From a virus (Duplodnaviria > Heunggongvirae > Uroviricota > Caudoviricetes): DNA of 64,000 nt. Shown piece by piece: positions 1 through 64,000 of the stretch. The notes below the pieces were generated by a model. The model worked only from the letters and a program-made list of their open reading frames with translations, was not told the origin of the DNA and did no database searches. Made by a program: the position numbers and the translations under genes. How positions within the stretch are numbered: the first letter of the stretch is position 1; every line of letters starts with the position of its first letter. The stretch lies in IMG/VR virus record IMGVR_UViG_3300020451_002055, one strand, 5' to 3'.

Positions 1-123
1 GTCTGCGGAATGCGAAAGGAAATCACGGATAAGCTGCAGACCCTCTTGAATGGTCTGTTCAATATGAGTTCTTACAGCTTCATGGGACGCTCTTGAGTCA
101 GCGTTTTCTTGCTCTTCGGTCAT

Positions 124-1404
124 TCATTCCTCGCAAAGCAGAAGATGGTATCCCTTCTTACCCTTTCGGATAACAAGGGCGATACCCCGACCGAGTTCCA
201 CCCTAGTGGTCTCGACGGCTCCGCTTTGCAAGAACTCTCGTGCCTGACGCTTACTCGAAGCAAGGCCCGATGAAACCAGAACAGACACGATATCAAGCTC
301 TCCCTCAACCTTTGTTCGAGAGGTCGGGATAACATCGATAAGACCCTGCGTTGATTCCGCGTTCAGCGAATCGCCCCCAAAGAGGGCCTCGGCTGCGAAC
401 ACGCACTTCTCAGCATCGATGGGTCCATGAACAAGTTCGGTCATCTCGCGAGCAAGCTCTCTCTGCAACACGCTTTTACCGGGATTCGCCTCATGATCAG
501 CGATCAGATCGATAATAGTGTCCCAACTTTGCAACGAGAACATCTTGATCAGACGCATAGCAAGCTCATCAGAGATGCTTCGCCAGTACTGAAAGAAGTC
601 CCAAGGCGATGTCATTTCTCGGTCAAGCCAGATAGCTTTACCTGAAGATTTGCCAATCTTTCTACCCTGAGAATCAGTCACCAAGGGAACAGTCAGACCA
701 AAAGCCTGAGCCCCATTGTGACGCTTTTTGATCAAATCGATACCTGAGCAAATGTTGCCCCACTGATCGCTGCCTCCGATTTGAAGTCGGCATCTTTGCT
801 CCGCGAAAAGACGCTCGAAGTCGAACGCCTGCATGACCATGTAGCCAAGCTCTGCGAATGACAGACCAGTTTCAAGTCGATCTTGAACAGCGGCACGTCG
901 AAGCATCTCATTGACAGAAACGTGCCTGCCGATCTGATCCATGAACTCGACGTATCCAAATCCATCAAACGATTTGGTATTGCCGCAGATTTCAAATCGA
1001 TCGCTTTGACCGATGACCTGACGCATCTGCAACTCAAACCCATGCACGTTGTGAAGGATTTGAGTCTTTTCGATGGCTTCCCTATCGGTTGACCTGAAAG
1101 ACGGATCGCCAATCAAGGCGGTAGACTCTCCGATCAAGCCGATGACCTTGATGCCGCTGCTCTCAAGCAGTCTGCGCATCGTCACCAAGAGAAGAAGGTT
1201 TCCGATGGTCAGAGACGGAGCGGTCGCGTCGAAGCCGCAGTAGGCGACAACGTTGCCATTGGCAAAGTAGTCCCGAAGTTCGTTGGTTTCGTCTTGGATC
1301 AGACCTCTGCGATCCAAGTCCTCGTAGACATCAATAGGCGAAACGCTGTCCCTTGATTTCAGGGACGTTGAAAAGGCATCCTGTTCCGTATGTTTCCCCG
1401 ACAT
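124..1404 (-). CDS. tyrS: Tyrosyl-tRNA synthetase
   Basis: YCGFDATAPSLTIGN (HIGH region), QAFDF, QIGGSDQWGNI, GKIGKS (KMSKS-like), FFQYW, S4-like C-terminus. Confidence 0.95.
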   Translation of the reverse strand: MSGKHTEQDAFSTSLKSRDSVSPIDVYEDLDRRGLIQDETNELRDYFANGNVVAYCGFDATAPSLTIGNLLLLVTMRRLLESSGIKVIGLIGESTALIGDPSFRSTDREAIEKTQILHNVHGFELQMRQVIGQSDRFEICGNTKSFDGFGYVEFMDQIGRHVSVNEMLRRAAVQDRLETGLSFAELGYMVMQAFDFERLFAEQRCRLQIGGSDQWGNICSGIDLIKKRHNGAQAFGLTVPLVTDSQGRKIGKSSGKAIWLDREMTSPWDFFQYWRSISDELAMRLIKMFSLQSWDTIIDLIADHEANPGKSVLQRELAREMTELVHGPIDAEKCVFAAEALFGGDSLNAESTQGLIDVIPTSRTKVEGELDIVSVLVSSGLASSKRQAREFLQSGAVETTRVELGRGIALVIRKGKKGYHLLLCEE

Positions 1405-2224
1405 GATTGATCATCACTCCGCTGTGGCTCGTTACCAGAAATTGCTTACCAGGAAATGACGCCAACAACTTGTCAATCATCCGGGCATGCCGCTCAAAAT
1501 ACACATGCATCTCGATGTTGTCAACAAGGACAATATCTGCTTCATGGATGATAGTGGGGTCGCAGAGTTGACGCAAGAGGGTGGCGATTTTTTTCTCTCC
1601 GTCCGACATGCTCTTGAAATGAACCTTGGCGTCTCCTTTGTCGATGATTACGTCCTGATAGAAGTCAACTTGCATGCCTTGGCCCTGGTTCTCTCGGCCA
1701 GCAGATTCGTAGGTACTAACCGATCTACCTAGCGAGACTTCATACCCGTAGACAATGCGCGCCATGTCCAGGAACAACTCTGCTCCGTCTGCAGGCAACT
1801 GAAACTTTTGCCTGTTGATTGTGTGATCCGCATCTACAAAGACGCATACATTTCGGTTGGGTATCTCGCATTTGACAATGCCGTCAGGGGCATGATCTGA
1901 ACGAATCTCCGCAACATAGTCCTGATTGCCATCGGTAAAGACAGCATTGATGGACATGACATTTTGATGGTTAGCAAAGTGCGGCAGACTAGGATCGTAG
2001 TCAGGATGAAAAATCATCTTACGGAAAAGAAGATCGTTCTCCCTGTTTTTGATATGTCCGAGGTTCCCGAGGAGCCTCATGGCATGAAGACCTGTTGACT
2101 TCCCGCATCCATTTGGACCGAAGAAAATGCCTATTGGTCGGATCGATCCGTCCTCATTGGCGAAGTTGAAAGTAGCGTCGCGGTATCCCGCGTAGTTCTG
2201 CAGTTGTAATGTCTTTAGCTTCAT
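1331..2224 (-). CDS. ABC/SMC-like ATP-binding protein (AAA_21-like)
   Basis: Walker A GPNGCGKST, signature MSDGEKK, Walker B VLVDNIEMH, switch VTSHS. Confidence 0.85.
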   Translation of the reverse strand: MKLKTLQLQNYAGYRDATFNFANEDGSIRPIGIFFGPNGCGKSTGLHAMRLLGNLGHIKNRENDLLFRKMIFHPDYDPSLPHFANHQNVMSINAVFTDGNQDYVAEIRSDHAPDGIVKCEIPNRNVCVFVDADHTINRQKFQLPADGAELFLDMARIVYGYEVSLGRSVSTYESAGRENQGQGMQVDFYQDVIIDKGDAKVHFKSMSDGEKKIATLLRQLCDPTIIHEADIVLVDNIEMHVYFERHARMIDKLLASFPGKQFLVTSHSGVMINHVGETYGTGCLFNVPEIKGQRFAY

Positions 2225-2290
2225 CGATAACTCCTCAAAGTAAGAGCGTGTCTCTTCGAGGTTGTTATCGACTAAACTGTGTCAACAGGT

Positions 2291-2698
2291 TCAATCTGGC
2301 TTTACGACCCAGTTGCCTTGACTATCTTTTTGGAAATGTTGCCAGGCAAACGGATAGTAGAAGGCATTCTCATATCCGCCGTCTTCAAGGATGCCCTTCA
2401 TAAGCATCCCGCCCTGGTTGTTCAGAGAATGGATAATGACGATCGAGTCTTTGTATCGATCAACCGTAGCCAAATGGCGAGCCACGGTCCTTCCGTCTTC
2501 CTCGTCCTCGTTCAACTGATTCTCTGTCTGCCAATTCAGATCATGATCTAAAAAGATAATGTCGTAGGTAACGTCCTCATCGTCGATCTTCTCGATGGCT
2601 TCAGCAGCGGTATAGACATGATCAACGGAGCAGCCGATCGATTGTTGCCTGAACTTGGAATGCCTGTTCTCATTGTCATCAAGGAAGAGGATTTTCAT
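2291..2698 (-). CDS. Stand-alone receiver-fold protein (cyclic-phosphate-processing receiver-like)
   Basis: KILFLDD, YDIIFLDHDL, IIHSLN motifs; no output domain. Confidence 0.7.
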   Translation of the reverse strand: MKILFLDDNENRHSKFRQQSIGCSVDHVYTAAEAIEKIDDEDVTYDIIFLDHDLNWQTENQLNEDEEDGRTVARHLATVDRYKDSIVIIHSLNNQGGMLMKGILEDGGYENAFYYPFAWQHFQKDSQGNWVVKPD

Positions 2699-3456
2699 GA
2701 TCGTCTCTCTGCTAAAAAGTCCGTTATTCTTTCATCGATGAGATCATAGTATAGCTCATCGATTCTCTTGTTGTCAGGATACTTTGGCAGGGTCGAGTTA
2801 TCTACCGCATCCATCATTTCAGCATCTAAGTTTTCAACGATAGCCTCTACTCTTTCAAAAGTCAGATTGCCTTCTCTGATATCAGTCAAAAGATCAGCTT
2901 CCGGTCTAGGGAAAGTTATGAAGCCTTCTTTGGCTAGCTCCTTACCTTGACTGAGAAGCCGAACCGCATGATATGCGTTCTTGATCGAATAGCCATGCTT
3001 GGCGTGCGACTCTTTTCGTTTCGCGCCAACAACGCGAGGGCTAAAGTATACATCTCCGGTCTCTTTGTTCTTCGTCTTTAGCTGAGCCTTAAGCCATTCA
3101 GAGCGGGCGAAGCCCGCAAACGGCATTAGCTGATTCTTGGCAACAAACAAAGCTCTGCTATCAAGCAGTCGTCTGCCGTATTCGGTTATCTGTAGAATGC
3201 GGTTGTCGGGAGCGAAGAGGATCTCGAACGTGTTCGGAGTTCCTTTTGCTAGCTGATGAATGAACTTAGGAAGTCCCCATACAACAACATCATCAACCTT
3301 GTTCTCATGCTGATCGAATCGCTTTCGACCTAGTAGATATTCGGCAGGCTCAACAACAAAGCCTCGACGGTCAAAGTCTGATTGCGGCGTGGCGCAGCCA
3401 TACATATGACTGCCCGTCTGTATTAGTAAATCTGGTTTGCTCCAAAAATCTTTCAA
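2695..3456 (-). CDS. Pol-beta superfamily nucleotidyltransferase (RlaP/Nuc-transf-like)
   Basis: GSHMYGCATPQSDFDRRG motif, KNAYHAVRLL helix; TTG start at 3456 chosen because GGAGGAG precedes it and it avoids overlap with the tRNA. Confidence 0.85.
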   Translation of the reverse strand: MKDFWSKPDLLIQTGSHMYGCATPQSDFDRRGFVVEPAEYLLGRKRFDQHENKVDDVVVWGLPKFIHQLAKGTPNTFEILFAPDNRILQITEYGRRLLDSRALFVAKNQLMPFAGFARSEWLKAQLKTKNKETGDVYFSPRVVGAKRKESHAKHGYSIKNAYHAVRLLSQGKELAKEGFITFPRPEADLLTDIREGNLTFERVEAIVENLDAEMMDAVDNSTLPKYPDNKRIDELYYDLIDERITDFLAERRS

Positions 3457-3474
3457 CTCTTCTCTCCTCCAAAA

Positions 3475-3551
3475 TGCCCCGCGGCGGACTTGAACCGCCA
3501 ACCTCCGATCCCAAAAAATCGATGCTCTGATCCATATTGAGCTAGCGGGGC
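3475..3551 (-). tRNA. tRNA with 8-nt anticodon loop (UUUUUGGG), identity uncertain
   Basis: Acceptor GCCCCGC/GCGGGGC+A, D stem GCTC/GAGC, anticodon stem TCGAT/ATCGG, T arm GGCGG-TTCAAGT-CCGCC; no CCA. Confidence 0.8.
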
Positions 3552-3637
3552 AGGCAGCCGAATTGATACATGGCTCCGCGTTCGCGACCTACCAAAAGAA
3601 GCGTCGGAACCTCGATGGCTGCCCAAGTTCTTATCGA

Positions 3638-4216
3638 CTAGTAGTCGATTTCTTCTTCATCCTCATCCGCTCCGCTCCAGAAAATATCCCAAGGAGCGCA
3701 ATCGTCCATCCAACCTTTGAGTCTGTTGTGGACCTTGACGGTGCGTCCAAGCTGATTAGCATAAACGTCCATCAGATGAGCGATACCTTGAGCCTCAGAA
3801 CCAGTGAGAGGATGATTCGTCATGAAAATGCCAACAGCGAGCGTTTCATTATCGCATTGAGCGGCATAAATGAGAACATGATAGCCTTCAAGGAAGAACG
3901 GAACGCCTGCTCCGTAGACCTGTTCAAGAATATCCATGTCCGAATAGCGATAGATATCGCCGGGGTAGCCAGAAAAATACTCTGCGATACCGGACACCTG
4001 ATCCATCAACCCTGACATCTGGCTCTCGATAGAAATCAGGTCATGATTAATGGCTTGCTGACAGTTCCATTCGCCAACTGATTCTTGCGGAAGAAAGATG
4101 CCTCCATTGAGAGGAGTCTTGCAGGTGGAACGAATATTCTGCAGCAACATACGGGTCAACTCGGCATAGTCGAGTGTCTCGCGCGATTGCACCTTGAAAT
4201 CTCGAACGATCTTCAT
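3638..4216 (-). CDS. Hypothetical protein
   Basis: 192-aa ORF collinear with neighbours, acidic C-terminus. Confidence 0.6.
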   Translation of the reverse strand: MKIVRDFKVQSRETLDYAELTRMLLQNIRSTCKTPLNGGIFLPQESVGEWNCQQAINHDLISIESQMSGLMDQVSGIAEYFSGYPGDIYRYSDMDILEQVYGAGVPFFLEGYHVLIYAAQCDNETLAVGIFMTNHPLTGSEAQGIAHLMDVYANQLGRTVKVHNRLKGWMDDCAPWDIFWSGADEDEEEIDY

Positions 4217-4248
4217 GCTGTTACTCTAAGGCATCATCGATACACTCG

Positions 4249-4992
4249 CTATCGAGCGACAAGATTCGACATCATCTCAAAGTGCCTGATCGGATCGAAG
4301 TCTGTTTTACCATCGGTAGACACCCGGAAGCCCCGCATGGTCAATAGCAGACTGCATAGCGACAGAGAAAACAGTCCGAAATCCGTTGACGCCATTCCAT
4401 TACATGAGCGATGTATGGCAAACGGGCTCCCCAGAGTCTCCATGATTACCTTCCATTCGCCATCGCCTCCCTGAAGGCCTAGACGGACGTATTGACCGTC
4501 CTGAGCAAGCGATTCCATGATCGCTGCATCCATGTCGAATCGTGTGTAATCTCCGCTGAGCATATGGTCCGAGAGCCGCAAATACTCGTCAGCATAACAC
4601 CCAGCTTGCAGACCCGAGAGGATGCCAACGCATCCCTTCCATTTCCTCTCATTGCTGTCGTCTTCATCATTGACCTGAATAAACCAAACAGAGTCATGCG
4701 GATAGCCAAGTTCGCCCTTCACCTCGAAGGATCGAACAACAATTCGATGCTCTCCTCTTCCTGCGATTGCCGCCAGCCGCTTCGATGCCTGTTGTCGGTT
4801 CTTCTCGCCGAGATAGGCCCATTCGGATAGCGGCTCCTCCTTTTTGAGAACAGTCATCTCATCAGAGGGCTTCGGTTTTCCTCTACGCAGCTTGCGTTCA
4901 TCCGGTTTCTTGCGACGACGATTTGAATAGTAAGAACTTTCATTCAGACGAGCGGGACTCGGTATTCTTCTAGGATTCCAAGGCATGTCCAT
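4249..4992 (-). CDS. Hypothetical protein
   Basis: 247-aa ORF, GGAGG upstream. Confidence 0.65.
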   Translation of the reverse strand: MDMPWNPRRIPSPARLNESSYYSNRRRKKPDERKLRRGKPKPSDEMTVLKKEEPLSEWAYLGEKNRQQASKRLAAIAGRGEHRIVVRSFEVKGELGYPHDSVWFIQVNDEDDSNERKWKGCVGILSGLQAGCYADEYLRLSDHMLSGDYTRFDMDAAIMESLAQDGQYVRLGLQGGDGEWKVIMETLGSPFAIHRSCNGMASTDFGLFSLSLCSLLLTMRGFRVSTDGKTDFDPIRHFEMMSNLVAR

Positions 4993-5036
4993 GATTCACC
5001 TCCGGCCCTTCAAGTAGAAAGACCAGTTTTCGGTGA

Positions 5037-5921
5037 TCAAAAATCGTTCTCGTTTTCGCCGCCGAACTGCTCGTTTGGGAAGTTCTCATCGCCGGGAAGC
5101 ATCAGTTCTCCGATATCAAGGCTCGGAGAGTGGTAAGGGATGACCGCCCAACGGCAAGAGTTGCCCGCAGTATGATACAAACGGATCGTATCATGCAGGC
5201 TCTCTCCGCTCTGAGCGGATGACTGTATGACTGTTGGCATCAGTATGTCCCTCATGAGCAAAGCCAGAAGAACCTGTTCAAAGGTCCAGTCTGTCTCTTT
5301 CATGATGCGACCAATGACCTGAGTCAGAGCCTCTTCCGCAATCTTCTTCGGCAGACCGAAGTCCATTTCGAACTTGATTTCGCGGATAAAAGAGAAGCAG
5401 TCGCGCATGCCGATCAGCATGGTTCCGTTGTGGTCATCAAGCCTGCGGTTGAATGTCGTTGCAATAGCCGGGTCATTCGAGAGAAAGCTCTTCTTCTCGC
5501 CCGTCTTTTTGTCAACAACTGTCTTGTCGTGCATCTTCAAGTTGGGAAGACGGAACATATCATCTCCCTCAACCTCGATGACTTCAAGATCCATATGACC
5601 AAGACGTTCCGGAAACTCGAAAGGCTTTTTGATAAAGCCAGGATAGTTTCGAATCACATCATTGGCATCGACGATTGTCTGAGAAACATCTCCAGACTTT
5701 CTGCGAGCAACCTCACTGTAGATATCCCTGATGTCTGCCTCGCTTAGTAGGCTTTCATCGTAAAACGTATCGTAAATGAAGTCGTCGATGCGGTCTGAGA
5801 TATCTGCCAAGAAGCTGCTGGTAGCTTTACTTAGTTGCTTGAGTAGACGCATTTTGACCTTTCTACGACTATTAGGGCCGTAGAATCTCGTATCGACATA
5901 TCTGCGATTCATCTTTACCAT
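5037..5921 (-). CDS. Hypothetical protein
   Basis: 294-aa ORF abutting upstream ORF. Confidence 0.65.
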   Translation of the reverse strand: MVKMNRRYVDTRFYGPNSRRKVKMRLLKQLSKATSSFLADISDRIDDFIYDTFYDESLLSEADIRDIYSEVARRKSGDVSQTIVDANDVIRNYPGFIKKPFEFPERLGHMDLEVIEVEGDDMFRLPNLKMHDKTVVDKKTGEKKSFLSNDPAIATTFNRRLDDHNGTMLIGMRDCFSFIREIKFEMDFGLPKKIAEEALTQVIGRIMKETDWTFEQVLLALLMRDILMPTVIQSSAQSGESLHDTIRLYHTAGNSCRWAVIPYHSPSLDIGELMLPGDENFPNEQFGGENENDF

Positions 5922-6100
5922 GGGTCGTTATCGTCTTCTATGTAGATGCCGCTGTCTCGTATGGCATCTTCTTCGTGTCTCTCATAATCATCCTCATCCT
6001 CGATGAGGCCTTCGAGATCCAAATCGGTAATGTCGCCTTCAGGGTCATAATCCTGCACATCGTCAGACAGATCGTAGTCGTAACCGGGTATGCCAGACAT
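5915..6100 (-). CDS. Small highly acidic protein
   Basis: 61 aa, D/E-rich, tightly packed in operon. Confidence 0.55.
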   Translation of the reverse strand: MSGIPGYDYDLSDDVQDYDPEGDITDLDLEGLIEDEDDYERHEEDAIRDSGIYIEDDNDPW

Positions 6101-6102
6101 GA

Positions 6103-6405
6103 TTAGGCCTTGTTCTCCACTCGATCCTCGGATTCTTCGTCATCAAGCAGGCCAAGCTCTCTGAACTTGGCTTCTTGCTTGTCCCGATCGAGATACCGCC
6201 AGGTCTCGGTTTCCCGTTCATGCTCAAGACGCATCTTCTCAAGCTCTCGCTCATGTTCGAGCTTGAGCTTTTCGCGCTTGAGGTCTCGGCTTTTCTCAAA
6301 GAACTTGCGGATATTGTCCCAGTCGTCAAGGAATGCGGCAAGAATAAACAGGCCGCCTATGAAAATGAGAGCCGCAAAAACGATTGCGATGACCATGGCA
6401 AGCAT
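6103..6405 (-). CDS. Membrane-anchored coiled-coil protein
   Basis: N-terminal hydrophobic helix followed by E/K/R-rich stretch; GAGG RBS. Confidence 0.6.
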   Translation of the reverse strand: MLAMVIAIVFAALIFIGGLFILAAFLDDWDNIRKFFEKSRDLKREKLKLEHERELEKMRLEHERETETWRYLDRDKQEAKFRELGLLDDEESEDRVENKA

Positions 6406-6408
6406 GCG

Positions 6409-6945
6409 TTACTCCTCAGTATCCTGCTGCGGAACCTGATCCCCAGCAGGCAGTTTCTTGTATCGATCGTAAACTCTTCCGTCCACCATCTGATGTCCAT
6501 TGAAAGAAACGAAATTAGTCACTTCTTCGTAGAGCCACCTATGCGGAGCATTATTGATCTGAGCCAGGTTGGTAAACGGAAAGGCCGTCAATGCCATGAG
6601 GCCTACTGTAATTGCTCCGAATATCCACTTTTGCTGAGTATAGTTGAGGTATTCTGGTTTGTCTTTGTAGTCGAGCTTTTGGTAATCGCCCTTCTTGATC
6701 TTGTTGCGATCAAGTATCTGTCGAGCCCTTTTGTCGCTGATATAGATTCCAACAACAATGAACGCCATGACAAAGCAGATGACTGAAACAACCGCAATAT
6801 TGACGGTCGCCGCTGACGACATCAACTGCTGCAACAGAATCGGAGCCTCTTCGATCGGCGGAACCGGTTCTTGACTCAGAAACTCAAGGATTTTGTTGGC
6901 GGTCGGGATGTCCATGCAGACAGTATCGCCCGGAAAGCTCTTCAC
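6409..6945 (-). CDS. Membrane protein
   Basis: Two hydrophobic segments. Confidence 0.6.
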   Translation of the reverse strand: MKSFPGDTVCMDIPTANKILEFLSQEPVPPIEEAPILLQQLMSSAATVNIAVVSVICFVMAFIVVGIYISDKRARQILDRNKIKKGDYQKLDYKDKPEYLNYTQQKWIFGAITVGLMALTAFPFTNLAQINNAPHRWLYEEVTNFVSFNGHQMVDGRVYDRYKKLPAGDQVPQQDTEE

Positions 6946-6947
6946 TT

Positions 6948-8159
6948 TCAGACATTGGGGCTCTTGAATCGCATGTAATCCTCGTAGGTGGTGACAAATC
7001 CATGAGTCTCCACCTGAAGAGGGATGGAATCTTCATTGACTTCAATCTTTTCCCACATGGGCGTATACGGCTTGCGATAATGCTCAACTTCATGGATAAT
7101 CGACGAGTAAGCGTCGGTACTTTCTCTAAGCGAATCATCTGGGAACTGCGACGGAGGACCAGGATTCCAGTAGTGGAAATCGTATACGCCTGACAATATT
7201 GCATGACCCGCAAACTGAGCATCGAGCCAAGGCGTATCCCTATTCCACTTGTTGTGCAATATCTGGTAGCCGCATGGCGAAATCCAAGGGGCACAGCCTC
7301 CCTTGTTGACGTTACTCCTGATATGGTTCAACTTGTCGAGAAAGCATATCCATCGCCAATGAATGCCAGTAGCGTTTGTAAGTCTGGCGAATCGATGACT
7401 CGGACCGCCGTTATTCAATAGGTACATGACCGGAGCAGATTCGTTTATAGATACACCAAAGTCAACGTCGGAAGTCGTGTCGTTCCAGTTGTCAATCGGA
7501 AAGTCCTTCCAACTGTCGGCGTAGTTGGTGCATTTTGAATCTTCGCCAAAAGCGTACTGCTGAGGTTCATAGAGCGTCTGCCTCATAGCCTCTGCTCTTA
7601 GCTGATTCGACCAACCTCCCCAGACATGATGGGCGTAGTTCCTGTTTGGGCTGCTTAGCTCATAATCAGCCGGAGTAAACCCTTGTAGCTCGGGCGGCAA
7701 CTGAGCTACGCATTCAGGTATCTTGTAAAGCTCCTGAAGCATTTTCTGCTTGGGCTCTTCCTCCCAGTTCCAAAGAGTCAAGCCGCCCTCGAAATCGCAA
7801 ACGACTCGATAGGGCTCCAACCCTGCCTGTTTAATAAGATCATAGAACTCGAAATACTTCGTTCTCAAAGGTTCTATGTTGTAGCCGTCGAGAAGCATGG
7901 AAACCATCTGCTCCCTATCGAGGACGCCTGTCATTGGATGCCAGAGATGCAAAACTCGGTCTCTGTAGACTTTGCTTTCTAAGAACCTGATGGCCCAGTG
8001 CGCTGATGCTTCCGCCGTGTTCGACTGAATCCGGACCCAATGCATAGGAGTAGCGAATGAGGGAGCCCCTTGAGGGTCGCCTCCCCATCCATAGAACTTG
8101 ACTTCTTCCATTCCGCTTTCGTAGTCGTCGTGTAGATTCGTTTGTCCGCCAACCGGCAT
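6948..8159 (-). CDS. Hypothetical Trp/Tyr-rich protein
   Basis: 403-aa ORF with GGAGG RBS. Confidence 0.7.
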   Translation of the reverse strand: MPVGGQTNLHDDYESGMEEVKFYGWGGDPQGAPSFATPMHWVRIQSNTAEASAHWAIRFLESKVYRDRVLHLWHPMTGVLDREQMVSMLLDGYNIEPLRTKYFEFYDLIKQAGLEPYRVVCDFEGGLTLWNWEEEPKQKMLQELYKIPECVAQLPPELQGFTPADYELSSPNRNYAHHVWGGWSNQLRAEAMRQTLYEPQQYAFGEDSKCTNYADSWKDFPIDNWNDTTSDVDFGVSINESAPVMYLLNNGGPSHRFARLTNATGIHWRWICFLDKLNHIRSNVNKGGCAPWISPCGYQILHNKWNRDTPWLDAQFAGHAILSGVYDFHYWNPGPPSQFPDDSLRESTDAYSSIIHEVEHYRKPYTPMWEKIEVNEDSIPLQVETHGFVTTYEDYMRFKSPNV

Positions 8160-8314
8160 TAGTTTTTCCTCCTGCTCAAGGGCCTATACAGTATCTCGAC
8201 ATTCTTCAAATCAAAATCCAATCTCAATGATGGAATCAGTCCAAAAGGCCGATATCAGAAGCAGGATCGCGTATCGCAAAAGAAGATATCAATAACGCAC
8301 CGCGGGAAGAAGTA

Positions 8315-8680
8315 ATGAATAAAGGTCAAGACCCCATTGAGTTCATAAGTAGATGCAGCGCCGGTAAAGAAGGCGACATAGAAATCTACAAACCATTGGG
8401 TGAACAAATGCTAGGATGCTTCTTTGATCTTTTCTGGAAACTATTGTTTAGACCGAGCGCTTGCGGAACCCTGACTGTTTCTGCAGGTGCCCAAGAAATC
8501 TTCGTAGATACCTGCTTTACTCCCTCCGAAGTATGGCTCTCTATCGGCGAGGCCGAAGGGAAACCAGGCTGCGGTCCTCAGGATGACTCCTTCGATATAC
8601 GGTATGTCCCGAAAGGATTCATTTTGATAGCTAAGACCAACAGCCCTCGAAGGAAAGTAAAATGGAAAGCAATCGGGTAG
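8315..8680 (+). CDS. Hypothetical protein
   Basis: 121-aa ORF overlapping start of next plus-strand gene. Confidence 0.55.
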   Translation: MNKGQDPIEFISRCSAGKEGDIEIYKPLGEQMLGCFFDLFWKLLFRPSACGTLTVSAGAQEIFVDTCFTPSEVWLSIGEAEGKPGCGPQDDSFDIRYVPKGFILIAKTNSPRRKVKWKAIG

Positions 8681-9642
8681 TTAATGTTGTCGGCTGGTAC
8701 GGCAAGAACAACGTCGGAGATGAGTCTTACAAATTAGCCTACAAAACTCTCTGGCCTAACGAAAACTTAGTATTCTCGGACGAGCCGGTTGAGGCAGATT
8801 ACCACATTCTCGGCGGAGGCGACATTGTTTCGCCTTCTTTTACAAAGAACAAGTTTGACAGCGTTATGAGCGTCTCTTTCCCCGCTCATGCCAACCCGGA
8901 GCAGCTAAAAGACTGCGAAAGAATATGGGTTAGAGACGAACTTTCTCTCAGTAATGCCGAGAACCTTGGACTCAAGGCTGAGTTAGTGCCCGACTTTGCG
9001 TTCGCCCTAAGACCAAATCCTGCCGATGGACTGCGAAAGATACGATCGCTCTTCAAGTCAGAAGAACTCGATCTCTATTCTCAGAGAATAGCGGTTGTCA
9101 TTAATTCCCATGTTTCGGCGGCTAGCGACAGCTTGGCGTCTAAGTACATTCAGTTCGAACGTTTTGCATGGGAGATAGCTTCTCTCGCAGACAACTTCCC
9201 GGCTAGTTTTATCTTCATTCCTTTTGGAACTTCGCCGCCATGGGATGACCGGTCGGCTGCGGCATCGGCTGCAAGTAAATGCAAGTTCTGGAAAAAGAAC
9301 TGCTGCGTTTACAACCGCTTGTCCGTACAAGAAACCCTTGACGTTCTATCCGCATGCGATGCGGCCATCAGTATGCGTCTTCATAGCTCAATCTTTTGCA
9401 CGGTCGGCCATACGCCGTTCCTTGATATAACCCACAATCATAAGAACCCCAACTTCCTGAAAACCATAGGAAAACAAGACTGGTCTATACCGTATGGATC
9501 TTTCTGTAAAGAGTCAGCTAAGACAAAACTGATGCATAGACTTGAGAGACAAAAAGAAGACTCGAAGTCGCTGCGGGAGATATCTGATGAACAACGAGAA
9601 AGACTGCGAAACAGAGCAAACTCTGTATCTTTCCTACGATAA
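8662..9642 (+). CDS. Polysaccharide pyruvyl transferase family protein
   Basis: GWYGKNNVGDE, ILGGGD, VRDELS, LVPDFAF, ISMRLHSSI motifs. Confidence 0.85.
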   Translation: MESNRVVNVVGWYGKNNVGDESYKLAYKTLWPNENLVFSDEPVEADYHILGGGDIVSPSFTKNKFDSVMSVSFPAHANPEQLKDCERIWVRDELSLSNAENLGLKAELVPDFAFALRPNPADGLRKIRSLFKSEELDLYSQRIAVVINSHVSAASDSLASKYIQFERFAWEIASLADNFPASFIFIPFGTSPPWDDRSAAASAASKCKFWKKNCCVYNRLSVQETLDVLSACDAAISMRLHSSIFCTVGHTPFLDITHNHKNPNFLKTIGKQDWSIPYGSFCKESAKTKLMHRLERQKEDSKSLREISDEQRERLRNRANSVSFLR

Positions 9643-10906
9643 GAACTTCATTGTTCGATCAGTCTCTACATCTCCTGTTGTAGCGGAAGGACAGACGAGC
9701 AAAAGAATAGTAGGTGATGATAACCTCAGGCAACTAGTCGGAAGAAAGGTGCCCTACGACATGCTCGATCCTCAAGACTTCAACATCAAAGATACATCGG
9801 AACTCAGAGTCGCCGTCGTCTGCAACTGGAATGACAAGTGCGGTATCTCAACATACACTGGCTATCTCGTTGAAGCGATGAAAGGAAAAGTCGCGGAAAT
9901 GAGGATATTCTCAGAACATACCGACGACCAAACTCAAGAAGATGAAGAGTTTGTCGAGCGATGTTGGACCCGAGGAGAAAGCCTTCTCCCTCTTGCCGAA
10001 CAAATCCTAGATTGGAATCCCGACTTCGTAATCATTCAGCACGAGTTTGGTATCTTCCCGAACGCTTTTCGCTTCATGCAGTTTACAGAAGCCCTTAACG
10101 GCACGCCATACGTCGTAGCTATGCATTCCGTCTACGAACATCTCGATAAACTAGTCTATACCGAGGCCTGCAAGAACATTATCGTTCATTCTAAAGACGC
10201 CAAAGAGACGCTAGAAAGACTTGGCAATACGAGACAGATTGATGTCATCCCCCATGGTTGCATCACCGCTGATGAAACCGATGAGCTATGGAACATCATG
10301 AGAAGCCCATACACGATCATGCAGTTCGGCTTCGGCTTCGAATACAAAGGCGTTGAAAGAGCTATCCAAGCGGTAGCCCACCTCAAGAGGACTGATCCTA
10401 AGTTTGAAAACCTTTTCTACTTTTTCCTATGGTCAACGAACTCTCATAACCTCGCTACGCAGAGCGACTACTATGACAAACTCATCAAGCTGGCAGAAGA
10501 AGAGGGAGTAAGAGACAATATCGCGATACTCAAGAAGTATCAGAGCGAGAGGATGCTCAATCTATATTTGAGACTAGCGAAGATGGTTGTCTTCCCATAC
10601 GTCGTCAACGGAGATAACAAGGTCTACGGAGCGTCAGGAGCCATCAGGATCGCCATGGCCCACGGTAAACCAGTTGTTGCATCGGACAGCCATCTCTTCG
10701 ATGATCTCGAAGGCGTTATCCCGAGACCAAAGGACCATCTCGAACTCGCTCAAGTCATCGATGAGATATTCAGCGACGACGAACGAAGAAACGAAGTCGT
10801 TCGCGCTGGCATCAACTACGTTCAGACCCATAGCTGGGACTATTCAGCAGATCGATACCTAGAATTGTATGCCAAGATCATGCGACAGAACGTCACATGT
10901 ATCTGA
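9587..10906 (+). CDS. Glycosyltransferase family 4 (GT-B)
   Basis: CGISTYT, IIQHEFGIF, FGFGFEYKGVE, VVFPY...SGAIRIAMAHGKPVVASD, SWDYSADRYLELY. Confidence 0.9.
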   Translation: MNNEKDCETEQTLYLSYDKNFIVRSVSTSPVVAEGQTSKRIVGDDNLRQLVGRKVPYDMLDPQDFNIKDTSELRVAVVCNWNDKCGISTYTGYLVEAMKGKVAEMRIFSEHTDDQTQEDEEFVERCWTRGESLLPLAEQILDWNPDFVIIQHEFGIFPNAFRFMQFTEALNGTPYVVAMHSVYEHLDKLVYTEACKNIIVHSKDAKETLERLGNTRQIDVIPHGCITADETDELWNIMRSPYTIMQFGFGFEYKGVERAIQAVAHLKRTDPKFENLFYFFLWSTNSHNLATQSDYYDKLIKLAEEEGVRDNIAILKKYQSERMLNLYLRLAKMVVFPYVVNGDNKVYGASGAIRIAMAHGKPVVASDSHLFDDLEGVIPRPKDHLELAQVIDEIFSDDERRNEVVRAGINYVQTHSWDYSADRYLELYAKIMRQNVTCI

Positions 10907-10999
10907 TACCCATGTTCTCATGAAGGTATTCAAGAAACAAGTCGATAATATACATTGTCAGCCTCCGGTGTGAAGCCCGGAGCATACTCCTTCCCGCAG

Positions 11000-11034
11000 C
11001 CCCGTCAGTCATTATTGGCTGGCGGGGTGTTTTC
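11000..11034 (+). terminator. Intrinsic terminator
   Basis: CCCCGTCAGTCA-TTAT-TGGCTGGCGGGG followed by TGTTTT, between convergent genes. Confidence 0.6.
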
Positions 11035-11361
11035 TTGGGGCGTATACCCCAACTCGGCCATCCGATCGTCAAAGGCAGCGAACGCGCCATCCTCATTTGG
11101 AACGATGAACTTGAGCATCGGGAGAGAAGAGACTCCGGCCTCTTTGACTCTCTCATAGTCGTCTTCGGCCATCGAGATCAAAACCAATGCCGCAGATGGA
11201 CTCCCGATGTTGTCGTTGACCACCTCGAAAGAAATGACCTGCGTTTCGCACCACGACCGCAGTTCGTCCAATCCCGCAGCGACCGTATGACGGGTGTCGG
11301 CGTGCGTCCGTTGACTCATTGGAACCGATGGATTCTTGAATTTGATGAGGTATTCGGGCAT
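11005..11361 (-). CDS. Hypothetical protein
   Basis: 118-aa ORF. Confidence 0.55.
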   Translation of the reverse strand: MPEYLIKFKNPSVPMSQRTHADTRHTVAAGLDELRSWCETQVISFEVVNDNIGSPSAALVLISMAEDDYERVKEAGVSSLPMLKFIVPNEDGAFAAFDDRMAELGYTPQENTPPANND

Positions 11362-11393
11362 CAGCCCATTGTAGCAGAAGGGATCAGCACCCG

Positions 11394-11618
11394 TTAGGCC
11401 GCTTGGAGGCGTTCCCGCATGACCGCTCGGACCTTCTCGGTGTCATGGCCCATTTTCAGGTACCGTTCCGCCTCTTGGACCATTTGGGCCAACTCTGCCG
11501 CATCCATGCCCTTCGAGCCGCCCCATTGCTCGATCATCTGCTGAATACCAGGCAAATCTCTCTTGGCAGATTCCCAGTGATAGTTGAGTTGAGCTACTAT
11601 TGTCTTATACCAGTTCAT
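11394..11618 (-). CDS. MNWY-leader protein 1
   Basis: Starts MNWYKTIVAQ, GGAG RBS. Confidence 0.7.
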   Translation of the reverse strand: MNWYKTIVAQLNYHWESAKRDLPGIQQMIEQWGGSKGMDAAELAQMVQEAERYLKMGHDTEKVRAVMRERLQAA

Positions 11619-11739
11619 TAGGTTCTCCGCGCGAATTTTTTGGAGGGCCTATTTTAGTACCCATGTTTTTGCTCCTGTACCCGGAGCCGCAGGCTCGGGC
11701 GCAGAAATTTTTTGGGCAGTACCCTTAGTACATTCTTTG

Positions 11740-12000
11740 TCAGATCGCAAAGTCAATCCTCCTCTGAGCCCTCGAAATATGCTCGATCGCCTTGCGGACC
11801 CTTTTGCGGGTATAAACGATATCAGGCTCCTGAAGAGCAGACGAGAGTTCTCTCGCAGCCCGGTTCAGATGGAGATTGATCTTGTTCTTATGAGGGTCGG
11901 CGTCGTCGATATCATCCGGACCGAACAGCCCCGTCGTCTGACGAGACGGACCGATAGGCCCCATGGCCGGAACGGATTGACATCTCTTATACCAGTTCAC
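11740..12000 (-). CDS. MNWY-leader protein 2
   Basis: GTG start giving MNWYKRCQS; GTGA overlap with upstream stop. Confidence 0.7.
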   Translation of the reverse strand: MNWYKRCQSVPAMGPIGPSRQTTGLFGPDDIDDADPHKNKINLHLNRAARELSSALQEPDIVYTRKRVRKAIEHISRAQRRIDFAI

Positions 12001-12584
12001 GATCTGCCCTCGATCTCTATCTGCGATTGGAACCACGCAACGATGATCTGAACGCCGTCGTTGAACGATACAACGATGCCGTCATAACCTAAGTTATCTC
12101 TTATGTAGTTGAAACCCTCTACCGTATCCGCATGGAAGAAATCATAGATAACGCTCATCATGGGCTTTCCGGCGTATTCCCTCACGACGGTCTCGATGAC
12201 GTTCTCTCGGCCCTCGTAGCCAACGTCGCCCCAGTTGTAGAGAAAGTCGTCTCCGAACTTGGACAGAGAATACTCAAGGGCCTGACGGACCTGGTTGGCG
12301 TCCATCGGAGGGAACTTCTCGAAGAAGGTTCCGGGTTGAACGCCGTCTATCTCGATGGGATTGGACAGATTGACCTTCGCCCTGATGACGCCCGGAGAAG
12401 AACCCTCGCCAACATACCGATTGGCGGTCCCCTCGTCGTTCGTGAAATAGAAGCCGGGTCCGTATTCGTCATTGCCGTTGCCTATGTATTCATAGGAGAA
12501 GCCCTTGTCGTAGATCGACTCGGCGTTGCCGGTTCCATGGAAAACGTCGTAGACGGGCATCGCTATCTTCCTATACCAGTTCAT
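11997..12584 (-). CDS. MNWY-leader protein 3, ADP-ribosyltransferase-like (H-Y clade)
   Basis: MNWYRKIA then VFHGT...YGPGFYFTNDEGTANRY and C-terminal GYDGIVV, as in ART domains of phage polyvalent proteins. Confidence 0.7.
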   Translation of the reverse strand: MNWYRKIAMPVYDVFHGTGNAESIYDKGFSYEYIGNGNDEYGPGFYFTNDEGTANRYVGEGSSPGVIRAKVNLSNPIEIDGVQPGTFFEKFPPMDANQVRQALEYSLSKFGDDFLYNWGDVGYEGRENVIETVVREYAGKPMMSVIYDFFHADTVEGFNYIRDNLGYDGIVVSFNDGVQIIVAWFQSQIEIEGRS

Positions 12585-14197
12585 CAGTAGAGCCCCTCGC
12601 TCGCTTGGACATCCTCCAAACGGACCCTCTCTAGAACGATGTCGTCCGGACCGAAGACCACGTTGGGAATTTTTTGCCAGACGTACCCAGTACCAGTCTC
12701 ATACACAGACGGAGGGATATCGACGCTGAACGCCTCCTGATCGTCATACGCCACGGCCCATACATGCTGATCCCCTATCTGAGCGTCGAACGTCGTGCAA
12801 CTAATATCCGCGGACGAGAGGATGTCGCAGAACGCAGATGCGATCTCCTGACAGATGCCGCCCGCCCCTAGCTCCATGTCCATGCCGTCCTCGTCCTGAT
12901 CCCACTGGTTGTATTCATTCTGAGCCGCTGACGCCAACTGCGGCAATAGCTGCTGCAGACGGGCATATAGGTCAACCTGCGGTTCGGACTGAGGCTGAAG
13001 AGCGGAGATGTCCGCTTCCGCCCATTCTTCGATAGGAGCAAAGCGGTAGGGACTCTTCTGCTCTATCCTGCTCGTCGCCATGAACGGGATGCTCGGATCG
13101 AACTCCAAATCCTTCGAGTTCATTACGATGGGAACAACGTAGAAACGACGCTTGTCGTTTCCCGAGAGCCAGTTGACCATCTTGCCGAAATCCGTAAAGA
13201 CGGTTCCTCCGGAGCCGACTCCGTTGTCATACAGAAGGGAAGGGTCTTGCTCGAAGTCCTCTGCTATGTGATGTTTCCAGACAAGAACCTGCTGATCAGG
13301 AACCTGAGCCCTTGCGAACAGACCTCTGAAGCCCCTGCCCATGATGGACCTTTGGTCGTCTATGCGGCTCTTCTCCGACAAGCCCCTGTCCTGAAGCATA
13401 TTCTTCATAACGGGATTCACAACATCTGCGTTCATCTCAAGATCGGGCATGTCGGCGCTCATGTCCTTGTAATGGGACATAGCCATGTCTGTCAAGCGGC
13501 CTCCGATGCCCTGACGCTGAAACGAAGGATCGACCACTACATCGAAGCTGTAGGAGTTTCCCTGAACAGAAGTAAACAGAGCGCCGACAACTCTGTCGCC
13601 GGAGACCGCAACCATGGACGGCTCCTTGTCGCTCAGAATGTTGATCGAGGAGTTCCTCGCCAGTTCATACGACTGCTCGTCGTAGTCGCCATCGGGATCT
13701 ACCCATTCGTATCTTATTCCCTGCTGAGAAACCCTTGTCAATCTTTCGCGGGACGAAGAGACTGTCTCTTGATAGTCATACTGCATGCCCGGAGTCCAGT
13801 CAAGAACAACCATAGCAGGAAGCGTCTGCGCTCCCATCATATGATGCAATGCGTCAAACCTATGCACGCCCTCCAAGATGTAAGGGCTAGGATCATCGTC
13901 AAATACGACGATTAGAGGCTCGATAGATTGGTTTTCTTGTATCTGACGAGCTAAGTCCTGCAAATAGGCGGTTTCTCTGCTATTCCTAGCCGAAATCGAC
14001 GTATTCGAGAACATAGAGTAGGGTATCTCTCTGATGCCGTCCAGTATCTCCCATTTGTAGGAGCTAGCGGATATGGAGTGCATTGAGTCCCCTATGGGTC
14101 TGAGAGGCATTCCCTGCCATTGCGTGATGACGGGTAGACTCTCTGCGGTCTGTCTCATCGGATGGTCTTGTTGGGCTATTCTTTGGAACCAGTTCAT
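12584..14197 (-). CDS. MNWF-leader multidomain protein: ParB-like + GNAT + unknown domains
   Basis: MNWFQRIAQQ; EPLIVV...YILEGVHRFDAL (ParB-like); VVVDPSFQRQGIGGRL (acetyl-CoA motif). Confidence 0.75.
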   Translation of the reverse strand: MNWFQRIAQQDHPMRQTAESLPVITQWQGMPLRPIGDSMHSISASSYKWEILDGIREIPYSMFSNTSISARNSRETAYLQDLARQIQENQSIEPLIVVFDDDPSPYILEGVHRFDALHHMMGAQTLPAMVVLDWTPGMQYDYQETVSSSRERLTRVSQQGIRYEWVDPDGDYDEQSYELARNSSINILSDKEPSMVAVSGDRVVGALFTSVQGNSYSFDVVVDPSFQRQGIGGRLTDMAMSHYKDMSADMPDLEMNADVVNPVMKNMLQDRGLSEKSRIDDQRSIMGRGFRGLFARAQVPDQQVLVWKHHIAEDFEQDPSLLYDNGVGSGGTVFTDFGKMVNWLSGNDKRRFYVVPIVMNSKDLEFDPSIPFMATSRIEQKSPYRFAPIEEWAEADISALQPQSEPQVDLYARLQQLLPQLASAAQNEYNQWDQDEDGMDMELGAGGICQEIASAFCDILSSADISCTTFDAQIGDQHVWAVAYDDQEAFSVDIPPSVYETGTGYVWQKIPNVVFGPDDIVLERVRLEDVQASEGLY

Positions 14198-14250
14198 AGG
14201 GGCCTCTGACGGTAGAGAGAAAGACAATCGTCATCCTTTGTCCGCGAAAT

Positions 14251-14580
14251 TTATTCGTATTGGCTTGGGTCTGCTTGGTAGACGGATGTTCCTTGGACGG
14301 GTTGTCCGCTGTAGAAGTATTCGCCCGGGTTGTATGCCTCGAAGACTGATGCAGCCGGGACCAATGCTCTGAGGACGTGGTATGGCTCGTCATCAACCGC
14401 CGCTCCATGCTCCGCGTGTTCCCTTGCGAACTTCATGCTCAGCGTTACATAGTCCATGTCGTTGAACTGAGTTACAGAAGCCGGAACCGCTCTGAGTATG
14501 GCTACGCTCCGATACTCGTATCCGGTCTCGGGAAGGGATCGTCCCTTCTGTCTGTCTTGGGCTAGCTTATACCAGTTCAT
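14251..14580 (-). CDS. MNWY-leader protein 5, degenerate ART-like domain
   Basis: MNWYKLAQ; ILRAVP...DYVTLSMKFAREH...NPGEYFY pattern. Confidence 0.6.
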   Translation of the reverse strand: MNWYKLAQDRQKGRSLPETGYEYRSVAILRAVPASVTQFNDMDYVTLSMKFAREHAEHGAAVDDEPYHVLRALVPAASVFEAYNPGEYFYSGQPVQGTSVYQADPSQYE

Positions 14581-14703
14581 ACAACCTCTCATGGTTGTTT
14601 TTTCGATATACAACCTCTGATGGTTGTAAACCTCAAAACGTTTATTCTCAGATGTAAACGCTATATCGTTTACTTTGCCAATATCAACAGTATAGCGTTG
14701 ACA

Positions 14704-15189
14704 TCAGATATCGCCGATTCTGCTTCCCTCTACTCTTGCGTATCCGTTGAAGCCGCCCACTTCATAGTCCCATTCATCGATTGTGTAGCCTTCCTTCTCG
14801 AACATGGCTAGAACCTCGTCGTGATGGTCTGCCCAATCTCCGAAGCTCATTTTGATGTTCTTTGGGCTATCCGGACGGTAGAAGACTTCGAGGCCCTGAT
14901 CGGGATAGGTCTTGTTGGCCTTCTCCGCCAGTAGGCGGAGGGAACTCGATTCATCCTTGCCCGCGAAAATCTTCAGCCTGCCGTTCTCAAGCCTAGAGAA
15001 GACGTGTTGGATGGCTCCGCCCGATGCGTCCCATGCGGCGGCTTCCTCTCTGCTGATCTCCTCGATGTCCGTTGCGTCATACAGAGCGGCGATATGCTCG
15101 GGTTTGATCGCCCTCATGATCATCGTGCCCGCTGGCAGCGTGACCCTGAAGTAGCGGACGGACTGAGATAGCTTGACATACCAGTTCAT
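14704..15189 (-). CDS. MNWY-leader protein 6
   Basis: MNWYVKLSQ, AAGGA RBS. Confidence 0.7.
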   Translation of the reverse strand: MNWYVKLSQSVRYFRVTLPAGTMIMRAIKPEHIAALYDATDIEEISREEAAAWDASGGAIQHVFSRLENGRLKIFAGKDESSSLRLLAEKANKTYPDQGLEVFYRPDSPKNIKMSFGDWADHHDEVLAMFEKEGYTIDEWDYEVGGFNGYARVEGSRIGDI

Positions 15190-15196
15190 AAAGTCC

Positions 15197-15829
15197 TTAG
15201 TAGCTCATGCCTTGAGGTTGACTGATGTTCGGAGAGACGACGGGAGCCATAGAATTCTGCTCCTGCTCGAACTCCCAATCGGCAGAAGGGTCTCCGGGGA
15301 ACCAAGGATCCTGCTCTTCATCGCCGTCGTTTCCGCTGTCATCGAGCAGGTTGTCGATCAGACTGACTATCCTGTTGACCTCCGAAGCGGCGGAATAAAC
15401 CGAATCAACCTTCTGAGCGTAGATGTTGTTTATATCGCCCTCGTCTCCGACCATGTTCTCCATGATCTCTCTCAGCTTTTCTATTTTGACTGACCACTCG
15501 GGTCTTTTGTCAAACATCGCATACGACCAATCCTTGTCGATGTCGATTTTCAGCGTGAACTCAACGCCCGGAGAATCGGCAGCCGTATCAAAGCTGCGAA
15601 CGTTGCGGTCCATGGCCGTATGAAGCTCAACCATGTAGTAAACAGGATACCCCTCCGAAGCATAGAAAGAGAACCAAGATATCTGCCCAACTCTGCCGCC
15701 GCTGGCTCTCTCGGGTAGGTGATCGACCCGCTTGACGCCCGGAACCATGTTGCGAAATGTGCCCTCAATAGCCTTCTTGAGACTATTGATAGGCAAAGCA
15801 GCGGCTTGTATCTTTCTATACCAGTTCAT
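15197..15829 (-). CDS. MNWY-leader protein 7
   Basis: MNWYRKIQAA, acidic tail. Confidence 0.7.
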   Translation of the reverse strand: MNWYRKIQAAALPINSLKKAIEGTFRNMVPGVKRVDHLPERASGGRVGQISWFSFYASEGYPVYYMVELHTAMDRNVRSFDTAADSPGVEFTLKIDIDKDWSYAMFDKRPEWSVKIEKLREIMENMVGDEGDINNIYAQKVDSVYSAASEVNRIVSLIDNLLDDSGNDGDEEQDPWFPGDPSADWEFEQEQNSMAPVVSPNISQPQGMSY

Positions 15830-15832
15830 GAG

Positions 15833-16138
15833 TTAGGCATACTTCTCGGGAGGGTCTTGAATCGGAACCTCGTCGCCGACGACGCCGTGTACCTTCTGGT
15901 ACAGCTCGTTCGCAGCCTGATCCGCTGCGGCCTGCTCCGCCTCCGGGTTCTCCGGCTGGGCCGGAACCCTGACCTCGTAGACCATGACGCCCCTGTAGCG
16001 GGCCATGCGCTGCGGTTCGCCTGTTTCCGGGTTTGGCTCCATCCCCTGAGCAGGATTGCCAAGCTGCGCTTCCTTCTTCTGCTTGGAATACGACCAAGCC
16101 GGAATCTGATTGTTGTAGTTCATGTGATCTCCATACAC
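15833..16138 (-). CDS. Hypothetical protein
   Basis: Pro/Glu-rich ORF directly upstream of MNWY cluster. Confidence 0.55.
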   Translation of the reverse strand: MYGDHMNYNNQIPAWSYSKQKKEAQLGNPAQGMEPNPETGEPQRMARYRGVMVYEVRVPAQPENPEAEQAAADQAANELYQKVHGVVGDEVPIQDPPEKYA

Positions 16139-16162
16139 GGATAGCTCTAGCTACTATTTCGA

Positions 16163-17131
16163 CTATCCGTCTGCTAATCCTTTGCGGTTTACCAGAGGAC
16201 TGATCGTGGAGCGATTCGCTATCAATCCTTTGAATGGACGATAAGCCGTTTTCGGAATCGGAATCGTCGGACGCTTCTTGTTGTCCTCTCTCCATATGTC
16301 CATGATGATCTTGCTTGTATCATCCGCCCCTCCTCGCATGGAGCTAAGAACAAATCCCTGAGCGTGACGCCTGCGAATTTCCGCCTCGTCCTCCTTGGGA
16401 TAGCCGTTCATCTCGGTATGGCCGCTGAAGAAGATCGTCATCTCAGACGTAGCCGGATCAAACTGCCATTTATGTTCCGGGTCTCTTGCTGCAGCGTAGT
16501 AGCCTCCGCATATCCATGCCATCCGGTTCTCGTAGCCGCTGTTGAACTCCCATTCCAAGGTATCCGGATTTCTCTGAACCGGGAAGGCCTCGCCTCCATA
16601 CTTCATGCCCATGGCGTAGAACGCCTGAGCTATCTTATGAGAAGCCTCGTAGTCCTGAGTTGCGGCGTCCCCGACGAACCAGTGACATCCGATGCGGTTC
16701 CAGTTGCCAACGGTTACGTTGAACCATTCTCGGTCCTCCGGCTTGCTCAGATCGGGAGTCCTGAGTTCGAGTTCGGGCATCTGAAGCGAATACGGGTCGT
16801 GAATCTTGTAGCCCATGTAGACGCCGATCTCGACTCCGGTCTCTCTGGACCAGGGCATAAGAATCTCCTCGAACTCCTGCTTGCGGTAATCGGGTAGCGG
16901 TCCCCATTGGGCGGAGGCCATCCATCGTTGGCGGTTGCTGCCTGCGGGCAACCATATGAGAAAGCGTTCGTAGCCGAGTTCTCGCATCGGCTCCATCTGA
17001 TGTTCTATGAGCCAATCGACGCCTCCCGGATCATAGAACCTGCGGCTCTGTCCCGTTGGCGTTTGATCGTAAAGACCGCCGTAGGTATTGATGGCGGCTA
17101 TAGGGCGACGGTCTATCTTGAAATCTTGCAT
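16163..17131 (-). CDS. Hypothetical protein
   Basis: 322-aa ORF, GGAGG RBS. Confidence 0.7.
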   Translation of the reverse strand: MQDFKIDRRPIAAINTYGGLYDQTPTGQSRRFYDPGGVDWLIEHQMEPMRELGYERFLIWLPAGSNRQRWMASAQWGPLPDYRKQEFEEILMPWSRETGVEIGVYMGYKIHDPYSLQMPELELRTPDLSKPEDREWFNVTVGNWNRIGCHWFVGDAATQDYEASHKIAQAFYAMGMKYGGEAFPVQRNPDTLEWEFNSGYENRMAWICGGYYAAARDPEHKWQFDPATSEMTIFFSGHTEMNGYPKEDEAEIRRRHAQGFVLSSMRGGADDTSKIIMDIWREDNKKRPTIPIPKTAYRPFKGLIANRSTISPLVNRKGLADG

Positions 17132-17242
17132 AGTATTACCTCCACCTATGGGCCTAAGCCAAAACCGTCACCCCTTCCTCCGCGAAAATTCCTAGAAAGC
17201 TCTTTTCCAATAAGTGAACTGCTGTTTTGATACAGTAGCCCT

Positions 17243-17608
17243 ATGAGAAAAACATACGATGATTGGGAGGACTTCTTTGCTCGCATCAAGCCGGGCAAGA
17301 CGCCTCGTCAGCTTTCCGCCATAACCAAGGTCAACATCACTCGGATGAGACAGCTTGCCTACGAGCATGGCTACGATCTGCAGGACACGCCAGCGAAGGT
17401 CTCGGACAACTTCTCTCCGAAGGACACGGCCATCAACCGGAAATGGGATTCCTTCTTCCGCGAAATCCCAAAGGGACTGACGCTCTTCGAGGTCGCAGAG
17501 CTTGCAGGTCGCAAGAGCGCTCAATACGTCGAGGCGAGAGCAGAGAAGCACGGCTACGCCCTTGCTCCTGCAAGACGCAGAAGCGGATACGGACCGTTCA
17601 CGCAGTAA
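17243..17608 (+). CDS. Putative DNA-binding protein with two HTH-like repeats
   Basis: Internal duplication WEDFFARI..GKT..QL..I..HGY / WDSFFREI..GLT..EVAEL..HGY. Confidence 0.55.
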   Translation: MRKTYDDWEDFFARIKPGKTPRQLSAITKVNITRMRQLAYEHGYDLQDTPAKVSDNFSPKDTAINRKWDSFFREIPKGLTLFEVAELAGRKSAQYVEARAEKHGYALAPARRRSGYGPFTQ

Positions 17609-17632
17609 GACAGCAGACGAGAGATGCGATAG

Positions 17633-17652
17633 AACCGCCTGAGGGCGGTTTT
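17633..17652 (+). terminator. Intrinsic terminator
   Basis: AACCGCC-TGAG-GGCGGTTTT. Confidence 0.65.
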
Positions 17653-17794
17653 GTCGTGTCAAATAATCAGCAAGTCGGGGGGTCCGAATCATACCGGTCC
17701 CAACCCGCTTATCCCCGGCAGGTTGCGGACCGGCAACCTATGACTTAGGAGCTTGGAAGCCCGGAGACTCGAACCCGCGTCGCCGGGATGAAAA

Positions 17795-18094
17795 CTATGT
17801 ATGCATTCTCTTTTCGAGCCAACCCGTGTCTCTCAAATCTGAGAGTCGGATGTCATCCAAAACATCCGGCTGCGTGACCAACTCTGCATACCAAGCGGCA
17901 AGCTCCATCGGACCCTGACGAGAATACTCGTAGGGGTTGCCTCCCCTATACTCAACATCCAGGTCTCTGTTCCGGTTGATATCAATGGCCTTGTGGAAGC
18001 CTCTGATGATCTTTTCCATCTCTTCCCGCGAAATCTCAGCCACCGTAAGGCTCCTCATTGGGTTGGTGCAGTCCGCACTCAGGACAAGGCTCAA
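17795..18094 (-). CDS. Hypothetical protein
   Basis: 99-aa ORF. Confidence 0.5.
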   Translation of the reverse strand: MSLVLSADCTNPMRSLTVAEISREEMEKIIRGFHKAIDINRNRDLDVEYRGGNPYEYSRQGPMELAAWYAELVTQPDVLDDIRLSDLRDTGWLEKRMHT

Positions 18095-18220
18095 CGAACA
18101 GCCAGAGATGGCTATGGCCGTCGAACTCGATGGCGAGACCCTTCATCTCGTAGCCGCAGCCCCAGCAAAGGTGCCCGTCGCTTACCTCTTGCGGCGAATC
18201 GGATGTCTTATCGCCGCAGA

Positions 18221-18592
18221 TCATGCGGGGATTCCCGTATCCCATTCGTAGGTCTTGGGGCCGTCCTCGCCCGCTTCCCACTCCCGAACGATCTCATCGT
18301 ATCTCTCGCCCGCGAGAATTCGGAGGGCCTGATCCAGAGCATGCTGCTTGTGGTGACCGCCGTCATGACAGCCCTGATTCATGATGACGCTGATCGCCTC
18401 ATCGATACGGGTTTGCAGACCATCAGGATCCGCATCCCTCGCCTCTCCCGACAGAATCGTGCCCACCTGCTCGATGAACTGCTCGATCTCTGTAACCCTC
18501 TTCTCAAGGGCCTGCATGTCGCTTGTGTTCGACTTGAGCTTCCGCTCAGCGGCGTCGAGACGGTTCAGAATCGGATTCCTCGTTGTATGCAT
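18221..18592 (-). CDS. Hypothetical coiled-coil protein
   Basis: 123-aa ORF downstream of cas3. Confidence 0.55.
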   Translation of the reverse strand: MHTTRNPILNRLDAAERKLKSNTSDMQALEKRVTEIEQFIEQVGTILSGEARDADPDGLQTRIDEAISVIMNQGCHDGGHHKQHALDQALRILAGERYDEIVREWEAGEDGPKTYEWDTGIPA

Positions 18593-18623
18593 GCTCCGAG
18601 CATATCAACAATGACCTTCACTC

Positions 18624-21185
18624 TCAAAGCCGAAAGCCGTCTGCAGGATTTGAGAAACCTTCGGAACTCATAATCCCGAGCCTAACAAGCTCTTGAACCA
18701 TATAGCCATAGAAATCAGGATCATACAATCCATCCCACATCAAAAGCGAGTTGGGATCTCTGACAAACCTGGCAGATGCGCTGTGTTGCAGTTCTGCTGA
18801 CTGAACGTCCTGCAACGAAATGAACCGGTACTTACCAGACTTAGAAGGAGATTCCTCTTCTTCGCCGCCCCAGTCGATCAACGTGTGAAACTCAACAGAA
18901 ACGCATGCTGCCTCAAACCTGCGGGACAGTTCGCCAGCCGTCATGTCCCCCAGTTCATCATTGATGATTTTCCTAAACAATTCGGCATCCACCATGACCG
19001 GAATGTAGCTGCTCTCGATAACTCTAGTCAGGTGATCGGTCTTTCGCATATCCCAGGTTGTATCGGCCTCTCTAATAGCTTCGATCAAGGACAAGTTTGC
19101 TTTGCTCTCTGCGAACCTATTAAATGCGGCTTGGCAGTTATCCACTGTGATACCGTTTTGAAGTTCGCTCAGAAGATGGTCTCTCGATTCGATGAAGTCC
19201 GGATTGTCCGTAAACGGAAACTGCTTGTCAGGAGTAAGGAGAAAGCAGTAGACGCCCCGAGAAAGCCTGTTGTATTCGCCATGTCGGTTGACCCGGCCAG
19301 CGACCTGCAGGCAAGCTGTTACAGACCTTGCTTCCGAGAACGCATGTCTAAAGGACAAATCGATACCAGTCTCAAGGACCGAGGTAGCAAAGACGATGAT
19401 GTCGTCCTTGCTTTTCAATCGTTCTTTGATACTGTTAATGATTCTTGATTTGTCATACTTGCTAAGCGCGCTGCTAATGTGGTAGATATCTTCTTTAGGG
19501 GCAATCTCCATTTCTCTTGCGTAATGGGCGAGCAGTGCAGCATTCCTTGTCGTTTGCAAGATACAGAGTCGAGGGCCTCTGAATTGCGAGATTCTGCGCA
19601 GCAGCGAGGCTCCCGTGAAAATATGGGTTCTATCTTCTCTAACAAGGCCCCTAACAGGAGCCCTTCTGCGCTCCATATCCATCATCTGACTTGAAAGCTC
19701 TTCGCTAACAACCTCATGGATGTCAAGAGGTTCGATATTGAGATGCTCAGATTGCCACGGACGAATAGGAGTGCCTGAGCAAAAGATAAAGACGCATCCC
19801 CATTTTTCATTCAGAGTTTTAAGCGTCGATGCAATGATCGGCCAGAGGTGCGGAGGGAAACTGTTGTCGAACTCATCCAGAACAACAACGGAACCTGGAA
19901 GCTGATGCAACTTACGGAGCCTGTGCGTCTCTCCGCTCAGAATCGTCTCGAAGAACTGCACGGCTGTAACGCATGTGACGGGCGACCGCCAAAGCTTGCC
20001 GAAGGCAGCGGCAATCCAGTTATCGTACCCGGCAACGTGATGATGTTCTGCAACTGATCGCTCGCCAGGATCATAATCCCAACGAACTCTGTCGCTACTC
20101 TGCTGATCAGTTCCAAGACGAAAAGCTGCCCTCAGAGCTTCGGTTGTCTGACTTGTTGTATTAATGAAAGGAGAAACATTGTACACATGGCGCAGCCCTT
20201 GAGCCTCTGCGATGCGAAGGGCAAGAGCAGTCGAGGAGAAAGTCTTGCCGGAACCGACTGTTGCAGAGAGCATGTAGAATGATTGATTTGGGTCGCACTC
20301 CAAGCATTCCTGAAAAAGCCTGTCTCTGATGATATTTCTACGAGTCCTGCGAGCCTTTCCTCTCATCTCTCTATCTCGAACTCGGCGCACGTGCCCGATA
20401 AGCCTTTCAAGCCTGATCGTCGGTTGAAGTTCAACCTGATCAAAATCATCAAGAGGATACTTAGAAAATCTGCTCGATGCATCCAGATGATCAGAATCAA
20501 CCAGCATCGAGAAGAGGATGCGCATATCGATTGCATTAATGTCATCAATGCTAAGATTGGCCCTCGTCATCTTTCTGGGAAGCTCTTTGCAATGAACCTG
20601 AAACATATCGTTGATATATCTCTGAACATAGGCAGGCGTCTGCCCGTGATTGCCAAATCCAGGCTCTTGCAACAGAAAATCAAACGATCGCACGGCGTTG
20701 CCGCTAACTGTCTTCATCCGCCTAGAGCCCCTCTTGCGGGGTTTATGCGGCTCGATTGGATTCCGAGTCTTCCAGGCCGCTCCATCATTTAGCAGACCAA
20801 CATGGTGCCCCTCAACAAGAGCGCCAGAGATGACATGCGTCATCTTGTTTGTTCGAGCAAATGCTTCGAGGAGCAAGGCAACGCCCGCATGAACATGGTT
20901 GCCTCTCTCGCTCATGGGGCCGAGACCCTTCATGGCAAGCTGAAATGGAACCATGAGCTTTCCCATGTCGTGAAGCCAGGCGGCATCCATCAGCGACCCA
21001 TGCAGAGCATCGACAGCGCAAGGCCCTCTGTAAAAACTCAGAGCGTTAGTAGCCGCCCGCGCGGCCTTATCCATAACGCCAGCGACATGATTGCGATAAA
21101 GCTGCGGCGGAACAGGGTTCCCTCGCCGATCCTCGCCTTCGCTGCTTGCAACCAGCGGTCCTTCTGGTAGTTGATATGTTGCCAT
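18624..21185 (-). CDS. cas3: CRISPR-associated HD nuclease-helicase Cas3
   Basis: YRNHV, WLHDMGK, MLVDSDHLD (HD); ATVGSGKT, VVLDEF, FATSVLETGIDL, QVAGRVNRHG (SF2 helicase). Confidence 0.95.
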   Translation of the reverse strand: MATYQLPEGPLVASSEGEDRRGNPVPPQLYRNHVAGVMDKAARAATNALSFYRGPCAVDALHGSLMDAAWLHDMGKLMVPFQLAMKGLGPMSERGNHVHAGVALLLEAFARTNKMTHVISGALVEGHHVGLLNDGAAWKTRNPIEPHKPRKRGSRRMKTVSGNAVRSFDFLLQEPGFGNHGQTPAYVQRYINDMFQVHCKELPRKMTRANLSIDDINAIDMRILFSMLVDSDHLDASSRFSKYPLDDFDQVELQPTIRLERLIGHVRRVRDREMRGKARRTRRNIIRDRLFQECLECDPNQSFYMLSATVGSGKTFSSTALALRIAEAQGLRHVYNVSPFINTTSQTTEALRAAFRLGTDQQSSDRVRWDYDPGERSVAEHHHVAGYDNWIAAAFGKLWRSPVTCVTAVQFFETILSGETHRLRKLHQLPGSVVVLDEFDNSFPPHLWPIIASTLKTLNEKWGCVFIFCSGTPIRPWQSEHLNIEPLDIHEVVSEELSSQMMDMERRRAPVRGLVREDRTHIFTGASLLRRISQFRGPRLCILQTTRNAALLAHYAREMEIAPKEDIYHISSALSKYDKSRIINSIKERLKSKDDIIVFATSVLETGIDLSFRHAFSEARSVTACLQVAGRVNRHGEYNRLSRGVYCFLLTPDKQFPFTDNPDFIESRDHLLSELQNGITVDNCQAAFNRFAESKANLSLIEAIREADTTWDMRKTDHLTRVIESSYIPVMVDAELFRKIINDELGDMTAGELSRRFEAACVSVEFHTLIDWGGEEEESPSKSGKYRFISLQDVQSAELQHSASARFVRDPNSLLMWDGLYDPDFYGYMVQELVRLGIMSSEGFSNPADGFRL

Positions 21186-21222
21186 AAGAACCGAGCGGAC
21201 CGCAAGGCCCGCCCGATCGGTA

Positions 21223-22173
21223 TTAGTTGATCAGATCGACGAACTCGACGCCCTCGAACTGCTCCGAAAGGCTTTCTGCTGTCGGGAAGTCGTAGTCATC
21301 GTAACCCGTAGGCATGATCGCCTTGTCCTTAAGACGAGGCTTCATCCCCCTGAGAATATGGAACTGGTTTGAAGGAAAGTATGTGCGACCATCAGGCCGG
21401 GCCGAAAAAGCAGATACGACATGGACGCCGACTCGCTGAGCGGAACGGTCATCGAACATGTGAGGGATCAATCGTTCAAGGAAGTCAATGTCTTCTTCCG
21501 TTGCGCCGTTCTGACCCGCCTGAAAACCGTTCACGATGATGTGGCCAAAGAGGATCGCATGCTCGATGACCCGGATACCGTCCGGCGCGATATCGCTGAT
21601 ATCGGTTTTGTCCGCATGGGCTTCTCGAATCGGATGCTTCTTGCCGTTCGAAGAGATGTACGGAGTCACCGGGGCGACCGATGTGGGGAACGCGACCTGA
21701 ACGCATCCCTCGAACTTGCTGCGGAACTTCTTCTCGCCGTCTTCGCTCTTGATGTCGCTGATTGCCATTGCCCCGAAGAGGCGGGCGTCAAAGTAGCGAC
21801 TCAGGAAAGAGGCGGGATCATCCGACGCAAGCCCGAGAGCCTTCTTAGCAGCCTCATAAGGCTTGATATCCGCAAATCCCCTTGTTTCCGATTCGTAGAC
21901 CTGCCGGTTTTGCGGCTCGATGCCCTCGGCGATGTCGGCGATCAGAGGATCAGCATCTCCCCGATGAACCAGGTCTCGAATCTTTCGCTTCACAGCGAAG
22001 GGACTCATGATATTGTGCCCGGTCGAAGTGACCCGAGGTCCGCCGGTATCGACTTCTCCGTTGGGATTTGCCATCTCGACGGAAACTGCGTAAGCGATGA
22101 TACGGTCCCGAATACGCTTGCCGCCCATGTTCGTCGTTTTGCCCTCTGCAGGCTTCGTCTTAGTCGCAGGCAT
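21223..22173 (-). CDS. cas7: Type I-C Cas7 (Csd2)
   Basis: NPNGEVDTGGPR, AVKRKIRD, YFDARLFGA, GCVQVAF. Confidence 0.9.
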   Translation of the reverse strand: MPATKTKPAEGKTTNMGGKRIRDRIIAYAVSVEMANPNGEVDTGGPRVTSTGHNIMSPFAVKRKIRDLVHRGDADPLIADIAEGIEPQNRQVYESETRGFADIKPYEAAKKALGLASDDPASFLSRYFDARLFGAMAISDIKSEDGEKKFRSKFEGCVQVAFPTSVAPVTPYISSNGKKHPIREAHADKTDISDIAPDGIRVIEHAILFGHIIVNGFQAGQNGATEEDIDFLERLIPHMFDDRSAQRVGVHVVSAFSARPDGRTYFPSNQFHILRGMKPRLKDKAIMPTGYDDYDFPTAESLSEQFEGVEFVDLIN

Positions 22174-22212
22174 GCTTGCCTCCTTTGCGATGTCCTTATC
22201 TACGGATACGGT

Positions 22213-22644
22213 TTACTCTGCCGTTTCCGGTTTGTTCATCTTGCGATATCCGATCTGGAAGCCCATAGCTGCCTGAGCCCTCTCGGTAACTGTCATCATC
22301 CGTTCATACGGAAGCTCCGATCCCATGGCTTTTGCGACCTTGCGGAAAGTGTTCCACTTGGCTTGAAGATCGCTTGCTTCTTTCGACTTGCTCTTCGGGT
22401 AAGCTTTCTCGCCTCTGTTTCGGATGCTCTCGGCTTTCTGCTCATACGGGTTCACCAGGCGAGAAATTTGTTCCAGCAACATTTCCCATGTACGCCCGGT
22501 CGCCAGCAGAGACATGACCTTATACCCGACCAGAGATTCGGGAACAGTGTTGCCGTTAAACCTATGGTACGCGATCTGTAGTTCGCTGGCAGCGGCGCAG
22601 TAGACCCCGAAAAGGTAAGCAGGACTGGATGAGACATCCGACAT
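22213..22644 (-). CDS. cas11: Cas11-like small subunit from internal start in cas8c
   Basis: In-frame ATG (MSDVSSSPAYLFG) 5 nt downstream of AAAGGAG. Confidence 0.65.
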   Translation of the reverse strand: MSDVSSSPAYLFGVYCAAASELQIAYHRFNGNTVPESLVGYKVMSLLATGRTWEMLLEQISRLVNPYEQKAESIRNRGEKAYPKSKSKEASDLQAKWNTFRKVAKAMGSELPYERMMTVTERAQAAMGFQIGYRKMNKPETAE

Positions 22645-24258
22645 GGTAACTCCTTTCGCCTGCATGGCGAGACTGATGATGGACGGCATGCGGAAAAAGT
22701 CCCGCCTTGCGCCTGAATACATGGGGTCCGCATCGGGAAGCATCCTCCGGTGAGCCATATCGATCATCAACCAGATATGATGCCTTGCGATAATCGACAG
22801 AATGCGATCCGCAGTCGATGGGTTGCCCGTCAGAGCAAAGTCCAGCATGTCCGCGTAACGAATAACGGGAGGCCAATGCTCTTTGCTCTTACCCGTTTTT
22901 GGATCTTTACCTCTGATGGAGTTAAGGTATCCTCTATCGAGCTTTCCAGACATTACGCCCGCGCTCTTTGTCCATCTCGCATTCAGCACTCGCCAAACAT
23001 GGTCAAAACCCATGGGAATGCAAAACGAACTAGCAAACCTGTTAGTGATATTCGGCCCAGCTAGTTCTCTAGGGCCTCCCTCTGAAGCAGAGCGCCAGAG
23101 TTCCATTTTCTCCGAGATCGCCGAAAGCGACAACGATTGACTGACCAGAGGTAGAGCCATACCGCTCTGACCCGCAATAGAGAAGAGTTCGATCTGAACC
23201 GAAGAATCGGGATGATCAACAGCCGCCCCCTTGATCGTAGCGATAGACCTTTGATACAGGTCGATTGTTGCTGCTGCGATTTCTTCTTGAGTGATTTTGG
23301 CATCTTCGGCAGCAACGGCATCCTCCTCGTCCAAGACAGAAGAAAAATCGACCTGGAATCCTCCGATCTTGCTGTCTCCGCTGAGCAATGCGATGATGTT
23401 GCTCTCGATGTCCTGAATCAGTTGTCCGTTCTGATCGAACGGACAGGACAGAAACAACATCTTTCCTTCGCCCGCGATAATTGCGGCATGAGCAGCCTTG
23501 CCGTAAAGACGCTCCGGGTTCGCGAGAGCAGCCGTCGCAACAGCCAATCTCTGAGCCGTCTTCTGCGTCATGGGAAGCGGGTTCGTTCCTGATCTCCCGT
23601 AAACCTGATCGCTGGGGCTGGCAGCATTCCTTGAGTATGGGGAAACTCCGCCGATGACCGGAAACACCACCTTTTTCATGAGCGTGCCCGAGACCGGTCC
23701 TTCTTCTCCTGCAAAATCTCTGATCGAAGGAGCAGCCTTGCCGCCAGCCGTCGAGGATGATGCGTCCGCCATAGCTCCGTTCAATACAGAGAGATAGCTG
23801 TCTGACTGGACGTTGACGCCCTTGATCGAAAACAGAATGATGGCAGACTCAATAAGACCTGACTTTAGGCCTCGCTCTCGGAGTTCTTCTCGAATAACCT
23901 CCTGGCTGTCATCGGCTCCGCAGAACTTACAGACAGCATCCATGAGAGTACCCGTTTTGCCCTTAGTAAGAGCCGTCATGGGACGCAAGCTCGCTCCGCC
24001 CTTAATCAGACCTGCGATATTGCTCGGCAGTTTCGTCATCTGAGAGATTCGGCCATGCGGACCTCTAACCTTGGCGTTGGGCTGCAGGACTCTGAACGAG
24101 CCTCCGGTCCTGATCGAAAGCGAATCCATGACGGATCCGTCAGAGGAGAGCTTGACCTCAATGATCGGACGGTTCTCTTTTGCATGGATCGTATCGAGCA
24201 GCGGGTAATCGTCTTGCTGAGGCATGCCCAGAGCGATACGGTTAATGGTGTCAAGCAC
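22213..24258 (-). CDS. cas8c: Type I-C large subunit Cas8c (Csd1), divergent
   Basis: 681 aa between cas5 and cas7; C-terminal SPAYLFG motif. Confidence 0.75.
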   Translation of the reverse strand: MLDTINRIALGMPQQDDYPLLDTIHAKENRPIIEVKLSSDGSVMDSLSIRTGGSFRVLQPNAKVRGPHGRISQMTKLPSNIAGLIKGGASLRPMTALTKGKTGTLMDAVCKFCGADDSQEVIREELRERGLKSGLIESAIILFSIKGVNVQSDSYLSVLNGAMADASSSTAGGKAAPSIRDFAGEEGPVSGTLMKKVVFPVIGGVSPYSRNAASPSDQVYGRSGTNPLPMTQKTAQRLAVATAALANPERLYGKAAHAAIIAGEGKMLFLSCPFDQNGQLIQDIESNIIALLSGDSKIGGFQVDFSSVLDEEDAVAAEDAKITQEEIAAATIDLYQRSIATIKGAAVDHPDSSVQIELFSIAGQSGMALPLVSQSLSLSAISEKMELWRSASEGGPRELAGPNITNRFASSFCIPMGFDHVWRVLNARWTKSAGVMSGKLDRGYLNSIRGKDPKTGKSKEHWPPVIRYADMLDFALTGNPSTADRILSIIARHHIWLMIDMAHRRMLPDADPMYSGARRDFFRMPSIISLAMQAKGVTMSDVSSSPAYLFGVYCAAASELQIAYHRFNGNTVPESLVGYKVMSLLATGRTWEMLLEQISRLVNPYEQKAESIRNRGEKAYPKSKSKEASDLQAKWNTFRKVAKAMGSELPYERMMTVTERAQAAMGFQIGYRKMNKPETAE

Positions 24259-24934
24259 AGATGGCCTCCTCTGCTTCGAAGCTCAGAACTCCGTTGACAA
24301 CGCGAACATTGTCGTCGAACCGAGGAGCATACCTGCTTTTTCCATCGTAGTTGTCATCCTGACTAAACGGATGCCGCATCATTCGACCGATCTCAATGTT
24401 GACTGCTGGATCGGGAGAAGTCTCGGGCAGAAGCTCGCCGAGGTACGTCGGCACATGCTCTGATCTTCCGAGAGCCACCGGTCGGAGCGGCTGTCCTCTT
24501 GCAATACGTCTCTTGAACATCTCCAAGAGGTAATGAGCATGATTGGTGCCCGCGTGTCGAAGAGCGGCCCCTCTGAGATACTGGTCGCCAATGTAGACGA
24601 TCTCGAAGAAGATTTGGTAGGCAACATCTGTTAGGATTGTCTCTCGCCTCTGGACGGCATTGCCTTCTTTGATCAGCGTGCCTTTTCTCTGAGCAGCGAA
24701 CCGACCGTTGTAGGTGAACCGGTCATACCGGACAGGTCTGCAAATATGCACCTTTGTCGGGACGATTCGGGCTCCTGCAGAATGGCCGCAGATATGCTCG
24801 ATCATCCCTTTGACCGCAGAATATGTCGGAGCCGGATAGCTCGCGGCGTCCGCGTCGGAATCGGGGCGAGCAAACATGGCGGTATTGCCATGGACCTCGA
24901 ACGCCCCCTTGTATGGCTTTGTGACGGGTAGCAA
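24251..24934 (-). CDS. cas5: Type I-C Cas5 (Cas5d, pre-crRNA processing)
   Basis: FEVHGNTAMFARP, SYPAPTYSAVKGMI, ILTDVAYQI, ALGRSE; TTG start at 24934 has AGGAG 7 nt upstream. Confidence 0.9.
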   Translation of the reverse strand: MLPVTKPYKGAFEVHGNTAMFARPDSDADAASYPAPTYSAVKGMIEHICGHSAGARIVPTKVHICRPVRYDRFTYNGRFAAQRKGTLIKEGNAVQRRETILTDVAYQIFFEIVYIGDQYLRGAALRHAGTNHAHYLLEMFKRRIARGQPLRPVALGRSEHVPTYLGELLPETSPDPAVNIEIGRMMRHPFSQDDNYDGKSRYAPRFDDNVRVVNGVLSFEAEEAICA

Positions 24935-24987
24935 CGGTTGGCTCCTTTCTGCGGACTGAGCCGCTCCGAACGGCCATGTCCCCTTTG

Positions 24988-25017
24988 ACAATACGGCAAG
25001 CCAAAAGCCATAGTCAA
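24988..25017 (-). promoter_or_regulatory. Putative sigma70-like promoter of cas operon
   Basis: TTGACT-18 nt-TATTGT. Confidence 0.5.
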
Positions 25018-25057
25018 TCCTTGCTCCGCGAAATTTTCCAATTTATCGAGCTTCGCC

Positions 25058-25087
25058 TTGACACAGAACCGAAGGCTCCTATAGGAT
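25058..25087 (+). promoter_or_regulatory. Putative promoter in CRISPR leader
   Basis: TTGACA-18 nt-TAGGAT, about 110 nt upstream of first repeat. Confidence 0.5.
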
Positions 25088-25196
25088 TAGCCATAAAATG
25101 TTCTCCACCAAGGCCTCAATCGAGAAGGCAATAGCTGATTTTTTAAGAAGACATGGACAGCTAAGCCAAGTAGAAGCAAGGGCTTAGGCGGAGTCG

Positions 25197-26248
25197 CTTG
25201 AAGGCCACCTCTCTTTGAGAGTAGATTGCAACTGGAAGACAGAAGACTCCTTCAGCTTGAGTGTTGAAGGCCACCTCTCTTTGAGAGTAGATTGCAACAC
25301 CAATGGCAACGGATTCCATGTCACGCTGGTTGAAGGCCACCTCTCTTTGAGAGTAGATTGCAACTCAAGGTTGACGGAGTAGACAGACGCCATGGTTGAA
25401 GGCCACCTCTCTTTGAGAGTAGATTGCAACTGATAGAGGATCTGCCGCTACAGCCCGCCAGTTGTCCGGGGTCACCTCTCTTTGAGAGTAGATTGCAACA
25501 CGACTCCGACGAATGGCGAGAGGTCGAGAGTTAAAGGCCACCTCTCTTTGAGAGTAGATTGCAACGGCTCAGTTCACGTCAGCGCGATCATTCTATTTGC
25601 ATCTCGCATGTAAATGCGAGTAGATTGCAACAGGATGCTGACACCAGGGTCGAACACCTCGGTTGTATCTCGCATGTAAATGCGAGCAGATTGCAACGAA
25701 CTTGCCGGGCTGAGCCTTGGCGACCTGATTGAAGGCCACCTCTCTTTGAGAGTAGATTGCAACGGATAGAGCCAGTCGATAACCGCATCAACTGCTGAAG
25801 GCCACCTTTCTTTGAGAGTAGATTGCAACAGCGAGCAGTTCGCCTTCTGTACCGACATCGTTGAAGGTCACCTCTCTTTGAGAGCAGATTGTAACTGAGC
25901 ATCGGAGTCAACTGTGTATTAGATCATTACATCTCGCATATGCGAGTAGATTGCAATCATGTCATGCTAACCGGACCAGCAGGCATTCATAAAAGTCGTC
26001 TCCCTTGGAGTAGATTGTAACCCTTTGACCATAAAACGGCTTGCTTCCTAAAGTCGTCCCAATCGGGTAGATTACAATTTCCGGACGCTGCCTCCGCAGC
26101 GCTTCCTGTAAGGCATCTCCGTCAGGAGTAGATTACAATGTGAGACCGTCTTTCGTTATGGGAGCCTCGATCGCCTACGGCGTAAATTACAACTACGGAG
26201 GATCAACGAAAAAGAATGCTCGTCTCCCGCTTGGGAGTAGATTGCAAT
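25197..26248 (+). CRISPR. CRISPR array, 17 repeat units, mostly 30-nt spacers
   Basis: Consensus GTTGAAGGCCACCTCTCTTTGAGAGTAGATTGCAAC (36 nt), 66-nt period; 11-nt handle TAGATTGCAAC resembles type I-C TGGATTGAAAC; leader at low-coordinate end, divergent units distal. Confidence 0.97.
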
Positions 26249-26448
26249 AAGCAGGCCAAAGCTGTAGCCGGGTACAGGTACATGTTCTCTCAACAGAGGG
26301 ACTGGTGGTAATGCCGGTCTCTCTATTCAAAACGAACAGAACAACGATTCGATTTCCCGCGAAATTACCCGCCGGGCAAAAGCCGATTTAGGAGTCCCTA
26401 TTTCTGGTATGGGAGTCCCATGACAATATAAATGGGGAGGGGCCGGGC

Positions 26449-26769
26449 CTACCCCTTCTTGTTTTCTTCGTAATGGAGCTTCATATGACAGTTGGCGCAT
26501 AGCACCTGGCATTTCGATATCTCTTCTTTGGTCTTCTTGATGCCACATTTGACCATCTTCGACATCTCTCCGCTTTTCTCGTCTCTATCCAAATGATGAA
26601 ACTGCAAGCAGCCAATATGACTCTCGCCGCATATCTCGCAAGGGTGCGTCCTCTTATACTCGTCAACATAGTCGCGAGCTTTCTGAACCTGCTTTGCTTT
26701 AGATAGCCTTTTCCGTTCTCTGAGTTCTTCGTCTGTATACAGCTTCGGTCTGCCCGGTCTTTTCGCCAT
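26449..26769 (-). CDS. HNH endonuclease
   Basis: CEICG...LQFHH...CQVLCANCHMKLH. Confidence 0.85.
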   Translation of the reverse strand: MAKRPGRPKLYTDEELRERKRLSKAKQVQKARDYVDEYKRTHPCEICGESHIGCLQFHHLDRDEKSGEMSKMVKCGIKKTKEEISKCQVLCANCHMKLHYEENKKG

Positions 26770-27198
26770 TATGATACCTCCATGCATAGAGGTATCGAAA
26801 ATCGCCAGAATAACCTTTCCTATTTGCTCAAAATTGGCCGTGCGTCAAAAAGCGTCTAGGGAACCTAATGGGTCAGGTATGGATACCTTACCTGGTGTAT
26901 AAAGCGGTAGGGGTAGGGGTTATCCCTTTTCGCGTAAGATGGGTGGGCGAGACCCGAGTATAAAAGAACCCGAAGCCGGAGCCTCGGGTATGGTTTCAAC
27001 TAGTGCTCAATTACCTGGTATCTCCGATCCTTGATCTTGACGAACCCTCCGAAGCATCTCCAGGTCGGATCTTCTTTCATTGCTTTGGCGTGAACCCTCT
27101 TGATCTCGGGCATGTCCTGCTCGGTCTGTTCTCGGCTCAGTTTCTCATTGCCATCATCAGTCACTCGATATGCGTCGATGATCCTCATTCGTGCCTCC

Positions 27199-27504
27199 TT
27201 AGTTGCTCGCAGTCCATCGGACTGTCTTACCCTCCCTCAGTTCGGCGAGGGTATCGGTGACGGCATAGTTGGCATCCCAGTATACCGTTCCGAGGTGGGT
27301 CAGCGTTCCGTCGTCGTCCTCAGACCAGTCATCCGTGATCAGGAAGCCGTCTGTCAGGGCTCCGCATTCCTCCGGTTGGACTCGACGCCAGCCGTTGCAG
27401 AGGTTGGATTCTAGGGCTTCATCGAGGTCGCGGGCATCGGCGAGGGCTTCGAGGTCGTCCGGTCGGAGTTCGAGGGAGTTGGCGGTCTTGACAAGTTCGA
27501 TCAT
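27199..27504 (-). CDS. Hypothetical protein
   Basis: AGGAGG RBS, follows dispersed element. Confidence 0.6.
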   Translation of the reverse strand: MIELVKTANSLELRPDDLEALADARDLDEALESNLCNGWRRVQPEECGALTDGFLITDDWSEDDDGTLTHLGTVYWDANYAVTDTLAELREGKTVRWTASN

Positions 27505-27844
27505 TCGTGCCTCCTATTGCTCTGATGTTCAGTTGGGAGGGCTGATCGTCGGTGAGGTCGCTTCACCCATCTTAGTCGCTCTCCCTCTTACCCTCCGTTG
27601 CCGGAGGGGGAGGGGCAATCCCCAGGTTGGGGGTTAGGCAGCGTCAGCGATGCTTTCTCCGCCGAGGCTGTTGACGGCGTTCATGGTTTCGATGGCGGTA
27701 TCCGCCGCATCGTTGGGGTCCATGCCTTTATCGACGAGGGCGAGGGTCATGGCGAGGGCTTCGTATCCGTTCATGGCTGTCTCCGTTGCTCTGTAAGGCT
27801 CATTCCTTACATGGATCAGTTGGGATCGGGTATCGTCGGTGAAG

Positions 27845-28138
27845 TTACTCGGGCATCCCCATGAGATCATAAGCCGTCGAAACGGTCATTTCCGGGTTGA
27901 TGGTCTGGACGATGGCGGTCAGCATGGGGCCATCTCCAACGGCGGCATCGAACTGCTCGGGCGTAGCCTTGCCGCTCTTGAGGGCTCGCTGGTAGGTTGC
28001 GTAGAGGTCTTGGGGATCGCTGCTCTGGTCGAATCCGAAGTCGATCCAGGCGGCTCGGTCTGAGGGACCGGGGTTGAGGTCGAGGAACAGGTTGTCAACG
28101 AAACGCTTGGCGACGGGGCTACGGAACTGATGGGTCAT
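27845..28138 (-). CDS. Hypothetical protein
   Basis: AAGGAG RBS, follows dispersed element. Confidence 0.6.
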   Translation of the reverse strand: MTHQFRSPVAKRFVDNLFLDLNPGPSDRAAWIDFGFDQSSDPQDLYATYQRALKSGKATPEQFDAAVGDGPMLTAIVQTINPEMTVSTAYDLMGMPE

Positions 28139-28303
28139 TTGGAATCTCCTTTGCTCTGCGTCTCATTTGAGGTCGGGTAAAATCGGTGAGGTCTGCGTCT
28201 GTTCGGTTTCACTCATCTTATTGTCGGGTTGTTGATTCTTGGTCGCGAAAAGAAAACCCCGCCGGTTGGCGGGGCTCTTGGGTTTCGTGCCTGTTGTCTC
28301 TGG

Positions 28304-28678
28304 TCAGTTGCCGGAGAGTATGGCGATGGCTTCGGCGGGCTCGCTGTCGGAGTAGTAGACATCGAGGTTCTCATGGGGAGCGTAGCCCGCATCGAGGAAC
28401 GCCCGGTAGCGGTCGTTGTCGTAGTCCCAGGCCCTCGTGATGACGGTCTGGACATGCTCGCCGTCGATGAAGATCGTGGATGCCTCGGGGTCGAACTCGC
28501 GGCCCTGCTTGGCGGCGAAGGCGATCATCTCATCGGGCGTGATGGGATGGTTCGCATCGAGGTTGGCGGCGTTGGCTCGGGCTTCGGCGGGCTGCGTGAT
28601 GAGGCTGGCTCCGGCGACGATGGCGAACGCGGCGATGGCGAGGACGATACAGGCTTCGATCAGGGTCTTGATTCGCAT
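28304..28678 (-). CDS. Exported/membrane-anchored protein
   Basis: MRIK + hydrophobic helix + AEA. Confidence 0.6.
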   Translation of the reverse strand: MRIKTLIEACIVLAIAAFAIVAGASLITQPAEARANAANLDANHPITPDEMIAFAAKQGREFDPEASTIFIDGEHVQTVITRAWDYDNDRYRAFLDAGYAPHENLDVYYSDSEPAEAIAILSGN

Positions 28679-28821
28679 GGCTTTGGGCTCCTTTGTTTGT
28701 TTGCCTCTTGACGCTCTACATCGGGAGCTTCCATTCGTCGGTGAGGCTTGAGCCTTTACTGCACTCATCTTACTCGATAACCCTCCCTGGCGGGAGAGCC
28801 TTTACAGAATTTTGGCGTTGC

Positions 28822-29073
28822 TCAATCGAAGTAGCCTGGATCGTCGATGATTTCACCGATGGCTGTATCATGGAGGTAGTCTACGGCCCCCTCCATATCG
28901 TCGTCCTCCCCTGTCCAGCCGAAGTTGCGGGCCATGCCGGGGAAGTCGGTATCTCGCTGTACGAGGATTGTTCGGTCCTCATCAGTTGCATCCCAGTTTC
29001 CGCTCTCATCAACCTGGCAGAGGATGAAGCATCCGGGGGCTCGTCTCTGGTCTTCGTCGATCGTAATTCTCAT
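28822..29073 (-). CDS. Hypothetical protein
   Basis: AAGGAG RBS. Confidence 0.6.
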   Translation of the reverse strand: MRITIDEDQRRAPGCFILCQVDESGNWDATDEDRTILVQRDTDFPGMARNFGWTGEDDDMEGAVDYLHDTAIGEIIDDPGYFD

Positions 29074-29197
29074 GGCTGTCTCCTTTGCTCGGGAGTCAGT
29101 TGATCTCGGAGGTCATCGGTGAAGGTCTGTTTCCACTCATCTTTCTTGGGTCAACCCTCCTCGCCGCGGAAAGCGGCGATTCGGGGAGCAGGGAGGT

Positions 29198-29893
29198 TTA
29201 CAGTTTGCCGGTCGCGGCCGCGAGGGTTCCGTTGCCGCCTGCGCCGTAGACGAGGGTTCCGAGCAGCATTCCAGCCGCTTCTGAGGGTTCGCCGCTGGCT
29301 TGCTTGATGACATCGGACGAATCATCGGTCTTGCTCGGGCGGACGCTGTATCCGTTCCGATGGACGATGACGAGCAGATGATTGATGAGGGTTCCATCCT
29401 CGCCCGCAACTTTACAGGCTTGAACAGTCGTCTCATTGAGGTCGTCGCGGATTTCCGACAGGAAAGCGTTGATGGATTCGTCGTCTCGGGCTTCGAGTCG
29501 CTGCCATGCTCGCCCGTAGTCGGTCGTGGAGTAAACCGTTCCGAATCCGAGGTAGGATTCGTTGAAAGTCGATCCGCGATCGGCGAAGAACAGTTTGATT
29601 GTCAGGGCGTCGATGATTTCGCGCTTCCGCTCGCCGCGCATGAAAGAGGTCATTGTCTCGGGCACTTTGCCGAGTCCTTCGCAGCAGTCGCAATCGACCG
29701 GGTTATCCCAATCGGCGACGGTGCCCGTATAGCAGTCCTTGCAAGAGTTCTTGCCGCCGCGCTTGCCGCGCCGGGTTCCGTTGCAGGTCGGGCAGGCTTT
29801 GCGGGACGGGGCTTTGCCGATGGGCAGGCCGTTGCTTCCGCACATATGGCAGGATTCATCTTCGAGAATGATCTTGTTGCCTTCGAGTCGCAT
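29198..29893 (-). CDS. Zn-finger protein (DnaJ-type CxxCxG repeats)
   Basis: CHMC, CPTCNG, CKDC, CDCCEG. Confidence 0.65.
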   Translation of the reverse strand: MRLEGNKIILEDESCHMCGSNGLPIGKAPSRKACPTCNGTRRGKRGGKNSCKDCYTGTVADWDNPVDCDCCEGLGKVPETMTSFMRGERKREIIDALTIKLFFADRGSTFNESYLGFGTVYSTTDYGRAWQRLEARDDESINAFLSEIRDDLNETTVQACKVAGEDGTLINHLLVIVHRNGYSVRPSKTDDSSDVIKQASGEPSEAAGMLLGTLVYGAGGNGTLAAATGKL

Positions 29894-30268
29894 GGGTGTC
29901 CTCCTTGCTCATTGGACAGTCTACCATGCCTGAGGTTGATTGTCGGTGACGCTTTGGGTTGCGGGCTCCACCCATCTTTCGGGTTCTACCCTCATTCCCG
30001 CGGAATTCGCGGGCGAGGGGAGCGTGGAGGTCAGGGTCGGTCGGCCAGGTCTTTGATGAGGTCTTCCAGCCTCGGGATTACATCGGTCGTTGCGTTGACC
30101 ATGTTGGAGGTCGAGCCGTCGCCGTAGGGCTGGGCCATCTTCCGTTCAATATCCCGCTTCATGTCGCGGACCTTCTCTTCGAGGGAGTTCAACAGTTCGC
30201 CTCGGGCCTTGTCTCGTTCGTGCAGTCGCATGATTGCCTCCTTTGCTGAGAGACAGTCGTGCCCGGGT

Positions 30269-30631
30269 TCAATCGGTGAGAGTCAGAATCCGATCGTAGT
30301 AGAAGTCGCGGGCTTGGGCGAAGTCGTTGGGTTGCAGGCCCTTCGGCCAGAACTCATCGCCAACCTGCGTGGCCTCCAGACTCTCGATGCTCGGCTCGGT
30401 TCCGTCAGGCCCCATGATCGTGCCTTCGATCGGCTTCAGAGTCGCCGTTCCGAATCGCATCTCGATGATCTTCAGGTCGGACGGCGTGGCTGAGACCTGG
30501 ATCTTGGGGTTGGCGTTCCATGCTTCTCGGGGCGTCTTGAATCCGAGTCGAGCATGGATGCCGTATGTCTCGCAGTACGCCTCGAATGTCTCGAACGAAC
30601 CGTATTGACTGCGGATGGTGGTCTTGGTCAT
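30269..30631 (-). CDS. Hypothetical protein
   Basis: AAGGAG RBS. Confidence 0.6.
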   Translation of the reverse strand: MTKTTIRSQYGSFETFEAYCETYGIHARLGFKTPREAWNANPKIQVSATPSDLKIIEMRFGTATLKPIEGTIMGPDGTEPSIESLEATQVGDEFWPKGLQPNDFAQARDFYYDRILTLTD

Positions 30632-31069
30632 TGCATTGCTCCTTTGCTCTGCGGCTCATTGTTTGGCTCGATTCATCGGTGACGATCTCCACCCATCTTA
30701 TGCTATTCTTCCCTCGATGACGAGGGATTCGGTTTAGTTCGTGCATTGTCCGGGTCGGGCGTAGGCGATCATGATTCCATCGGGCGTGGGCTTCTGCTGG
30801 AAGCCGGGCGGCGTGCCCTTGAGCCATGCGACAAACCCGCTGCCATCCAGGTTGTTGGCTGTTCGCAGGTTCATCCAATCTTCGTTGGTTGAAGCGTCCT
30901 CCATTTCGAGAAGGTCGTCGTTCGTGACGCTGACGGCTTGCCCATTCTTCATCTGTTCCAGTTTGGTCATCGTTGCCTCCATTGCATCCGTCATCAGATA
31001 TGGGCGATCATCGGTGAGTCTTTGCACCCATCTTATTCGAGCGGATGCCCCATATCCGGGGCGGGCGTT

Positions 31070-31489
31070 TTACTCCTTGCTTGCCAGGTCGTCGGCGGTG
31101 AACGATGCTGCGTGGTCGGCGAGTTTCTGGGCGTTGTCCCATTGCGTGATTCGCAAGCCGGATTCGGCGGCGACTCTGCGTGCCAGTTGGGGCCAACGAT
31201 CGTCGGTGTGCCCGGTCATAACCTCATGCTTTACGCTGGCAAGCAGGTCGGCGAGTTTCTTCGCGCCGAATCGCTTGGCGGGTTCGAGAAACGCCTTGAC
31301 GCCCGTATAGGCCGTCGTGGTTCGGAACATTCCATCGACTTCGACCGGCGTGATATTGAGCCAGTAGCCTTGGGATTCGGCTCGCGGATCATGGTACGAT
31401 CCGTCATGCTTCGAGTATCGCACCTTGACTTCGATAACCTTGTTGGGTTGATCGGTCGGCAGGTCGAATGATTCGCTTCGCTTGCTCAT
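31070..31489 (-). CDS. Hypothetical protein
   Basis: AAGGAGG RBS before MSKRSES. Confidence 0.6.
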   Translation of the reverse strand: MSKRSESFDLPTDQPNKVIEVKVRYSKHDGSYHDPRAESQGYWLNITPVEVDGMFRTTTAYTGVKAFLEPAKRFGAKKLADLLASVKHEVMTGHTDDRWPQLARRVAAESGLRITQWDNAQKLADHAASFTADDLASKE

Positions 31490-31612
31490 GGTTGTCCTCC
31501 TTTGCTCATTGGACACGCATCATTGGGCCGATTCATTCGTCGGTGAAGTATCGGGTATTCACTCATCTTTCTGCTTCATCCTCGTGCCCGCGGAATTCGC
31601 GGGCCTTGAGGT

Positions 31613-31870
31613 TTAGCCAGTCTTGGCAAGGGGTTCGTGGAAGCCGCCATCCGGGTTCGGGGGCTGATAGCGTTCATAGGGGTTGTCGTGGGCGGCGGTC
31701 AGAATCGCGATCGGACAGAACACCGCTTCTCCGTCTTGGATCGTGACGCCGCAGACAGCGTATTCGATCCGACCCGTATCCGAGTCCTTGACTTCCATGA
31801 GTGCCGCGTCGCCGTTAAGAATCGCCGCCTTCAGCGTTTCAAAGTTTGCTTTCATGCCTTCGGGAATCAT
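31613..31870 (-). CDS. DUF6117-like protein
   Basis: NFETL..A..NGDAALME..D..TG...Y...NPYERY.PP pattern recalled from that family. Confidence 0.5.
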   Translation of the reverse strand: MIPEGMKANFETLKAAILNGDAALMEVKDSDTGRIEYAVCGVTIQDGEAVFCPIAILTAAHDNPYERYQPPNPDGGFHEPLAKTG

Positions 31871-31998
31871 TCGTTGCCTCCTTTGCTTCGACAATCAGCA
31901 GGCGAGCCGAACCATCGGTGAGGGTTGTTCACCCATCTTATTGTACCTACCCTCGTGCCCGCCTCGCGGCGAGCAGTTGGGGAGCAATGGAGGATGGT

Positions 31999-32496
31999 TC
32001 AGTCGGTCAGTTCGCTGGCGAGAATCTCGGGCAGAATCTCGGCAAACTTGACACCCTTGCGGCTGCGGATCTTCAGTCGGCCTTCGCGGGCGGCCCGCTT
32101 CCAGGTCTCGCGTTCCTTGTTGCGTGCCTCGTCTTTGACTTCGCGAAGCGTATGGTAGAGCGTCTGGACGAACCAGTAGCGGGCATCATCGTCGGGGCAT
32201 CGTTCGAGGGCATCGAGGATGCCTTGCCGATGGTTGCGGACGCCGGAGCCGATGGAGTAGGACTCTTGCCCGCCGCCGTGACGAACATGGAGCATCCGCG
32301 AGGTCCGATGGTTCTTCGTGATCGTGAAATGATACGAATGCGAATCGCATTGGCCGCATCGACCCGGAAGGTCGTACATGATCTCGTCATGCTCATCGAG
32401 TTCCGGGGCATGGACGGGATGGGTTGAGGGGCGGTCGTCCGGTTGCCAGCGGTAGCCGGGTTCGCCGTTGACATTGGGGTGTTCGCAGGTACACAT
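31999..32496 (-). CDS. Hypothetical protein
   Basis: 165 aa, Cys/His-rich N-terminal half. Confidence 0.6.
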   Translation of the reverse strand: MCTCEHPNVNGEPGYRWQPDDRPSTHPVHAPELDEHDEIMYDLPGRCGQCDSHSYHFTITKNHRTSRMLHVRHGGGQESYSIGSGVRNHRQGILDALERCPDDDARYWFVQTLYHTLREVKDEARNKERETWKRAAREGRLKIRSRKGVKFAEILPEILASELTD

Positions 32497-32624
32497 TGCT
32501 CTGATTCCTTTCAGCGTTCATTGCGCCGCCCGATCCATCGGTGATGGCTGTTCACCCATCTTACTGTATCGCCCTTCCCAGCCCGCTACGCCGCGGGCTA
32601 GGTCGGGATGAAATACCCCAATCG

Positions 32625-33029
32625 TCAGCAGTATACCTTCCCATCATCGCCGAGGGTCAGGTCGGTGGTTCCGAACCATTCGGAATCCTTCGTGAAGCGT
32701 TCGGTATACGGTCCCCAAAGTTCCTCGCGGGACCAGAATCCTTCGCCGTGCCCGTTGCGCGTCAGGTAGAAGTCGTGGGCCGCCCGATCGGCGATATCCC
32801 ATTCTCCGCGATTGTTGAATTCCTCGCGGGCGAGGATATACGGGCCGTTGCGGTTCCAGAATACCGTAGCGTCGGCGGTCATCTTCGCCAGGGCGTCCGG
32901 GTCGAGGTCATCGGTATCGAGGTAGACATCGTTCCCCTCGTCCCGCTGCGTGATGCCGAAATCCTCAACGGCGGTTCCGAGGTAGGATCGGACGAACGAT
33001 TCAAGGCCTGTGGTCATATTGAGTTTCAT
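32625..33029 (-). CDS. Conserved phage hypothetical protein
   Basis: HDFYLTRNGHGEGFW motif, GGAGG RBS. Confidence 0.6.
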   Translation of the reverse strand: MKLNMTTGLESFVRSYLGTAVEDFGITQRDEGNDVYLDTDDLDPDALAKMTADATVFWNRNGPYILAREEFNNRGEWDIADRAAHDFYLTRNGHGEGFWSREELWGPYTERFTKDSEWFGTTDLTLGDDGKVYC

Positions 33030-33412
33030 TGGGTTGCCTCCGTGGTTGCTTTGCTCAATAGACAGCAGGCCGCCCGATGATTCGGTGTTGGCGGGTCGTA
33101 CAGTGTCCACCCATCTTTCTAGAGGCTTGCCCCTTCCGGGGCTTTGGGTCAGACAATGTATTTCAGGTAATGCTCAACGGCCTTGCTCGGGAATCCGTCG
33201 CGGTCCGCGGCCTTGCGGAATCTTTCTCGATCGTTGCGTGACGCCTGCCAGAGACGCATCAGGGCGAAGGATCGGTTGATACCGATCATATCTTCGAGGG
33301 CGTCGGTGACGGCTTGTTCGTCGATGCCTCCGAACGGGCCTTTGAATTCTTCGGGGATCGTGTCGGCTTCTGTCATGGCTTGTTGCCTCCTTTGCTGAGT
33401 ATCATTGCCGGG

Positions 33413-33649
33413 TCAGGACGATCGGTGAATCCGCGCCTTCTGGTCCCAGAACGGTTGATACATGAACGGAAGGTCAAGCCACATGGCCTGGTCAACTTGG
33501 TTGCGGAAGGGCGTAGCCTTGAGGCCGTATCGCTCGATGATCTCGCGGGCCTTGGCGGTATCCTCCACATACAGGTCGGATTCGTGATGATCCAACTTGC
33601 ATCCCGCTTCTTGCAGGGCTTGGTGAACGGTTGGGGTTTCGTCAGACAT
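33413..33649 (-). CDS. Small phage hypothetical protein
   Basis: DHHESDLYV motif, AAGGAGG RBS. Confidence 0.6.
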   Translation of the reverse strand: MSDETPTVHQALQEAGCKLDHHESDLYVEDTAKAREIIERYGLKATPFRNQVDQAMWLDLPFMYQPFWDQKARIHRSS

Positions 33650-33761
33650 TCGTGCCTCCTTTGCTTCGATAGTCAGTAGGCGGGCGAAGCCATCGGTGAA
33701 GGGTCTAGGATTCGGTCGCACCCATCTTACCTGAGATATGCCCCTTCCGGGGCTGTTCGGG

Positions 33762-33977
33762 TTACATGAGGTTCATGAGTTCGTCTTCGGCTCCGTCGCC
33801 GAGTTCGACCAGGCCCATGAGGATTGCTTCTTCGAGGCCGTAGACGGCGGCTTCTCCGCATTCCTCGCACTCGTACTTCCGGGCGTCCGGCTCGCATCCG
33901 TCTTGGATATGGCCGCACTTCGTGCAGACTCCGTTGCCGTACTCGATATCGCCCGCTTCGACCGTTACCTTTGCCAT
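33762..33977 (-). CDS. Zn-ribbon protein
   Basis: CTKCG...CEECG. Confidence 0.6.
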   Translation of the reverse strand: MAKVTVEAGDIEYGNGVCTKCGHIQDGCEPDARKYECEECGEAAVYGLEEAILMGLVELGDGAEDELMNLM

Positions 33978-35690
33978 TGTTGGCCTCCTTTGCTGAGTAT
34001 CATTGCCAGGTCTAATTCGTCGGTGACGGTTTCGGGCCTCACTCATCTTATCGCTCATTTGACCCTTGCGGGTCGGGTCTTGTTAGCCCTCCATTTCTTC
34101 GGCTTCGCGGAGAATCCGGTTCAGCGTCTCGTTCTGGAAGTTCGGGTCAGAGGCCCGCCGGAGGTCTTGCTGTCGCTTGACTTCGGCGACGATCTGCGGA
34201 AGCAGTTGCTTCATGGTTCGGCCCTTGAACGGGCCTTCGGGTCGGTCGGGGTACTCCTGATTCAGGCGGGCGACGAGGTTGGAGGGCGTTGCCATGCGGG
34301 TCAGCCGCATCCGCCCGCCGCTCTTGACATGCATCTTGGCTGCCTGCCAGGCGGTCAGCAGCAGATAGAAACTCATGCCGCCTTGAGGCATATCGCCTCG
34401 GCCCGTAATCGTCATCCCTCCGCCTTCGTGTTGCTCGATTGGCATTGCGTTGCTCCTTTCGCTCATCATCGGGAGTCGCCGGTCGTCGGTGAAAGTCCCG
34501 GGCACCCATCTTATGCGAGCGACCCTCTTACCGCCAACGGCGGGGAGGGGAGCAATGGAGGTGGTTCAGATGGGGATGTCCTTGTCGGCTTTGTCGTCCC
34601 GCAGTTCGACGCGGACGCCCCGGATGGCTTGGATTCGCTTGGCGGCTCCGGTTGCAGCGGGCTTCGTATGGAAACTGAAACTCATGTCTCGCTCTCCGAG
34701 GCCGTATCCCGCTCCGTCGCTGCCTCGCTTGGCTGCCTTCTCGATCTGCTTGTCCTTCCCATCCGGGTCGTAACCCTCGTAGAAGGCGTTCAGCGTGTAT
34801 CGTGGTTCTTTGTCGCTCATGATCTACGCTACTGCCTCCGCGAGTTCGGTGTTGGGGACCATTTGGAACGGATCGAAGTGCCCGGGGTAGCAGTACCAGG
34901 CGACCGCCCGGTACGTGCCCTTCGCATCATCGCCGTGGACCTGTCGCAGCGTGTCAGCCGACGAGTTCGCAACCATGTCGCGGATGCTCTGCTCGCACTC
35001 CGCTTGGCTCTCGTAGGTGAACCGACCTTGACGGAAAGGCGCTGTCCAGCGGAGTTCGTCAGACGGTCCGTGCATGACGGCCCATCGAATCGGGTAGTTC
35101 TTTGTTTCGTCCTTGCTCATGTCGATCGCTTCTTGGTTCTCTTGTTCGGTGGGAAACTCGCCTACATGATACTTGTAGAGTCCATGAAGAACGGCAAGGC
35201 CCAATCGGTGTAAGGCGTCCGGCTCAGATCCGGTTGCGTCGAGAATCCTTAGCGCTCTGATGGCCGCTTGAACCTTGGACACATCCAAGATCATCCGATC
35301 GCCCATTGAGATTACGCCTTTGGCTCCTCGGGCGGCGTGACAGGTCAGGATGTCATCGAGGTTGAATCCGCTCATGTTATGCTCTTGCTGCGGAACTTGA
35401 TCGGTGAAGGAACGAACGCCAGGGCCATAATCGGGCCTCCGACGATCAGACCTGTGAAGATAATGAACCAATCTTCTCGGTTCGCTGCTGCGAGGATGAA
35501 GTATCCGAGAATCGCTGCTCCGATGAGGAAGCAGAGTGCCCGGCTGACGGTTATCGCGATCCATGCGAGTTTGTTCATGCTTGACCGTTCAGTGTTGAGC
35601 CATTCGGTGCCGAGTCCCACTCATCTTACTACGGCGTTGACCCTTGCGGGTCGTTTGGTGTCAGAGCATGTAACAGTCGCCGCCGTAGTC

Positions 35691-36057
35691 GCCGTAGTCC
35701 TCGTCGGTTGGTCAAGAAAGAAAGAAGTATTCAATGCGAGACCAAAGACAGAAAGTCCAAACCCCTTGAATGGCCAGACTAAGAACAAGACCAAGAAACC
35801 TGTCCTTGACAGCACCCATATCCACCATCATCCAGGGAATTGCATTGAGCCATCCGACAAAAAAAGTCCCACGAAGAAAACAACAACACCGTACGCAATC
35901 GTCAATGTATCTCCGAGATATAAAGCATTGATACCTGACCACCAAATCGTCGTTACTATCCATGCGAAAGTGCCAAATCCAAACTCGAAATCTTTGCTGT
36001 ATTTGCTCATATTTTACATCCTTGTTGGCGTTCTTCGGTGCAGCCGTAGTCCTCGTC
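35691..36057. repeat. 15-bp direct repeat flanking an AT-rich insert
   Basis: GCCGTAGTCCTCGTC at 35691-35705 and 36043-36057. Confidence 0.85.
35828..36010 (-). CDS. Small membrane protein in AT-rich insert
   Basis: Two hydrophobic segments. Confidence 0.5.
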   Translation of the reverse strand: MSKYSKDFEFGFGTFAWIVTTIWWSGINALYLGDTLTIAYGVVVFFVGLFLSDGSMQFPG

Positions 36058-36118
36058 CGTCAACTTTTCGGGAGGACTATTCTTTGAATGGTCGAAATAA
36101 GTCCTATGGAGGTACTTC

Positions 36119-36490
36119 ATGGGACAATACGAACGAACCAAACGCTACAAAGAAAAGAACAGAGAAAAGGTCAACGAGAATCAGCGGAAATACAGGGCTG
36201 AGAATCAGGACAAATACAAAGCATCTAGACAGAAGCGATTACAGAAGATACTTGACTGGTATCGAGACTATAAATCAACTCTGTCTTGCGAGCGATGCGG
36301 AGAATCTCACCCATCTTGCATCCAGTTCCATCATAAAGACCCTTCCGAAAAGGAAGGGCAGATTAGTCGAATGGCTCCGAGGGGAGTATCAATCGAGCGA
36401 ATCAAGGCCGAGATTGATAAATGCGAAGTTCTTTGTGCCAACTGCCATGCCAAAGAGCATTGGGATCAGAAGAATCCTCCATCACCGTAG
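36119..36490 (+). CDS. HNH (homing) endonuclease, inverted relative to neighbours
   Basis: CERCGESHPSCIQFHH...CEVLCANCHAKEH; paralog of 26449-26769. Confidence 0.88.
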   Translation: MGQYERTKRYKEKNREKVNENQRKYRAENQDKYKASRQKRLQKILDWYRDYKSTLSCERCGESHPSCIQFHHKDPSEKEGQISRMAPRGVSIERIKAEIDKCEVLCANCHAKEHWDQKNPPSP

Positions 36491-36738
36491 AGGCCATAAT
36501 CTTCATCCGTTCCGAATCCGGCGGAGCGGAGGACATCCGCATCGGCTTCGACATCATCGCGGAAGTGGTCCTCGGGACCATCGAGGCGGGGATCTTCATC
36601 ATCCGGATACTCCTCCTCGACCTGACGCTGCGTGTCGAAGTCGTCGAAGGGCTGTTCGGGGTTGCCGTAGACGGCGCAGTCATTGCTGTGGGGGCGATGT
36701 TCAGGTCCGTCCTGGGCTCCGCAGTTGCAGTTGTTCAT
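36466..36738 (-). CDS. Small acidic protein ending GTDEDYGLYGDGGFF
   Basis: AAGGAG RBS; 3' end overlaps HNH stop. Confidence 0.6.
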   Translation of the reverse strand: MNNCNCGAQDGPEHRPHSNDCAVYGNPEQPFDDFDTQRQVEEEYPDDEDPRLDGPEDHFRDDVEADADVLRSAGFGTDEDYGLYGDGGFF

Positions 36739-37102
36739 CCGTTGCTCCTTTCGCTGTACTCTGCCTTTGACCAGAGTTCGGTGCCGAAGTATCTGATCTC
36801 CCCATGAGCGATCTTCAATCGACGCTCGAACGGGGCCTCATACGGGTAGTTGCAGACAACGCCCGGGCATGAGTCGAGTTGATCGTACATCTTACGCCGC
36901 ACCTCGTCATCTGTCATGTCCTCATGGGTGACTTGGACAGATTGGATTGGCTCGCCGTTGTAGTAAAGCCATGCCGTGCGTTTCATGCTCTACCCTCGAT
37001 TCTCGGGTCTGTCGGTGAGGACCATCTCCACCCATCTTACTTGAGTCTAACCCTCTTGCCCGCGATTTCTCTTCGCGGGAGAGGGGAGCATTGGAGGACT
37101 GT

Positions 37103-37420
37103 TTACGCGATGCGGACGATGCCGCCGATGGTGTCGCCGCTCTGGGGCTGGGCATCCTTGCACATCTCGATGATCTCATCGGGGACATCGACCTCGACGG
37201 CTCCGAGGAACTTCTGCGTGGAGGCGAAGCCGGGGTGACCCTTGCCGTTGCTCAGCATCCCCTTCTTGGTCTTGAGATTGATGCTCAGGGCTCGCTTGTC
37301 GCTCTGGACGAACAGGGTTGGGTCGTCCTGACTCGCTGTGCGGCTGGGCGGGTAGACGGTCCAATCGACCTCTTTCCGCATGTTTCCGATCTTGAACTTG
37401 ACGCTCTTGAGTGCTGCCAT
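37103..37420 (-). CDS. Hypothetical protein
   Basis: AAGGAG RBS. Confidence 0.6.
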   Translation of the reverse strand: MAALKSVKFKIGNMRKEVDWTVYPPSRTASQDDPTLFVQSDKRALSINLKTKKGMLSNGKGHPGFASTQKFLGAVEVDVPDEIIEMCKDAQPQSGDTIGGIVRIA

Positions 37421-40400
37421 TTCGTTGCTCCTTTCGCTCTACTTTCGGGTCTTGCGGTAGTCGGTGAGAATAGCGTTCGCTGCTTCTTCGACGCTGCCAA
37501 AGTGCCCGATCTCGCCTCCGTTGCGGCAGGCTTGATGCTTCTTGGTCTTGTCCGGCTGTTGACCGCTGCCCGGGTAGTTGACCACTCCGATCTTCTTCTC
37601 GGGCTGACCGACATGCTCGGGGATAGCGTAGACGAAGTGGGTCGTTGCGTCGATCTTCTCAACCAGGTTCATGCGTATCAGTCCTCTCGGGGCTGGTCGG
37701 TGATGACGGGCGTAGCGATCCGCTGACCGATGCGGACGATGTTGCGCTCGTCTGCAACGCCAGGCGTTCCATGATTGCCGCCCATGTTCAGGACAACGCC
37801 GGAAGGACGCCCGACCGGATCGAGGATCGGATTGGGCGTGATGACGCATCGCCCGGTTTTCTGCTTCCACTCCTGTCCCTTGAGCCCTCGCCCATTGGGG
37901 ATGAGGATGGTGATGCGATCTCCGACCTTGGCGGAGTCGAGTAGTTCCTTGGCTGGTACTTCCTTGCTCATGCTCTACTCCTTGATGCCGAAAATGTCGG
38001 TGGAACAGATGCAGCACCTCAGCGCATCGTTCTCGGAACAATCGACCAGATCAGACTCGGGATCCAGATCGTCCGCCTGCGATGCTTGCTCTCGACAATA
38101 GGCGACATTTGCCGGGTCTTTCATGCAATCCTCGCAGATCGCTGCCTCGGTTGCTGCGGTTCCGTTCTCGTCGCCGGTTGTCGTAAAGGCGTGCATCTTC
38201 ATGGCTCACATCTCGGGTATGAATCTATCGGTGATGCTTTCTCCACTCATCTTTCTCGCGTAAAATCGCCCCCGCCCGCTCCTCGGCGGGCTAGGGGCTT
38301 CATGGGGCGGTCAGGCTGCGAGGGAGGTGAGGGGGCGGTTCTTGTAGATGAACACGCCTCGGCCTCGGCGGACGACTCGGAACCATCGGCCCTCGTACAT
38401 GACGACCTCGGTTTCGACTCCGCCGACCTCGCGGGTTCGGATCAGGCGAGAGATTGTCTCCCGAACCGAATCGGAGGCGGTGTGGCGAACGGTAATCTGA
38501 CTCTGGCTCATTGGGTTCTCCTTTCGGTTTGGGTTGGTGAGCCTCGTTGACGGTTTACATTGGTATCCGCCAGTAATCGGTGAAGTATCAGACAGGTTGG
38601 GCCTTGACAGTTTCGGACTTCTGCTGAGCCCAACGGTTCCGCTCAAGCCTCGGGAGTTCCATCCAAAGACGGGCCTCGGACTCGCTGATCTCGAACCATC
38701 CGAGAGAGGCGCAGAGTACCCACTTTCCGTCGATCTCCATGATATCGCCCGCAGTCATCGAACAGACATTCGGTAGGGCCTTCTCGCCTGAGGGGTTGCC
38801 TTCGGCGTTCTGAAGGCAGAACACTTGCTCCCAGAGTTCCGCGCCGGTCTTGTCCGACTCAAACTCGAAGGTGCCCGATGGAGAGATGCCGTTTCGCTTG
38901 GCCTCGACTTCGGCCTCTGCGTCGATCATGTACGAATGGATGGTAACGGTATGCTTCATTGCGTTGCTCCTTTGCTGATCTGCATTGGAGAGTTCAGGTC
39001 GTCGGTGTTTCACTGCAAGGTCCGATTTCAACGCATGATGAAACTGCTTGCAAGAATGAAACTCCACCCATCTTTCTCTAGGGTTGCCCCTTGCGGGGCG
39101 TCGGTCATGCGTTGCGGGTCTCGGCCTTGGGCATCGGCTGGTCGCCAAACTTCGCCCGCCAGAGTTTTTCGACATCCTCGCGATTGAGCGGGCCGATGCT
39201 GCCATTCGGCAAAGCGTCCTCGCGGGTCGGGAATCCGAGTTCGATGACGGCGGCGCAGAGGTCGTAGTCCCATGTTCCGTAGGGGCTGAGGTCGAGCATG
39301 ATCGAGCGCTTCTTGCCGGGAATCGGGACGATCCGACCGTGATGATCTGTCTCCCATGTTCCGGGCAGGTAGACATCGTGCCCGAGTTTGGTGACTTCCT
39401 CATCTCCGAGGTCGTCGCGAATCTCGATGGCGTGTCCGTTGTAGGTTGCGTACTCCATTGCGTTGCTCCTTTCAATGGACATTGATCGCGGGTTCGATTC
39501 GGTGCCTAGTCCACGATCTCCTTGCCCCAGTTGTCGAGGTCGTCGTAGGTCATGCCGTAGGCGATGATCGGGCGGTCGGTCGTCTTGATGTATTCGGCGA
39601 CGGCTGCAAAGCATTCGTCTCGCCGCGATTCGTTGAACGCCTCATCTCGCCACCCTTCTTCGCTGAGTTCTTCGAGGTCGGAATCGTCTACAAAGTCCTT
39701 GTCCGTCTCGAAATCCTGATACTCGATGCCGAGGATTCGATGGCTGTCCGCCTCCGCAACGAAACGGTATGCGGTTCCTTGCCCCTTGTCGGTCACAGCG
39801 CCGTAGACGCTTGAGAGAAACTTGACCCATTCTCCGCCGATGGGCAGGCTGTAGTCGCCATCGAACCAGTCGGCTGATTCGAGGTCAACCCATCCGTCCT
39901 CGTTGGACCAGAATAGCGGCTCGCCTGTCTCGTCGTCTCGTTCTGTCTTGGATCGGATCAGCCGCATCATTCGGTCCTGTTCTGCTGGAAAAGTCGCTCA
40001 AGTCGCAGCCACTCGTCGGTATGCGTCTGAACAACCATCGTCGCCTGACCCTTGCTGTCGGTGGTGAGAATCTCTCGGACTTCTGATTCTCCGTCGTTCG
40101 GGTCGGTTCCCTCCTTGACGATGTAGTTCTTGCCGTTGACGGTCATCATGTACGAGACCATCGTGTAGGTATGCTCGATGTTGATTGTCGTCGCTGCTTT
40201 CATGGTTTACGCTGCCTCTTTCATTGCTTCGGTGATACGCTCCGCCAGTCGGGTAGCAGATGATACCGCGATACCGAGGTCGTTGTCTCCGAATACTTCC
40301 GAAGCGGTGCGTGCCTTCTGAGCGTTCTCGGCTGTCGCCTCGATCTCGAAGTCAGGGGAAACGGCGATACCGGCGATACGGGCGGTAAACAGTTCGGATT

Positions 40401-41305
40401 GGGTCAGTTTGATCTTCATGCCGCTGTCATCGGCGTTCTGTCCGGCGGACTTGAGATTTCCGCGAGAAATTGTTGCCACCCATCTTTCTGTTGCGGCCAA
40501 GAGAAAACCCCGCTCATCGGCGGGGCTATCTCTGTTCCTATATGAATCCGCTTGGGTACCTCAGGCTCGTTCTCCGATGGTTGAGGGTTGTGGTTGCCGG
40601 GGATGCTTGGATCGGTGTCAGAGCGTGTTCTTCATGGCGAGTCTCCTTTGTTGAGGTTGTCTCGTTCTGTCTCTCATCAGGCCGCTGCCTGATTCGGTGC
40701 GGCGAAGATGTATTCGATGGCGGAGTGGACGCAGTAGACGACCGGCTGGCCCTTGAAGGTCGAACGGTGGTAGGAAACATGCCAGTCGTCTTGGAGCCGC
40801 ATACCGGAACCGTAGCCCAGTTCTTCGGCGAATCGCTGGTAGGCATCGTGCCCGAGTTCATCGCGGAAGGTATCATGGTCGATCTCCTCCTCTCCATCCA
40901 TCATGGCTTCGAGGTCGGGAACATCGCTCATGGAGCAGAGGACGCACGATGTCAGAAACTCCATCATGGTTATCCGTCGAGGACAAGCAGCGTCGGTGAG
41001 TTGTCGAGAACCTTGTATCCTCGTTCGGCGAGGTAGTCCCCAAACTGGTCGTCCGTATCGGGGTGGGTCGCCTGAAACTGAGGCCACAGGTCGTTGATCT
41101 CTTGGATCATCTCGGGCTTGGGCTTCTCTGACTCAACGATCAGCAGACCGTAGTGGTCGTCTGTCGATGAGCCCTCGTAATGGAATCCGATTGCGATCTG
41201 GTTCATGTCTGACTCTTGGGACTATTCGCTGTCGGTGAGGCGTCACCCATCTTACCGCGTAAAAATCCCCAAGCCGCAGCCATGCGGACAAGGGGAGAGC
41301 AACGA

Positions 41306-41854
41306 TCAATCTTCGGAAGGCGGGGCGTTGTCGATGATTTTGAACGGTTCCAACGCCGGGATGTGATCGCCGAGTTCGCTCTTGATGAGTTCCTTTGCGG
41401 CTTCGATTCGTTCGGTGGGAGGCTTCTCGCCGTCGTCGAGCAGCGTCAGGATACGGCGTGCTGTTTCCTCTTGCAGGTAGAGGTTGCCGCCGTCATTGGC
41501 GAAGCAGAGGTGCGCTTCCTCCATACCGGGACGCCATTCGACTTGCTCCGCGTCGTATTCGTAGCGGGCGGATGAATGACGAGAGTAGCCGATGCCTGCC
41601 TCGCGGCAAGCGGCCTCGACTTCCTCAAACTCGCCGTACCGTGCCTGATCGTCCTTGCCGACCAGCATACCGCTGTCGTTCAGCAGTTCGGGGACTTCCT
41701 CGATCGAGACATGACCGTGACGAGGCTCGCCGTATGAATGCGAGCAGTATTCGCCAAAGAGGGACAAGGCGTTCTCGACTCGCTCGCGCTCCTCGATCGT
41801 GTTGATGACGATGGTTCCGCCGAGAGTGATTTCGCCTGGGAATCTGTCAGCCAT
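41306..41854 (-). CDS. Hypothetical acidic protein
   Basis: 182 aa, AAGGAG RBS. Confidence 0.6.
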   Translation of the reverse strand: MADRFPGEITLGGTIVINTIEERERVENALSLFGEYCSHSYGEPRHGHVSIEEVPELLNDSGMLVGKDDQARYGEFEEVEAACREAGIGYSRHSSARYEYDAEQVEWRPGMEEAHLCFANDGGNLYLQEETARRILTLLDDGEKPPTERIEAAKELIKSELGDHIPALEPFKIIDNAPPSED

Positions 41855-43784
41855 TCGTTGCTCCTTTCCTCTCTCAATGGTAGGGGCAACGATTCGGTGT
41901 CAGAGATACGGATCCGCCCATCCCTTGCAGATCGAGTAAAAACCAAACCTCGAAGTTACTTCTCCGAGGTGGTCAACATAGAAATCTGCATGTATGGTCT
42001 TTGATGCTTCGATGCAAAGATGAATCTCGCCAGCGTCGTCAAGGACTACGAAATGGCAGTCGGATACTTGTCGCAGTATTCTGGCGATATGAGTGACCCG
42101 GCAGCAGCCGGTATCATGGGCTAGGCTGTCTCCGATATGGGGCTCCAAGAGCAAGTCTCCGAGGACAACAGATAATTGTCATTCGGGACTTCACTTGCAG
42201 ACTCCTTCTAATCACCCATCTTTCTCGCGGAATCGAGATCAGATAACCTCGACCGCATAGATTTCGCCCAAGTAGCGGCGATACGGCTTCGGGGCCTTAC
42301 GGATAGCCGCTCTCATCGTTTTTGCCTTGACCCGAGCGATCTTGCTGCCTTCTGGCGACCAGTAGAGATCAAAGGTCTTCATGCTAGATCAATTCATAGA
42401 AGACTCGTTCGGTGCCGAGAAACCTCAATCGTGCCTCGTTCTGTTTCGTCCATGTCTCGATGTCAAAGTCCCGACCCTTTCGCATGAGGAAATGGGACGA
42501 TCCATCGTGATGAACAACGAAGATAAGCATATTAGATCGTGCCTTCGCTCGCTGCGATCTGAATACGGACAACATCATCCCGAAGCAGCGTCTTGCCTTC
42601 GTCCGGCGAAATGTCCGCCAGCAGTCCGGTAGCATCGAGGAACATCTCGCCGCCCGGGTCTGCCGGATCGAGAAGATGAACGGTCTTGATGACCGGGCGA
42701 CCGTCCACCATGTCGTATGTCAGCCGCATGGGGACGCGTGCCTGAGCCGTAATGGTTTCCGAACCCTTGACTCGCGGCTGTGTGGTCGGTGTGTCGGTCG
42801 CTGTCGTCATATTCTACTCTCCTTCGGTCTGCAAGTCGGTGAGCCAGATGAGGTAGTACGTCGCGCAGTTGTGGACAACGATGCTGTCGCCGTATCGCGG
42901 CTTGGTCTGAACGAAATGCCAGGGGTAGCGGGCGATCGGCTCCGTTGCGTCCTGACTCCGATACAGAACGATGTCCATGTCTCCGTCTGACCCTTCCTCG
43001 TCCTTCGTGGGCTCTCTGCGAGCATACAGAGTCGAGCGGGCCGTGCCAAGTACGTCCATGAGTCCTACGGCATCTCGCGTCTCATGGCCGTCGCCGAAGG
43101 CAACCTCGACCGAGACATTCGAGCCGTTGGTCAGCAGCAGTTGCCGAAGCTCGAAGTTAAATAGCTCAAAGGTATCGTTGTTCTCGTCGTAGCGAAAGAA
43201 CCTTGTCCTAGGGGTGTCCTGTCGGCTACTCAAGAAGTCGATGACGATGCGAATGTTGATCTGTTCGTTGCTCATGGTCTACTCTGGTAGCAGACCAAGA
43301 TCGGTGACGAACCGCCTGGCGATCTCATCGGCTTTCGGGTAGTCCAAGGCAAGCTCGGAGTAGTGGAAACCGCCCTTAGCCATGAGTTTCTTCTGGCGTG
43401 CCCGGAAATCCTCGCCTCGATTCCGCCAGTTGGAAGCGACATACTTACGGCAGATTGCCGAGAAGTCCCCAAGCATCTGGTCAGCGTCAGCGTTGCCGAT
43501 GCCGTCGCCGATGGTCTGGGCTCCGATGATGGAGACAGCAGCGATGGCTCCGTCTACCGCCCCTCGCTCCCAGTCGGTCATGTCGCCGTAGTTGGTCCCC
43601 GAGCCGGTGACTAGCATCTCGCGCGTCGCGTTATCGAGCGAGTCGGGCATCCCCATCTGAAGGATATCGAGAGCGCCCTCAAGGATACAGGTGACGGAGA
43701 AGATCAGCGTCTCAACCGTCATGCCGTTCTGAAGTTGGGTCGTGTTGCTCATGGTCTAGATTTCCTCGCGGAAATCATCGGTGA

Positions 43785-44198
43785 CTACATGCCCCGGCAT
43801 ACAGGACCGATGCCCGCCTCGATGCTCTCCGGCGTGGTCAACTCTCGACCGCAGCGTGCGCATTTGCGGCTGCCCGAGATCGAGTAGCCCATGCCCTCGA
43901 AATGACCCTCTGCGAGCCCCATGAGCATACATTCGAGCATACAGGCGTATGACTCCCATTCGGTCGGCTTCTCGCCTCTGGCGGCCCTCATTCGGTTGAA
44001 TACGAAGATGCGTTTCCAGTCGTCCGAGACGACGGCGAACGAGGTGTAGTTGCTCTGATTGTCCGGCCCCGTCAGCAGGGCGACGAATCGAGCGCCCTTC
44101 GCCTTGCCGCTCTTTGCGGTATGGATGCGGAAGGTTCGATGCTGTCCGGTCTTTTCGGACTTGATCGTGAACTTTCCGTTGGGGATGACCTTGCTCAT
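43785..44198 (-). CDS. DUF6011-like Zn-finger protein
   Basis: CARCGRELTTPESIEAGIGPVC. Confidence 0.7.
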   Translation of the reverse strand: MSKVIPNGKFTIKSEKTGQHRTFRIHTAKSGKAKGARFVALLTGPDNQSNYTSFAVVSDDWKRIFVFNRMRAARGEKPTEWESYACMLECMLMGLAEGHFEGMGYSISGSRKCARCGRELTTPESIEAGIGPVCRGM

Positions 44199-45058
44199 GG
44201 TTGTCAGTATAGCCGAAGTCGCATCGGTGAAAGACGACGAGTGCCTGGGGTTTGTTTTTGAGTCAACCTTATCCAGGATTTGCGGTAGTTGACTAGGCTA
44301 CCTTTCAACGCGCCTCGCCGTCAGGGGATGGAGCCGAAGCCCTTATCCCTTTGCCTCTGCATGTTCGTCGGCAGCCAACTCCAACTGGCCCTTGATGAAC
44401 GGGAGCGGAAGTCCGAGCGACAGAGCGTGCTTGACCTCGCTGCAAACGGATGACAGAGCATCGTCTTGCTGGGGAGTTAGATTGCCGGGTTCCATGATGA
44501 CTTCCTCAACTTCGAGCCAGAAAGCCAACGCCAGTCGTTCGGTTCTGTCGGTGATCTCGCTGTAGTCGTCGCCGAGGAAATCGACATTGACGGTATAGCA
44601 GTTGTCCCATTCCTCCAACTCGTCGTGTTCGTTGTCGAGCTTGATCGAGATGACGGTATGCTGCTCGTCGATAAACTCGACCGTGCCCGTCTCTCCGGCT
44701 TCGATGAGGAAATGCGGGAACCCTTCGAGCCTCCCGAGTCGAACCGTTGTTCCGATGGCGGGCAGACTTCTGCGAACGCCCTCGATCGACGGCGGAGCCT
44801 TGGTTTCTCTGTAGTCGTAACCCTCGACCGGAACCTGCTCCGTCCACTCAAAGACATGCTCAACGAGCTTGAGTCGGTTGGAGCGAGCGTATTCCTTTGC
44901 CTCGATGACATTCATCGTGCGGAACTCGCTGGGGTTTCCGTCGCTGTCCTCAAATCCGTAAACGCTGATGTCCATGCCGCTCTGTTCTCGATGTCAGTTG
45001 TCGGTGACGATGCCCACTCATCTTACTCTATACAAGCCCCTTTCGGGGCGAGCAACGA

Positions 45059-45577
45059 TCAGGCGGTTGCGGAGTTGGGCTGGTTGATGCCCATGTCCGC
45101 TCGGAGTCGGATGAGGTCAGCGATATACCGCTCGGCGTACTCCTCGCGGAAGGTGTTGCGGAGGTCGGCTTCATCGTAGGGGAAGTCGCCGTAGCCGAAA
45201 GCGGAGCGAACCTTGCGGACAGCATCTTCCCATTCGAGAGGATGACCGTCTGAGGTGACATGGATTCGCGACCCGAAATGATGCTTGGCGAGCGAGAGGA
45301 CGGCCATAACCGGCTCATCGTAAGGACGCTGGTAGGTCTTGCAGAATGCGTCGTCAGGGTTGGGCGTGAGGACAAAAGTTTCGGCCCCATCATCGCCAAC
45401 GCCGTTGAAGTAGACCATCCCATCATGCAGAATCGGCGTGCGGTCCTGCGGTACGTCCTCGTTGCCGGTCAGCGGAACGCCAAGGACGCCGAGAATCTTC
45501 TGCGCGTCCGTGATGAAGGCGTCCCATTCGTTCTGAGGAATCTGCGAGTTGGTTGTCCAGTAATGCGTATGTCCCAT
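45059..45577 (-). CDS. Conserved phage hypothetical protein (paralog of 62036-62422)
   Basis: MGHTHYW, FNGVG...ETF, FCKT..RPYD. Confidence 0.6.
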   Translation of the reverse strand: MGHTHYWTTNSQIPQNEWDAFITDAQKILGVLGVPLTGNEDVPQDRTPILHDGMVYFNGVGDDGAETFVLTPNPDDAFCKTYQRPYDEPVMAVLSLAKHHFGSRIHVTSDGHPLEWEDAVRKVRSAFGYGDFPYDEADLRNTFREEYAERYIADLIRLRADMGINQPNSATA

Positions 45578-45962
45578 GCGTTACCCCTTGTCCTCGCTGA
45601 GTTCGGTGAGATGAGCGCCGCTAACAAGGCAGGCGAGAATCGCCCCCATGCAGCCCTCTGCCAGGTCTCGGTCGCCTGTTCCCCATTCCTCTGCATCCCA
45701 GTAGGCTTGCTCCGTGCCCGCATAGTCAACAAAGCGAACATAAGAGACGCCCCACTTCTCTGACTCGGAGGTAGGGAAGATGAAGTACTGACCGGCAGGC
45801 GTAACAACGCCCATTTCCTTTGCCGGGTCGATTCCGATTTGCCGCAGAGTTTCGTCGCTAATCAACTTCATACTCTACCTTCGATGCTCATGCTAGTCGG
45901 TGACGATCTCCACCCATCTTTCTATGCCGCGAAGAAAACCGCCCTTGCGGGCGGCTGATGGT

Positions 45963-46166
45963 TCAGGTAACGGTAACGAATCGCATGGTTGTCTGGATCA
46001 GATGATCGTAGTCGCCGCTCATGGCTTCGGCTTGGTAAGCGTCTCGCTCGGCCTTGTCTACGCCCGCCCGTTTCATGGCTTGCGTGACCTTGCCCATGAT
46101 TGAGAAGGCGTTACCGTCCTCTCCGAGCAGTTTGACCTCGATCTCAGGGTGCGCTGGCTGGGGCAT
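45963..46166 (-). CDS. Small conserved phage protein
   Basis: GEDGNAFSIMG...AMSGDYDHL. Confidence 0.6.
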   Translation of the reverse strand: MPQPAHPEIEVKLLGEDGNAFSIMGKVTQAMKRAGVDKAERDAYQAEAMSGDYDHLIQTTMRFVTVT

Positions 46167-46317
46167 TAGGTTCCCTCCTCGATTTCATCCATCGCTGCCA
46201 TGAGATGCGCTTCGGTGATCTCGTAGGCAGTCCGAGTGCCCGAGTCCGTTGCTACCTCCTGATCCGGGTCGATCCCGTTGGCTTTGAGGAATTCGTTGAT
46301 CTGTTCGCGTCCGCTCA

Positions 46318-46716
46318 TTAGAGATGGCCTCCGCTCTTGATCTTGGCGATGACCTCCGACAGCGGCATGGGTTCCCAATGGATGTCCCGCTCGACGCGAG
46401 GAATACCGCCCATCTTGAGACTCTGCAACTCTTGCAGCAGGACCGTACCGCATTCGGCATCGTCGGCGTTGCCAAGGTTGGCAAAGACCCAAAGACGGTT
46501 GGGCGGATCGTTCTCGTTGCGGGGCGGGAATCCGAAGTCGGTTGCCTCGCCATCCTTGCCGCGCGTCTCGCGGTCCCAGTCGTAGAGGTACCAGGTTGCG
46601 GCGGAACCGAGAGCGAAGAACTTCGCGACGACCATGATGTTCTCGGGGGCCATCTGGCTCGTGTCGCCTTGCTTCTCAAGAGCCCGCTCGATTTCCTTGG
46701 TGATGAGTTTCTGCAT
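46318..46716 (-). CDS. DUF2958-like protein
   Basis: VAKFF...ATWYL...ECG.V.L.EL...VERDIHW. Confidence 0.7.
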   Translation of the reverse strand: MQKLITKEIERALEKQGDTSQMAPENIMVVAKFFALGSAATWYLYDWDRETRGKDGEATDFGFPPRNENDPPNRLWVFANLGNADDAECGTVLLQELQSLKMGGIPRVERDIHWEPMPLSEVIAKIKSGGHL

Positions 46717-47074
46717 TTCGTTGCTCCTTTCAAGGATCATCGTGCCCGGGCATTCATCGGTGATTTACCCGCCTTCCTTCTCCGGCTCGCCCATGTCCAA
46801 AGCAGGTCGCCCGCAAATCTCGCAGTCAACCGTAGGCGTATCGGGCGGCGACCACCCTACAGGTCCGGCTCCGCAACCTCCGCGTTCCTCGATGCTCAAC
46901 TTATTGAAGCATTCATTGCAGACTCGACGGCCTGCCTTCGTTGTGACGATTCCTAATGATGCCATGCCTACCTCCTGCCGCCCGAGTTTATCGGTGGCGA
47001 CCTCCACCCATCTTTCTCGCGGTAAAAAGAATGAAGGCGGCAAGGTCTAAGACCAAGCCGCCTCCGAGTTGTGG

Positions 47075-47785
47075 TTAGGCAGTCTGAGCGAGCGAGTCGG
47101 GGACATCAGCCGCCGTGACATTCGGCATGGCGTCCAGGAATCCGGCGATGACCGTTGCAACCTCGGCGGCTTCGGTGAGACCCGGCTGTTCGACCCGGAA
47201 CCGCTGACCGTTGATCCGCAGGCCGCGAACGCTCGACATCTTGAGCGTAGTCGCCGCAATCTCGGTCCCCTTGTCGAGACCCTGATTGGCATACGGCTTG
47301 CTCTTGGGCCAGAACGGCTCCAACTCGGCGAACGGGATCGAGTCGCCCGGGTTGTAGACGGCTCCGCTCTCGGTTTCGATCCGCTCGCGGGCGACATAGG
47401 TAGTCTCGCCCTTGTGCAGCGTCCGCAGACGGATGTACTTCTCGCCGTTGGTCTTGTGTTCGCAGAATGCCGTCAGTCGGCCCTTGTCGTCGGTGATGGC
47501 GTTGTACCATGTATCGCCCTTGCGATGCGCCTCGGCGGGCTTGTCTTGCTTGGCAAGTGCCCGCTCGACATTCCCATCGTAGTCGTAGGCGAGCAGGGCC
47601 GAGATGTTACGGAGACTGAGGACTCGACCGTGGAACGGATTGCTCCGCTTGTCGTCGCCCTTCTTGCCGTTGGTCTTGTTCATTCGGGTCTCGGTCGCCG
47701 TAGTCAGACCGGCAAACTTTGCGCCGAGAATACGGGCGAGGACGAGATCGAGACGGTTCGGATTGATGATTGTTTCGTTGCTCAT
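47075..47785 (-). CDS. Hypothetical protein
   Basis: 237-aa basic ORF after dispersed element. Confidence 0.6.
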   Translation of the reverse strand: MSNETIINPNRLDLVLARILGAKFAGLTTATETRMNKTNGKKGDDKRSNPFHGRVLSLRNISALLAYDYDGNVERALAKQDKPAEAHRKGDTWYNAITDDKGRLTAFCEHKTNGEKYIRLRTLHKGETTYVARERIETESGAVYNPGDSIPFAELEPFWPKSKPYANQGLDKGTEIAATTLKMSSVRGLRINGQRFRVEQPGLTEAAEVATVIAGFLDAMPNVTAADVPDSLAQTA

Positions 47786-50700
47786 GGCATCCATCGGACC
47801 GCGGCAGGATTCGGTGACGATCAGCGAGCATCCGCCTGCACCCATCTTACTCGACCCATGCCCCTTCTGCAAGGGGCGGAGGACCGATCAGGAGCGAGGA
47901 TCGGCGGAATCGTTGGATGCCCGCTCGGCGGAGAGGTTGACCGCCAGAGCGACCGGATCGAAGTCCTTGATCTCCTTGAGTTTGTCGATCAGCAGCAGAA
48001 CGAAAGCCCCATCGCATGTGCCATGGACGATCGCCGCATGGAGCATGGTATCGCCGATGACCGAATAGGCCGGAATCAGAACATCGCAGCCGGAAACAAC
48101 GACCTGCGGAGGCAGTTCGGTTTCGTAGGTGCCAAGCAGGAACTCGTTGGTCGTGCCCGCAACCCTCTTGGCCTGCTCAAGCCATCGAGGATGCGATGAC
48201 AGTTCGAGCGTCAGAAACTCGATGCTGGGCAAGCCGGACGAGGACGATGGTTGAGGCGAGCGCTCCTCAACTTCGGCGAGGACGGAAATCCCTTGAGGAC
48301 AGCGAGCGAGATGTGATCGGATGCCATTGTTCATGTCAGGTCTCTTCGTCGCTGTTGATTTCGGTGATCATGTTCCGCTTCTTCAGCCATTCGAGCAGAG
48401 CGGCCTCGTCAGAAACGATAACCCCTTGCTCGTCTACGAGATTCTCGCAGCAATGGGCGCAGCGGTAGGACTCGACCTCCGCCGTATCGCCGTCATAACT
48501 GACCGCTCCGTAGTCAGCGGCGACCGTTCCTCCAGAAGCCCCGAGGAAATCGACCTCGGAATACTGATGAACATGCGTCAGAACTTCCTCGACCTTGTTG
48601 CCGTCTTCGCCGCAGGCGGGGCACTTGAAATCAACTCGGTATTCTTTGTCGCTCATGGTCTACTCCTCGATCTCGCCGAGTTCGGTGTCGTATGTCATAT
48701 GCTGCGAAACATCGAGCCCTTCGAGCGTAAACGACTTGCAGCCGTCGATGTATGCAACGATCTCATCGGTTCCATGACTCAGCAGATCGCCGAAGTTGGG
48801 CTGACCGCCAGCATACTCGACAACGGGCTGACCGTCAGAGGTCTTGCCCCATGCCGTAATGCCTCGATGCAGCCGCTCAAGGAACTCCGCCTCGTCAGCG
48901 GGAGCGTTGTCCGGCTCAAACTCTGCTCGGACTCGGCAGAAGTTGGTTGGTACAGTGCCGTGTTGCCGGTAAACGATGAGGTCGATGTTCATGTCAACCC
49001 TGTCGCGCAATGCGAAGTTCGGTGCCCTCGTCGGAAAAGACAACGGCCTTAAACGGAGGTGCCTGAATCCGTCGCTTGAGGTCCATCGCGATCAGCAGAT
49101 GAGGATGACCGTTGACTCGCATGAGATAATACTCAGCGTTACCAGGTCCGACCAACTTGTAGCCGAACTTGGCAGCGAGCGCTTGGTCATCTCCATCTTC
49201 ATCGAGCTTGATCGCGCGAAAAAGTTGGTAGCCAGAAACAAATACGCCGCATGGAACTTCGCTCATCCCGACTGACTCGCTGCGTATTCTCGGTTCTCTT
49301 CGTCCGCCTTGTTGGTCAGCCATTCCGCCAGATGCTCGACGGTGCCCGAGTCGTCGTGTTCCTCGATGTAGTCGAGGAGCAGACGAGCCATCGAGTCTCG
49401 GTCCCAACCTTGGGACTCTTGGACTGCTTGGACTCGATCGCGAGCGTCTTGTCGTTCCTTGTTCAAGGACATGATGTTCCTTGCATCCTTTCCGGTTCGG
49501 TGTCAGGCGGTTTCGTTCAGTGCGTTGCGGGCGATGTCCCTCGCCTGAACGACCATAAGCCCTCGTTGGGCTGCGTCATTGGGGCCGGTCTTGTCAGTGA
49601 TCCGATCGTCAGGCAGATTGCCTGCGACCTTCGTGATCGCCGTCAGAGCCGCTCTCATCTTCTCGATCTTCTCCGCTTCCGTCATTCGGTGTCTCCTTCT
49701 TGAGAATCGCCAGGATCTCGTTGTGGACGTATCCGGGCGTCAGAAAAGGCCCGCTGTCTCGGAGGTCTTTCCCTTGGAACTCGCCCGTCACCCAATCCTT
49801 GAGGTAGGCGTAAATCTCTCCGGCCTTCTGTTCTGCGAGTTCGTCAGGAATCTTCATGGTCATCCGATCTGCTTGTCGTCCTTGTATACCGACCAGTTGC
49901 TCGGCGTATCGTCGGTGGAATGGTACTCCATCTCGCCGACATCTTCGCCTCCGCCATCGGCGACGATCTCCCTCGCCTGGCGTGCCTGCTCTGATGCAGG
50001 TAGGTCGCCATCGACGAAGACCTCGACGGGCTGAGTGTGGCGTTCAAGACGATGGACGATGATTCTTTGCTGTGCCATGCGGCTCCTTGGGTTGCATAAT
50101 CTTTCGGTGCAGCAACATCATGGCGGAAACGTCTGCTGACTGAAGCATGATCTCCTGCGCAGTCTCCTGAACCAGTGCGACATGCGGGCCGGTAGCGGTC
50201 ATGTAGTCGATGCGCGTCCGGCGACCGTAGTTGCGTTCGCGGTTCGGAGGCAGTTCCTCGATCGCCATGACGAGAGCAGGAGAAACCATGACAACAGGAG
50301 TATCCTTATCGCCGTCGATAGGAGTGTTCTCTGTCCACTTGTTGAGCTTCATGAGGTTCAGCATATCAGTATCCGTATACTTCCTTGAGCCTTTCGGTGG
50401 CAGCCTCTTCGCCCATGTTCTGAACGAGTTGCTCGATCTGCGAATGGATGCCCTCGTTGTTGTAGCCGCTCGCTGTCTGACTGAACTGGTCGTGGATGTC
50501 CTCATCCAACTCGGAACCGTCAGCATCGGCATACTTCCGCTGCAATGCGGCGATGGTTTCGTTGACAGGCTTCGGCTCGATGCTCTCGCGCCATTCATCA
50601 AAGGTCATACCCTTGGTGCCCGTCGAGTCGCCTTCCTCATCGAACGCATCGAGGATGATGCCCTCATGCGTGACGACGACTTGGAGGCCATCGACATTGA

Positions 50701-51057
50701 GGCGAACTTCGTCTGCTTCGACTGTCTTTCCGTCGATTACGAACTGCATGTCGCCTCCTTACGCGAACTGGTTTGCGAGAGCGTCCAGAGCCGTCTGAAC
50801 TGCAACGGCTCCCTCTTGAGTGCTGAGGTCGAACCCTTGGCAGGCCATCGCCAGCAGCGTGGCTTCGAGCCCTTCGATGGCGTTGTTGTAGGCGATCGTA
50901 TCTCCGTCCCTCGGAAGGTCTTCCTTGAGATTGGATTCGATTGTGCCTCCGCCGGGGTTGAACTCATCGACCATGATCCGGATCCAGTCGCCCTTGTCAG
51001 GATGACCGTACTCGTAGGTCGTTGTCTTGTCTGTCTCGGTCTTCGTGATCATGGCTA

Positions 51058-51708
51058 TCAGGCGGTCGCCGTCTGATTCGGTGTTAGGGCTGCGAAGAAC
51101 TGGTCCGCTCGAACAAGCAGCATGTCCGTTGTCTCGTAGTGGTCCGGTTCCTCGTCGCTCATGGCGATGGACGATGTGCCGTAGATCGAGGAGCCGATCA
51201 GCAAATCCTCATCGACATCGGGAGCGCCGATACAGATGGGGGCGACGAAGAACTCGCCTCGCTTGACGAACAGCCCGATGGGAACCGTATCGCCAGGAAT
51301 CTGTCCCCAGTCGATCTCGTTCGCCAACTTCGTGATCATGGGGACGAGCCGTTCCTTCGCCATCTCCATCTTGACCTTGCCGCCCGAATCTTGGAACTCG
51401 GGCGTGATGTCCTCATAGCCGAGGCGGATCAGGAGTTTGACGAATGCGTTGGGAGTCCAACCCTTCGTATCGGACATGGCCTGAACCATGTCGTTGCAGG
51501 CGAGCAACGCTTGCGTGCTGTCATCGAAGGCAGCGATGCGAGCGGTCGGACCGCTGAGGTCATGGAACTCGACGCAGAACTCGCAGAGGAACTCATCGGA
51601 GTCATCGTAGAGTTGGATCATGATGTCGTCGAAGTAGTCCCGGTTGTTGAGGGCCGACTTGCCGTACCATGCTCTGCTTGATTGGATGAACTTGATCTTC
51701 ATGCTCAA
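51058..51708 (-). CDS. Hypothetical protein
   Basis: 216 aa, overlaps upstream stop. Confidence 0.6.
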   Translation of the reverse strand: MSMKIKFIQSSRAWYGKSALNNRDYFDDIMIQLYDDSDEFLCEFCVEFHDLSGPTARIAAFDDSTQALLACNDMVQAMSDTKGWTPNAFVKLLIRLGYEDITPEFQDSGGKVKMEMAKERLVPMITKLANEIDWGQIPGDTVPIGLFVKRGEFFVAPICIGAPDVDEDLLIGSSIYGTSSIAMSDEEPDHYETTDMLLVRADQFFAALTPNQTATA

Positions 51709-52499
51709 CCCTTGTCGTCGTCAGAGTTCGGTGAGTCCTCGGGAACGCCAGCGGCCTCCAGCAGTTCGACATCATCCTTGGCAATCCAGGGAACAAGGTC
51801 TTGGAGTTCCGCCAGTTCCTCCATGCTGATGCGTTCGGCTCTCAACTCGCCTCGAAGATACTCCAAACGGGCAAGGTTCTTCTCGTCCGTATCGTCCTTG
51901 CGATGATACCATGTTCGCCGCTCGTCGTGCCCGAGAATGTAATGATCTCCCTTGTAGACATACTCGGCCTCATGTCCCTCGTTGTCCTCGCCGCAGGGCC
52001 ATTCGCCGATGCACTCGCCCAAGTCGAGGATGTCATCTCGATCAGGAAGTCGCTCAGAGTCAAGCGGATCAGGGCGACCGAGTACGTCAACAAAGAAGTT
52101 GCGGATGGCTGTCGCTGCATGGCTCGTGTCCTCTCGATCCTCGTCCGCCCGGATGAGATCGGCAACGGAATCGAGGAGATCGTCCATCCGGCTCCGAGAA
52201 CCAGCAGGGCAGCCGCAGTTGACGCAGTTGCCTCCCGGATCAGTCGTGCAGGGCTCGCAAACGCAAGGGGCCTCTCGAAGATGAGGAGCGGCATGTTCCC
52301 ACCATGCGTCCATCTCGGACTCATGGAACTCAAACTCATCGGCCTGAGTCGGGATCTCGTCGGCATGTTCAGTCGTACCCGGAAGGTAGAAGAACACCTC
52401 TCGATTACCATTGCGTGCCTCAATGAGAAGCAGATCGACCGTCAGTTCGCGGTCATGGATGTTGCAGATGTCGAACGATGGTAGGAATGCTGTTTTCAT
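51705..52499 (-). CDS. Hypothetical acidic protein with Cys cluster
   Basis: CVCEPC...CVNCGC. Confidence 0.6.
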   Translation of the reverse strand: MKTAFLPSFDICNIHDRELTVDLLLIEARNGNREVFFYLPGTTEHADEIPTQADEFEFHESEMDAWWEHAAPHLREAPCVCEPCTTDPGGNCVNCGCPAGSRSRMDDLLDSVADLIRADEDREDTSHAATAIRNFFVDVLGRPDPLDSERLPDRDDILDLGECIGEWPCGEDNEGHEAEYVYKGDHYILGHDERRTWYHRKDDTDEKNLARLEYLRGELRAERISMEELAELQDLVPWIAKDDVELLEAAGVPEDSPNSDDDKG

Positions 52500-53085
52500 G
52501 CCCTACAGGAGTCATGTCATGCGTTCGGTGCGATCGTAGATGTCCTTGGCGGTAGCGACAGCCCTCTCTCCGACGAACTCGGGCCGACCGCCGTTTTCAG
52601 GGCTGCTCTGCATGTGAGCGGCGATGGTCGTCGCCATCTCCCGAATGATCGCCTTCTTCTGCTGCTCCGGAGTCTGAACCACTGCACTCATCTTTCGTCT
52701 CCTTCGCGGGAATGGAGAAGATGTTCCGCCATGCCTCGCGATGCTCTTGTTCCAGGTATTGTTCGAGATCGCTGCAACGCTGGCGAACAGCCTCGTATGC
52801 CTCGCCGCAGCCCTTGGCCTTGATGATGCAAACAGCCTGAGCGAAGTCAGACATGGGCATACCGAAACCCGCAAGTTCAACCATGAACCCGAGCAGTTCG
52901 ATGTCCCGACCAAGCCGGGTTCCATCCAGTTTGAGGAAATGAGCCGACTCCATCTCGGGATCCTGCGTCTCATCGCCTTCAGCATAGACAAGACGAACCC
53001 GTCCGCCTGAGTTTGACTCAAGCGTTCGGCAAATGTCAAGCAGTTCTGCTACGAACTCATCGCGCCGTTCAGCCATGCGTGGATT

Positions 53086-53652
53086 TTACTCGGGCTTGGC
53101 CGCACCTGTATGCCGAACAAGATACTGATCCCATTCGTTTCGACTGATCGACTTGAATCCCAGGTCCGAAAAGATGCCATTGACCGCATCGGTCATCATG
53201 TACTGGGGCTCCGTATCTCCGATGCCTGTATTTGCATGATGATCGTCGAAGAACGACATGAGATGGGCAAGAAGCGTCATCGACTCCTTGAAGGAAAGGC
53301 TTTGAATCGCATCCCTGTAGCGAGCGAGAGCCCGAGCGCAAATCTCATCGCCAGTCCAACCCTTGCCCCATGTGCCCGGCGACTTGCAAGTCGAAGGAAC
53401 ATCGCGGTAGCAATCGAACTCGATGTCGGGAAACAGTTCTTGAGGGCTCTTAGCGTCTGACCAATGCGGACCCGTAAGCATCTGGTCGAGCAGAGGGCTC
53501 GCAACAGGCCGCTCCTTCAGAATATTCTCGGCCTCAGCGATCAACTCAGAGATGCGGGCCTCCTCTTCAGGCGTAGAAGCCTTGACGTTCAGCGCTCCGG
53601 CTTCAGCGGCAAGGATGAGGGCTCGATACTTGGTGATCCTGCTGATGTTCAT
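53086..53652 (-). CDS. Hypothetical protein
   Basis: 188 aa after dispersed element. Confidence 0.6.
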   Translation of the reverse strand: MNISRITKYRALILAAEAGALNVKASTPEEEARISELIAEAENILKERPVASPLLDQMLTGPHWSDAKSPQELFPDIEFDCYRDVPSTCKSPGTWGKGWTGDEICARALARYRDAIQSLSFKESMTLLAHLMSFFDDHHANTGIGDTEPQYMMTDAVNGIFSDLGFKSISRNEWDQYLVRHTGAAKPE

Positions 53653-54095
53653 GGTCTTCAGTCCTGCCCGTTTCTATTCGGTGTTGGGTTCACTCATCTT
53701 TCCCGCGAAGAAAGCCCTCGGATGAGGGCGTGTAGGATCAAGCTGCTTGCTGGTTCTTCTTGGCCGTTGAAATCAGCCGGACTGCTGTAGCAAGCGTGGC
53801 AGCGAGCATGAGCCAGCCGGGGAAGACGACCGCAGGGATGACCTCTCCGCCGAGAACCTGAGAGAACGGAGCAGCGAGCGAATGGCCTACGAGGGACAAC
53901 GACTCGCTGATGAAACCGTCGAGTCCGACGTTCTCGATGAACAGCCCAACAGCAAAGGCAATCGCCGTGAATACCGGCAAGCAGAACGCGCATGTCAGTC
54001 CGGCATACAGGGCTCGGAAGCGATGACGCTCGAACTTGAAAAAGATGTAGACGGCGGCGGCAACGGTAAGAAGACTTGCAAGCATGATGGCCTCC

Positions 54096-54299
54096 TTAGT
54101 CCCGACCGTAGACGCCGTTCCAAGTTCCCTTCTGAGAGGACTTGTCGCGAGTCCCCTCTGAAGCGTCCTTGACATCTCGGGCGACTCCGCCAACAAAATC
54201 GGCAAAGCCCGAAACGGTGGAGCAGCCTCCTGCGAAGACTGCAAAGGACAAGATGGCGAGCGCAGGCACCATACGACGAGTAACGGAACGTTTCATCAC
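54096..54299 (-). CDS. Small lipoprotein, entericidin-like
   Basis: Signal peptide, lipobox FAGG-C, then STVSG...DVKDA. Confidence 0.55.
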   Translation of the reverse strand: MMKRSVTRRMVPALAILSFAVFAGGCSTVSGFADFVGGVARDVKDASEGTRDKSSQKGTWNGVYGRD

Positions 54300-54420
54300 A
54301 TACTCCTTCGAGTATCTATGACGAGTAGCTCCGCTTCACAGTCATGGTCAGGTTTTTGAAGGCGACATCCTGTTGCCTCTTATCCCTAGACAGCCTGACT
54401 TGACAATGTTCGGTGACTGG

Positions 54421-55197
54421 TTATGCGGACGCAACCATTGCTTCTTCTGATCGACGGGTAGAAAGCTGACCCATGCGGGCAACGGCCTTGTCCGCTCGTT
54501 CCCTTGCCTCCATGACCATGATCTGAGCTTCTTCGAGATCATTCATGGCCGCGCGGTACTCCGCCATGGCCTCGTCAACCTCGCTGTCGCCGGTCTTGGG
54601 CAGGTCTGTCTTGGGCTTCGGCTTCGGAGCTTCATCGACATGGACTGCCTTCGGCTTGGGTTCTGATCCGGTATCAGTCTTTGGCTTGGGCTCTTCCTTG
54701 GGTTGCCATTTGGCAAGCAGAGCTTCCGCCCTTTCAAGGGGAACGACTTCGATCCGCTCTTGATCGGCTAGTTGAGCGAACCTCTTAGATCGCTTCATGC
54801 CGCCAATACCCATATTAGCCTTGCTGATGTTCTCATATACCATGGCATGTTCCATCGTCTTAATGAAACCCATCTGAGAACCGGCCCAAACTAGGCTATC
54901 TTCTAAGTCTACGATGGCATACTTCATTTCTTCCTCGCGTAAAACAACGCCGTCCCGCTGCATACGGTCGGCGTTCTTTGATTTCCATGGTTTGATGGCG
55001 GATAGAGGAATACGCTCTGTCTTGCGATGGCGTAGACCTGGCTTGACAATTCCGTAGTCGCCTTCTACATCTAATAGAAGACCGCCGCCCCAATGGGTCT
55101 TGTCCTCTAAATGATCATGACGAATCCAAGCGTACCCGGACTCAATCAGTGCCCGAGCCTCTTGGGGAGTCATCCCTTTATCTGTTTGCTGAGCCAT
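54421..55197 (-). CDS. Hypothetical multidomain protein
   Basis: 258 aa, P/K linker, coiled-coil end. Confidence 0.6.
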   Translation of the reverse strand: MAQQTDKGMTPQEARALIESGYAWIRHDHLEDKTHWGGGLLLDVEGDYGIVKPGLRHRKTERIPLSAIKPWKSKNADRMQRDGVVLREEEMKYAIVDLEDSLVWAGSQMGFIKTMEHAMVYENISKANMGIGGMKRSKRFAQLADQERIEVVPLERAEALLAKWQPKEEPKPKTDTGSEPKPKAVHVDEAPKPKPKTDLPKTGDSEVDEAMAEYRAAMNDLEEAQIMVMEARERADKAVARMGQLSTRRSEEAMVASA

Positions 55198-55289
55198 GCT
55201 CTCTCATTGTAGTCGAAGAACGGAACGGTCAGATGAAAAACGAAGCGCCGCCTCTTGACGACGCCTCGCTGGAGGAGGGGATCCGTGGG

Positions 55290-55811
55290 TCAGGCGGTCG
55301 CCTGCTGCTTCGTCCATTCGATGAACGCAGCCTCCGGCTTCTTCTTCTGGGCGTCGAGGAACTCGCTGACGATCTCGGCCTTCCGCTGAGTCGTCATGTC
55401 GTCGATCTCCTCGCCGTCGTCGCCGTAGCCGAACTCCATCGCCGTCAGGCAGTAGGTGTTGAGCTTCGTCATGTTCGCCGTCAGCGTGCTGACATTCTCA
55501 GCGTACTCGATGGCGAGCTTGCGAACCTCTTCGGCTCCCTCGACCTCATCCGCCGCCTGCTGAGCGAGTGCATAGCTGATGCAGCCGCTCATCATGGCGA
55601 GGACATGCGGGTCCGTCGTCAGGAGGGGTTGCAGCGACTTGAAGCCGCCCTTGACGGTGTAGCTGCGAGCGGTGGCTCCGGCAACGCCATCGGCTTCGAG
55701 GGCGCTGACGAGCGAGGCGATGTCATCCGCCGAGGCGATCTCGATCGCGTCGATCTCTTCGGTCTGCTCGCCATCGGTCGCCGTTGCGGTCTGTCCTTTG
55801 TCTTCTGCCAT
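55290..55811 (-). CDS. Hypothetical acidic protein
   Basis: 173 aa, AGGAG RBS, terminator downstream. Confidence 0.65.
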   Translation of the reverse strand: MAEDKGQTATATDGEQTEEIDAIEIASADDIASLVSALEADGVAGATARSYTVKGGFKSLQPLLTTDPHVLAMMSGCISYALAQQAADEVEGAEEVRKLAIEYAENVSTLTANMTKLNTYCLTAMEFGYGDDGEEIDDMTTQRKAEIVSEFLDAQKKKPEAAFIEWTKQQATA

Positions 55812-55979
55812 CGGTTTGTCTCCTTGGGTTGGGGATGGTCTTTGACATTGTACTCAGCGAACAGATTCGGTGCCACTGTCGCCTCGTTGATTTCCCTATT
55901 GTTTCACCCCCAACTGCCACCTGCAAGCGCTCAGGCATAGATTTCCGACAGGACCGCCGAAAATTGCGCTCATGGCACG

Positions 55980-56018
55980 AAAAAACCCCTTCGGACCTTT
56001 CGGCTACCGAAGGGGTTT
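55980..56018 (-). terminator. Intrinsic terminator closing the ncRNA locus
   Basis: AAACCCCTTCGG...CCGAAGGGGTTTTTT on minus strand. Confidence 0.7.
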
Positions 56019-56029
56019 GATCATTCTAC

Positions 56030-56490
56030 CTCGCCATCCGCTCGACCCTTGGGGATTGCTCCCCTCTTTGAGCGGCCTTGATCCCGACAGCCGTGCCCGC
56101 CGAAGCGAACATGACCTTCCGTTGTCGGAACCTGTTTCGTCGCCAAGGGATGACGACTAAGGCTCGGTACCAGTCCGGCTGTTTACTTCCGGCTGGTCAA
56201 CAAGGTTGTTCGCCGTGCCAGGGGTTTCCCCGAGGGGTAGGCGAGTCCTTGATGAAACCCTACTGAGCTTTTTACGACTCAGTAGAATATAGGCTCGTAT
56301 CCGCAACAGCCCAAGGCGGGGTGACTGTATTGGCTCTTGCCTATCTGCTTCAGGAATAGGGCAGTCCGCTTGCCATCCATCCGCAGTCGAGGAGTACCTT
56401 TCGGATTCCTCTAAACCACTCAGTCAGCCGAAACTGGCTGAGTAGTTACCGTCCATCTCTCTGCATGTCGCCATGCGGAGCGTGGGTCCG
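56030..56490 (-). ncRNA. Candidate large structured RNA
   Basis: No credible ORF; stems CTACTGAG/CTCAGTAG, ACTCAGCCAG/CTGACTGAGT, GAGGA..CCGAAAGG..TCCTC, GGGGAAACCCC, GGGGA-GCAA-TCCCC. Confidence 0.55.
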
Positions 56491-56492
56491 GT

Positions 56493-56714
56493 CACATGCT
56501 TGGGACTTTCTCAAGCCCTTCTGCTCTAGGCGAGTTTCCCTTTCGGTTCCTCGCTCGCTCAAGAATCAGGTCAAGACCTAAGAGTTGAGCGTCTTGAGTT
56601 ACATGCCCGCCTTCCGGTTGGCATTTGGCTCAGCCTAGCGCTTTTGACCCTTTCTGCAAGCAGGGTTGGGTCGCAGCATATGTCTAGAGGTATGGGCCTC
56701 GCGGCTTGGCCTCT
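56493..56714 (-). ncRNA. Structured RNA, tandem copy A
   Basis: Homologous to 56796-57018 with covarying stems and GNRA loops. Confidence 0.7.
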
Positions 56715-56795
56715 ATAAACCATTCGGACTGGCGAACCAGACCGAACAGTTGTCGCTCTCTGTCAAGCTCGTCGCCGAGCAAGATAAGTAGCGGC

Positions 56796-57018
56796 CACAT
56801 GCTTTCCGACTCTCTCAAGCCGGTATGCCCCAAGCAGGTTTACCTTTCGGTTCCCTACTCGCTCAACCGTCATCAGCAAGCTGATAGCGGACTGAGGCGT
56901 GCCCGTTCCTTCAAGATGTTTCCATCTAGTCAGGTCAGAGCCTTGGAGTGGAGCCCCTTTGCAAGCAGGTCGGGACTCCGCATATGTCGAGAGGTGTGGG
57001 CCTCGCAGCTTGGCCTCT
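56796..57018 (-). ncRNA. Structured RNA, tandem copy B
   Basis: Homologous to 56493-56714. Confidence 0.7.
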
Positions 57019-57309
57019 CTAAAGCCGTCTCAAGGTTTGACCCTTGCGACGACTGAACCGGGTTCTTCACAACTCTCGGGTAGGTTTGCCCGATTGGTTC
57101 CAGAAGCAGGCGGTTCCCTCTACAGCTTACTGACAGTTTGCGTCTGCCGTTCGTCTGCGTCGGTGAGTGCCTTCCCTTAGTAGCCTCTGGTCCTTTCTGC
57201 GAGCCGGTTTGCTCGCCGAGTTGTGGAGGTAAGCTTAGCCGACCATGAAGGGTTCGTCAAGCTGCCGGTCAAAAGAAATCGTCCTTCCGACGCGAATTCC
57301 TTGAGGCAT

Positions 57310-58089
57310 TCACGCTTGACCCTTGGGGAGAAACAACTTAGGCATCGCGACTTTATTCCCGCTCTCCCATGCAGGTGACACCTTCGGCTTCTGAGGCTTA
57401 TTAGGGCCTGTTGGCGAGCTGTGGATATCCTCTCGGTTGCCGCCAATCGCTGTCATGTCGCACTCATCTTCTTCGACTACGCCGTTGACAACGCTGAACT
57501 CCTGGTATGTTTCGCTCTCGCCAACGAGCGCTCGAACGTGCATGACGGTTTCGGGACTGACTTCGATCTCGATGACGTTCCCTTCAAGCTCCCGCCAGTT
57601 GCCGCCGTTGGAAGTGCAGACTCCCTTCCATTCGTAGTAGTGCGGCTCGTAATGGCTCTGCTCATTCAACCAGTATTGGTTGGGCATCTGGCTGACATCG
57701 CCATCGAGTCCGGCAAGGATCCTGTCGTATCTGTCTCTGTCCGTCTCGAAGACTTTGTTCCCGCCGATGTCATCGAGGATGTAGCCGAAGCCATTGCTTC
57801 CGCCGAACGCTTTTTGCCGTTGTCTCCATTCGGACTCGGTAATGCGGTCGTTGATGAAGTCATCCCATGCAGCATCATCTCTTGGCGGATCAGCAAGCGT
57901 GCCCGGGTCGATTGGGGTCCGCGGGCGATCAATGACCTTCTGACTGATGGCTCCGAAGAAGATGACAGTTCCGCCGTTGACGACTGGCGATTCTGTAGGA
58001 TCGCTGAGCTTGTAGATTTCAAGCCATCTTGGGCTGTCAACCTTCAGCACGGTATCGGTTAGCTCGAACAGCATGTAGTTCCCCTTCAA
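57310..58089 (-). CDS. Hypothetical protein
   Basis: 259-aa ORF. Confidence 0.6.
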   Translation of the reverse strand: MKGNYMLFELTDTVLKVDSPRWLEIYKLSDPTESPVVNGGTVIFFGAISQKVIDRPRTPIDPGTLADPPRDDAAWDDFINDRITESEWRQRQKAFGGSNGFGYILDDIGGNKVFETDRDRYDRILAGLDGDVSQMPNQYWLNEQSHYEPHYYEWKGVCTSNGGNWRELEGNVIEIEVSPETVMHVRALVGESETYQEFSVVNGVVEEDECDMTAIGGNREDIHSSPTGPNKPQKPKVSPAWESGNKVAMPKLFLPKGQA

Positions 58090-58199
58090 GTAAAACGAAA
58101 AGCTCCTCCCCCGTGGCCGGAGAAGGAGCCGCCGTTGTCAAGGAGACGATCTGGCTGTTACGCTAAGCGTAGCCTCTGTCGTCCCCTTGATCAACGGTA

Positions 58200-58511
58200 T
58201 TACGCCCGCGATTCAAGCTCCCCCAACGAGGCTCCCCCTCGGCTTGTCGCGGCGTTGGCTGAAGCAGAGTCGGCGGAGTTCGCGTCGCCGAACTGCTGCT
58301 CCAAGCGATCGTAAACGGCGTTGCTCAACGCGATCGAGTCTGCGGCGATCTGATCGAACGCTGCTTGGTCGCCCGCTGCGGGCTGACGAACTCGGATCAA
58401 CTCGGAAATACTGGTCAGGATGATGTTGATGTCGCCATTGAACATCGGAACCCCGCTGAAGGCTGAGGCCAACGCTTCTGGCGTGAACTGAGTTGGAAAC
58501 GGACTAGTCAT
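58200..58511 (-). CDS. Hypothetical protein
   Basis: 103 aa, AAGGGA RBS. Confidence 0.55.
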   Translation of the reverse strand: MTSPFPTQFTPEALASAFSGVPMFNGDINIILTSISELIRVRQPAAGDQAAFDQIAADSIALSNAVYDRLEQQFGDANSADSASANAATSRGGASLGELESRA

Positions 58512-58661
58512 GTTCTGATTCCCTTTTCATTGAGGAATGCAGAACGTAATCGAAACCGGTTACACTTTCAGAAGTCGCGGTTCTGCTTCCACGCTCGACG
58601 GGACTGCTTGGGCGTAGGCTTGCCTCCCCAAGTCTTTGCCCGGACACGACCGACCTGACGC

Positions 58662-59015
58662 TCATGGGCGAGTCTCTGTTCCCGATGGGCTGCTGCCATC
58701 TGTTTCAGGATGTTTCGCTTCTTGCGTTTCATGGTCTTTGTTGTTCGGCTGAATGTACCCGAACTCCTCCTCTACATCCTTGCAGACCTTCTCTGCGTCG
58801 GTGATCGAGGAGCGCCATCCCTTCGCCCGCATCCGACTGAGCCATCCTCCACTCATCTTTCCATTCTGTCCGCGAATGGTCTTGATGAGGTCGTTCTGCA
58901 TGATCTCTTCGTGCCTGAGAGATTCAGACCAGTTGTCCGCTGCCTTCTCGATAAGGAACCGGATTTCCACAGGCCATGCGTCGTCGATCGCGGACCGTAA
59001 CTCGTCGGGCGTCAT
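58662..59015 (-). CDS. Hypothetical protein
   Basis: 117-aa ORF. Confidence 0.55.
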   Translation of the reverse strand: MTPDELRSAIDDAWPVEIRFLIEKAADNWSESLRHEEIMQNDLIKTIRGQNGKMSGGWLSRMRAKGWRSSITDAEKVCKDVEEEFGYIQPNNKDHETQEAKHPETDGSSPSGTETRP

Positions 59016-59118
59016 ACATTTGCATCGACAGCCGCTTGGGTTGTCCGCATGTTGTCCACGAAAAAGACCGCCCCTCCGAAGAGAAGCGGTCTTCTCGATG
59101 CCGAGAAGTTGACGCTGC

Positions 59119-59739
59119 TTAGGCCGAAGCCGCAGCCGTGCCCTTCTTGGCGGTGGACTTCTTCGCCGCCGTCTTCTTCTTGGCAGCGGGCTTGGACTTG
59201 GGGACGATCTCGGAAGCGTCCTCGATGCCGAGGTCGGTCATGACGGAGTTGTAGATACCGGCCTTCTGGTCCTTCTTGATCTCCGCCGGACGCTCGTTGA
59301 GGAAGCGGCGGGCCATGTCGATCGCCTTCTGAGCCGCAGCGGGATCGCCGCCCTCGCCCATCTGCTCGGCGAACGCCTTGTTCCCCTTCTGCGCCGCCCG
59401 CTGCGAGAGAACCTCGCCGCCCTGCAGGATCATGAGGGCGATGGACTCGTTCGAGAGGCGGAGAACGCCATCGGGGTGGATGAAGCCGTCCTGGTTGTAG
59501 TGCTGACGACCGTACTTCTCGTCGGCGCTGAACTTGCGGGCGACGGGGCCGAAGAACTCGGTGACGTGGTTGACGGCAGCCTTGATCGCATCAGCGCTGT
59601 TGTCGAGAACGACGCGGGCCTTCGTGACGTTCTTGTTCGTCTCGCGGCGGCTCTCGTGGTACTTGGGCTGAGCGACGGTCCGGTTCGTCGAACGCTTGAT
59701 GCGGGGTTTGCGGGTCTTCTTTGCGGTCTTCTTCGCCAT
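59119..59739 (-). CDS. Protein with histone H1-like K/A-rich tails
   Basis: MAKKTAKKTRKPRIKR...KPAAKKKTAAKKSTAKKG; AAGGAG RBS. Confidence 0.65.
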   Translation of the reverse strand: MAKKTAKKTRKPRIKRSTNRTVAQPKYHESRRETNKNVTKARVVLDNSADAIKAAVNHVTEFFGPVARKFSADEKYGRQHYNQDGFIHPDGVLRLSNESIALMILQGGEVLSQRAAQKGNKAFAEQMGEGGDPAAAQKAIDMARRFLNERPAEIKKDQKAGIYNSVMTDLGIEDASEIVPKSKPAAKKKTAAKKSTAKKGTAAASA

Positions 59740-59867
59740 GGTTGTCTCCTTTGGCATCGAAATGGGTCGTGCGAAGACTCCTTTGCCTTCGCCTCGTTGA
59801 CAACGAACAGTTGGCCTCGCCAGTATTCGGTGATCCTACCAGCGGGTCAAGTCTGATCGTCAGAAAA

Positions 59868-60413
59868 TCAGTTCCAGACAATGATTTCGCGGAGAAGAGA
59901 GTGCCCGCCGTAGTCAGAGATCAAACGCTCGATCTCCGACTCAACGCCCTCCCGAATCTCCGTAACATCAGCGTCATCATCGAGTTCCATGATGTCGGCG
60001 AAGATGCCGTCATCCATCTGACGCAGATTGCCCTGAGCCAAGTTCAGATCGCAGACGGTCGCAGCGGCCTCGTTGACAGTCATGTTCTCATGGCCGTAGA
60101 TTTCGCCCTCAAGGAACGCCTTGGCCTCGGGTGTCATCGGAGCAGCAAAGCCAGACTTGTAGCGGCTGACCTTGATCTGCTCCATCTCGCCGACGACCGT
60201 CATGCGATCGAGACGGATCGGCTCGCTGCGGTCGATGCCGCCCTCGCTGTCCGGGTTCTCGTCGAGCAGGATGACAGTCGAGTCGCTGACCTTCTCCATG
60301 CCAAAGGCGTAGTCCTTGCCGAGTTGAGGCCGCAAAGGGGTCTCGTCTCCGCTGAACTCGATGGGGTCGGAGGAGTTGAACCGAACGATGACTTGTTTGG
60401 GAATGGTGATCAT
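59868..60413 (-). CDS. Hypothetical acidic protein
   Basis: 181-aa ORF. Confidence 0.6.
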   Translation of the reverse strand: MITIPKQVIVRFNSSDPIEFSGDETPLRPQLGKDYAFGMEKVSDSTVILLDENPDSEGGIDRSEPIRLDRMTVVGEMEQIKVSRYKSGFAAPMTPEAKAFLEGEIYGHENMTVNEAAATVCDLNLAQGNLRQMDDGIFADIMELDDDADVTEIREGVESEIERLISDYGGHSLLREIIVWN

Positions 60414-60450
60414 GTCGATCAGCAGTCTAGTCGGGTCGTCGGTGAATTGA

Positions 60451-60890
60451 AAATGGGGCCGCCCGGCAAATGCCCGGCGACCCCGAAATGGCCTTCAGCA
60501 GGATGTCGCTCCTGAGCTAGCTCCGGTTCCGACCAAGGTTCCGGTACTCAGACGGGCAGGAGCAGCACGCTCGATGCCAACCGCTCTGCTACCCACGACA
60601 TCTGGTCAACTGCTTTAGACCAAAACCTGGGACCGCCTTTCGGCGATCGCGGCTAGGCTTTCCCGTTCTTTGACCGCAAATTCCCGCCCGCCAGGTAACG
60701 TTACCTCCCGGCTGCGTAAGCCTTTCCAGGGTTTTTCTGACCTTGCGGTCAGTCTTCCGAAAGACCTTCTGCTAGCCGCTAAGCTAGCCAGGTCTACGGC
60801 AGGGTAGGGTTAACTGCCGTGGATCATCTTTCGCGCTCAACTGCCTCGATGTCGCTGCTCGGAATATCCTACCATTCCCGCGATCATGGC
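60451..60890 (-). ncRNA. Candidate large structured RNA ending in a terminator
   Basis: No minus-strand ORF; CTGACC-GCAA-GGTCAG, GATCGCC-GAAA-GGCGGTC, GTCTT-TCGG-AAGAC, CACGGCAG/CTGCCGTAG; 3' hairpin GGGGTCGCC/GGCGGCCCC+ATTTT. Confidence 0.6.
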
Positions 60891-60970
60891 CCAGACAGCC
60901 TGTTGCCTACTAAATGTCCGCCGTCTCTCCGGCTGTCACACCTTGATTGTTGACCCAGGTGCCTGGTCAA

Positions 60971-61066
60971 TGAGACGAGTCGGACTCGAACCGACTGAGA
61001 GACCGTATCAGGGCCAATCATCACCTGTCATCCAGACGCCATGGCGAACTGAACGACGATCGTCTC
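60971..61066 (-). ncRNA. tRNA-like element (96 nt) with aberrant D and anticodon arms
   Basis: Acceptor GAGACGA/TCGTCTC+A, T arm GTCGG-TTCGAGT-CCGAC. Confidence 0.6.
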
Positions 61067-61168
61067 ATCCGACAGTTGTCGGTCCCACCTTTCGGTGAGA
61101 GGGGCACGATGGCTGGCATCGTACGGTCCACCACCCATCTTTTCAAGGGAGATGGGAAACCCGGAACG

Positions 61169-61241
61169 TAGGCCCTGTCGGATTCGAACCGACGACCAAG
61201 GAATTATGAGTTCCCTGCTCTGACCGCTGAGCTAAGGGCCT
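61169..61241 (-). tRNA. tRNA with CAT anticodon, Ile2-like body
   Basis: GGGAA-CTCATAA-TTCCT; full cloverleaf; no CCA. Confidence 0.9.
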
Positions 61242-61324
61242 GAAGAGCGGGTTGACGGAGAGTATTTTCCTAGGCTTTATTCCTCTCGCACGCAAGTCGC
61301 TTGCTGATTTTTATCAACCCGCAA

Positions 61325-61397
61325 TGACCCCTGCTGGATTTGAACCAGCGACCTCTGCCTTGTCATGGCAGCGCTCTAGCCGCTGAGCTAAGGGGCC
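61325..61397 (-). tRNA. tRNA-Val(GAC)
   Basis: CTGCC-ATGACAA-GGCAG. Confidence 0.93.
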
Positions 61398-61421
61398 AGG
61401 TATTCAGTTGTGTATTCGGAA

Positions 61422-61493
61422 TCCGACCGGAAGGATTCGAACCTTCGACACGGCGATTATCGGTCGCCTGCTCTGCCACTGAGCTACGATCGG
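61422..61493 (-). tRNA. tRNA-Ile(GAT)
   Basis: GGCGA-CCGATAA-TCGCC. Confidence 0.93.
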
Positions 61494-61552
61494 GTTGATA
61501 ATCGGAATAATGTCGGGTTCGCTGTTCATGTTTCAATCTACTCCATCGGAAG

Positions 61553-61626
61553 TGGACGATCCCAGACTCGAACTGGGGGCCTTCTGGGTGTAAACCAGAC
61601 GCTCTGGCCAACTGAGCTAATCGTCC
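61553..61626 (-). tRNA. tRNA-Val(TAC)
   Basis: TCTGG-TTTACAC-CCAGA. Confidence 0.93.
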
Positions 61627-61746
61627 AAAGCCGCCTGCGGATACTGAGGGCAGTATATCTCGACGCATGAGACACCCGCAAGCGGTAGCATCTACATTCG
61701 TCCAAACTCTTTTCAGTCCTTCAGGATTCCACGAAAAGATGCCGAT

Positions 61747-61980
61747 TTATGCCGGAACCGTTTCATCCTGCATGGACTTCAGCTTGCCGTAGTAGCGGCG
61801 TATGTGCTTGGCGAAAGCATACAGATACTCTTCCTCCGGCGACAGTTCAAGAGCTTCGAGCTTGTCGCAGAGTGCCCGAGCCATCAAAGGATCGAGTACC
61901 AACTGTATCTTGTTGCCTCGTAGACGGTTGGGTTCATCGATATGGAAGGCTGGCTTCCGGGTTCGCTGCGTGTCAGACAT
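61747..61980 (-). CDS. Hypothetical protein
   Basis: 77 aa, GGAG RBS. Confidence 0.55.
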   Translation of the reverse strand: MSDTQRTRKPAFHIDEPNRLRGNKIQLVLDPLMARALCDKLEALELSPEEEYLYAFAKHIRRYYGKLKSMQDETVPA

Positions 61981-62035
61981 TGTTCACTCCGTAGTAGTTG
62001 CTGTTCGGCCATACTACTAAGGAGTTACTTCACTT

Positions 62036-62422
62036 TCAGACAACAACATCTCCGGCATCCACCAAAGCCTCCGCCTGAATCCAGTCGAGCGTCTCTTCAG
62101 GAACGTTGCTGGTCAGCGTCATCGCATCTCCCAACTCTCGCCGGAAAACAGTCAAACAGCAGCGGACTGCAAGGTCATAGGCATGATCATTCGTCTCGAC
62201 GATGCAGTTGTTGTCGCCAGCCAACGTAATGCTGAACGTGTCATGCGACTCGTCCTTGACTCCGTTGAAGGTGATCTCTGAAGAAGAGAAGACAGGCTCG
62301 CCTGTTCCGTCCCAACCAGCCAACTTGCAGCCGATGGCAGTAACGACCTCCTCGCAGCGACGAGAAAGAAGAGCGAAGCCATTCGGTGTTAGGGATGGGA
62401 TTTGAAAGCTGTAGCGAGCCAT
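62036..62422 (-). CDS. Hypothetical protein (paralog of 45059-45577)
   Basis: FNGVK..SHDTF...TN..AYDLAVR. Confidence 0.6.
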   Translation of the reverse strand: MARYSFQIPSLTPNGFALLSRRCEEVVTAIGCKLAGWDGTGEPVFSSSEITFNGVKDESHDTFSITLAGDNNCIVETNDHAYDLAVRCCLTVFRRELGDAMTLTSNVPEETLDWIQAEALVDAGDVVV

Positions 62423-62896
62423 TCATTCCTCCTTGACGCGCCACTCAGCGGCGACGGCTTCGTACCGATCGGTGTAACCGAACTGAGCGAAGTTGCCATC
62501 CGCCTGCTTATGAGCCCGAAGAGCAGCTTCGAAGGCCTGACCCTTCGGAGTCAAACCGACGACAAGGCTAACGGCTGAAGGCCGAACAATCAAGCCCTCC
62601 GCCTCAAGATCATGCAGGCATGACCAATCGTCATGGTCAGTCAGGAGAAGCGACTTGTTGGACTTGTCCTTGAAGTAGCCCTTCAGACGAGAGCCGTACT
62701 CGGGCTTCCAGAATTGGTTGCCCTGACGACGCATACGTCGAGGATCGAGTTCTTGCCCTTCAACGACGCATGTGCCGATGTAGCCGAGGAGAGACCAATG
62801 GTCCTTGCCCCATTGATCATGGGGGATGTAGCCTTCAGCTTTCATTGCCTCGGTATCGGTCAGATCCATCAGAGCTTGCACGGTTTGGGTTTGCAT
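62423..62896 (-). CDS. Hypothetical protein
   Basis: WGKDHWSLL...HDDWSCL. Confidence 0.6.
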   Translation of the reverse strand: MQTQTVQALMDLTDTEAMKAEGYIPHDQWGKDHWSLLGYIGTCVVEGQELDPRRMRRQGNQFWKPEYGSRLKGYFKDKSNKSLLLTDHDDWSCLHDLEAEGLIVRPSAVSLVVGLTPKGQAFEAALRAHKQADGNFAQFGYTDRYEAVAAEWRVKEE

Positions 62897-62931
62897 GGGC
62901 TACCCCGCATAACCGTCATATTCGGTGCAAA

Positions 62932-63014
62932 TGAGCCCGGCGGGACTCGAACCCGCAACGATCTCTCGATCCGCGGATTTTAAGTCCGCTGCTTTGCCAT
63001 TTTGCTACGGGCCC
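62932..63014 (-). tRNA. tRNA-Leu(TAA)
   Basis: GCGGA-CTTAAAA-TCCGC, long variable arm. Confidence 0.93.
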
Positions 63015-63029
63015 AGAAAGATGGGTGAA

Positions 63030-63104
63030 TGCTCCCGAACGGATTCGAACCGCCAACTTTCTGGTTCTGAACCAGACGCCTCTGCCAGGTTGGGCCACGG
63101 GAGC
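63030..63104 (-). tRNA. tRNA with Leu anticodon CAG but short variable loop
   Basis: TCTGG-TTCAGAA-CCAGA then 5-nt AAGTT loop. Confidence 0.85.
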
Positions 63105-63113
63105 GTGCCTGAA

Positions 63114-63196
63114 TGTCCGTAGCAGGATTCGAACCTGCACCCTCTTGCGAGGACCACCACCTCAAGGTGGCGCGTCTGCCGTTCCGCCATACGGAC
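63114..63196 (-). tRNA. tRNA-Leu(GAG)
   Basis: CCACC-TTGAGGT-GGTGG, long variable arm. Confidence 0.93.
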
Positions 63197-63364
63197 CTGA
63201 TGTTTAGGAGAACTCCTTGAAGAACTCCTCTGCCTCGATGTAGCTCTCGCAGACTCGCTCATGCTCTCCATGCTTGCATGTAACGCTTCCGCTTGAGTTC
63301 GAAAGGAACCAGTTTCTTGCTTCGTCGATGGATGTTACTGCCTGCATTCCGTCTCCTTTTCAAA

Positions 63365-63446
63365 TGGCCCCGCCCGGGGTCGAACCGGGACTCCTCTCGG
63401 AACCGGATTTTGAATCCGGCGCGTCTGCCTATTCCGCCACGAGGCC
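63365..63446 (-). tRNA. tRNA-Leu(CAA)
   Basis: CCGGA-TTCAAAA-TCCGG, long variable arm. Confidence 0.93.
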
Positions 63447-63458
63447 TTCAGTTGTAAA

Positions 63459-63567
63459 TGCGGCTGGCAGGATTCGAACCTACAACCCGCCATTTAGACG
63501 GGACCATGCAATCAAGGTGGCTTGCGCAGAACCTTGTCGGTGCGTCGGCCTGTTGCGCCACAGCCGC
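63459..63567 (-). ncRNA. tRNA-Leu-like element (109 nt) with expanded anticodon arm
   Basis: Acceptor GCGGCTG/CAGCCGC+A, Leu-type D arm, variable arm CCCGTC/GGCGGG, T arm GTAGG-TTCGAAT-CCTGC. Confidence 0.7.
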
Positions 63568-63577
63568 AGTCAGTAAG

Positions 63578-63659
63578 TAGCCCCGACAGGTCTCGAACCT
63601 GCACTCCCGAAGGAACAAGATCCTAAATCTTGCGCGTCTGCCAATTCCGCCACGGAGCC
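63578..63659 (-). tRNA. tRNA-Leu(TAG)
   Basis: CAAGA-TTTAGGA-TCTTG, long variable arm. Confidence 0.93.
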
Positions 63660-64000
63660 ATAAGAATGTCCTGAGCCCTGCACCATCGCTAGGGATGGGA
63701 GAAGGCCTTCAGGACGAGTATTCAGTTTTGAGTCGAGTTCTCTGTTCGCGAAGAAAGAGCGTTGCTGGGGTCTTTCCCCTCAGCCAAGCAACAGAGCGAG
63801 TTGTAAGGTCTCAACAGTCATTCTGGAATCCTTACGAAGAGTCATGATACTCAACATTCGTCATGCGTCAACTATTTCCTTCAGAAAAACACGCTTCCGA
63901 GGGAAAATAGTTTAGCCGGAAACGACTCCACCTGTATCGTCGAACAGAAGAGGTTCAATGGGGCGGCCTGTTTTGCGGGCGACGCGTGCCTTCCGAGCAG

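Follow-up and report, generated by a model that had tools for sequence, protein, structure and literature searches.

Seven consecutive minus-strand genes (positions 11394-15829) of the window, that is, the whole stretch of 64,000 nucleotides of phage DNA analysed here, encode proteins that open with the same short MNWY-type leader. All together, the sequence comparisons support a modular peptide tag shared by unrelated cargo proteins, and the pattern MNW[YF] followed by [KR][KR]-[AIL]-[QKS] could well represent, at what we judge to be slightly less than an even chance, a portable N-terminal address for head loading in megaphages with phage-G-type heads.

The source of this DNA is a marine phage of roughly half a megabase. 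Each of the seven genes begins with (A/G)TGAACTGGT, the starts mapping on the minus strand to 15829, 15189, 14580, 14197, 12584, 12000 (GTG) and 11618. The string RTGAACTGGT is present in seven copies in the 64-kb window, all of them at these starts, and 0 of 100 shuffles reach seven. All starts are as an earlier note on this DNA had claimed, and its further observations of fixed DNA (TAT for all six Tyr codons, the seventh residue being Phe, TTC) and of a Gln at leader position 8-10 in six of the seven proteins were equally confirmed. Upstream of most tagged starts, at 5-10 nt, lies a Shine-Dalgarno-like GAGG or GGAG, or the start overlaps the preceding stop (TGATG, GTGA). The start assignments of g4 and g6 are supported by orthologues sharing them: the MNWF start of g4 is kept in P0017, where the sequence upstream has diverged, and the g6 start, GTG in the window, is an ATG in the relative L123. 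Automatic gene calls can miss the tag, the public call for g4 beginning at an internal Met. A search of the window for another leader, of FNLK type, returned nothing, a weak result given that the pattern used did not retrieve the MNWY starts either.

Following transcription order, g1 (15197..15829, 210 aa, leader MNWYRKIQAA) has an orphan body with an acidic tail; it found no match in Pfam, PHROG or ESM Atlas, and tagged homologues occur in the genome G001 (MSWYRRIQAA, 36% identity) and in L124. The product of g2 (14704..15189, 161 aa, MNWYVKLSQS) consists of two modules, residues 1-78 resembling the N-terminus of a 514-aa tagged L123 protein and residues 71-160 the C-terminus of a 613-aa ArdC-like tagged L123 protein; ESM Atlas gave no usable match for it. 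The body of g3 (14251..14580, 109 aa, MNWYKLAQ) corresponds to phrog_2579 ("ParB C-terminal domain", 3.6e-13). The largest protein, g4 (12584..14197, 537 aa, MNWFQRIAQQ), is a multidomain protein of polyvalent type, with a ParB_N-like domain (55-130), a GNAT acetyltransferase (~168-258), a middle stretch without domain assignment and a C-terminal domain with invariant Cys, His and Asp (405-537). For this last domain Foldseek returned weak matches only (E > 0.1), a suggestive likeness to arylamine N-acetyltransferase, transglutaminase and thiol-protease folds. The start of g5 (11997..12584, 195 aa, MNWYRKIA), an ART-PolyVal ADP-ribosyltransferase, overlaps the g4 stop (TGATG), and the GTG start of g6 (11740..12000, 86 aa, (M)NWYKRCQS) in turn overlaps the g5 stop. 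The g6 protein is small and conserved, its tagged orthologues being 75% identical in L123 and about 47-61% identical in G001. Finally, g7 (11394..11618, 74 aa, MNWYKTIVAQ) is a small helical orphan for which BLASTP found no counterpart at the same position in L123. The island is bordered on the same strand by two untagged genes: upstream, a 101-aa gene (15833..16138), whose stop lies 3 nt ahead of the g1 start and which is kept in L123 directly ahead of the tagged block; downstream, a 118-aa gene (11005..11361), conserved in L123 (55% identity), at which the tagged island ends. No match to the island was found by blastn against GenBank phages, nor to g4 by tblastn, and tblastn of g5 matched only hypothetical proteins, ~25% identical to it, from jumbo phages of the Rak2/CBB type. 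Our literature searches found no paper naming CBB_455 or containing the string MNWYK.

When the first 10 residues were removed, BLASTP yielded no pair among the seven proteins with E < 0.4, in agreement with the earlier claim that the downstream domains are unrelated. Their tandem, co-oriented arrangement is that of many paralogue arrays, and one could imagine an ordinary paralogous family, descended from one ancestor with only the N-termini kept, or else a chance resemblance. We regard this as very improbable, given the differing families and folds (ART, ParB_N plus GNAT, ParB-C-like, orphans) that lack pairwise similarity, the presence of the tag in relatives on G6PD, kinase, cREC receiver and ArdC-like proteins, and a count of seven matches against 0.18 expected by chance.

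The clearest view of the leader with respect to its cargo comes from g5. This protein matched PF18760 with 36.3 bits (cut-off 31.2), and three residues, H16, Y46 and E124, putatively catalytic, are invariant across nine orthologues. In the AF2 model (pLDDT 82), the best PDB folds were the catalytic domains of tankyrase, PARP and diphtheria toxin (E 2e-3 to 3e-2, probability about 1.0); a cyanophage A4 pre-ejectosome chain ranked first in the fold search. By profile, fold and residues, g5 is an ART-PolyVal protein folded like PARP and diphtheria toxin. Only residues 1-8 of the model fall below pLDDT 50, the fold starting from residue 11, and the tag is present in 9/9 ART orthologues, the stretch that links it to the body showing small indels; as modelled, the leader is a predicted disordered, detachable segment outside the fold. 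In addition, the g5 leader grades into the header of ART-PolyVal domains, FKxWFGxSKVVD, through internal NWFKKSKIAD, LNWYKRMKIAD and DWYSRVKKAD; ART-PolyVal profile matches elsewhere lie within polyvalent proteins of 2000-5000 aa. We also considered the header as a generic inter-domain junction motif and rejected this, since at least 61 of 69 headers precede the ART H-G-T signature, so that the header belongs to the ART domain.

The window is colinear with G001 over 25 ORFs, the tagged island occupying the same position in both. In L123, a close relative (ART 87% identical), the same modules are recombined into different genes. Specifically, the ParB_N module, which in the window is part of the separate gene g4 with its leader, lies in L123 internally, behind another module and without a tag, and every separate gene of the L123 block opens with M-x-W-Y. 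Such reshuffling amounts to a natural split/fusion experiment. The L123 block also includes ArdcN/MPTase-PolyVal (a weak match) and HicA with ParB_N; more generally, tagged cargo in relatives comprises a full glucose-6-phosphate dehydrogenase (G6PD), a zeta-like kinase, a cREC receiver, an ArdC-like protein, HicA and PcfJ, and the tag heads dozens of families there. Across 56 candidate starts W3 is invariant and position 4 is Y or F with the exception of one W, while position 2 varies among N, S, H, T and A; a change from TAT to TTC (Y to F) takes two base changes. Residues 5-10 are more similar within a genome (0.297) than between genomes (0.232; 10 of 5000 permutations); co-evolution of the tag with a reader specific to each genome would produce such a difference. 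This pattern of variation shows selection on the tag at the level of the peptide.

Phage G, the only cultured relative, has three MNW[FY]-like sites, a count at control level. No MNWY gene starts were found in it: the two sites that we looked up are internal to annotated genes, and the third is a TTG site. Consequently, the virion proteomics published for phage G offers no test of the tag.

The bases of the tag are constrained as well. In the window tags Asn is AAC in 7/7 cases, Tyr is TAT in 6/6 (bulk 38%), Ile is ATA in 4/4 (bulk 12%), and CTA (2/2), CAA (7/8) and AGR (5/5) are similarly favoured; in genomes of 39-54% G+C, the tag codons are AAC in 31/33 and TAT in 29/32 cases. This codon bias is statistically real. 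The earlier note had read the codon invariance as a tag spreading as a DNA module, which is one possible reading; the invariance itself stands, but retention of AAC and TAT across genomes of such different composition favours selection on nucleotides over recent copying. It could be argued that the 12-nt AUGAACUGGUAU is itself the conserved unit, either as a translation-initiation or regulator-binding cassette or as a microhomology for cargo swapping, with the peptide as a by-product, possibly from the ART-PolyVal header. The T4 protein RegA, for instance, binds many start regions. Synonymous sites fixed against the genome bias, the gradation of the g5 leader into the header and the position of the island in a rearrangement hot spot, where L123 homology resumes 8 nt ahead of one tag, are all in line with such a unit. 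On the other hand, the variants retain the peptide and not the bases (MSWY, encoded by AGT TGG TAC, MHWY, MAWY, MTWY and the two-base Y to F change), residues 5-8 are conserved though their codons vary, conservation begins exactly at the ATG with differing sequences upstream, and 12 bases are insufficient for homologous recombination, so that we consider this explanation improbable. Searches for other nucleic acid signals gave little: an AAGATGRGTG promoter-like element (~33 minus-strand copies, 27-61 kb) is absent from the tagged island, a scan for sigma-70 promoters and terminators was uninformative, and what k-mer searches retrieved from G001 was only tRNA arms and terminal repeats.

What the tag is attached to bears on its destination. 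Polyvalent proteins are effectors for which packaging and injection with the DNA have been proposed (Iyer et al. 2017, PMC5512222), and their repertoire recurs here, with ART-PolyVal (g5) and ParB_N plus GNAT (g4) in the window and ArdC-N/zincin, HicA, zeta-like kinase and PcfJ in relatives. The same freely shuffled domains (ART-PolyVal, ParB-like, ArdC-N, zincin MPTase, GNAT, RNase toxin) and the same predicted role in delivery along with DNA are described in that study; however, polyvalent proteins carry 2-15 domains in one chain, whereas the genes here are mostly small and separate, each with its own leader. Of the seven proteins, g4 reaches that number with at least three domains, g2 is made of two modules, and g1, g3 and g5-g7 are single modules; the set appears to behave as a split version of the polyvalent toolkit. 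A leader of this type was not found in the searched text of Iyer, Burroughs, Anand, de Souza & Aravind 2017 (PMC5512222). The ParB_N and GNAT modules seen in g4 recur in other phages (P0022, P0023) as fusions to MuF/SPP1-gp7 (PF04233), an established component of the head, and one of these records is named "phage minor head protein". None of the seven window proteins contains PF04233, which is present only in those homologues of g4 modules. MuF fusions likewise use an N-terminal module to take variable effector domains into the head, but MuF is folded, of ~100-250 residues and portal-binding, whereas the candidate address here is a disordered peptide of 8-10 residues on proteins without MuF.

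The tag also follows a particular head type. Both G001 and G003 encode a phage-G-type MCP, portal and 1842-1890-aa protease-scaffold, and in G003 nine tagged genes adjoin the head module; in G002, which has a T4-type protease, the start motif is at control level only. PF03420 (Peptidase_S77) was not found in the complete, syntenic G001; the protease there resembles gp19 of phage G in type. The motif [KR]xA[QS] flanks the protease domain in both G001 and G003, with 11 copies in the protease-scaffold of G001 (2.2 expected; 0/20000 shuffles; top of 529 ORFs) and nine in that of G003 (2.7 expected), counts to be read knowing that the motif was picked after viewing tags and scaffolds and that helical periodicity may inflate K-x-A counts. 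The K-x-A-S enriched in the scaffolds resembles the second half of the tag, whereas most tags have K-x-A-Q/K/T. A motif built from G003's own tags was not enriched in the G003 scaffold (7 versus 5.4 expected). As regards the proposal in the earlier note of cleavage after A/S-Q, the data did not bear it out: because the relatives' protease-scaffolds repeat K-x-A-S, a putative cut after the Ala of K-x-A-x fits the leader better, even if [KR]-x-[AS] is found in only 4/7 window tags. A complex prediction for a 69-aa tagged G001 protein with the G001 protease domain scored 0.01 and provides no evidence either way.

The T4 capsid targeting sequence (CTS) reads MKTYQEFIAE; as in MNWYKTIVAQ, its fourth residue is Tyr, and an aliphatic residue followed by Ala directly precedes the presumed cut. 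It is also an N-terminal leader of ~10 residues on diverse anti-host proteins (IPI/II/III, Alt; Rao & Black 2010, PMC3012670), the sole conserved part of them, as is the tag here, and both cargo sets include an ADP-ribosyltransferase (Alt and g5). There is no sequence homology between the two. Moreover, the T4 CTS ends in a (L/I)-x-Glu site for gp21, while no window leader has Glu and the relatives' protease is of phage-G type, fused to a giant scaffold; the T4 set is also far smaller and less varied than the seven proteins here and the dozens of families in relatives. In herpesvirus assemblin and in phiKZ/SPN3US, a capsid protease is fused to or travels with scaffold and is flanked by short, repeated cleavage motifs whose last residue is small, the herpesvirus consensus being (V/L/I)-x-Ala with the cut before Ser. 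The K-x-A-S on either side of the G001 and G003 protease domains recalls this arrangement, a resemblance that may serve as a lead to the cut sites of phage-G-type proteases.

The tag might instead be a real address that is not read by the prohead, for example an N-terminal degron (host or phage ClpXP-type, for timed removal of early effectors) or a handle for a chaperone, adaptor or subcellular site. A disordered, N-terminal, portable peptide would suit such a reader, phage G encodes ClpP/ClpX, and metabolic cargo of the cytoplasm, G6PD for example, is easier to reconcile with such a reading than with capsid loading. N-W-Y-K is loosely like ClpX N-motif-1 (polar-hydrophobic-hydrophobic-basic-hydrophobic; TNTAKI, STAKL; PMC9775585), whose first four places fit 3/7 leaders (5/7 with Arg as the basic residue); yet a hydrophobic residue directly after the basic one closes the motif in only one of seven, MNWYKL. 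Since the injected-polyvalent nature of the cargo, the MuF fusions of the same domains and the tracking of one head type are left unexplained, we hold this alternative to be unlikely, though not negligible.

Head loading remains the best reading because the cargo is of polyvalent type, the same domains are MuF-fused elsewhere, the phages that bear the tag have phage-G-type heads and K-x-A-S recurs in the scaffolds of two of them. The aromatic MNWY would dock the new protein on the core of the prohead during assembly, either on the giant protease-scaffold or on the inner shell; basic-x-Ala would be, or adjoin, a site cut by the protease that matures the head; and the enzymes (ADP-ribosyltransferase, ParB-type nuclease/NTPase plus acetyltransferase, and others) would be enclosed with the DNA, enter the next host and blunt its defences. 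The modular address tag of the earlier note holds in that a portable peptide, outside the fold, recurs on unrelated cargo of the packaged and injected kind in related megaphages; capsid destination, leader cleavage and injection are what we infer. Tagged G6PD in one relative, a metabolic enzyme, is odd cargo for injection, the lack of MNWY gene starts in cultured phage G speaks against head loading, and the match between scaffold and tag cleavage sites is imperfect.

It is possible, though we think it rather less likely than loading as such, that a two-part code, with MNWY for docking and basic-x-Ala for cutting, pre-loads large heads with dozens of free enzymes (ADP-ribosyltransferase, ParB nuclease, acetyltransferase, ArdC, HicA RNase, kinases, G6PD) as a ready-made takeover proteome, and that this code derives from the ART-PolyVal header as polyvalent proteins split. 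Whatever its reader, the tag marks accessory genes, many of them orphans, as a functionally linked class. If head loading is true, it would explain polyvalent-type effectors delivered as separate small proteins, it would offer a small handle to package foreign proteins in very large capsids, comparable to the T4 CTS, and, for uncultivated megaphages, a string of eight residues would allow the injected proteome to be predicted directly from sequence.

The tagged island comprises seven consecutive minus-strand genes (window 11394-15829), designated g1 to g7 following the direction of transcription, each opening with an N-terminal MNW[YF] leader; their starts map to positions 15829, 15189, 14580, 14197, 12584, 12000 (GTG) and 11618. 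The earlier note had described them as unrelated neighbours sharing a common leader, six of the seven having Gln at one of positions 8-10. The positions proved exact and the Gln count correct, and no pairwise similarity among the seven bodies was detected by BLASTP once the first ten residues had been removed (best E 0.44); simple paralogy is excluded as the source of the shared leader. Specifically, seven copies of the 10-mer RTGAACTGGT are present in the 64 kb against 0.18 expected, none of 100 shuffles reached seven, and the copies are confined to the seven tagged starts. In addition, a Shine-Dalgarno-like purine run precedes most of the g1-g7 starts, and the start of g5 overlaps the preceding stop codon (TGATG), as does that of g6 (GTGA). 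The MNWY leader is very probably a real, portable peptide tag. At window 14581-14640, directly upstream of g3, lie two copies of the hairpin ACAACCATNAGAGGTTGT, the second of which contains the g3 Shine-Dalgarno sequence; these hairpins may serve in translational control or as a terminator.

Gene g5 encodes a 195-aa ADP-ribosyltransferase of the ART-PolyVal family (Pfam 36.3 bits, cut-off 31.2), modelled by AlphaFold with a pLDDT of 82. Its closest solved folds are the tankyrase, PARP and diphtheria-toxin catalytic domains, at modest E-values, the best match of all being one chain of the cyanophage A4 pre-ejectosome, again with a modest E-value. The g4 product (537 aa) combines a ParB_N-like domain and a GNAT acetyltransferase with an unassigned middle part and a C-terminal domain in which Cys, His and Asp are invariant; the fold of this last domain weakly resembles thiol-enzyme folds. 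The g3 product matches the PHROG named 'ParB C-terminal domain', and the other four genes (g1, g2, g6, g7) are orphans. For g4, the public gene call (P0016, window 12584-14158) begins at an internal Met (MRQTAE…), and the start of P0013, an ART orthologue, is mis-called in the same way; since the leaders of both are thereby lost, automatic annotation under-counts the tag.

All nine ART orthologues carry the leader, in the forms MNWY, MHWF, MSWF and MSWY (one apparent exception being a mis-called start), with small indels between tag and body. In the AlphaFold model of g5, pLDDT falls below 50 in residues 1-8 only, and the first strand begins at residue 11. Among 56 candidate tagged starts, a few of which are probably spurious ORFs, W3 is invariant (56/56) and position 4 is Y or F except for one W. 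Position 2 is N, less commonly S, H, A, G or R, with T (MTWY) in one ART relative; K/R predominates at positions 5-6, with A/I/L at position 7 and Q/K at position 8. The Y-to-F substitution in the g4 leader represents two base changes, and in the MSWY, MHWY and MAWY variants bases are altered and the peptide pattern is kept. Such peptide-preserving variants oppose a mainly nucleic-acid function of the conserved start, a reading favoured by the codon data and, on balance, improbable. The leader is a detachable element, selected at the peptide level. Similarity in tag residues 5-10 is higher within genomes (0.297) than between them (0.232; 10 of 5000 label permutations), as expected from co-evolution with a genome-specific reader; local copying would also yield it. 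One ORF of the related megaphage G001 (G001:109632-110258; L133:9632-10258) contains tandem tag-like motifs, MGWYASAKS and, 30 residues on, MSWYRQAKT, representing either two alternative starts or a duplicated leader.

The earlier note had also stated that the DNA of the leader is fixed and had suggested that the tag spreads as a DNA module. The statement was borne out, with AAC in 7/7 and TAT in 6/6 window tags (p = 0.003 for TAT); the same tags use ATA for Ile in 4/4 cases (12% in the bulk), CTA for Leu in 2/2 (5%), CAA for Gln in 7/8 (33%) and AGR for Arg in 5/5 (30%). Over five contigs, AAC was counted in 31/33 and TAT in 29/32 tag codons, against 31 to 66% and 38 to 71% in the genome bulk; three of these contigs were retrieved with an exact ATGAACTGGTATAA seed, so that at least one tag in each is biased, and the window and L123, the close relative's island, were found otherwise. 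In untagged genes, GC3 falls slightly at the 5' end. Spread as a DNA module could account for the codon invariance; since genomes that differ in composition share the codon choice, however, recent copying appears unlikely. RNA-level selection, acting on a regulator site or on the structure of the start region, may be a competing explanation or a further layer.

The window is part of a marine phage of about 0.5 Mb. G001 (IMGVR_UViG_3300020429_000539) is a complete IMG/VR genome of 488 kb with terminal repeats, and 25 ORFs are colinear, in inverted order, between window 124-63576 and G001 174783-242984 (25-86% amino-acid identity); G001 can therefore be used as a stand-in genome for the window phage. 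Its tagged island lies at the same place (225-229 kb), with mostly different cargo. Synteny with G001 predicts the window phage's own head module some 30-55 kb past the low-coordinate end of the window. L123 comes from a 130-kb metagenome contig, and its ART is 87% identical to g5. The cas and glycosyltransferase genes flanking the island show about 75% DNA identity between window and L123, and the island between them is rearranged. Specifically, the two modules of g2 belong to separate proteins in L123, a 514-aa one that has one module at its N-terminus and a 613-aa ArdC-like one that ends with the other. The ParB_N module of g4, which in the window has its own gene and leader, is internal in L123, behind another module and without a leader, and a HicA-like domain takes the place of the g4 GNAT middle. 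Throughout window and L123, each tagged polypeptide bears one leader, at its N-terminus. In an ENA orthologue of g4 (L157:1170-1200), on a low-coverage contig, the gene following the GNAT is fused in frame and keeps its leader internally (…KQ-L-NWYNLIKTSQ, codons TTA AAC TGG TAT).

Directly upstream of the island lies a CRISPR-Cas module (window 18624-24258, minus strand, and about 25490-26250) composed of a Cas3-like helicase (853 aa), Cas7 (316 aa), a 681-aa protein and a repeat array with TTGCAATCTACTC; it is kept in L123 (75% DNA identity) and finds no match in the syntenic G001. A promoter-like element, AAGATGRGTG, occurs 39 times against 8.5 expected at window 26936-63027, mostly on the minus strand; nearly all copies lie at 27-61 kb, preceding small minus-strand genes, and both the tagged island and the cas genes are free of it. 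ARAGORN detected a tRNA-like gene at window 3474-3552 (minus strand) with a four-base anticodon, tttg, and without an assigned amino acid, apart from the nine ordinary tRNAs clustered at 61.1-63.7 kb.

As for the origin of the tag, the ART-PolyVal domain in polyvalent proteins is preceded by a conserved header, FKxWFGxSKVVDxxGxP, which belongs to the domain, since the ART H-G-T signature follows at least 61 of 69 headers. Comparison of P0048, P0032, P0029 and P0015 with window 12555-12584 revealed a graded series among nearer ART relatives, from internal NWFKKSKIAD (in a 2100-aa protein), LNWYKRMKIAD and DWYSRVKKAD to N-terminal MSWYKKAD and then MNWYRKIA (g5). Given these intermediate forms, the g5 leader is probably homologous to the header. 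A handful of sequences suggests that the remaining, unrelated proteins may have acquired their tags as copies of it.

Domains on tagged proteins of the window and its relatives include ART-PolyVal, ParB_N, GNAT, ArdC-N with a zincin, HicA, a zeta/AAA_33 kinase, PcfJ and a cREC receiver. By such domains Iyer et al. define the 'polyvalent proteins' of phages and conjugative elements, which they argue to be enclosed in the capsid or to accompany the DNA (PMC5512222); the tagged cargo is largely this repertoire. A profile search with the ART alignment returned 881 representatives, the distant ones being domains in proteins of 2000-5000 residues, aligned from profile position 13-14 and without the leader. 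In addition, homologues of the g4 ParB_N and GNAT modules occur in fusion proteins with MuF/SPP1 gp7, which is an established constituent of the head; 'phage minor head protein' is the name of one such record. Among the indirect arguments for head loading, the strongest is that the same cargo is joined to MuF in other phages and to MNWY here.

The tag is also linked to one head type. G001 and the related G003 have a portal and MCP of the phage-G type (MCP identity 54% to phage G and 73% to G001, respectively), together with an 1842-1890-aa protein whose N-terminus is the head maturation protease and whose remainder is presumably the scaffold. About 1 kb separates a set of nine tagged genes from the MCP gene in G003. 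The comparison phage G002 (424 kb), whose protease is T4-type and which lacks an MCP of the phage-G type, has the start motif at control level only.

A candidate cleavage motif, [KR]-x-A-[QS], fixed after both tag and scaffold sets had been seen, occurs 11 times in the G001 protease-scaffold against 2.2 expected (0 of 20000 shuffles) and 9 times against 2.7 in that of G003 (8 of 5000 shuffles); helical periodicity may raise K-x-A counts in scaffolds. The G001 protein is the most enriched of 529 ORFs, with other head-module ORFs in the top 12. In both genomes K-x-A-S stands on each side of the protease domain, and the G001 protease N-terminus, MGFTKRAS, is in the same register as MNWYKKAQ. The residue following K-x-A is Ser in the scaffolds and Gln, Lys or Thr in most tags, the motif derived from G003's own tags shows no enrichment in the G003 scaffold (7 vs 5.4), and [KR]-x-[AS] fits four of the seven window tags. 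Over these two genomes the proposed protease motif is borne out in part only.

Against head loading, no MNWY-type gene starts were found in phage G, and G004 tags a complete glucose-6-phosphate dehydrogenase (L121:4180-5499; leader MNWYKWAQ; G6PD_N and G6PD_C, E 1e-46 to 1e-63), a metabolic enzyme that would be an unexpected injected cargo. Cytoplasmic enzymes of this sort would suit a shared degron or some other reader of the tag, and the leader bears a loose resemblance to ClpX N-motif-1; this reading, which we consider rather unlikely, leaves the cargo type, the MuF parallels and the link to one head type unexplained. From the sequence evidence, loading of tagged proteins into the head may be the function of the tag, with a chance somewhat short of even.

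The T4 capsid-targeting sequence (PMC3012670) is the nearest system in its working; the MNWY system differs in showing no homology to it, lacking a Glu-ending site and having a different protease type, and so is not a member of that family. Among the papers searched, the string MNWYK gave two unrelated chance matches and no other. In conclusion, the MNWY system best fits the description of a split polyvalent-protein toolkit that has a new leader.

Follow-up and report, generated by a model that had tools for sequence, protein, structure and literature searches.

A putative CreR-like guide to the cas promoter among the distal units of a phage-encoded type I-C-like CRISPR array

Introduction

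Racr RNAs are solitary-repeat RNA anti-CRISPRs of phages, which mimic host repeats and poison host complexes. Other crRNA-like RNAs act on cas promoters. According to a previous study, CreR is a stand-alone mini-array located in the cas intergenic regions of bacteria and archaea, which was demonstrated for types I-B, I-E, and V-A, while candidates were listed for type I-C; its psi-R1 retains the 5' handle and its psi-R2 the 3' part, and its PAM-proximal bases pair partially with the effector cas promoter, which leads to Cascade-guided autorepression without cleavage (Liu et al. 2023, bioRxiv 10.1101/2023.03.10.532045). In the published CreA and CreR systems, the breakdown of pairing beyond the seed keeps the guides from licensing Cas3 (including bioRxiv 10.1101/2023.03.10.532045). 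Mini-arrays of cr-like RNAs were also described, whose spacers show partial complementarity to a cas promoter, with conserved identity in the seed and divergence downstream of it (Shmakov et al. 2023, bioRxiv 10.1101/2023.03.03.530964). In viral Cracr RNAs, shorter guides reduce the number of backbone subunits per complex (Liu et al., bioRxiv 10.1101/2024.10.29.618823). Moreover, huge phages carry type I-C variants lacking Cas1 and Cas2, according to Al-Shayeb et al. (2020, PMC7162821).

The locus described here belongs to a phage with its own cas operon, and the candidate regulatory guide lies inside the main CRISPR array, among distal units whose repeats differ from one another. The features of the locus are listed in Table 1.

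Results

The phage-encoded cas operon

The window, by which we mean the whole 64-kb stretch of DNA that was analysed, is part of ~487-kb phage DNA from Tara Oceans, which carries a tRNA cluster that points to a megaphage. The ten tRNA genes of this cluster are located at 61169-63659 on the minus strand, as is typical of very large phages.

Table 1. Coordinates of the array, its neighbouring genes, and predicted signals in the window
Feature	Position	Strand	Basis or description
cas3 (HD nuclease and helicase), last gene of the operon	18624..21185	-	Pfam Cas3-like_C_2, 1.2e-12
cas7	21223..22173	-	Pfam Cas_Cas7, 2.6e-26
Large-subunit (cas8-like) gene, 681 aa	22213..24258	-	Assigned by position only
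cas5	24251..24934	-	Pfam Cas_Cas5d, 3.4e-11
Candidate target of guide 13	24982..24993	+	-10 hexamer and bases just downstream; 5' flank TCC (24979-24981)
Predicted cas promoter TTGACT-18-TATTGT	24988..25017	-	Promoter scan
Predicted array promoter TTGACA-18-TAGGAT	25058..25087	+	Promoter scan
CRISPR array, 17 units	25197-26248	+	
Units 1-11	25197..25895	+	36-nt repeats, 30-nt spacers
Unit 12	25926..25957	+	Type B repeat without the GTAA loop, 32 nt
Unit 13	25988..26021	+	Hairpin CTCC-CTT-GGAG; handle from 26011 is the 5' handle of guide 13
Guide 13	26022..26057	+	Handle-to-hairpin distance 36 nt; 42 nt in canonical units
Unit 14	26058..26078	+	Hairpin CCC-AATC-GGG (3' end of guide 13) and handle at 26068
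Guides 14-16 and units 15-17	26079..26248	+	
13-bp hairpin after the array	26295..26324	+	-19.5 kcal/mol, no clear U-tract

The operon has the order cas5-cas8-cas7-cas3 and is divergent from the array, ~260 nt to its left on the minus strand. The Cas5 protein scores above the Pfam cut-off of Cas_Cas5d and reaches 48.5 bits with NCBIfam Cas5c, for which the cut-off is 85 bits, and its best solved relatives are the type I-C Cas5 pre-crRNA endonucleases 8g9t, 3kg4, 3vzi, 8dej, and 7kha. From these sequence matches, the cas5 product is presumed to be a pre-crRNA endonuclease; its catalytic triad found no confident placement. Neither the scanned ORFs nor the L105 Pfam tables showed a cas6. The best NCBIfam match of Cas7 is the type I-C Csd2 (61 bits, under the curated cut-off), while Cas3 was also matched by NCBIfam cas3_core (1.3e-15) and cas3_HD (6.7e-07). 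The 681-aa cas8-like protein has no Pfam or NCBIfam match, Cas8c, the large subunit of type I-C, included; a gene of equal size and place is present in all relatives. Neither cas1, cas2, nor cas4 was found among the ten ORFs downstream of cas3, and the precomputed Pfam tables contain no adaptation genes within 10 kb on either side in L105 and L111. Judged from sequence, the system is a minimal type I-C-like one, and it is called I-C-like because the large subunit is assigned by position only and the curated I-C cut-offs are not reached.

Related loci

One related phage, L111 (JGI 3300071338), encodes a Cas7 that is 79% identical and has an array of 13 units. Its four leader-side repeats are identical, with the stem CTCCC/GGGAG, and its later units carry the stems CTCTC/GAGAG, CTCT/AGAG, and CTCCCT/AGGGAG with various loops; in the repeat after the last guide, the hairpin is kept and the handle is degraded. 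In L112, a 63% relative, the array starts with CTCTCAT-ATAG-ATGAGAG, and the contigs of L112, L113, and L118 all end in the first repeat. A pattern scan of metagenomes yielded L114 (the other three matches were unrelated), whose cas3 is 27% identical and is followed by a homogeneous array with 36-nt repeats of the form CTCTCATA-GGAA-TATGAGAG and 30-nt spacers. The same gene order, cas5-cas8-cas7-cas3, was also found in L119, a Bacillota MAG (GCA_030527285.1) with a Cas5 36% identical and a classical I-C repeat ending in TGGATTGAAAT. Directly upstream of its operon (L119:1-2620), 34 homogeneous copies of this classical repeat were observed, the contig ending in the array; no adaptation genes are present downstream of the operon.

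Searches of IMG/VR with a repeat 14-mer gave 91 single chance matches, those with the paired-handle pattern retrieved only arrays of uniform repeats that are unrelated to this one, and the scan for back-translated Cas7 gave none; among GTDB genomes, only Cas7 relatives at 23-27% identity were found. No match to the array was present in 50,697 records of cultured phages. Spacers 2 and 3 gave none in IMG/VR when searched with their first 20 nt, and no spacer is shared between the window and L111. Six other assemblies of the window phage are uninformative on variation because they are 99.9-100% identical. The leader-proximal spacer 1 has a 20-nt exact PAM-proximal match (22/30 overall, the similarity then stopping; flank CCA) at L121:8481-8500 and L122:3654-3673, which are two copies of the 178-kb contig IMG/VR 3300024999_000035. 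This match may be due to chance or may mark a partial target in another large phage, and it was left unused because the probability of chance is roughly estimated at ~0.1; no protospacer of the array emerged that was convincing.

Layout of the array

The leader-side units 1-11 have a period of 66 nt. Units 1-6 and 9-11 carry the type A repeat, which consists of 12 nt, the hairpin CTCTC-TTT-GAGAG, and the 11-nt handle TAGATTGCAAC, while units 7-8 carry the type B repeat with a 7-bp stem (CTCGCAT/ATGCGAG). In all intact repeats of the window, the hairpin is followed by TAGATTGCAAC or a close variant, and the repeats thus have the type I-C anatomy of a hairpin and an 11-nt handle ending in a ATTGAAAC-like sequence.

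Type B repeats are interspersed among type A units, occurring at units 7, 8, and 12 (25596-25957). They resemble the canonical long-stem repeats of L112 and L114, which, as far as repeat sequence can tell, suggests either inter-array recombination between related phages or an old polymorphism. In unit 5 (25457-25499), the 5' part of the repeat reads TCCGGGG, against TTGAAGG elsewhere, with the hairpin and handle intact; the period preceding this unit is 69 nt rather than 66 nt.

L111 has an array promoter (TTGACA-18-TATACT) orthologous to that in the window, the cas and array promoters being consensus predictions only. Transcription of the array probably ends at the 13-bp hairpin that follows it, and in L111 a similar hairpin followed by TTTTT was found at the corresponding place. 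In addition, a small hairpin, TTCTCT-CAAC-AGAGGG (26285-26300), lies 36 nt past the last handle, sharing sequence with the 5' arm of the 13-bp hairpin, and might form the 3' end of a 17th guide.

Constraint on the distal units

Units 13-17, hereafter the tail, each contain a perfect stem of 3-5 bp abutting the 11-nt handle, and the five structures given in an earlier note on this DNA were reproduced exactly. Besides those of units 13 and 14, they are CTCC-GTCA-GGAG in unit 15 (handle at 26129), CGCC-TAC-GGCG in unit 16 (handle at 26183), and CTCCC-GCTT-GGGAG in unit 17 (handle at 26238). The shortened periods that had been described were found again as well, with 64, 57, 61, 54, and 55 nt in units 13-17 against 66 nt in units 1-11.

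Each tail handle differs at 1-2 of 11 positions. When the tail units were compared with the type A consensus, mismatches amounted to 39/60 in the 12 nt before the stem and 8/55 in the handle (Fisher p = 2.6e-8). Substitution decay of an ancestral hairpin was also simulated, a unit counting as kept if a perfect stem, 3 bp or longer, still adjoined its handle; under this rule, five of five stems were kept with a probability of 0.025 at 15% divergence and ~3e-6 at 60%, the latter being close to the divergence seen in the sequence beside the tail stems. The kept handle, the randomised pre-stem sequence, and the improbable survival of five stems (0.025 to 3e-6) support the view, already taken in the earlier note, that selection acts on the tail units to maintain the Cas5 hairpin with its 11-nt handle, and that they are not decaying freely.

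Neutral decay, under which the tail would be a dead fossil whose stems survive by luck because C-run and G-run arms tolerate slippage, is highly improbable. Unit 13 is indeed derivable from CTCCC-TTT-GGGAG by two single-base deletions in homopolymer runs, and L111 contains one broken stem and one truncated unit (B9 and B10), but the simulation, the region-wise divergence, and the guide/promoter covariation given below contradict it. At L111:6395-6425 (minus strand), a unit cut to GGGAG and the handle stands right after the previous handle, and the preceding unit has a broken basal pair, which is real local decay within an otherwise constrained array. Folding of the tail RNA gave z = -1.0, that is, no global structure, and the minimum-energy fold shows the hairpins of units 12, 13, 15, and 16, without those of units 14 and 17.

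The stems had also been described as differing in sequence from unit to unit, which holds in part. A two-sided change within the tail was found only in units 14 and 16, both at the second base pair, whereas CTCC(C)/(G)GGAG, the canonical stem of L111, recurs in units 13, 15, and 17. At the fourth base pair, every tail unit differs from the type A stem. Neither the handle nor base pairs 1 and 3 vary across the window, L111, L112, and L114, while the second and fourth pairs change on both sides together, the fourth being T-A, C-G, or G-C.

The tail and the type B units could alternatively be a mosaic of ordinary old immunity units, recombined from the arrays of related phages, with repeats that co-evolved with their own Cas5, stems that reflect past function, and a match to the cas promoter that is coincidental. 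The likeness of type B to the canonical repeats of L112 and L114, the canonical CTCC(C) stem of L111, and the A-B-A-B order, which is impossible by addition at the leader end alone, are consistent with such an origin. However, it leaves unexplained both the conservation of the handle beside a randomised pre-stem within the same units and the orthologous, co-varying promoter match in two phages, and we regard it as quite unlikely.

Guide 13 and the cas promoter

The predicted mature guide 13 RNA is 57 nt long (26011-26067). Its first 12 guide nucleotides are identical at 11 positions to 24982-24993, the mismatch falling at position 9, and among the 17 guides it is the only one with a 12-nt match of at most one mismatch in the 262-nt intergenic region between cas5 and the array. 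The same test in L111 gave one match, again by a single guide, the last one, which agrees at 11/12 positions (13/14) with a site overlapping the -10 box of its predicted cas promoter, TTGACA-16-TATATT. The handle-to-hairpin distance of this L111 guide is also 36 nt rather than 42 nt.

The two matches lie on the same strand, at offset 47 (window) and 48 (L111) of two 262-nt intergenic regions. When these regions were aligned, the target sites were in register, and the -35 and -10 blocks stood out as conserved islands. The two targets differ at positions 1, 4, 6, and 7, and all four differences are mirrored in the phage's own guide, this covariation coming from two independent lineages only, as the third (L112/L113/L118) breaks at the first repeat. 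Shuffling gave a chance of any match of 0.022 in the window and 0.013 in L111, or 2.8e-4 jointly, without taking the common position and strand into account. Across the whole window, nine 12-nt matches with at most one mismatch were observed against about five expected; because such matches are common, the case for guide 13 rests on the position and on the second phage.

Beyond the seed, similarity to the promoter breaks down, and in the window a three-base insertion interrupts it. The canonical PAM of type I-C is TTC; the target flanks, TCC in the window and CTT in L111, disagree with it and with each other.

Two promoter-like sites were observed on the plus strand, at 24985-25014, with its -35 box inside the target of guide 13, and at 26025-26054, within guide 13 itself; neither is conserved in L111. 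The latter, an internal promoter of the form TTGACC-18-TAAAGT, was considered as the source of the similarity between guide 13 and the cas promoter and was rejected because the L111 guide, which has no such box, still matches its own promoter.

The remaining tail guides

Guides 14, 15, and 16 have handle-to-hairpin distances of 38, 32, and 30 nt. No seed match of these guides was found in the 64-kb window of the ~487-kb phage DNA or in the loci of L111, L112, and L114, and they have no counterpart in L111. They are probably still processed, because their handles and hairpins are conserved. They may act as additional regulators, by analogy with viral multiplexed crRNA-like arrays, or may just as well be old immunity guides that have become shorter.

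The earlier note had read the tail as a battery of crRNA-like regulatory or decoy RNAs. As regulators, guide 13 gained support from its seed match to the cas promoter, the orthologous site in L111, and four co-varying positions, and guides 14-16 did not; the battery as a whole is unproven because no target was found for these three in the window or its relatives. The fuller version, in which each tail unit would belong to a battery, made up of short guides with a regulatory role or of anti-CRISPR decoys, that is directed at phage and host promoters or a host I-C system and diversified against recombination, is unlikely. It would account for the hairpin and handle kept in 5/5 tail units and for handle-to-hairpin distances down to 30-38 nt, and multiplexed viral arrays of crRNA-like regulators with 21-24-nt spacers, including some against I-C, offer a precedent (bioRxiv 10.1101/2024.10.29.618823). 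The lack of seed matches for guides 14-16 in the window, L111, L112, and L114, together with their lack of conservation in L111, weighs against it. The decoy part of this reading fails to find a foothold, the repeats matching the phage's own adjoining cas operon rather than any identified host system, and the single target found being the phage's own promoter. The proposed purpose of the differing repeats, diversification to avoid recombinational loss, explains them no better than a simpler reading, in which old repeats of an array without nearby adaptation genes drifted slowly and independently while their structure stayed constrained.

A related proposal is that guides 13-16, and perhaps a 17th, are hard-wired short guides, with which the phage would turn its own Cascade into a programmable repressor that acts on the cas operon as well as on further promoters of the phage or host. 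One half of the array would then serve immunity and be open to updating, while the other would be fixed and regulatory, with repeat divergence guarding against loss of the latter. We consider this extension doubtful.

Discussion

Proposed mechanism

Overall, the tail is probably the old, slowly evolving, functional end of the phage's I-C-like array, with the RNA of units 13-14 acting as a CreR-like autorepressor of the cas genes. From the anatomy of the units, the constraint on them, and the guide/promoter covariation in two phages, we infer the transcription, processing, binding, and repression set out as follows.

The array transcript would start at the plus-strand promoter (25058-25087) and probably end at the hairpin 26295-26324, and Cas5 would cut every repeat at the 3' base of its hairpin. 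Selection would then preserve the two elements required by Cas5 and Cascade, the base of the hairpin and the 11-nt handle, while the remainder of the old repeats drifts and changes in the stem are compensated; cutting at the stem base is thus proposed as the reason why only the hairpin base and handle have been kept. The RNA of about 57 nt between the cuts in units 13 and 14 (26011-26067) would assemble into Cascade and, through the first 12 nt of its guide, would anneal to the divergent cas promoter over the -10/start region. Pairing over ~12 bp may be enough for Cascade binding and too short for a full R-loop and cutting by Cas3. Cascade bound at this site would block RNA polymerase and therefore repress its own operon, holding the output of Cascade and Cas3 in check.

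If this is true, a virus regulates its own CRISPR-Cas system with a crRNA-like guide, and regulators of this kind can pass for ordinary units in the distal part of a main array, so that a search for stand-alone mini-arrays would overlook them. The family would also constitute a natural experiment on the needs of a Cas5c-type enzyme, since the stem sequence, the loop, and the upstream repeat all vary freely across it, and only the base of the hairpin and the 11-nt handle are retained. Furthermore, the reading offers a testable reason for the persistence of degenerate terminal repeats in some arrays.

Comparison with known systems

The tail units are similar to Racr in being phage-borne repeat-like RNAs that keep the features recognised by a Cas protein; unlike in Racr, nothing in the locus ties them to a host system. 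Similar to the Cracr arrays, the window has virus-encoded tandem crRNA-like units with shortened spacers (bioRxiv 10.1101/2024.10.29.618823). However, Cracrs hijack host Cas proteins without cognate cas genes, whereas here the cognate operon lies 260 nt from the array and the sole identified target is the phage's own. The viral cases of Shmakov et al. are copies of host mini-arrays and target host cas promoters, whereas guide 13 matches the phage's own cas promoter (bioRxiv 10.1101/2023.03.03.530964).

The system as a whole shares with the type I-C variant of Al-Shayeb et al. its residence in a huge phage, a Cas5d-like protein, and the lack of Cas6 and of adaptation genes, as far as the compared part of that account goes (PMC7162821). 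In the same part, the variant has a helicase instead of Cas3, whereas the Cas3 described here matches both HD and helicase models, and heterogeneous repeats or a self-regulating guide, as seen here, do not appear there.

The closest likeness in the guide itself is to CreR. Units 13 and 14 of the window, as well as the last two units of L111, flank the guide with a 5' handle and then a 3' hairpin. The complementarity to the cas promoter is partial and PAM-proximal, with 11/12 positions in the window and 11/12 (13/14) in L111, and falls over the -10/start region; moreover, guide and target change together in the two lineages compared. Unlike CreR, the candidate is a unit of the main array (13 of 17 in the window, the last in L111), which would be co-transcribed with ordinary crRNAs rather than stand alone, the system is encoded by a phage, and the target flanks are not the canonical I-C PAM. 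The proposed mechanism is thus of the known CreR type. Its novelty lies in the location, distal within a main array, and in the phage-encoded system, whose repeats vary although the hairpin and handle are kept.

Follow-up and report, generated by a model that had tools for sequence, protein, structure and literature searches.

Huge uncultivated phages cannot yet be grown, and their expression programme must be read from sequence. We asked what is signalled by two short words, AAGATGRGTG (P1) and CACCGA (P2), that recur ahead of small genes of unknown function in one such phage, an uncultivated marine phage of ~487 kb. The stretch analysed (the window, 64,000 nt) also encodes a tyrosyl-tRNA synthetase (TyrRS) and a tRNA cluster; all features below lie on its minus strand unless stated otherwise. 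The preliminary description had taken the two words as halves of one bipartite element, read either as a promoter with an accessory activator or antiterminator site or as a recombination site. We consider it somewhat more probable than not that P1 and P2 are two separate transcription-start signals of a probable early-gene block, and both are most likely phage-specific promoters. The block, from 27 kb to at least 63.5 kb, probably comprises early genes serving host takeover or anti-defence. Both signals are missing from the 0-27 kb block (CACCGA occurs just twice at 1-27000), and they would set this early block apart from the remainder of the half-megabase genome.

The array is organised in two parts, followed by an extension. 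In sub-array A (27000-34512), ~20 small genes stand mostly in single-gene units, in which a hairpin is followed by P1, then P2, and a short leader whose ribosome-binding site is strong and of AAAGGAGG type runs to the ATG; the distance from CACCGA to the ATG is 46-65 nt. The first bases of P1 in this part are at 27573, 28219, 28771, 29143, 29978, 30699, 31034, 31569, 31939, 32562, 33117, 33728, 34049 and 34512. Sub-array B (34566-53700) consists of tighter operons, where P1 is restricted to unit starts (first bases at 35627, 36317, 37038, 38253, 39074, 40486, 41253, 42222, 45024, 45920, 47014, 47848 and 53700) and P2, frequently embedded in the final codons of the preceding gene, stands before nearly all genes; the C of CACCGA is exactly 31 nt ahead of the ATG. 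One more P1 copy, at 52694, which lies across a start codon, may be a chance match. The P2 domain extends across non-coding RNA regions and the tRNA cluster (53738-63542), the last CACCGA site being at 63542, and P1 occurs in this extension at 57470, 58859 and 61141.

P1 has 33 exact copies in the window, 31 on the minus strand and two on the plus strand (26936 and 63018), in line with the copy numbers described before. With up to one mismatch there are 39 matches, against 8.5 expected from shuffles. The 31 minus-strand copies are found only at unit starts, ~10 nt past GC-rich hairpins, most of which have no T tracts. The hairpin reported ahead of the element is indeed present: the 50 nt upstream of these copies fold at a mean of −17.0 kcal/mol, compared with −11.0 ± 4.3 kcal/mol for random 50-mers of the array. 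Of 95 copies, 78 have W at −1 together with a purine at +10; the extended consensus of P1 is (T/A)AAGATGRGTG(R)A. In comparison with sigma-70 promoters, TAAGAT is its sole −10-like core; position profiles detected no −35 box upstream of P1, and together with a consensus scan they bear out the absence of a TTGACA-type −35 noted before. P1 also occurs without P2. At 42222 and 58859 it stands alone, 17-18 nt ahead of a ribosome-binding site and start codon; the former (41900-42222) comprises P1 at 42213-42222, AAGGAG, 7 nt and a GTG at 42194, with no CACCGA. A candidate small non-coding transcript lies at 36041-36317, where P1 (36308-36317) is followed by ~270 nt with neither ORF nor P2, a stretch that matched no Rfam family. 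Two other explanations of the word were tried and rejected: an upstream mini-ORF from the ATG within P1 gives peptides of 3 to 256 residues with no shared stop, and a sigma-32-like −10 box on the opposite strand (CCCATCT) has no −35 partner and faces away from the genes, which are on the other strand.

The two words turned out not to form one element, CACCGA being far commoner (86 copies on the gene strand) and tied to start codons rather than to the first half. In the window, 23 P1 copies have a CACCGA within 30 nt, at gaps of 6-14 nt (17 copies) or 18-22 nt (six), exactly the counts given earlier, and the extra degenerate element in two long-gap copies (33728 and 28219) was found as ACCGAA. 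Three further copies have CACCGA at 34, 46 and 57 nt, and the distance thus ranges from 6 to 57 nt. When relatives were pooled, the gaps were 1, 2, 5-14, 17-34, 46, 57 and 58 nt, with one lineage fixed at 2 nt, and the bimodality attributed to one helical turn disappeared, leaving no periodicity. The imperfect inverted repeat RGTG/CACC exists as a 4 bp repeat but shows no compensatory change; an RNA or DNA hairpin between these sequences was rejected, as compensation is lacking where R is A and in lineages with CACTGA. A sigma-28-like promoter (TAAG, ~15 nt, CCGA) was rejected as well, since it fits gaps of 7-9 nt only and fails at 2 or more than 17 nt. The promoter-type reading of the preliminary description fits, but the second half is not an accessory site: it acts independently of the first, gene by gene, and has downstream landmarks of its own at fixed spacing.

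This variable spacing also bears on an alternative that we regard as unlikely, in which P1 is not a promoter but the site of a phage DNA-binding protein, acting as an activator, as an enhancer of P2 resembling an upstream element, or as a roadblock that aids termination at the T-less hairpins. Such a role would suit the hairpins without T tracts, the existence of reversed P1 copies, and the lineage in which 14 of 19 P1 copies are separated from the hexamer by exactly 2 nt, which places P1 at −42 to −33, an activator position. However, a P1-P2 distance of 1 to 58 nt with no helical phasing is hard to reconcile with it, as are the P1 copies without P2 that lie directly ahead of a ribosome-binding site and start codon or of ORF-free stretches. 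The variants of the two words also do not co-vary, relative L246 pairing AAGATGGGTG with CACTGA.

We turn to P2 and its reading as a promoter in its own right. CACCGA ranked first in enrichment among 2446 hexamers (84 observed, 15-22 expected), and nearly all copies are at 27-64 kb. The opposite strand carries a single copy, but as higher-order models predict no more than 3.5-8, this scarcity is suggestive at most. Downstream of the hexamer we found partners at fixed distances, A at +21, G at +24 and a pyrimidine-purine pair at +30/+31. G24, Y30 and R31 occur together in 51 of the 63 gene-linked copies (background, 6.8%). When three genomes of 45-57% GC were pooled (n = 65), G24 was found in 62, Y30 in 58 and R31 in 62 copies, whereas the ATG could lie anywhere between +43 and +71; it is thus the hexamer, rather than the start codon, that the landmarks go with. 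The proximal box is weak and matched no known −10 consensus; an extended −10 reading of T23 G24 was rejected, the next hexamer not being −10-like. GGGCAC, another enriched word, was rejected as a signal, its enrichment being a coding-sequence effect (Gly-Thr/Gly-His).

P2-linked genes fall into two classes. In ~30 genes P2 is followed by a short leader with a strong ribosome-binding site; in the class A unit at 33647-33728, for example, P1 is at 33719-33728, P2 at 33693-33698, the predicted start point at 33667 and the ATG at 33649, and T23 G24 A25 as well as Y30 R31 are present. In class B the start codon itself is at the landmark: the ATG is exactly at +31 in 27 genes, often with no ribosome-binding site, at +30 in four and at +32 in three, with C at −1 in 32 of 38. 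CACCGA-N25-ATG was seen 27 times against 0.72 expected, and the hexamer is all-or-none (27 exact vs. four one-mismatch copies). The median duplex energy of ribosome binding is −3.9 kcal/mol in class B, −2.9 kcal/mol at random sites and −9.5 kcal/mol in class A. About half of the class B genes do carry a ribosome-binding-like sequence; about half have none, including unit-first genes that lack an upstream ORF for coupling. One unit-first class B gene (45869-45920) has P1 at 45911-45920, P2 at 45897-45902 and the ATG of its ORF (45581-45871) at 45871, position +31. In operon-internal class B genes the upstream stop is mostly 4-8 nt away, and translational coupling could therefore replace leaderless initiation there. 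At 37969-38002, for instance, the hexamer (37997-38002) lies in the last nine codons of ORF 37975-38202, read as xxC-ACC-GAx, and the upstream stop is 6 nt ahead of the next ATG, 37971. Hexamers within upstream genes are kept in all three reading frames; their frame bias (13:4:3) reflects in part the shared ancestry of junction modules.

P2 is not confined to protein-coding genes, as it precedes two putative non-coding RNA regions. At an ORF-poor, structured-RNA region (61066-61141), P1 (61132-61141) is followed after 34 nt by P2 (61092-61097) with a full set of landmarks (C19, A21, T23, G24, T25, T30, G31). At 57134-57165, P2 with G24, Y30 and R31 precedes a putative structured RNA ~115 nt downstream. 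The P2 spacer at 43752-43783 contains an operator-like near-palindrome, TTTCCGCGAGGAAA, between hexamer and start point, and relatives L271 and L292 have a perfect palindrome, TTCCGCGGAA, at the same position of the spacer; adjoining P1 or within a P2 spacer, this palindrome looks like a repressor site.

These observations weigh on a further alternative, in our view quite unlikely, in which P1 is the sole promoter and P2 acts in the RNA, as the site of a phage endoribonuclease that trims polycistronic transcripts to +31 or as a docking site for a translation factor. P2 is on the sense strand (86 vs. 1), it occurs inside operons too tight to accommodate a terminator, cleavage could take place at C|A (+30/+31), and the phage is rich in translation genes, namely TyrRS and the tRNA cluster. 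Against this, a ruler exact to ±1 nt would be difficult to realise along 25 nt of single-stranded RNA, and the palindrome at a fixed place in the P2 spacer points to recognition of double-stranded DNA. P2 also stands ahead of non-coding RNAs and is therefore not translation-specific, and the probably structural genes of a relative lack P2.

We read P1 and P2 as two promoter classes. What the sequences show directly is the anatomy of the signals, their spacing, their conservation and their restriction to this gene block; their action at the DNA level, the transcript start positions and the factor that reads them are inferred. P2 would be a compact promoter ahead of most genes: CACCGA would span −31 to −26, followed by a proximal box that is weak (A at −10, T/G at −8/−7, A/T at −6), and transcription would start at a pyrimidine-purine pair. 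For roughly half of the genes this start point would be the A of the ATG, yielding a leaderless mRNA, as suggested by the ATG at +31, the C at −1 and the weak or absent ribosome-binding sites; in the others it would open a leader of 14-40 nt with a strong ribosome-binding site. P1, resembling a −10 box with a G-rich discriminator and no −35 box, would restart transcription after the terminal hairpin of the preceding unit; its temporal class or polymerase form probably differs from that of P2. Within the 64-kb window we saw no gene for a sigma factor or an RNA polymerase. Tentatively, P2 may represent a previously undescribed mode of phage transcription, in which ~2/3 of the genes in an early block of more than 37 kb have their own promoter with a −30-type hexamer, half of them starting on the start codon, read by a phage factor whose specificity drifts between lineages (CACCGA vs. 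CACTGA). If true, leaderless per-gene promoters would be an uncommon way for a bacterial virus to organise transcription; elsewhere, one promoter per gene and largely leaderless transcripts are characteristic of archaea and giant eukaryotic viruses. From the two signals, transcript starts can be predicted to the nucleotide for ~90 genes and several non-coding RNAs. Two further points count against the reading as two promoter classes: promoters would be unusually dense, ~1 per 430 bp, and a transcript that starts at P1 would not allow translation of unit-first genes with no ribosome-binding site.

Diverged relative contigs (GC 41-61%) retain both P1 and P2. Lineage-specific variants include AAGATAGGTG and also CACTGA, with every landmark moved to +30: in class A the pyrimidine-purine pair, and in class B the ATG, move jointly to +29/+30. 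Through covariation with such hexamer variants across lineages, the responsible sigma factor or polymerase could be traced. In relative L365 both signals end where an adjacent block of tail-fibre-like genes starts; that block has one CACCGA and no forward P1, and its genes are probably structural. In a metagenome scan, only L271, L292, L296, L337 and L346 were true relatives and most other matches were single chance ones; motif scans of IMG/VR gave single chance matches only, and a literature search for the two words retrieved only primer coincidences. A 231-aa array protein had no relative in IMG/VR or, at the DNA and protein levels, among isolated phages. The arrays of relatives carry ArdA and other families known from plasmid leading regions, and the signals thus mark a reservoir of candidate anti-defence genes.

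Gene content among relatives is mosaic, with single-gene indels and one transposed gene. Between the close relatives L244 and L245, two of eight differences break in repeated start modules (14 bp and 20 bp, start codon/ribosome-binding site), one replacement begins ~22 nt past the hexamer and the remaining ones are elsewhere; the repeats therefore act as passive recombination substrates. Despite this mosaicism, a reading of the elements as sites dedicated to site-specific recombination (comparable to integron attC) that move one-gene cassettes is very improbable and largely refuted: no such site was found, no breakpoint between L244 and L245 fell on either core word, ~40 window proteins scanned contained no recombinase domain, the inverted repeat is just 4 bp with no covariation, and the hexamer is at a fixed distance from the start codon, which recombination sites do not need. 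Integron cassettes are promoterless and have attC with paired R/L core sites, an integrase and attI; no integrase domain was found in the scanned window proteins, and each unit here has promoter-like signals.

Set beside known systems, the two predicted promoter classes have partial counterparts. Sigma-70 promoters have a TTGACA-like −35 and a TATAAT-like −10 that are 16-18 nt apart; a consensus scan of 27000-46900 found four such sites (6.4 expected), no enrichment of canonical promoters. T7/SP6-type promoters are one contiguous ~20-bp word (−17 to +3), unlike the words here, which are elsewhere 1-58 nt apart with P2 mostly alone; the L244 composite (P1, 2 nt, CACTGA) does resemble the SP6 promoter. 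Promoters of ECF sigma factors are rigid two-box promoters with an AAC core at −35 and a CGT core at −10, accompanied by a cognate ECF sigma gene. P2 shares with group 4 the rigid two-box design, ~17 nt between boxes and a short specific upstream box, but this box lacks the AAC core and the proximal box is not CGT-like and is ~2 nt closer to the start. In T4-type phages, PeSL cassettes combine a stem-loop and an early promoter of strong sigma-70 type in hyperplastic small-gene regions, and inter-module recombination, with formation of mini-circles, adds, removes or swaps single genes (Arbiol et al., 2010, PMC2839356). Here too, hairpins (−17.0 vs. −11.0 kcal/mol) and promoter-like modules lie between small unknown genes, and two of the eight L244-L245 differences break in modules; unlike in PeSL, there is no sigma-70-type −35/−10 consensus and there are two signals, the second before almost every gene, even inside coding sequence. 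The jumbo phage AR9 has 159 start sites for 134 genes, some with tandem promoters of two classes; its AT-rich motifs are read by phage multisubunit polymerases, and leaders are 26-491 nt, none leaderless (PMC5312081). The short phage-specific words at a fixed distance to a purine start point and the tandem promoters of two classes are alike, but a distal hexamer at ~−30 dominates here and the motifs are not of the AR9 AT-rich type. In leaderless promoters of Actinobacteria, Deinococcus and archaea the element at a fixed distance from the ATG is a TANNNT −10 box or, in archaea, a TATA box (PMC4633059, PMC4007540); in the predicted leaderless genes P2 would resemble them in its fixed distance before an ATG that is also the first base of the transcript and in the lack of a ribosome-binding site, but it is a GC-rich hexamer at −31 to −26.

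The reversed copies of P1 have settings of their own. The plus-strand copy at 26936-26945 lies where the array ends distally and has a hairpin upstream, a T run and a CGCG context of its own; it is followed by a hairpin and no P2. In L365 a reversed P1 is likewise at the array end (10171). The second plus-strand copy (63018-63027) lies between two tRNA-Leu genes of the minus strand, within their 14-nt spacer.

Scanning the window for AAGATGRGTG (P1), the 10-base word that opens transcription units, returned 33 exact copies (31 minus-strand) and 39 matches at one mismatch or fewer, where 8.5 are expected. CACCGA (P2) lies within 30 nt of P1 in 23 copies, and the gap classes of the preliminary description (17 at 6-14 nt and 6 at 18-22 nt) were identical on recount. 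The hairpins noted before the element were borne out by folding: the 50 nt upstream of P1 have a mean energy of -17.0 kcal/mol vs -11.0 +/- 4.3 kcal/mol for random 50-mers of the array (the small-gene block from 27 kb on). The distance from stem end to P1 is usually 9-14 nt, T tracts occur in few, and nothing TTGACA-like is present at -35, as had been noted. The observation itself is thus confirmed, but its interpretation as one bipartite promoter or recombination element was only partly right: CACCGA turned out to be a separate signal, far commoner than P1.

The gene strand holds 86 CACCGA copies and the opposite strand one, and all copies except two fall between 27.2 and 63.5 kb. In a test of 2446 hexamers CACCGA ranked first for enrichment (84 observed vs 15-22 expected). 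Sixty-three copies are linked to gene starts, in two classes. In class A (30 copies) P2 is followed by a leader with a AAAGGAGG-type ribosome-binding site, and the ATG position varies between +43 and +71, counted from the first C of the hexamer. In class B (33 copies) the ATG is at +31 in 27 cases, at +30 in 4 and at +32 in 3; CACCGA-N25-ATG occurs 27 times vs 0.72 expected, and the hexamer at -31 is all-or-none (27 exact vs 4 with one mismatch). Many class B hexamers are embedded in the final codons of the preceding gene, in all three frames (13:4:3). Many unrelated class B genes, for example those at 43752, 43275, 37971 and 48656, open with ATGAGCAA (Met-Ser-Lys/Asn), so the conserved junction reaches into the first three codons.

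The landmarks S19, A21, G24, W25, Y30 (pyrimidine) and R31 (purine) are common to both classes. Three genomes together supplied 65 class A sites, with G24 in 62, Y30 in 58 and R31 in 62; among 38 class B sites G24 is found in 34 and C30 in 32. G24, Y30 and R31 occur jointly in 51 of the 63 gene-linked copies vs a background of 6.8 %, and also in the P2 copies preceding two non-coding regions (61097 and 57165). As their distance from the hexamer is constant while the start codon shifts, these landmarks do not belong to a translation signal. Transcription start points usually carry a pyrimidine-purine pair, and in class B purine 31 is the A of the ATG. In lineages with CACTGA, the class A pair and the class B ATG are both shifted to +29/+30. 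Half of the class B genes, including first genes without an upstream ORF for coupling, lack a usable ribosome-binding site; median duplex energies are -3.9 kcal/mol for class B, -9.5 for class A and -2.9 for random sites. From these patterns we infer that P2 is a promoter with a predicted start point at +31. Its per-gene design, probably leaderless, is the unusual feature of the P1/P2 array, which would add a further variation to the known phage-specific promoter cassettes.

P1 is restricted to unit starts, after hairpins. Its consensus from 95 pooled copies, (A)(G/A)(T/A)AAGAT(G/A)(G/A)GTG(R)(A), comprises a -10-like core (TAAGAT), then a G-rich discriminator, with a purine following 6-7 nt downstream. 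P1 and P2 lie 6-57 nt apart in the window and, across lineages, 1-58 nt apart without periodicity; in one lineage the distance is constant at 2 nt. P1 also stands alone at 42222 (before AAGGAG-N7-GTG), 58859 (before GGAGGA and ATG), 36317 (before a 270-nt ORF-free stretch) and 26936 (reversed). Given the variable distance and the standalone copies, we take P1 to be a second class of promoter rather than a site that partners P2; that it is a protein-docking site is a live alternative.

Relative contigs were reached via homologues of a 231-aa array protein; L271 and others (GC 43 %) came from a scan of metagenomes. L241 (61 % identity, GC 52 %) and L242 (58 %, GC 45 %) carry P1 and P2 as in the window, L244 and L245 (45 %, GC 61 %) carry AAGATAGGTG and CACTGA, and L246 (40 %, GC 41 %) has five P1 copies and CACTGA 64 times on the gene strand and never on the other; neither P1 nor P2 was found in L248 (33 %). 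In L365, an extension of L271, 12 P1 and 22 P2 copies fill a 10-kb array, and the next 10 kb, with tail-fibre-like genes, hold one CACCGA and a single P1, reversed at the boundary, the same layout as at 26936 in the window. At the array's distal end in three genomes P1 lies beside a C-rich CCCCTACCCCTACC-type element followed by TTATA (window 26880-26945 and L365 10160-10230, P1 reversed; L241 11001-11090, P1 in tandem and forward). The relatives' arrays encode ArdA, DUF932, DUF6011, DUF2958 and DUF3085; the window's array proteins gave no informative matches.

The window shares nine genes with L242, six with L241, seven with L244 and three with L246, mostly collinear, with one transposed. Aligned blocks of L244 and L245 are 94-99.6 % identical, with eight indels or replacements between these contigs. 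Two single-gene indels end in direct repeats of 14 bp and 20 bp, which are the common start-codon and ribosome-binding-site modules; the ATGAGCAA start stretch is a recombination repeat here. One replacement starts ~22 nt past the hexamer, another difference is the insertion of a LAGLIDADG-type homing endonuclease gene within the array (L244 4007-4831, minus strand, absent from L245, its sister at 97 % identity), and the remaining ones are located elsewhere. In the proposed breakpoint check, two of the eight differences end in repeated start modules and none breaks on either core word; site-specific recombination at the elements is not supported. We regard the cassette behaviour as probably passive shuffling, like that of the promoter-early stem-loop (PeSL) cassettes of T4-type phages (PMC2839356).

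Several units, in the window and in relatives, have a near-perfect palindrome, TTCCGCGGAA, at a constant position within the P2 spacer; elsewhere it lies directly upstream or downstream of P1. These placements are classical for operators and count toward the promoter reading of P2. The 9-mer TTTCGCGGA, one half of this palindrome, which in relatives is found beside P1 and P2, has seven exact copies where <1 is expected: 14241-14249, 17179-17187 and 25025-25033 on the minus strand, and further copies at 800, 17457, 5378(+) and 59885(+). Three copies precede gene starts by 10-60 nt within the block from 0 to 27 kb, where P1 and P2 do not occur; the 9-mer could act as an operator or represent a third class of promoter.

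The window is contained in TARA_SAMEA2623826_METAG-scaffold_1 (486,833 bp) and encodes a type I-C cas operon, TyrRS and a tRNA cluster; no isolated phages resembling this one were found. The palindromic hexamers AGATCT, CAGCTG and ACATGT are missing from 26900-64000 (0 vs 7-11 expected), a pattern suggestive of restriction-site avoidance in this probable early block. An AAA_15/AbiEii-like ATPase adjoins an RlaP protein of the RNA-repair, polymerase-beta family (1331-3456, minus strand), and an odd tRNA-like call lies beside this pair at 3474-3552. Between two tRNA-Leu genes, a 109-nt stretch (63459-63567, minus strand) that ARAGORN did not call matches the tRNA model weakly (35.9 bits) and may be an oversized tRNA-like RNA.

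Follow-up and report, generated by a model that had tools for sequence, protein, structure and literature searches.

Tandem copies of a previously uncatalogued structured RNA family in a non-coding array beside the tRNA cluster of a huge phage

The region between positions 56493 and 57018 of the window, i.e., the whole 64,000-nt stretch of phage DNA that was analysed, raises the question of what its two similar copies encode and what they may do for the phage. The original prediction had read them as a tandem duplicate of a structured RNA. Each of the sequence blocks that it named was found, and they lie on the minus strand, on which copy B (57019-56796) and copy A (56715-56493) are paralogues of one structured RNA at a spacing of 304 nt. 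The blocks that are shared by both copies read AGAGGCCAAGCYGCGAGGCCCAYACCUC, GACAUAUGC, CCUGCUUGCA, UUGAGCGAG, GGAACCGAAAGG and GCAUGUG on that strand, and one 21-nt block, GAGGCCAAGCNGCGAGGCCCA, occurs twice in the window compared with zero expected occurrences in 100 shuffles. The stems that had been described as compensatory also proved to be real. The P7 stem is GGGCUU-GAGA-AAGUCC in one copy and CCGGCUU-GAGA-GAGUCGG in the other, the P6 stem is GCGAG/CUCGC versus GUAGG/CCUGC, and the P2 stem is GACCC/GGGUC versus GGAGUCCC/GGGGCUCC, while the P1 closing helix is CAUAUGC/GCAUGUG in both copies. The copy limits proposed at first, 56493-56714 and 56796-57018, fall within a few bases of the matches of a covariance model of the family, R1 (56482-56719 and 56785-57023), which scored 213.9 bits for copy A and 190.6 bits for copy B with all 242 model positions covered. 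Moreover, both copies fold more stably than their own shuffles (z of -3.8 and -3.2).

The loci of the family were found in part via 14 homologues of the 212-aa protein encoded at 59119-59757, the contigs of which were scanned with nhmmer and then with R1. This covariance-model search, which had been proposed together with the original prediction, yielded 15 members in nine related huge-phage loci with one to three members per locus: three in L178, two each in the window, L186 and L176, one strong and one weak in L022, and one each in L001, L180, L183 and L188. All of the members sit in one syntenic ORF-free gap downstream of the homologues of the 59119-59757 protein. A 498,568-bp IMG/VR contig that carries direct terminal repeats (L001/G001) encodes a homologue of the neighbouring 259-aa protein with 52% identity; a DNA search of this complete genome, G001, revealed exactly one copy of the family RNA, which is 77% identical to copy B. 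Among the 41 matches of a metagenome pattern scan, only those in L019, L021 and L022 were real, and a weak and partial match in L036 (13.7 bits, R1) was left out of the member count. A blastn search of the INPHARED phage records gave no match to the RNA. The first two pattern scans of IMG/VR were empty and the third returned only the contig of L001, the two-block and P6-motif patterns gave only chance matches in coding sequence there, and none of the 120 chance matches from a scan of genome contigs passed nhmmer. On the data reachable here, the family is confined to the one phage lineage, which would be a lineage of uncultured marine phages of ~0.5 Mb. In Rfam, no family matched the window copies at the gathering threshold or at E<=10, and none matched the divergent members (L001, L178 and L183) at E<=1, in agreement with the initial remark that the RNA was not a recognised one. 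There is good support for the two copies being paralogous units of a structured RNA family that had not been catalogued before.

A further observation concerns L022, in which the family model also matches, weakly and over its full length, positions 2902-3154 (+), downstream of the strong copy (34.5 bits, E 1.6e-9). This stretch starts with UUUAGA and a P0-like hairpin, has no counterpart in the window and may be a very diverged extra module.

The module of ~235 nt consists of a GNRA-capped hairpin, P0, followed by a P1-closed domain with two stacked four-way junctions. The outer junction joins P1 (a closing helix of 7 bp), P2, P3 and P7, and the long-range helix P3 leads to an inner junction with the hairpins P4, P5 and P6; the helix topology that emerges from the folds is P1[P2, P3[P4, P5, P6], P7], with no crossing helix. 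In each module, P0 would be stacked against the P1 helix. The parts of the two copies in the window are as follows.

56989-57019, minus strand: P0 hairpin of copy B, a GAGAGG/CCUCUC stem with an inner GCU-GCGA-GGC hairpin that has a GNRA loop
56796-56986, minus strand: core of copy B (190.6 bits; MFE fold), in which P1 (56986-56980 with 56802-56796) encloses P2-P7
56685-56715, minus strand: P0 hairpin of copy A, a UAGAGG/CCUCUA stem with an inner GCC-GCGA-GGC hairpin
56493-56682, minus strand: core of copy A (213.9 bits; MFE fold)
56682-56676 with 56499-56493, minus strand: P1 of copy A
56672-56646, minus strand: P2 of copy A
56641-56635 with 56529-56523, minus strand: P3 of copy A
56632-56595, minus strand: P4 of copy A
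56591-56556, minus strand: P5 of copy A
56554-56530, minus strand: P6 of copy A
56518-56503, minus strand: P7 of copy A

GNRA loops were found on P0, P4, P6 and P7, and near-invariant A-rich internal loops in P2 (AAC/AAA) and P6 (GAA/GAAA). The P2 cap is CUUG, UUCG or GAAA among the members and the GNRA-capped P4 hairpin is variable, whereas P6 is nearly invariant (G-GAA-SC-GMAA-GS-GAAA-C). P7 has the form CUU-GAGA-KAG; next come the 3' strand of P1 and an RCCG tail. The features that define the new family, i.e., P0 together with the P1-closed double four-way junction, the GAA/GAAA loop of P6 and the CAUAUGC/GCAUGUG helix of P1, are present in both window copies.

In the R1-fitted alignment, which leans towards the model, 86.5% of the cells pair as compared with 29-43% when the partners are slid by 1-3 columns, and changes on both sides were found in 33 of the 51 pairs; none of 500 shuffles reached any of the observed pairing measures. 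RNAalifold, which was run on a structure-naive MAFFT alignment as a second test, gave compensatory pairs in 24 of 41 and recovered P0, P1, P2, the apical part of P5, P6 and P7. P3 is absent from this result because MAFFT shifts its 5' strand. By individual sequence, P3 is fully compensatory, as exemplified by GCGCUAG/CUAGAGC, CUCCAA/UUGGGG, GCUUCAA/UUGAGGC, CAUCAG/CUGAUG and CUUUAG/CUAAGG, and double changes were seen in each of its five pairs when the model-fitted alignment was used; the same alignment has changes on both sides in eight of the nine pairs of P0 helices 1 and 2. The covariation that had been noticed between two copies is thus extended by 13-15 homologues from other phages, which show far more of it than two copies could. 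Independent MFE folds recovered the same architecture in 8-9 of 10 diverse members, which, together with this strong covariation, supports the early view of a multi-junction RNA under structural selection. Additionally, G-U cells outnumber A-C cells (64 versus 26), which identifies the minus strand of the window as the RNA strand; the GNRA loops, the promoter and the terminator are all consistent with this.

The two copies are units in a non-coding array that runs from promoter to terminator over ~1.25 kb (57260 to 55977) beside a tRNA cluster; across the loci, the length of the array is 1.05-1.7 kb. Its parts outside the modules are given below.

57232-57260, minus strand: sigma-70-like promoter of the array, with TTGACG at 57260-57255, a 17-nt spacer and TAAGCT at 57237-57232
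57024-57225, minus strand: 5' leader of ~200 nt, with a P2-like hairpin, CCGGCUCGCAGAAAGGACC, at 57211-57189; 98.5% identical in L186
56716-56795, minus strand: punctuation element after copy B, with a GCGA-capped hairpin, GCGACAACUGUUCGG, a second hairpin and CCGAAUGGUUUA; ~97% identical in L186
56019-56492, minus strand: 3' part of the array, with a second punctuation element (56482 to ~56405), a P0-like hairpin, a different structured RNA and a 3' terminal domain
55977-56018, minus strand: intrinsic terminator, an inverted repeat (AAACCCCUUCGG ... CCGAAGGGGUUU) followed by UUUUUU

The promoter was read from the sequence; its -10 hexamer is below the threshold of the consensus scanner, which for this reason did not list it. 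It is conserved at the head of the gap in all nine loci (the window, L001, L022, L176, L178, L180, L183, L186 and L188) as TTGACN-N17-TA(A/T)(A/G)CT or TTGACN-N17-TAxxxT, which suggests that the RNA array is transcribed by the host sigma-70 machinery. Equivalent terminators close the gap in seven of the nine loci. By eye, sequence blocks of the leader recur in L180, L183 and L188, and the 3' terminal domain is common to the same three loci. A punctuation element of ~85 nt follows each core and consists of a GNRA-capped hairpin, RCGACAACUGUUCGG, a second hairpin and CCGAAUGGUUUAG, with the next P0 directly 3' of it; nhmmer revealed related elements 3' of the cores in L176, L178, L180 and L186. 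The repeat unit is therefore ~300 nt long and comprises P0, the core and the punctuation element, and the tandem copies (one to three) arise via duplication of this unit. Accordingly, the tandem duplicate of a 222-nt RNA that was proposed initially is to be read more widely. In the 3' part, the P0-like hairpin reads GAGGA-AUCC-GAAA-GG-UAC-UCCUC, and the region is 93% (92.8%) identical in L186 and 71% identical in L022, in which the hairpins have changed compensatorily. The structured RNA in this part was tested against the family model and is not a member of the family; it is conserved in both L022 and L186 with compensatory changes and carries the conserved single-stranded blocks AUGGACGGUAACUA, GGAUGGCAAGCGGA, GCCCUAUUCC and CAGCAGAUAGG.

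The array of L001 has a different beginning, as judged by eye: its module starts 1-3 nt 3' of two tRNA-shaped RNAs of ~170 nt (3056-3232 and 3237-3405, +), which lie directly upstream in the same transcript. Both combine an acceptor helix of 7 bp with a D arm, GCUC...GAGC, into which a hairpin is inserted, and a T arm, GGAGG-UUCAAAU-CCUCC; a long helix replaces the anticodon arm. Neither Rfam nor ARAGORN called them. Such an adjacency would give the module a processed 5' end.

Over a colinear 4 kb, L186 is 91-100% identical to the window per 100 nt with three exceptions, namely the two RNA cores (64-69%) and one intergenic stretch (79%). By segment, identity is 98.5% in the leader with P0 of copy B, 53.7% in the interior of core B, 96.9% in the spacer with P0 of copy A, 76.6% in the interior of core A and 92.8% in the 3' domain, and the breaks in identity coincide exactly with the P1 strands. 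The core of copy A, in turn, is 99.5-100% identical over ~195 nt to that of L022 and L019, which are two independent assemblies of one distant relative with syntenic flanking proteins that are only 28-41% identical to those of the window. Outside the core, identity to this relative is 71% in the 3' domain and ~30% in the remainder, and the P0 stem of L022 (GGAAAG/CUUUCC) is a compensatory replacement of the one in copy A with the loop retained. The nearest relative of copy B is the copy of L001 (74%). The core tree is in sharp disagreement with the phage backbone, which means that whole P1-closed cores move horizontally between phages. That the window contig is locally a chimera of assembly is unlikely, as no long exact words are shared by the flanks and the independent assemblies L019 and L022 agree. 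Most simply, the exchange would come about by homologous recombination at the conserved P0 loop and P1 strands combined with selection against chimeric cores, because chimeras would break co-adapted pairs. The frequent replacement of the cores may reflect diversifying selection; the mosaicism could instead stem from phage recombination in general, with chimeric cores alone being selected against.

Based on these observations, the reading that we favour, and to which we give about an even chance, is that the modules are autonomous folded RNAs that are supplied in multiple copies by a dedicated non-coding array and that would engage in a conflict-type interaction. They would be transcribed from the minus strand within one sigma-70-driven, terminator-ended array of ~1.25 kb, would be released from it or act as autonomous domains, and would work in trans as folded RNA. 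Their most likely role would be that of a protein binding platform or decoy, or of a building block of an RNA assembly, in host-phage or phage-phage conflict. A role in conflict would account for the multiple copies as well as for the high turnover of alleles; the turnover of the core alleles fits such a role and is not proof of one. At first, a possible protein sponge (anti-defence) or ribozyme had been suggested. ToxI repeats act as decoys in host defence conflict, and ToxI-type units are pseudoknots of 34-45 nt that are cut by a cognate toxin encoded adjacent to them. Phage pseudo-ToxI or type III antitoxin RNA repeats were reportedly described by Blower et al. in 2012. Like these repeats, the modules are tandem phage RNA units of variable copy number that can be gained by recombination, and a decoy role is of the kind that is favoured here. 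They differ in that the unit is ~300 nt long and holds two four-way junctions; moreover, whereas ToxI-like repeats are short and lie directly upstream of the gene of an endoribonuclease toxin, none of the neighbours here is toxin-like or belongs to a Pfam or PHROG family.

In a bolder version, which we put forward tentatively as a possibility, the module is a horizontally mobile RNA cassette with many alleles that are exchanged whole and would serve as an arms-race specificity element, e.g., as a decoy against an RNA-targeting defence of the host or as a weapon between competing phages, or it represents a new class of mobile ribozyme. If either were true, phages would be using structured RNA in a new manner. 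What is new here is a structured RNA family with an unusual, cassette-like evolution: one fold, many alleles, tandem duplication and swaps of whole units within a constant surrounding genome, an evolutionary signal that has not been reported for the known classes. The allele-swap pattern points to a conflict-type function and offers natural allele-swap experiments as well as a population-genomic test. Moreover, the module family is compact (235 nt) and strongly covarying, which makes it suited to probing, cryo-EM and pull-downs.

Against the autonomous modules stands the reading that the whole ~1.25 kb transcript is one large ornate RNA of the GOLLD or ROOL kind, RNA-only and possibly multimeric, with the 235-nt modules as repeated architectural domains, which we consider rather unlikely. 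As the unit sits within a longer non-coding array, the module may be part of a larger RNA, as one of its domains, or may arise by processing; either the modules would be processed from a polycistronic precursor, as tRNAs are, or they would be domains of one large RNA, and since the leader, the punctuation elements and the 3' domain are conserved together with them, they may be inseparable from it. GOLLD and ROOL, which occur in phages and prophages, are large ornate RNAs (Weinberg et al. 2017, PMC5737381), and cryo-EM showed that these phage RNAs of unknown function at tRNA islands form nanocages (10.1101/2024.12.08.627333); their structures are known and their function is not, which makes the large phage RNAs of this type at tRNA islands a long-standing puzzle. 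The genomic niche is identical, as the array is located in a phage next to tRNA genes, and it shares with them a phage-encoded, highly structured and GNRA-rich RNA without known protein partners or function, the full array (1.05-1.7 kb) being of the same order of size. A variable region and the ability to carry tRNAs are further features of GOLLD, and the many GNRA loops and A-rich internal loops of the modules could make tetraloop-receptor or A-minor contacts. However, the GOLLD and ROOL covariance models had no match to the array RNAs, whether the window copies were searched at gathering scores or at E<=10, or the members of L001, L178 and L183 at E<=1. L001 shares only the module, its leader and tail being different, and no self-complementary loop suggestive of kissing dimers was noticed by eye. 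The conserved unit here is a 235-nt module in one to three copies that is swapped between phages, and the variation in module number and the swapping of cores independently of the flanks are a better fit to autonomous units. By niche, GOLLD and ROOL are the closest known kind, whereas membership fails on the defining model match.

The exactness of the P1 boundaries could also be taken to mean that the P1-closed core is a mobile, intron-like or self-processing ribozyme that is inserted into and excised from a conserved host RNA at that point, which is unlikely. Both divergence and identity begin and end exactly at the P1 strands, distantly related phages carry an identical core and a near-identical phage carries a different one, and the same RNA island of L180 also contains a group I intron. 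The small group I introns of phage RNA islands are likewise compact, GNRA-rich and ribozyme-sized, move horizontally between phages and have sharp boundaries. However, the predicted topology of the module lacks the group I pseudoknot order of P3-P8/P7, and the Rfam model Intron_gpI matched L180 at 7660-8113 and not the family RNAs. The flanks of the modules are ORF-free structured RNA instead of the exons of a recognisable gene, core and punctuation element are duplicated as one, as a duplication of the unit predicts, and an empty site, in which P0 would be joined straight to the punctuation element, was not seen among the loci. Moreover, the conserved P1 and P0 are natural recombination breakpoints and chimeras break co-adapted pairs, which makes a special mobility mechanism unneeded.

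It is quite unlikely that the module mimics a tRNA and is handled by tRNA enzymes, with the outer four-way junction, the 7-bp terminal helix and the 3' RCCG tail imitating the acceptor end of a cloverleaf. The length of P1, the near-invariant R-C-C-G/U that follows it, the arms of the outer junction in cloverleaf order and the location among tRNAs (in L001 directly 3' of the two tRNA-shaped RNAs) all suit this idea, but neither ARAGORN nor the cloverleaf model of Rfam (RF00005) made a call over 56480-57030, and the loop of P7 is a GAGA tetraloop and not a T-loop. The idea is further weakened by the tRNA genes of the phage itself, in which CCA is not encoded, and the RC of the tail can pair instead with the invariant GA that precedes P1.

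A cis-regulatory role, in which the modules would be a tandem riboswitch or a protein-binding leader that controls read-through into the gene at 55811-55290, is very unlikely. Tandem aptamers are known in riboswitches, and the modules lie upstream of this syntenic 173-aa gene in seven of eight lineages. However, in place of an expression platform directly after an aptamer, copy A is followed by ~470 nt of other structured RNA and by a strong terminator before the gene, which has its own promoter-like site, is reached, and no alternative terminator/antiterminator pairing was found 3' of the modules. G001 carries the RNA without any detectable homologue of the 173-aa protein, for which reason this protein was also rejected as an obligate partner, and a ligand aptamer is not expected to swap alleles. 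Finally, that the repeat is protein-coding or acts at the DNA level, e.g., as protein-binding sites or a recombination site, is hardly credible, for although some members are stop-free over the whole unit in one frame and copy B is overlapped by an ORF of 116 aa on the plus strand, every frame is closed in at least one member (the longest stop-free stretch is 34 aa in L183), which led us to reject a conserved ORF, the changes are pairwise compensatory with indel lengths that are not multiples of three, and the G-U excess marks one strand as RNA.

The surroundings of the array are poor in recognisable genes. From ~24 kb on, the window is GC-richer and almost all of its ORFs are without a Pfam or PHROG match; the ORFs that neighbour the array have none, and no candidate partner protein was found among them. 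The tRNA cluster of the window contains nine to ten tRNAs at 61168-63659, and such clusters are also present in L001, L176, L178 and L180 to L182. Over-long matches to the tRNA model (108-129 nt) are recurrent in the tRNA islands of this lineage (63459-63567 on the minus strand of the window, 8636-8764 and 9188-9295 in L176, 59-181 in L022 and 3441-3554 in L180) and may be tRNAs with inserts or tRNA-like RNAs. The group I intron in the tRNA/RNA island of L180 (7660-8113, +; Rfam, 62 bits) overlaps an ORF with an HNH domain (7416-7970).

Elsewhere in the window, a CRISPR-like array with a 66-nt period was observed at 25198-25895, and a helicase of 853 aa, the C-terminal domain of which is Cas3-like, lies a few kb away (18624-21185). 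None of the spacers of the array matches any of the RNA loci, and the targeting of cores by CRISPR between phages was not supported. Between 24000 and 28000, GC rises from ~0.50 to ~0.58 and the AT skew becomes strongly negative (to -0.28) as far as the end of the window, with long ORFs being sparse at 25-28 kb. At 3474-3552 (minus strand), ARAGORN called a tRNA of undetermined identity with a four-base anticodon (tttg), which lies within the lower-GC left part of the window that holds the TyrRS and glycosyltransferase genes.
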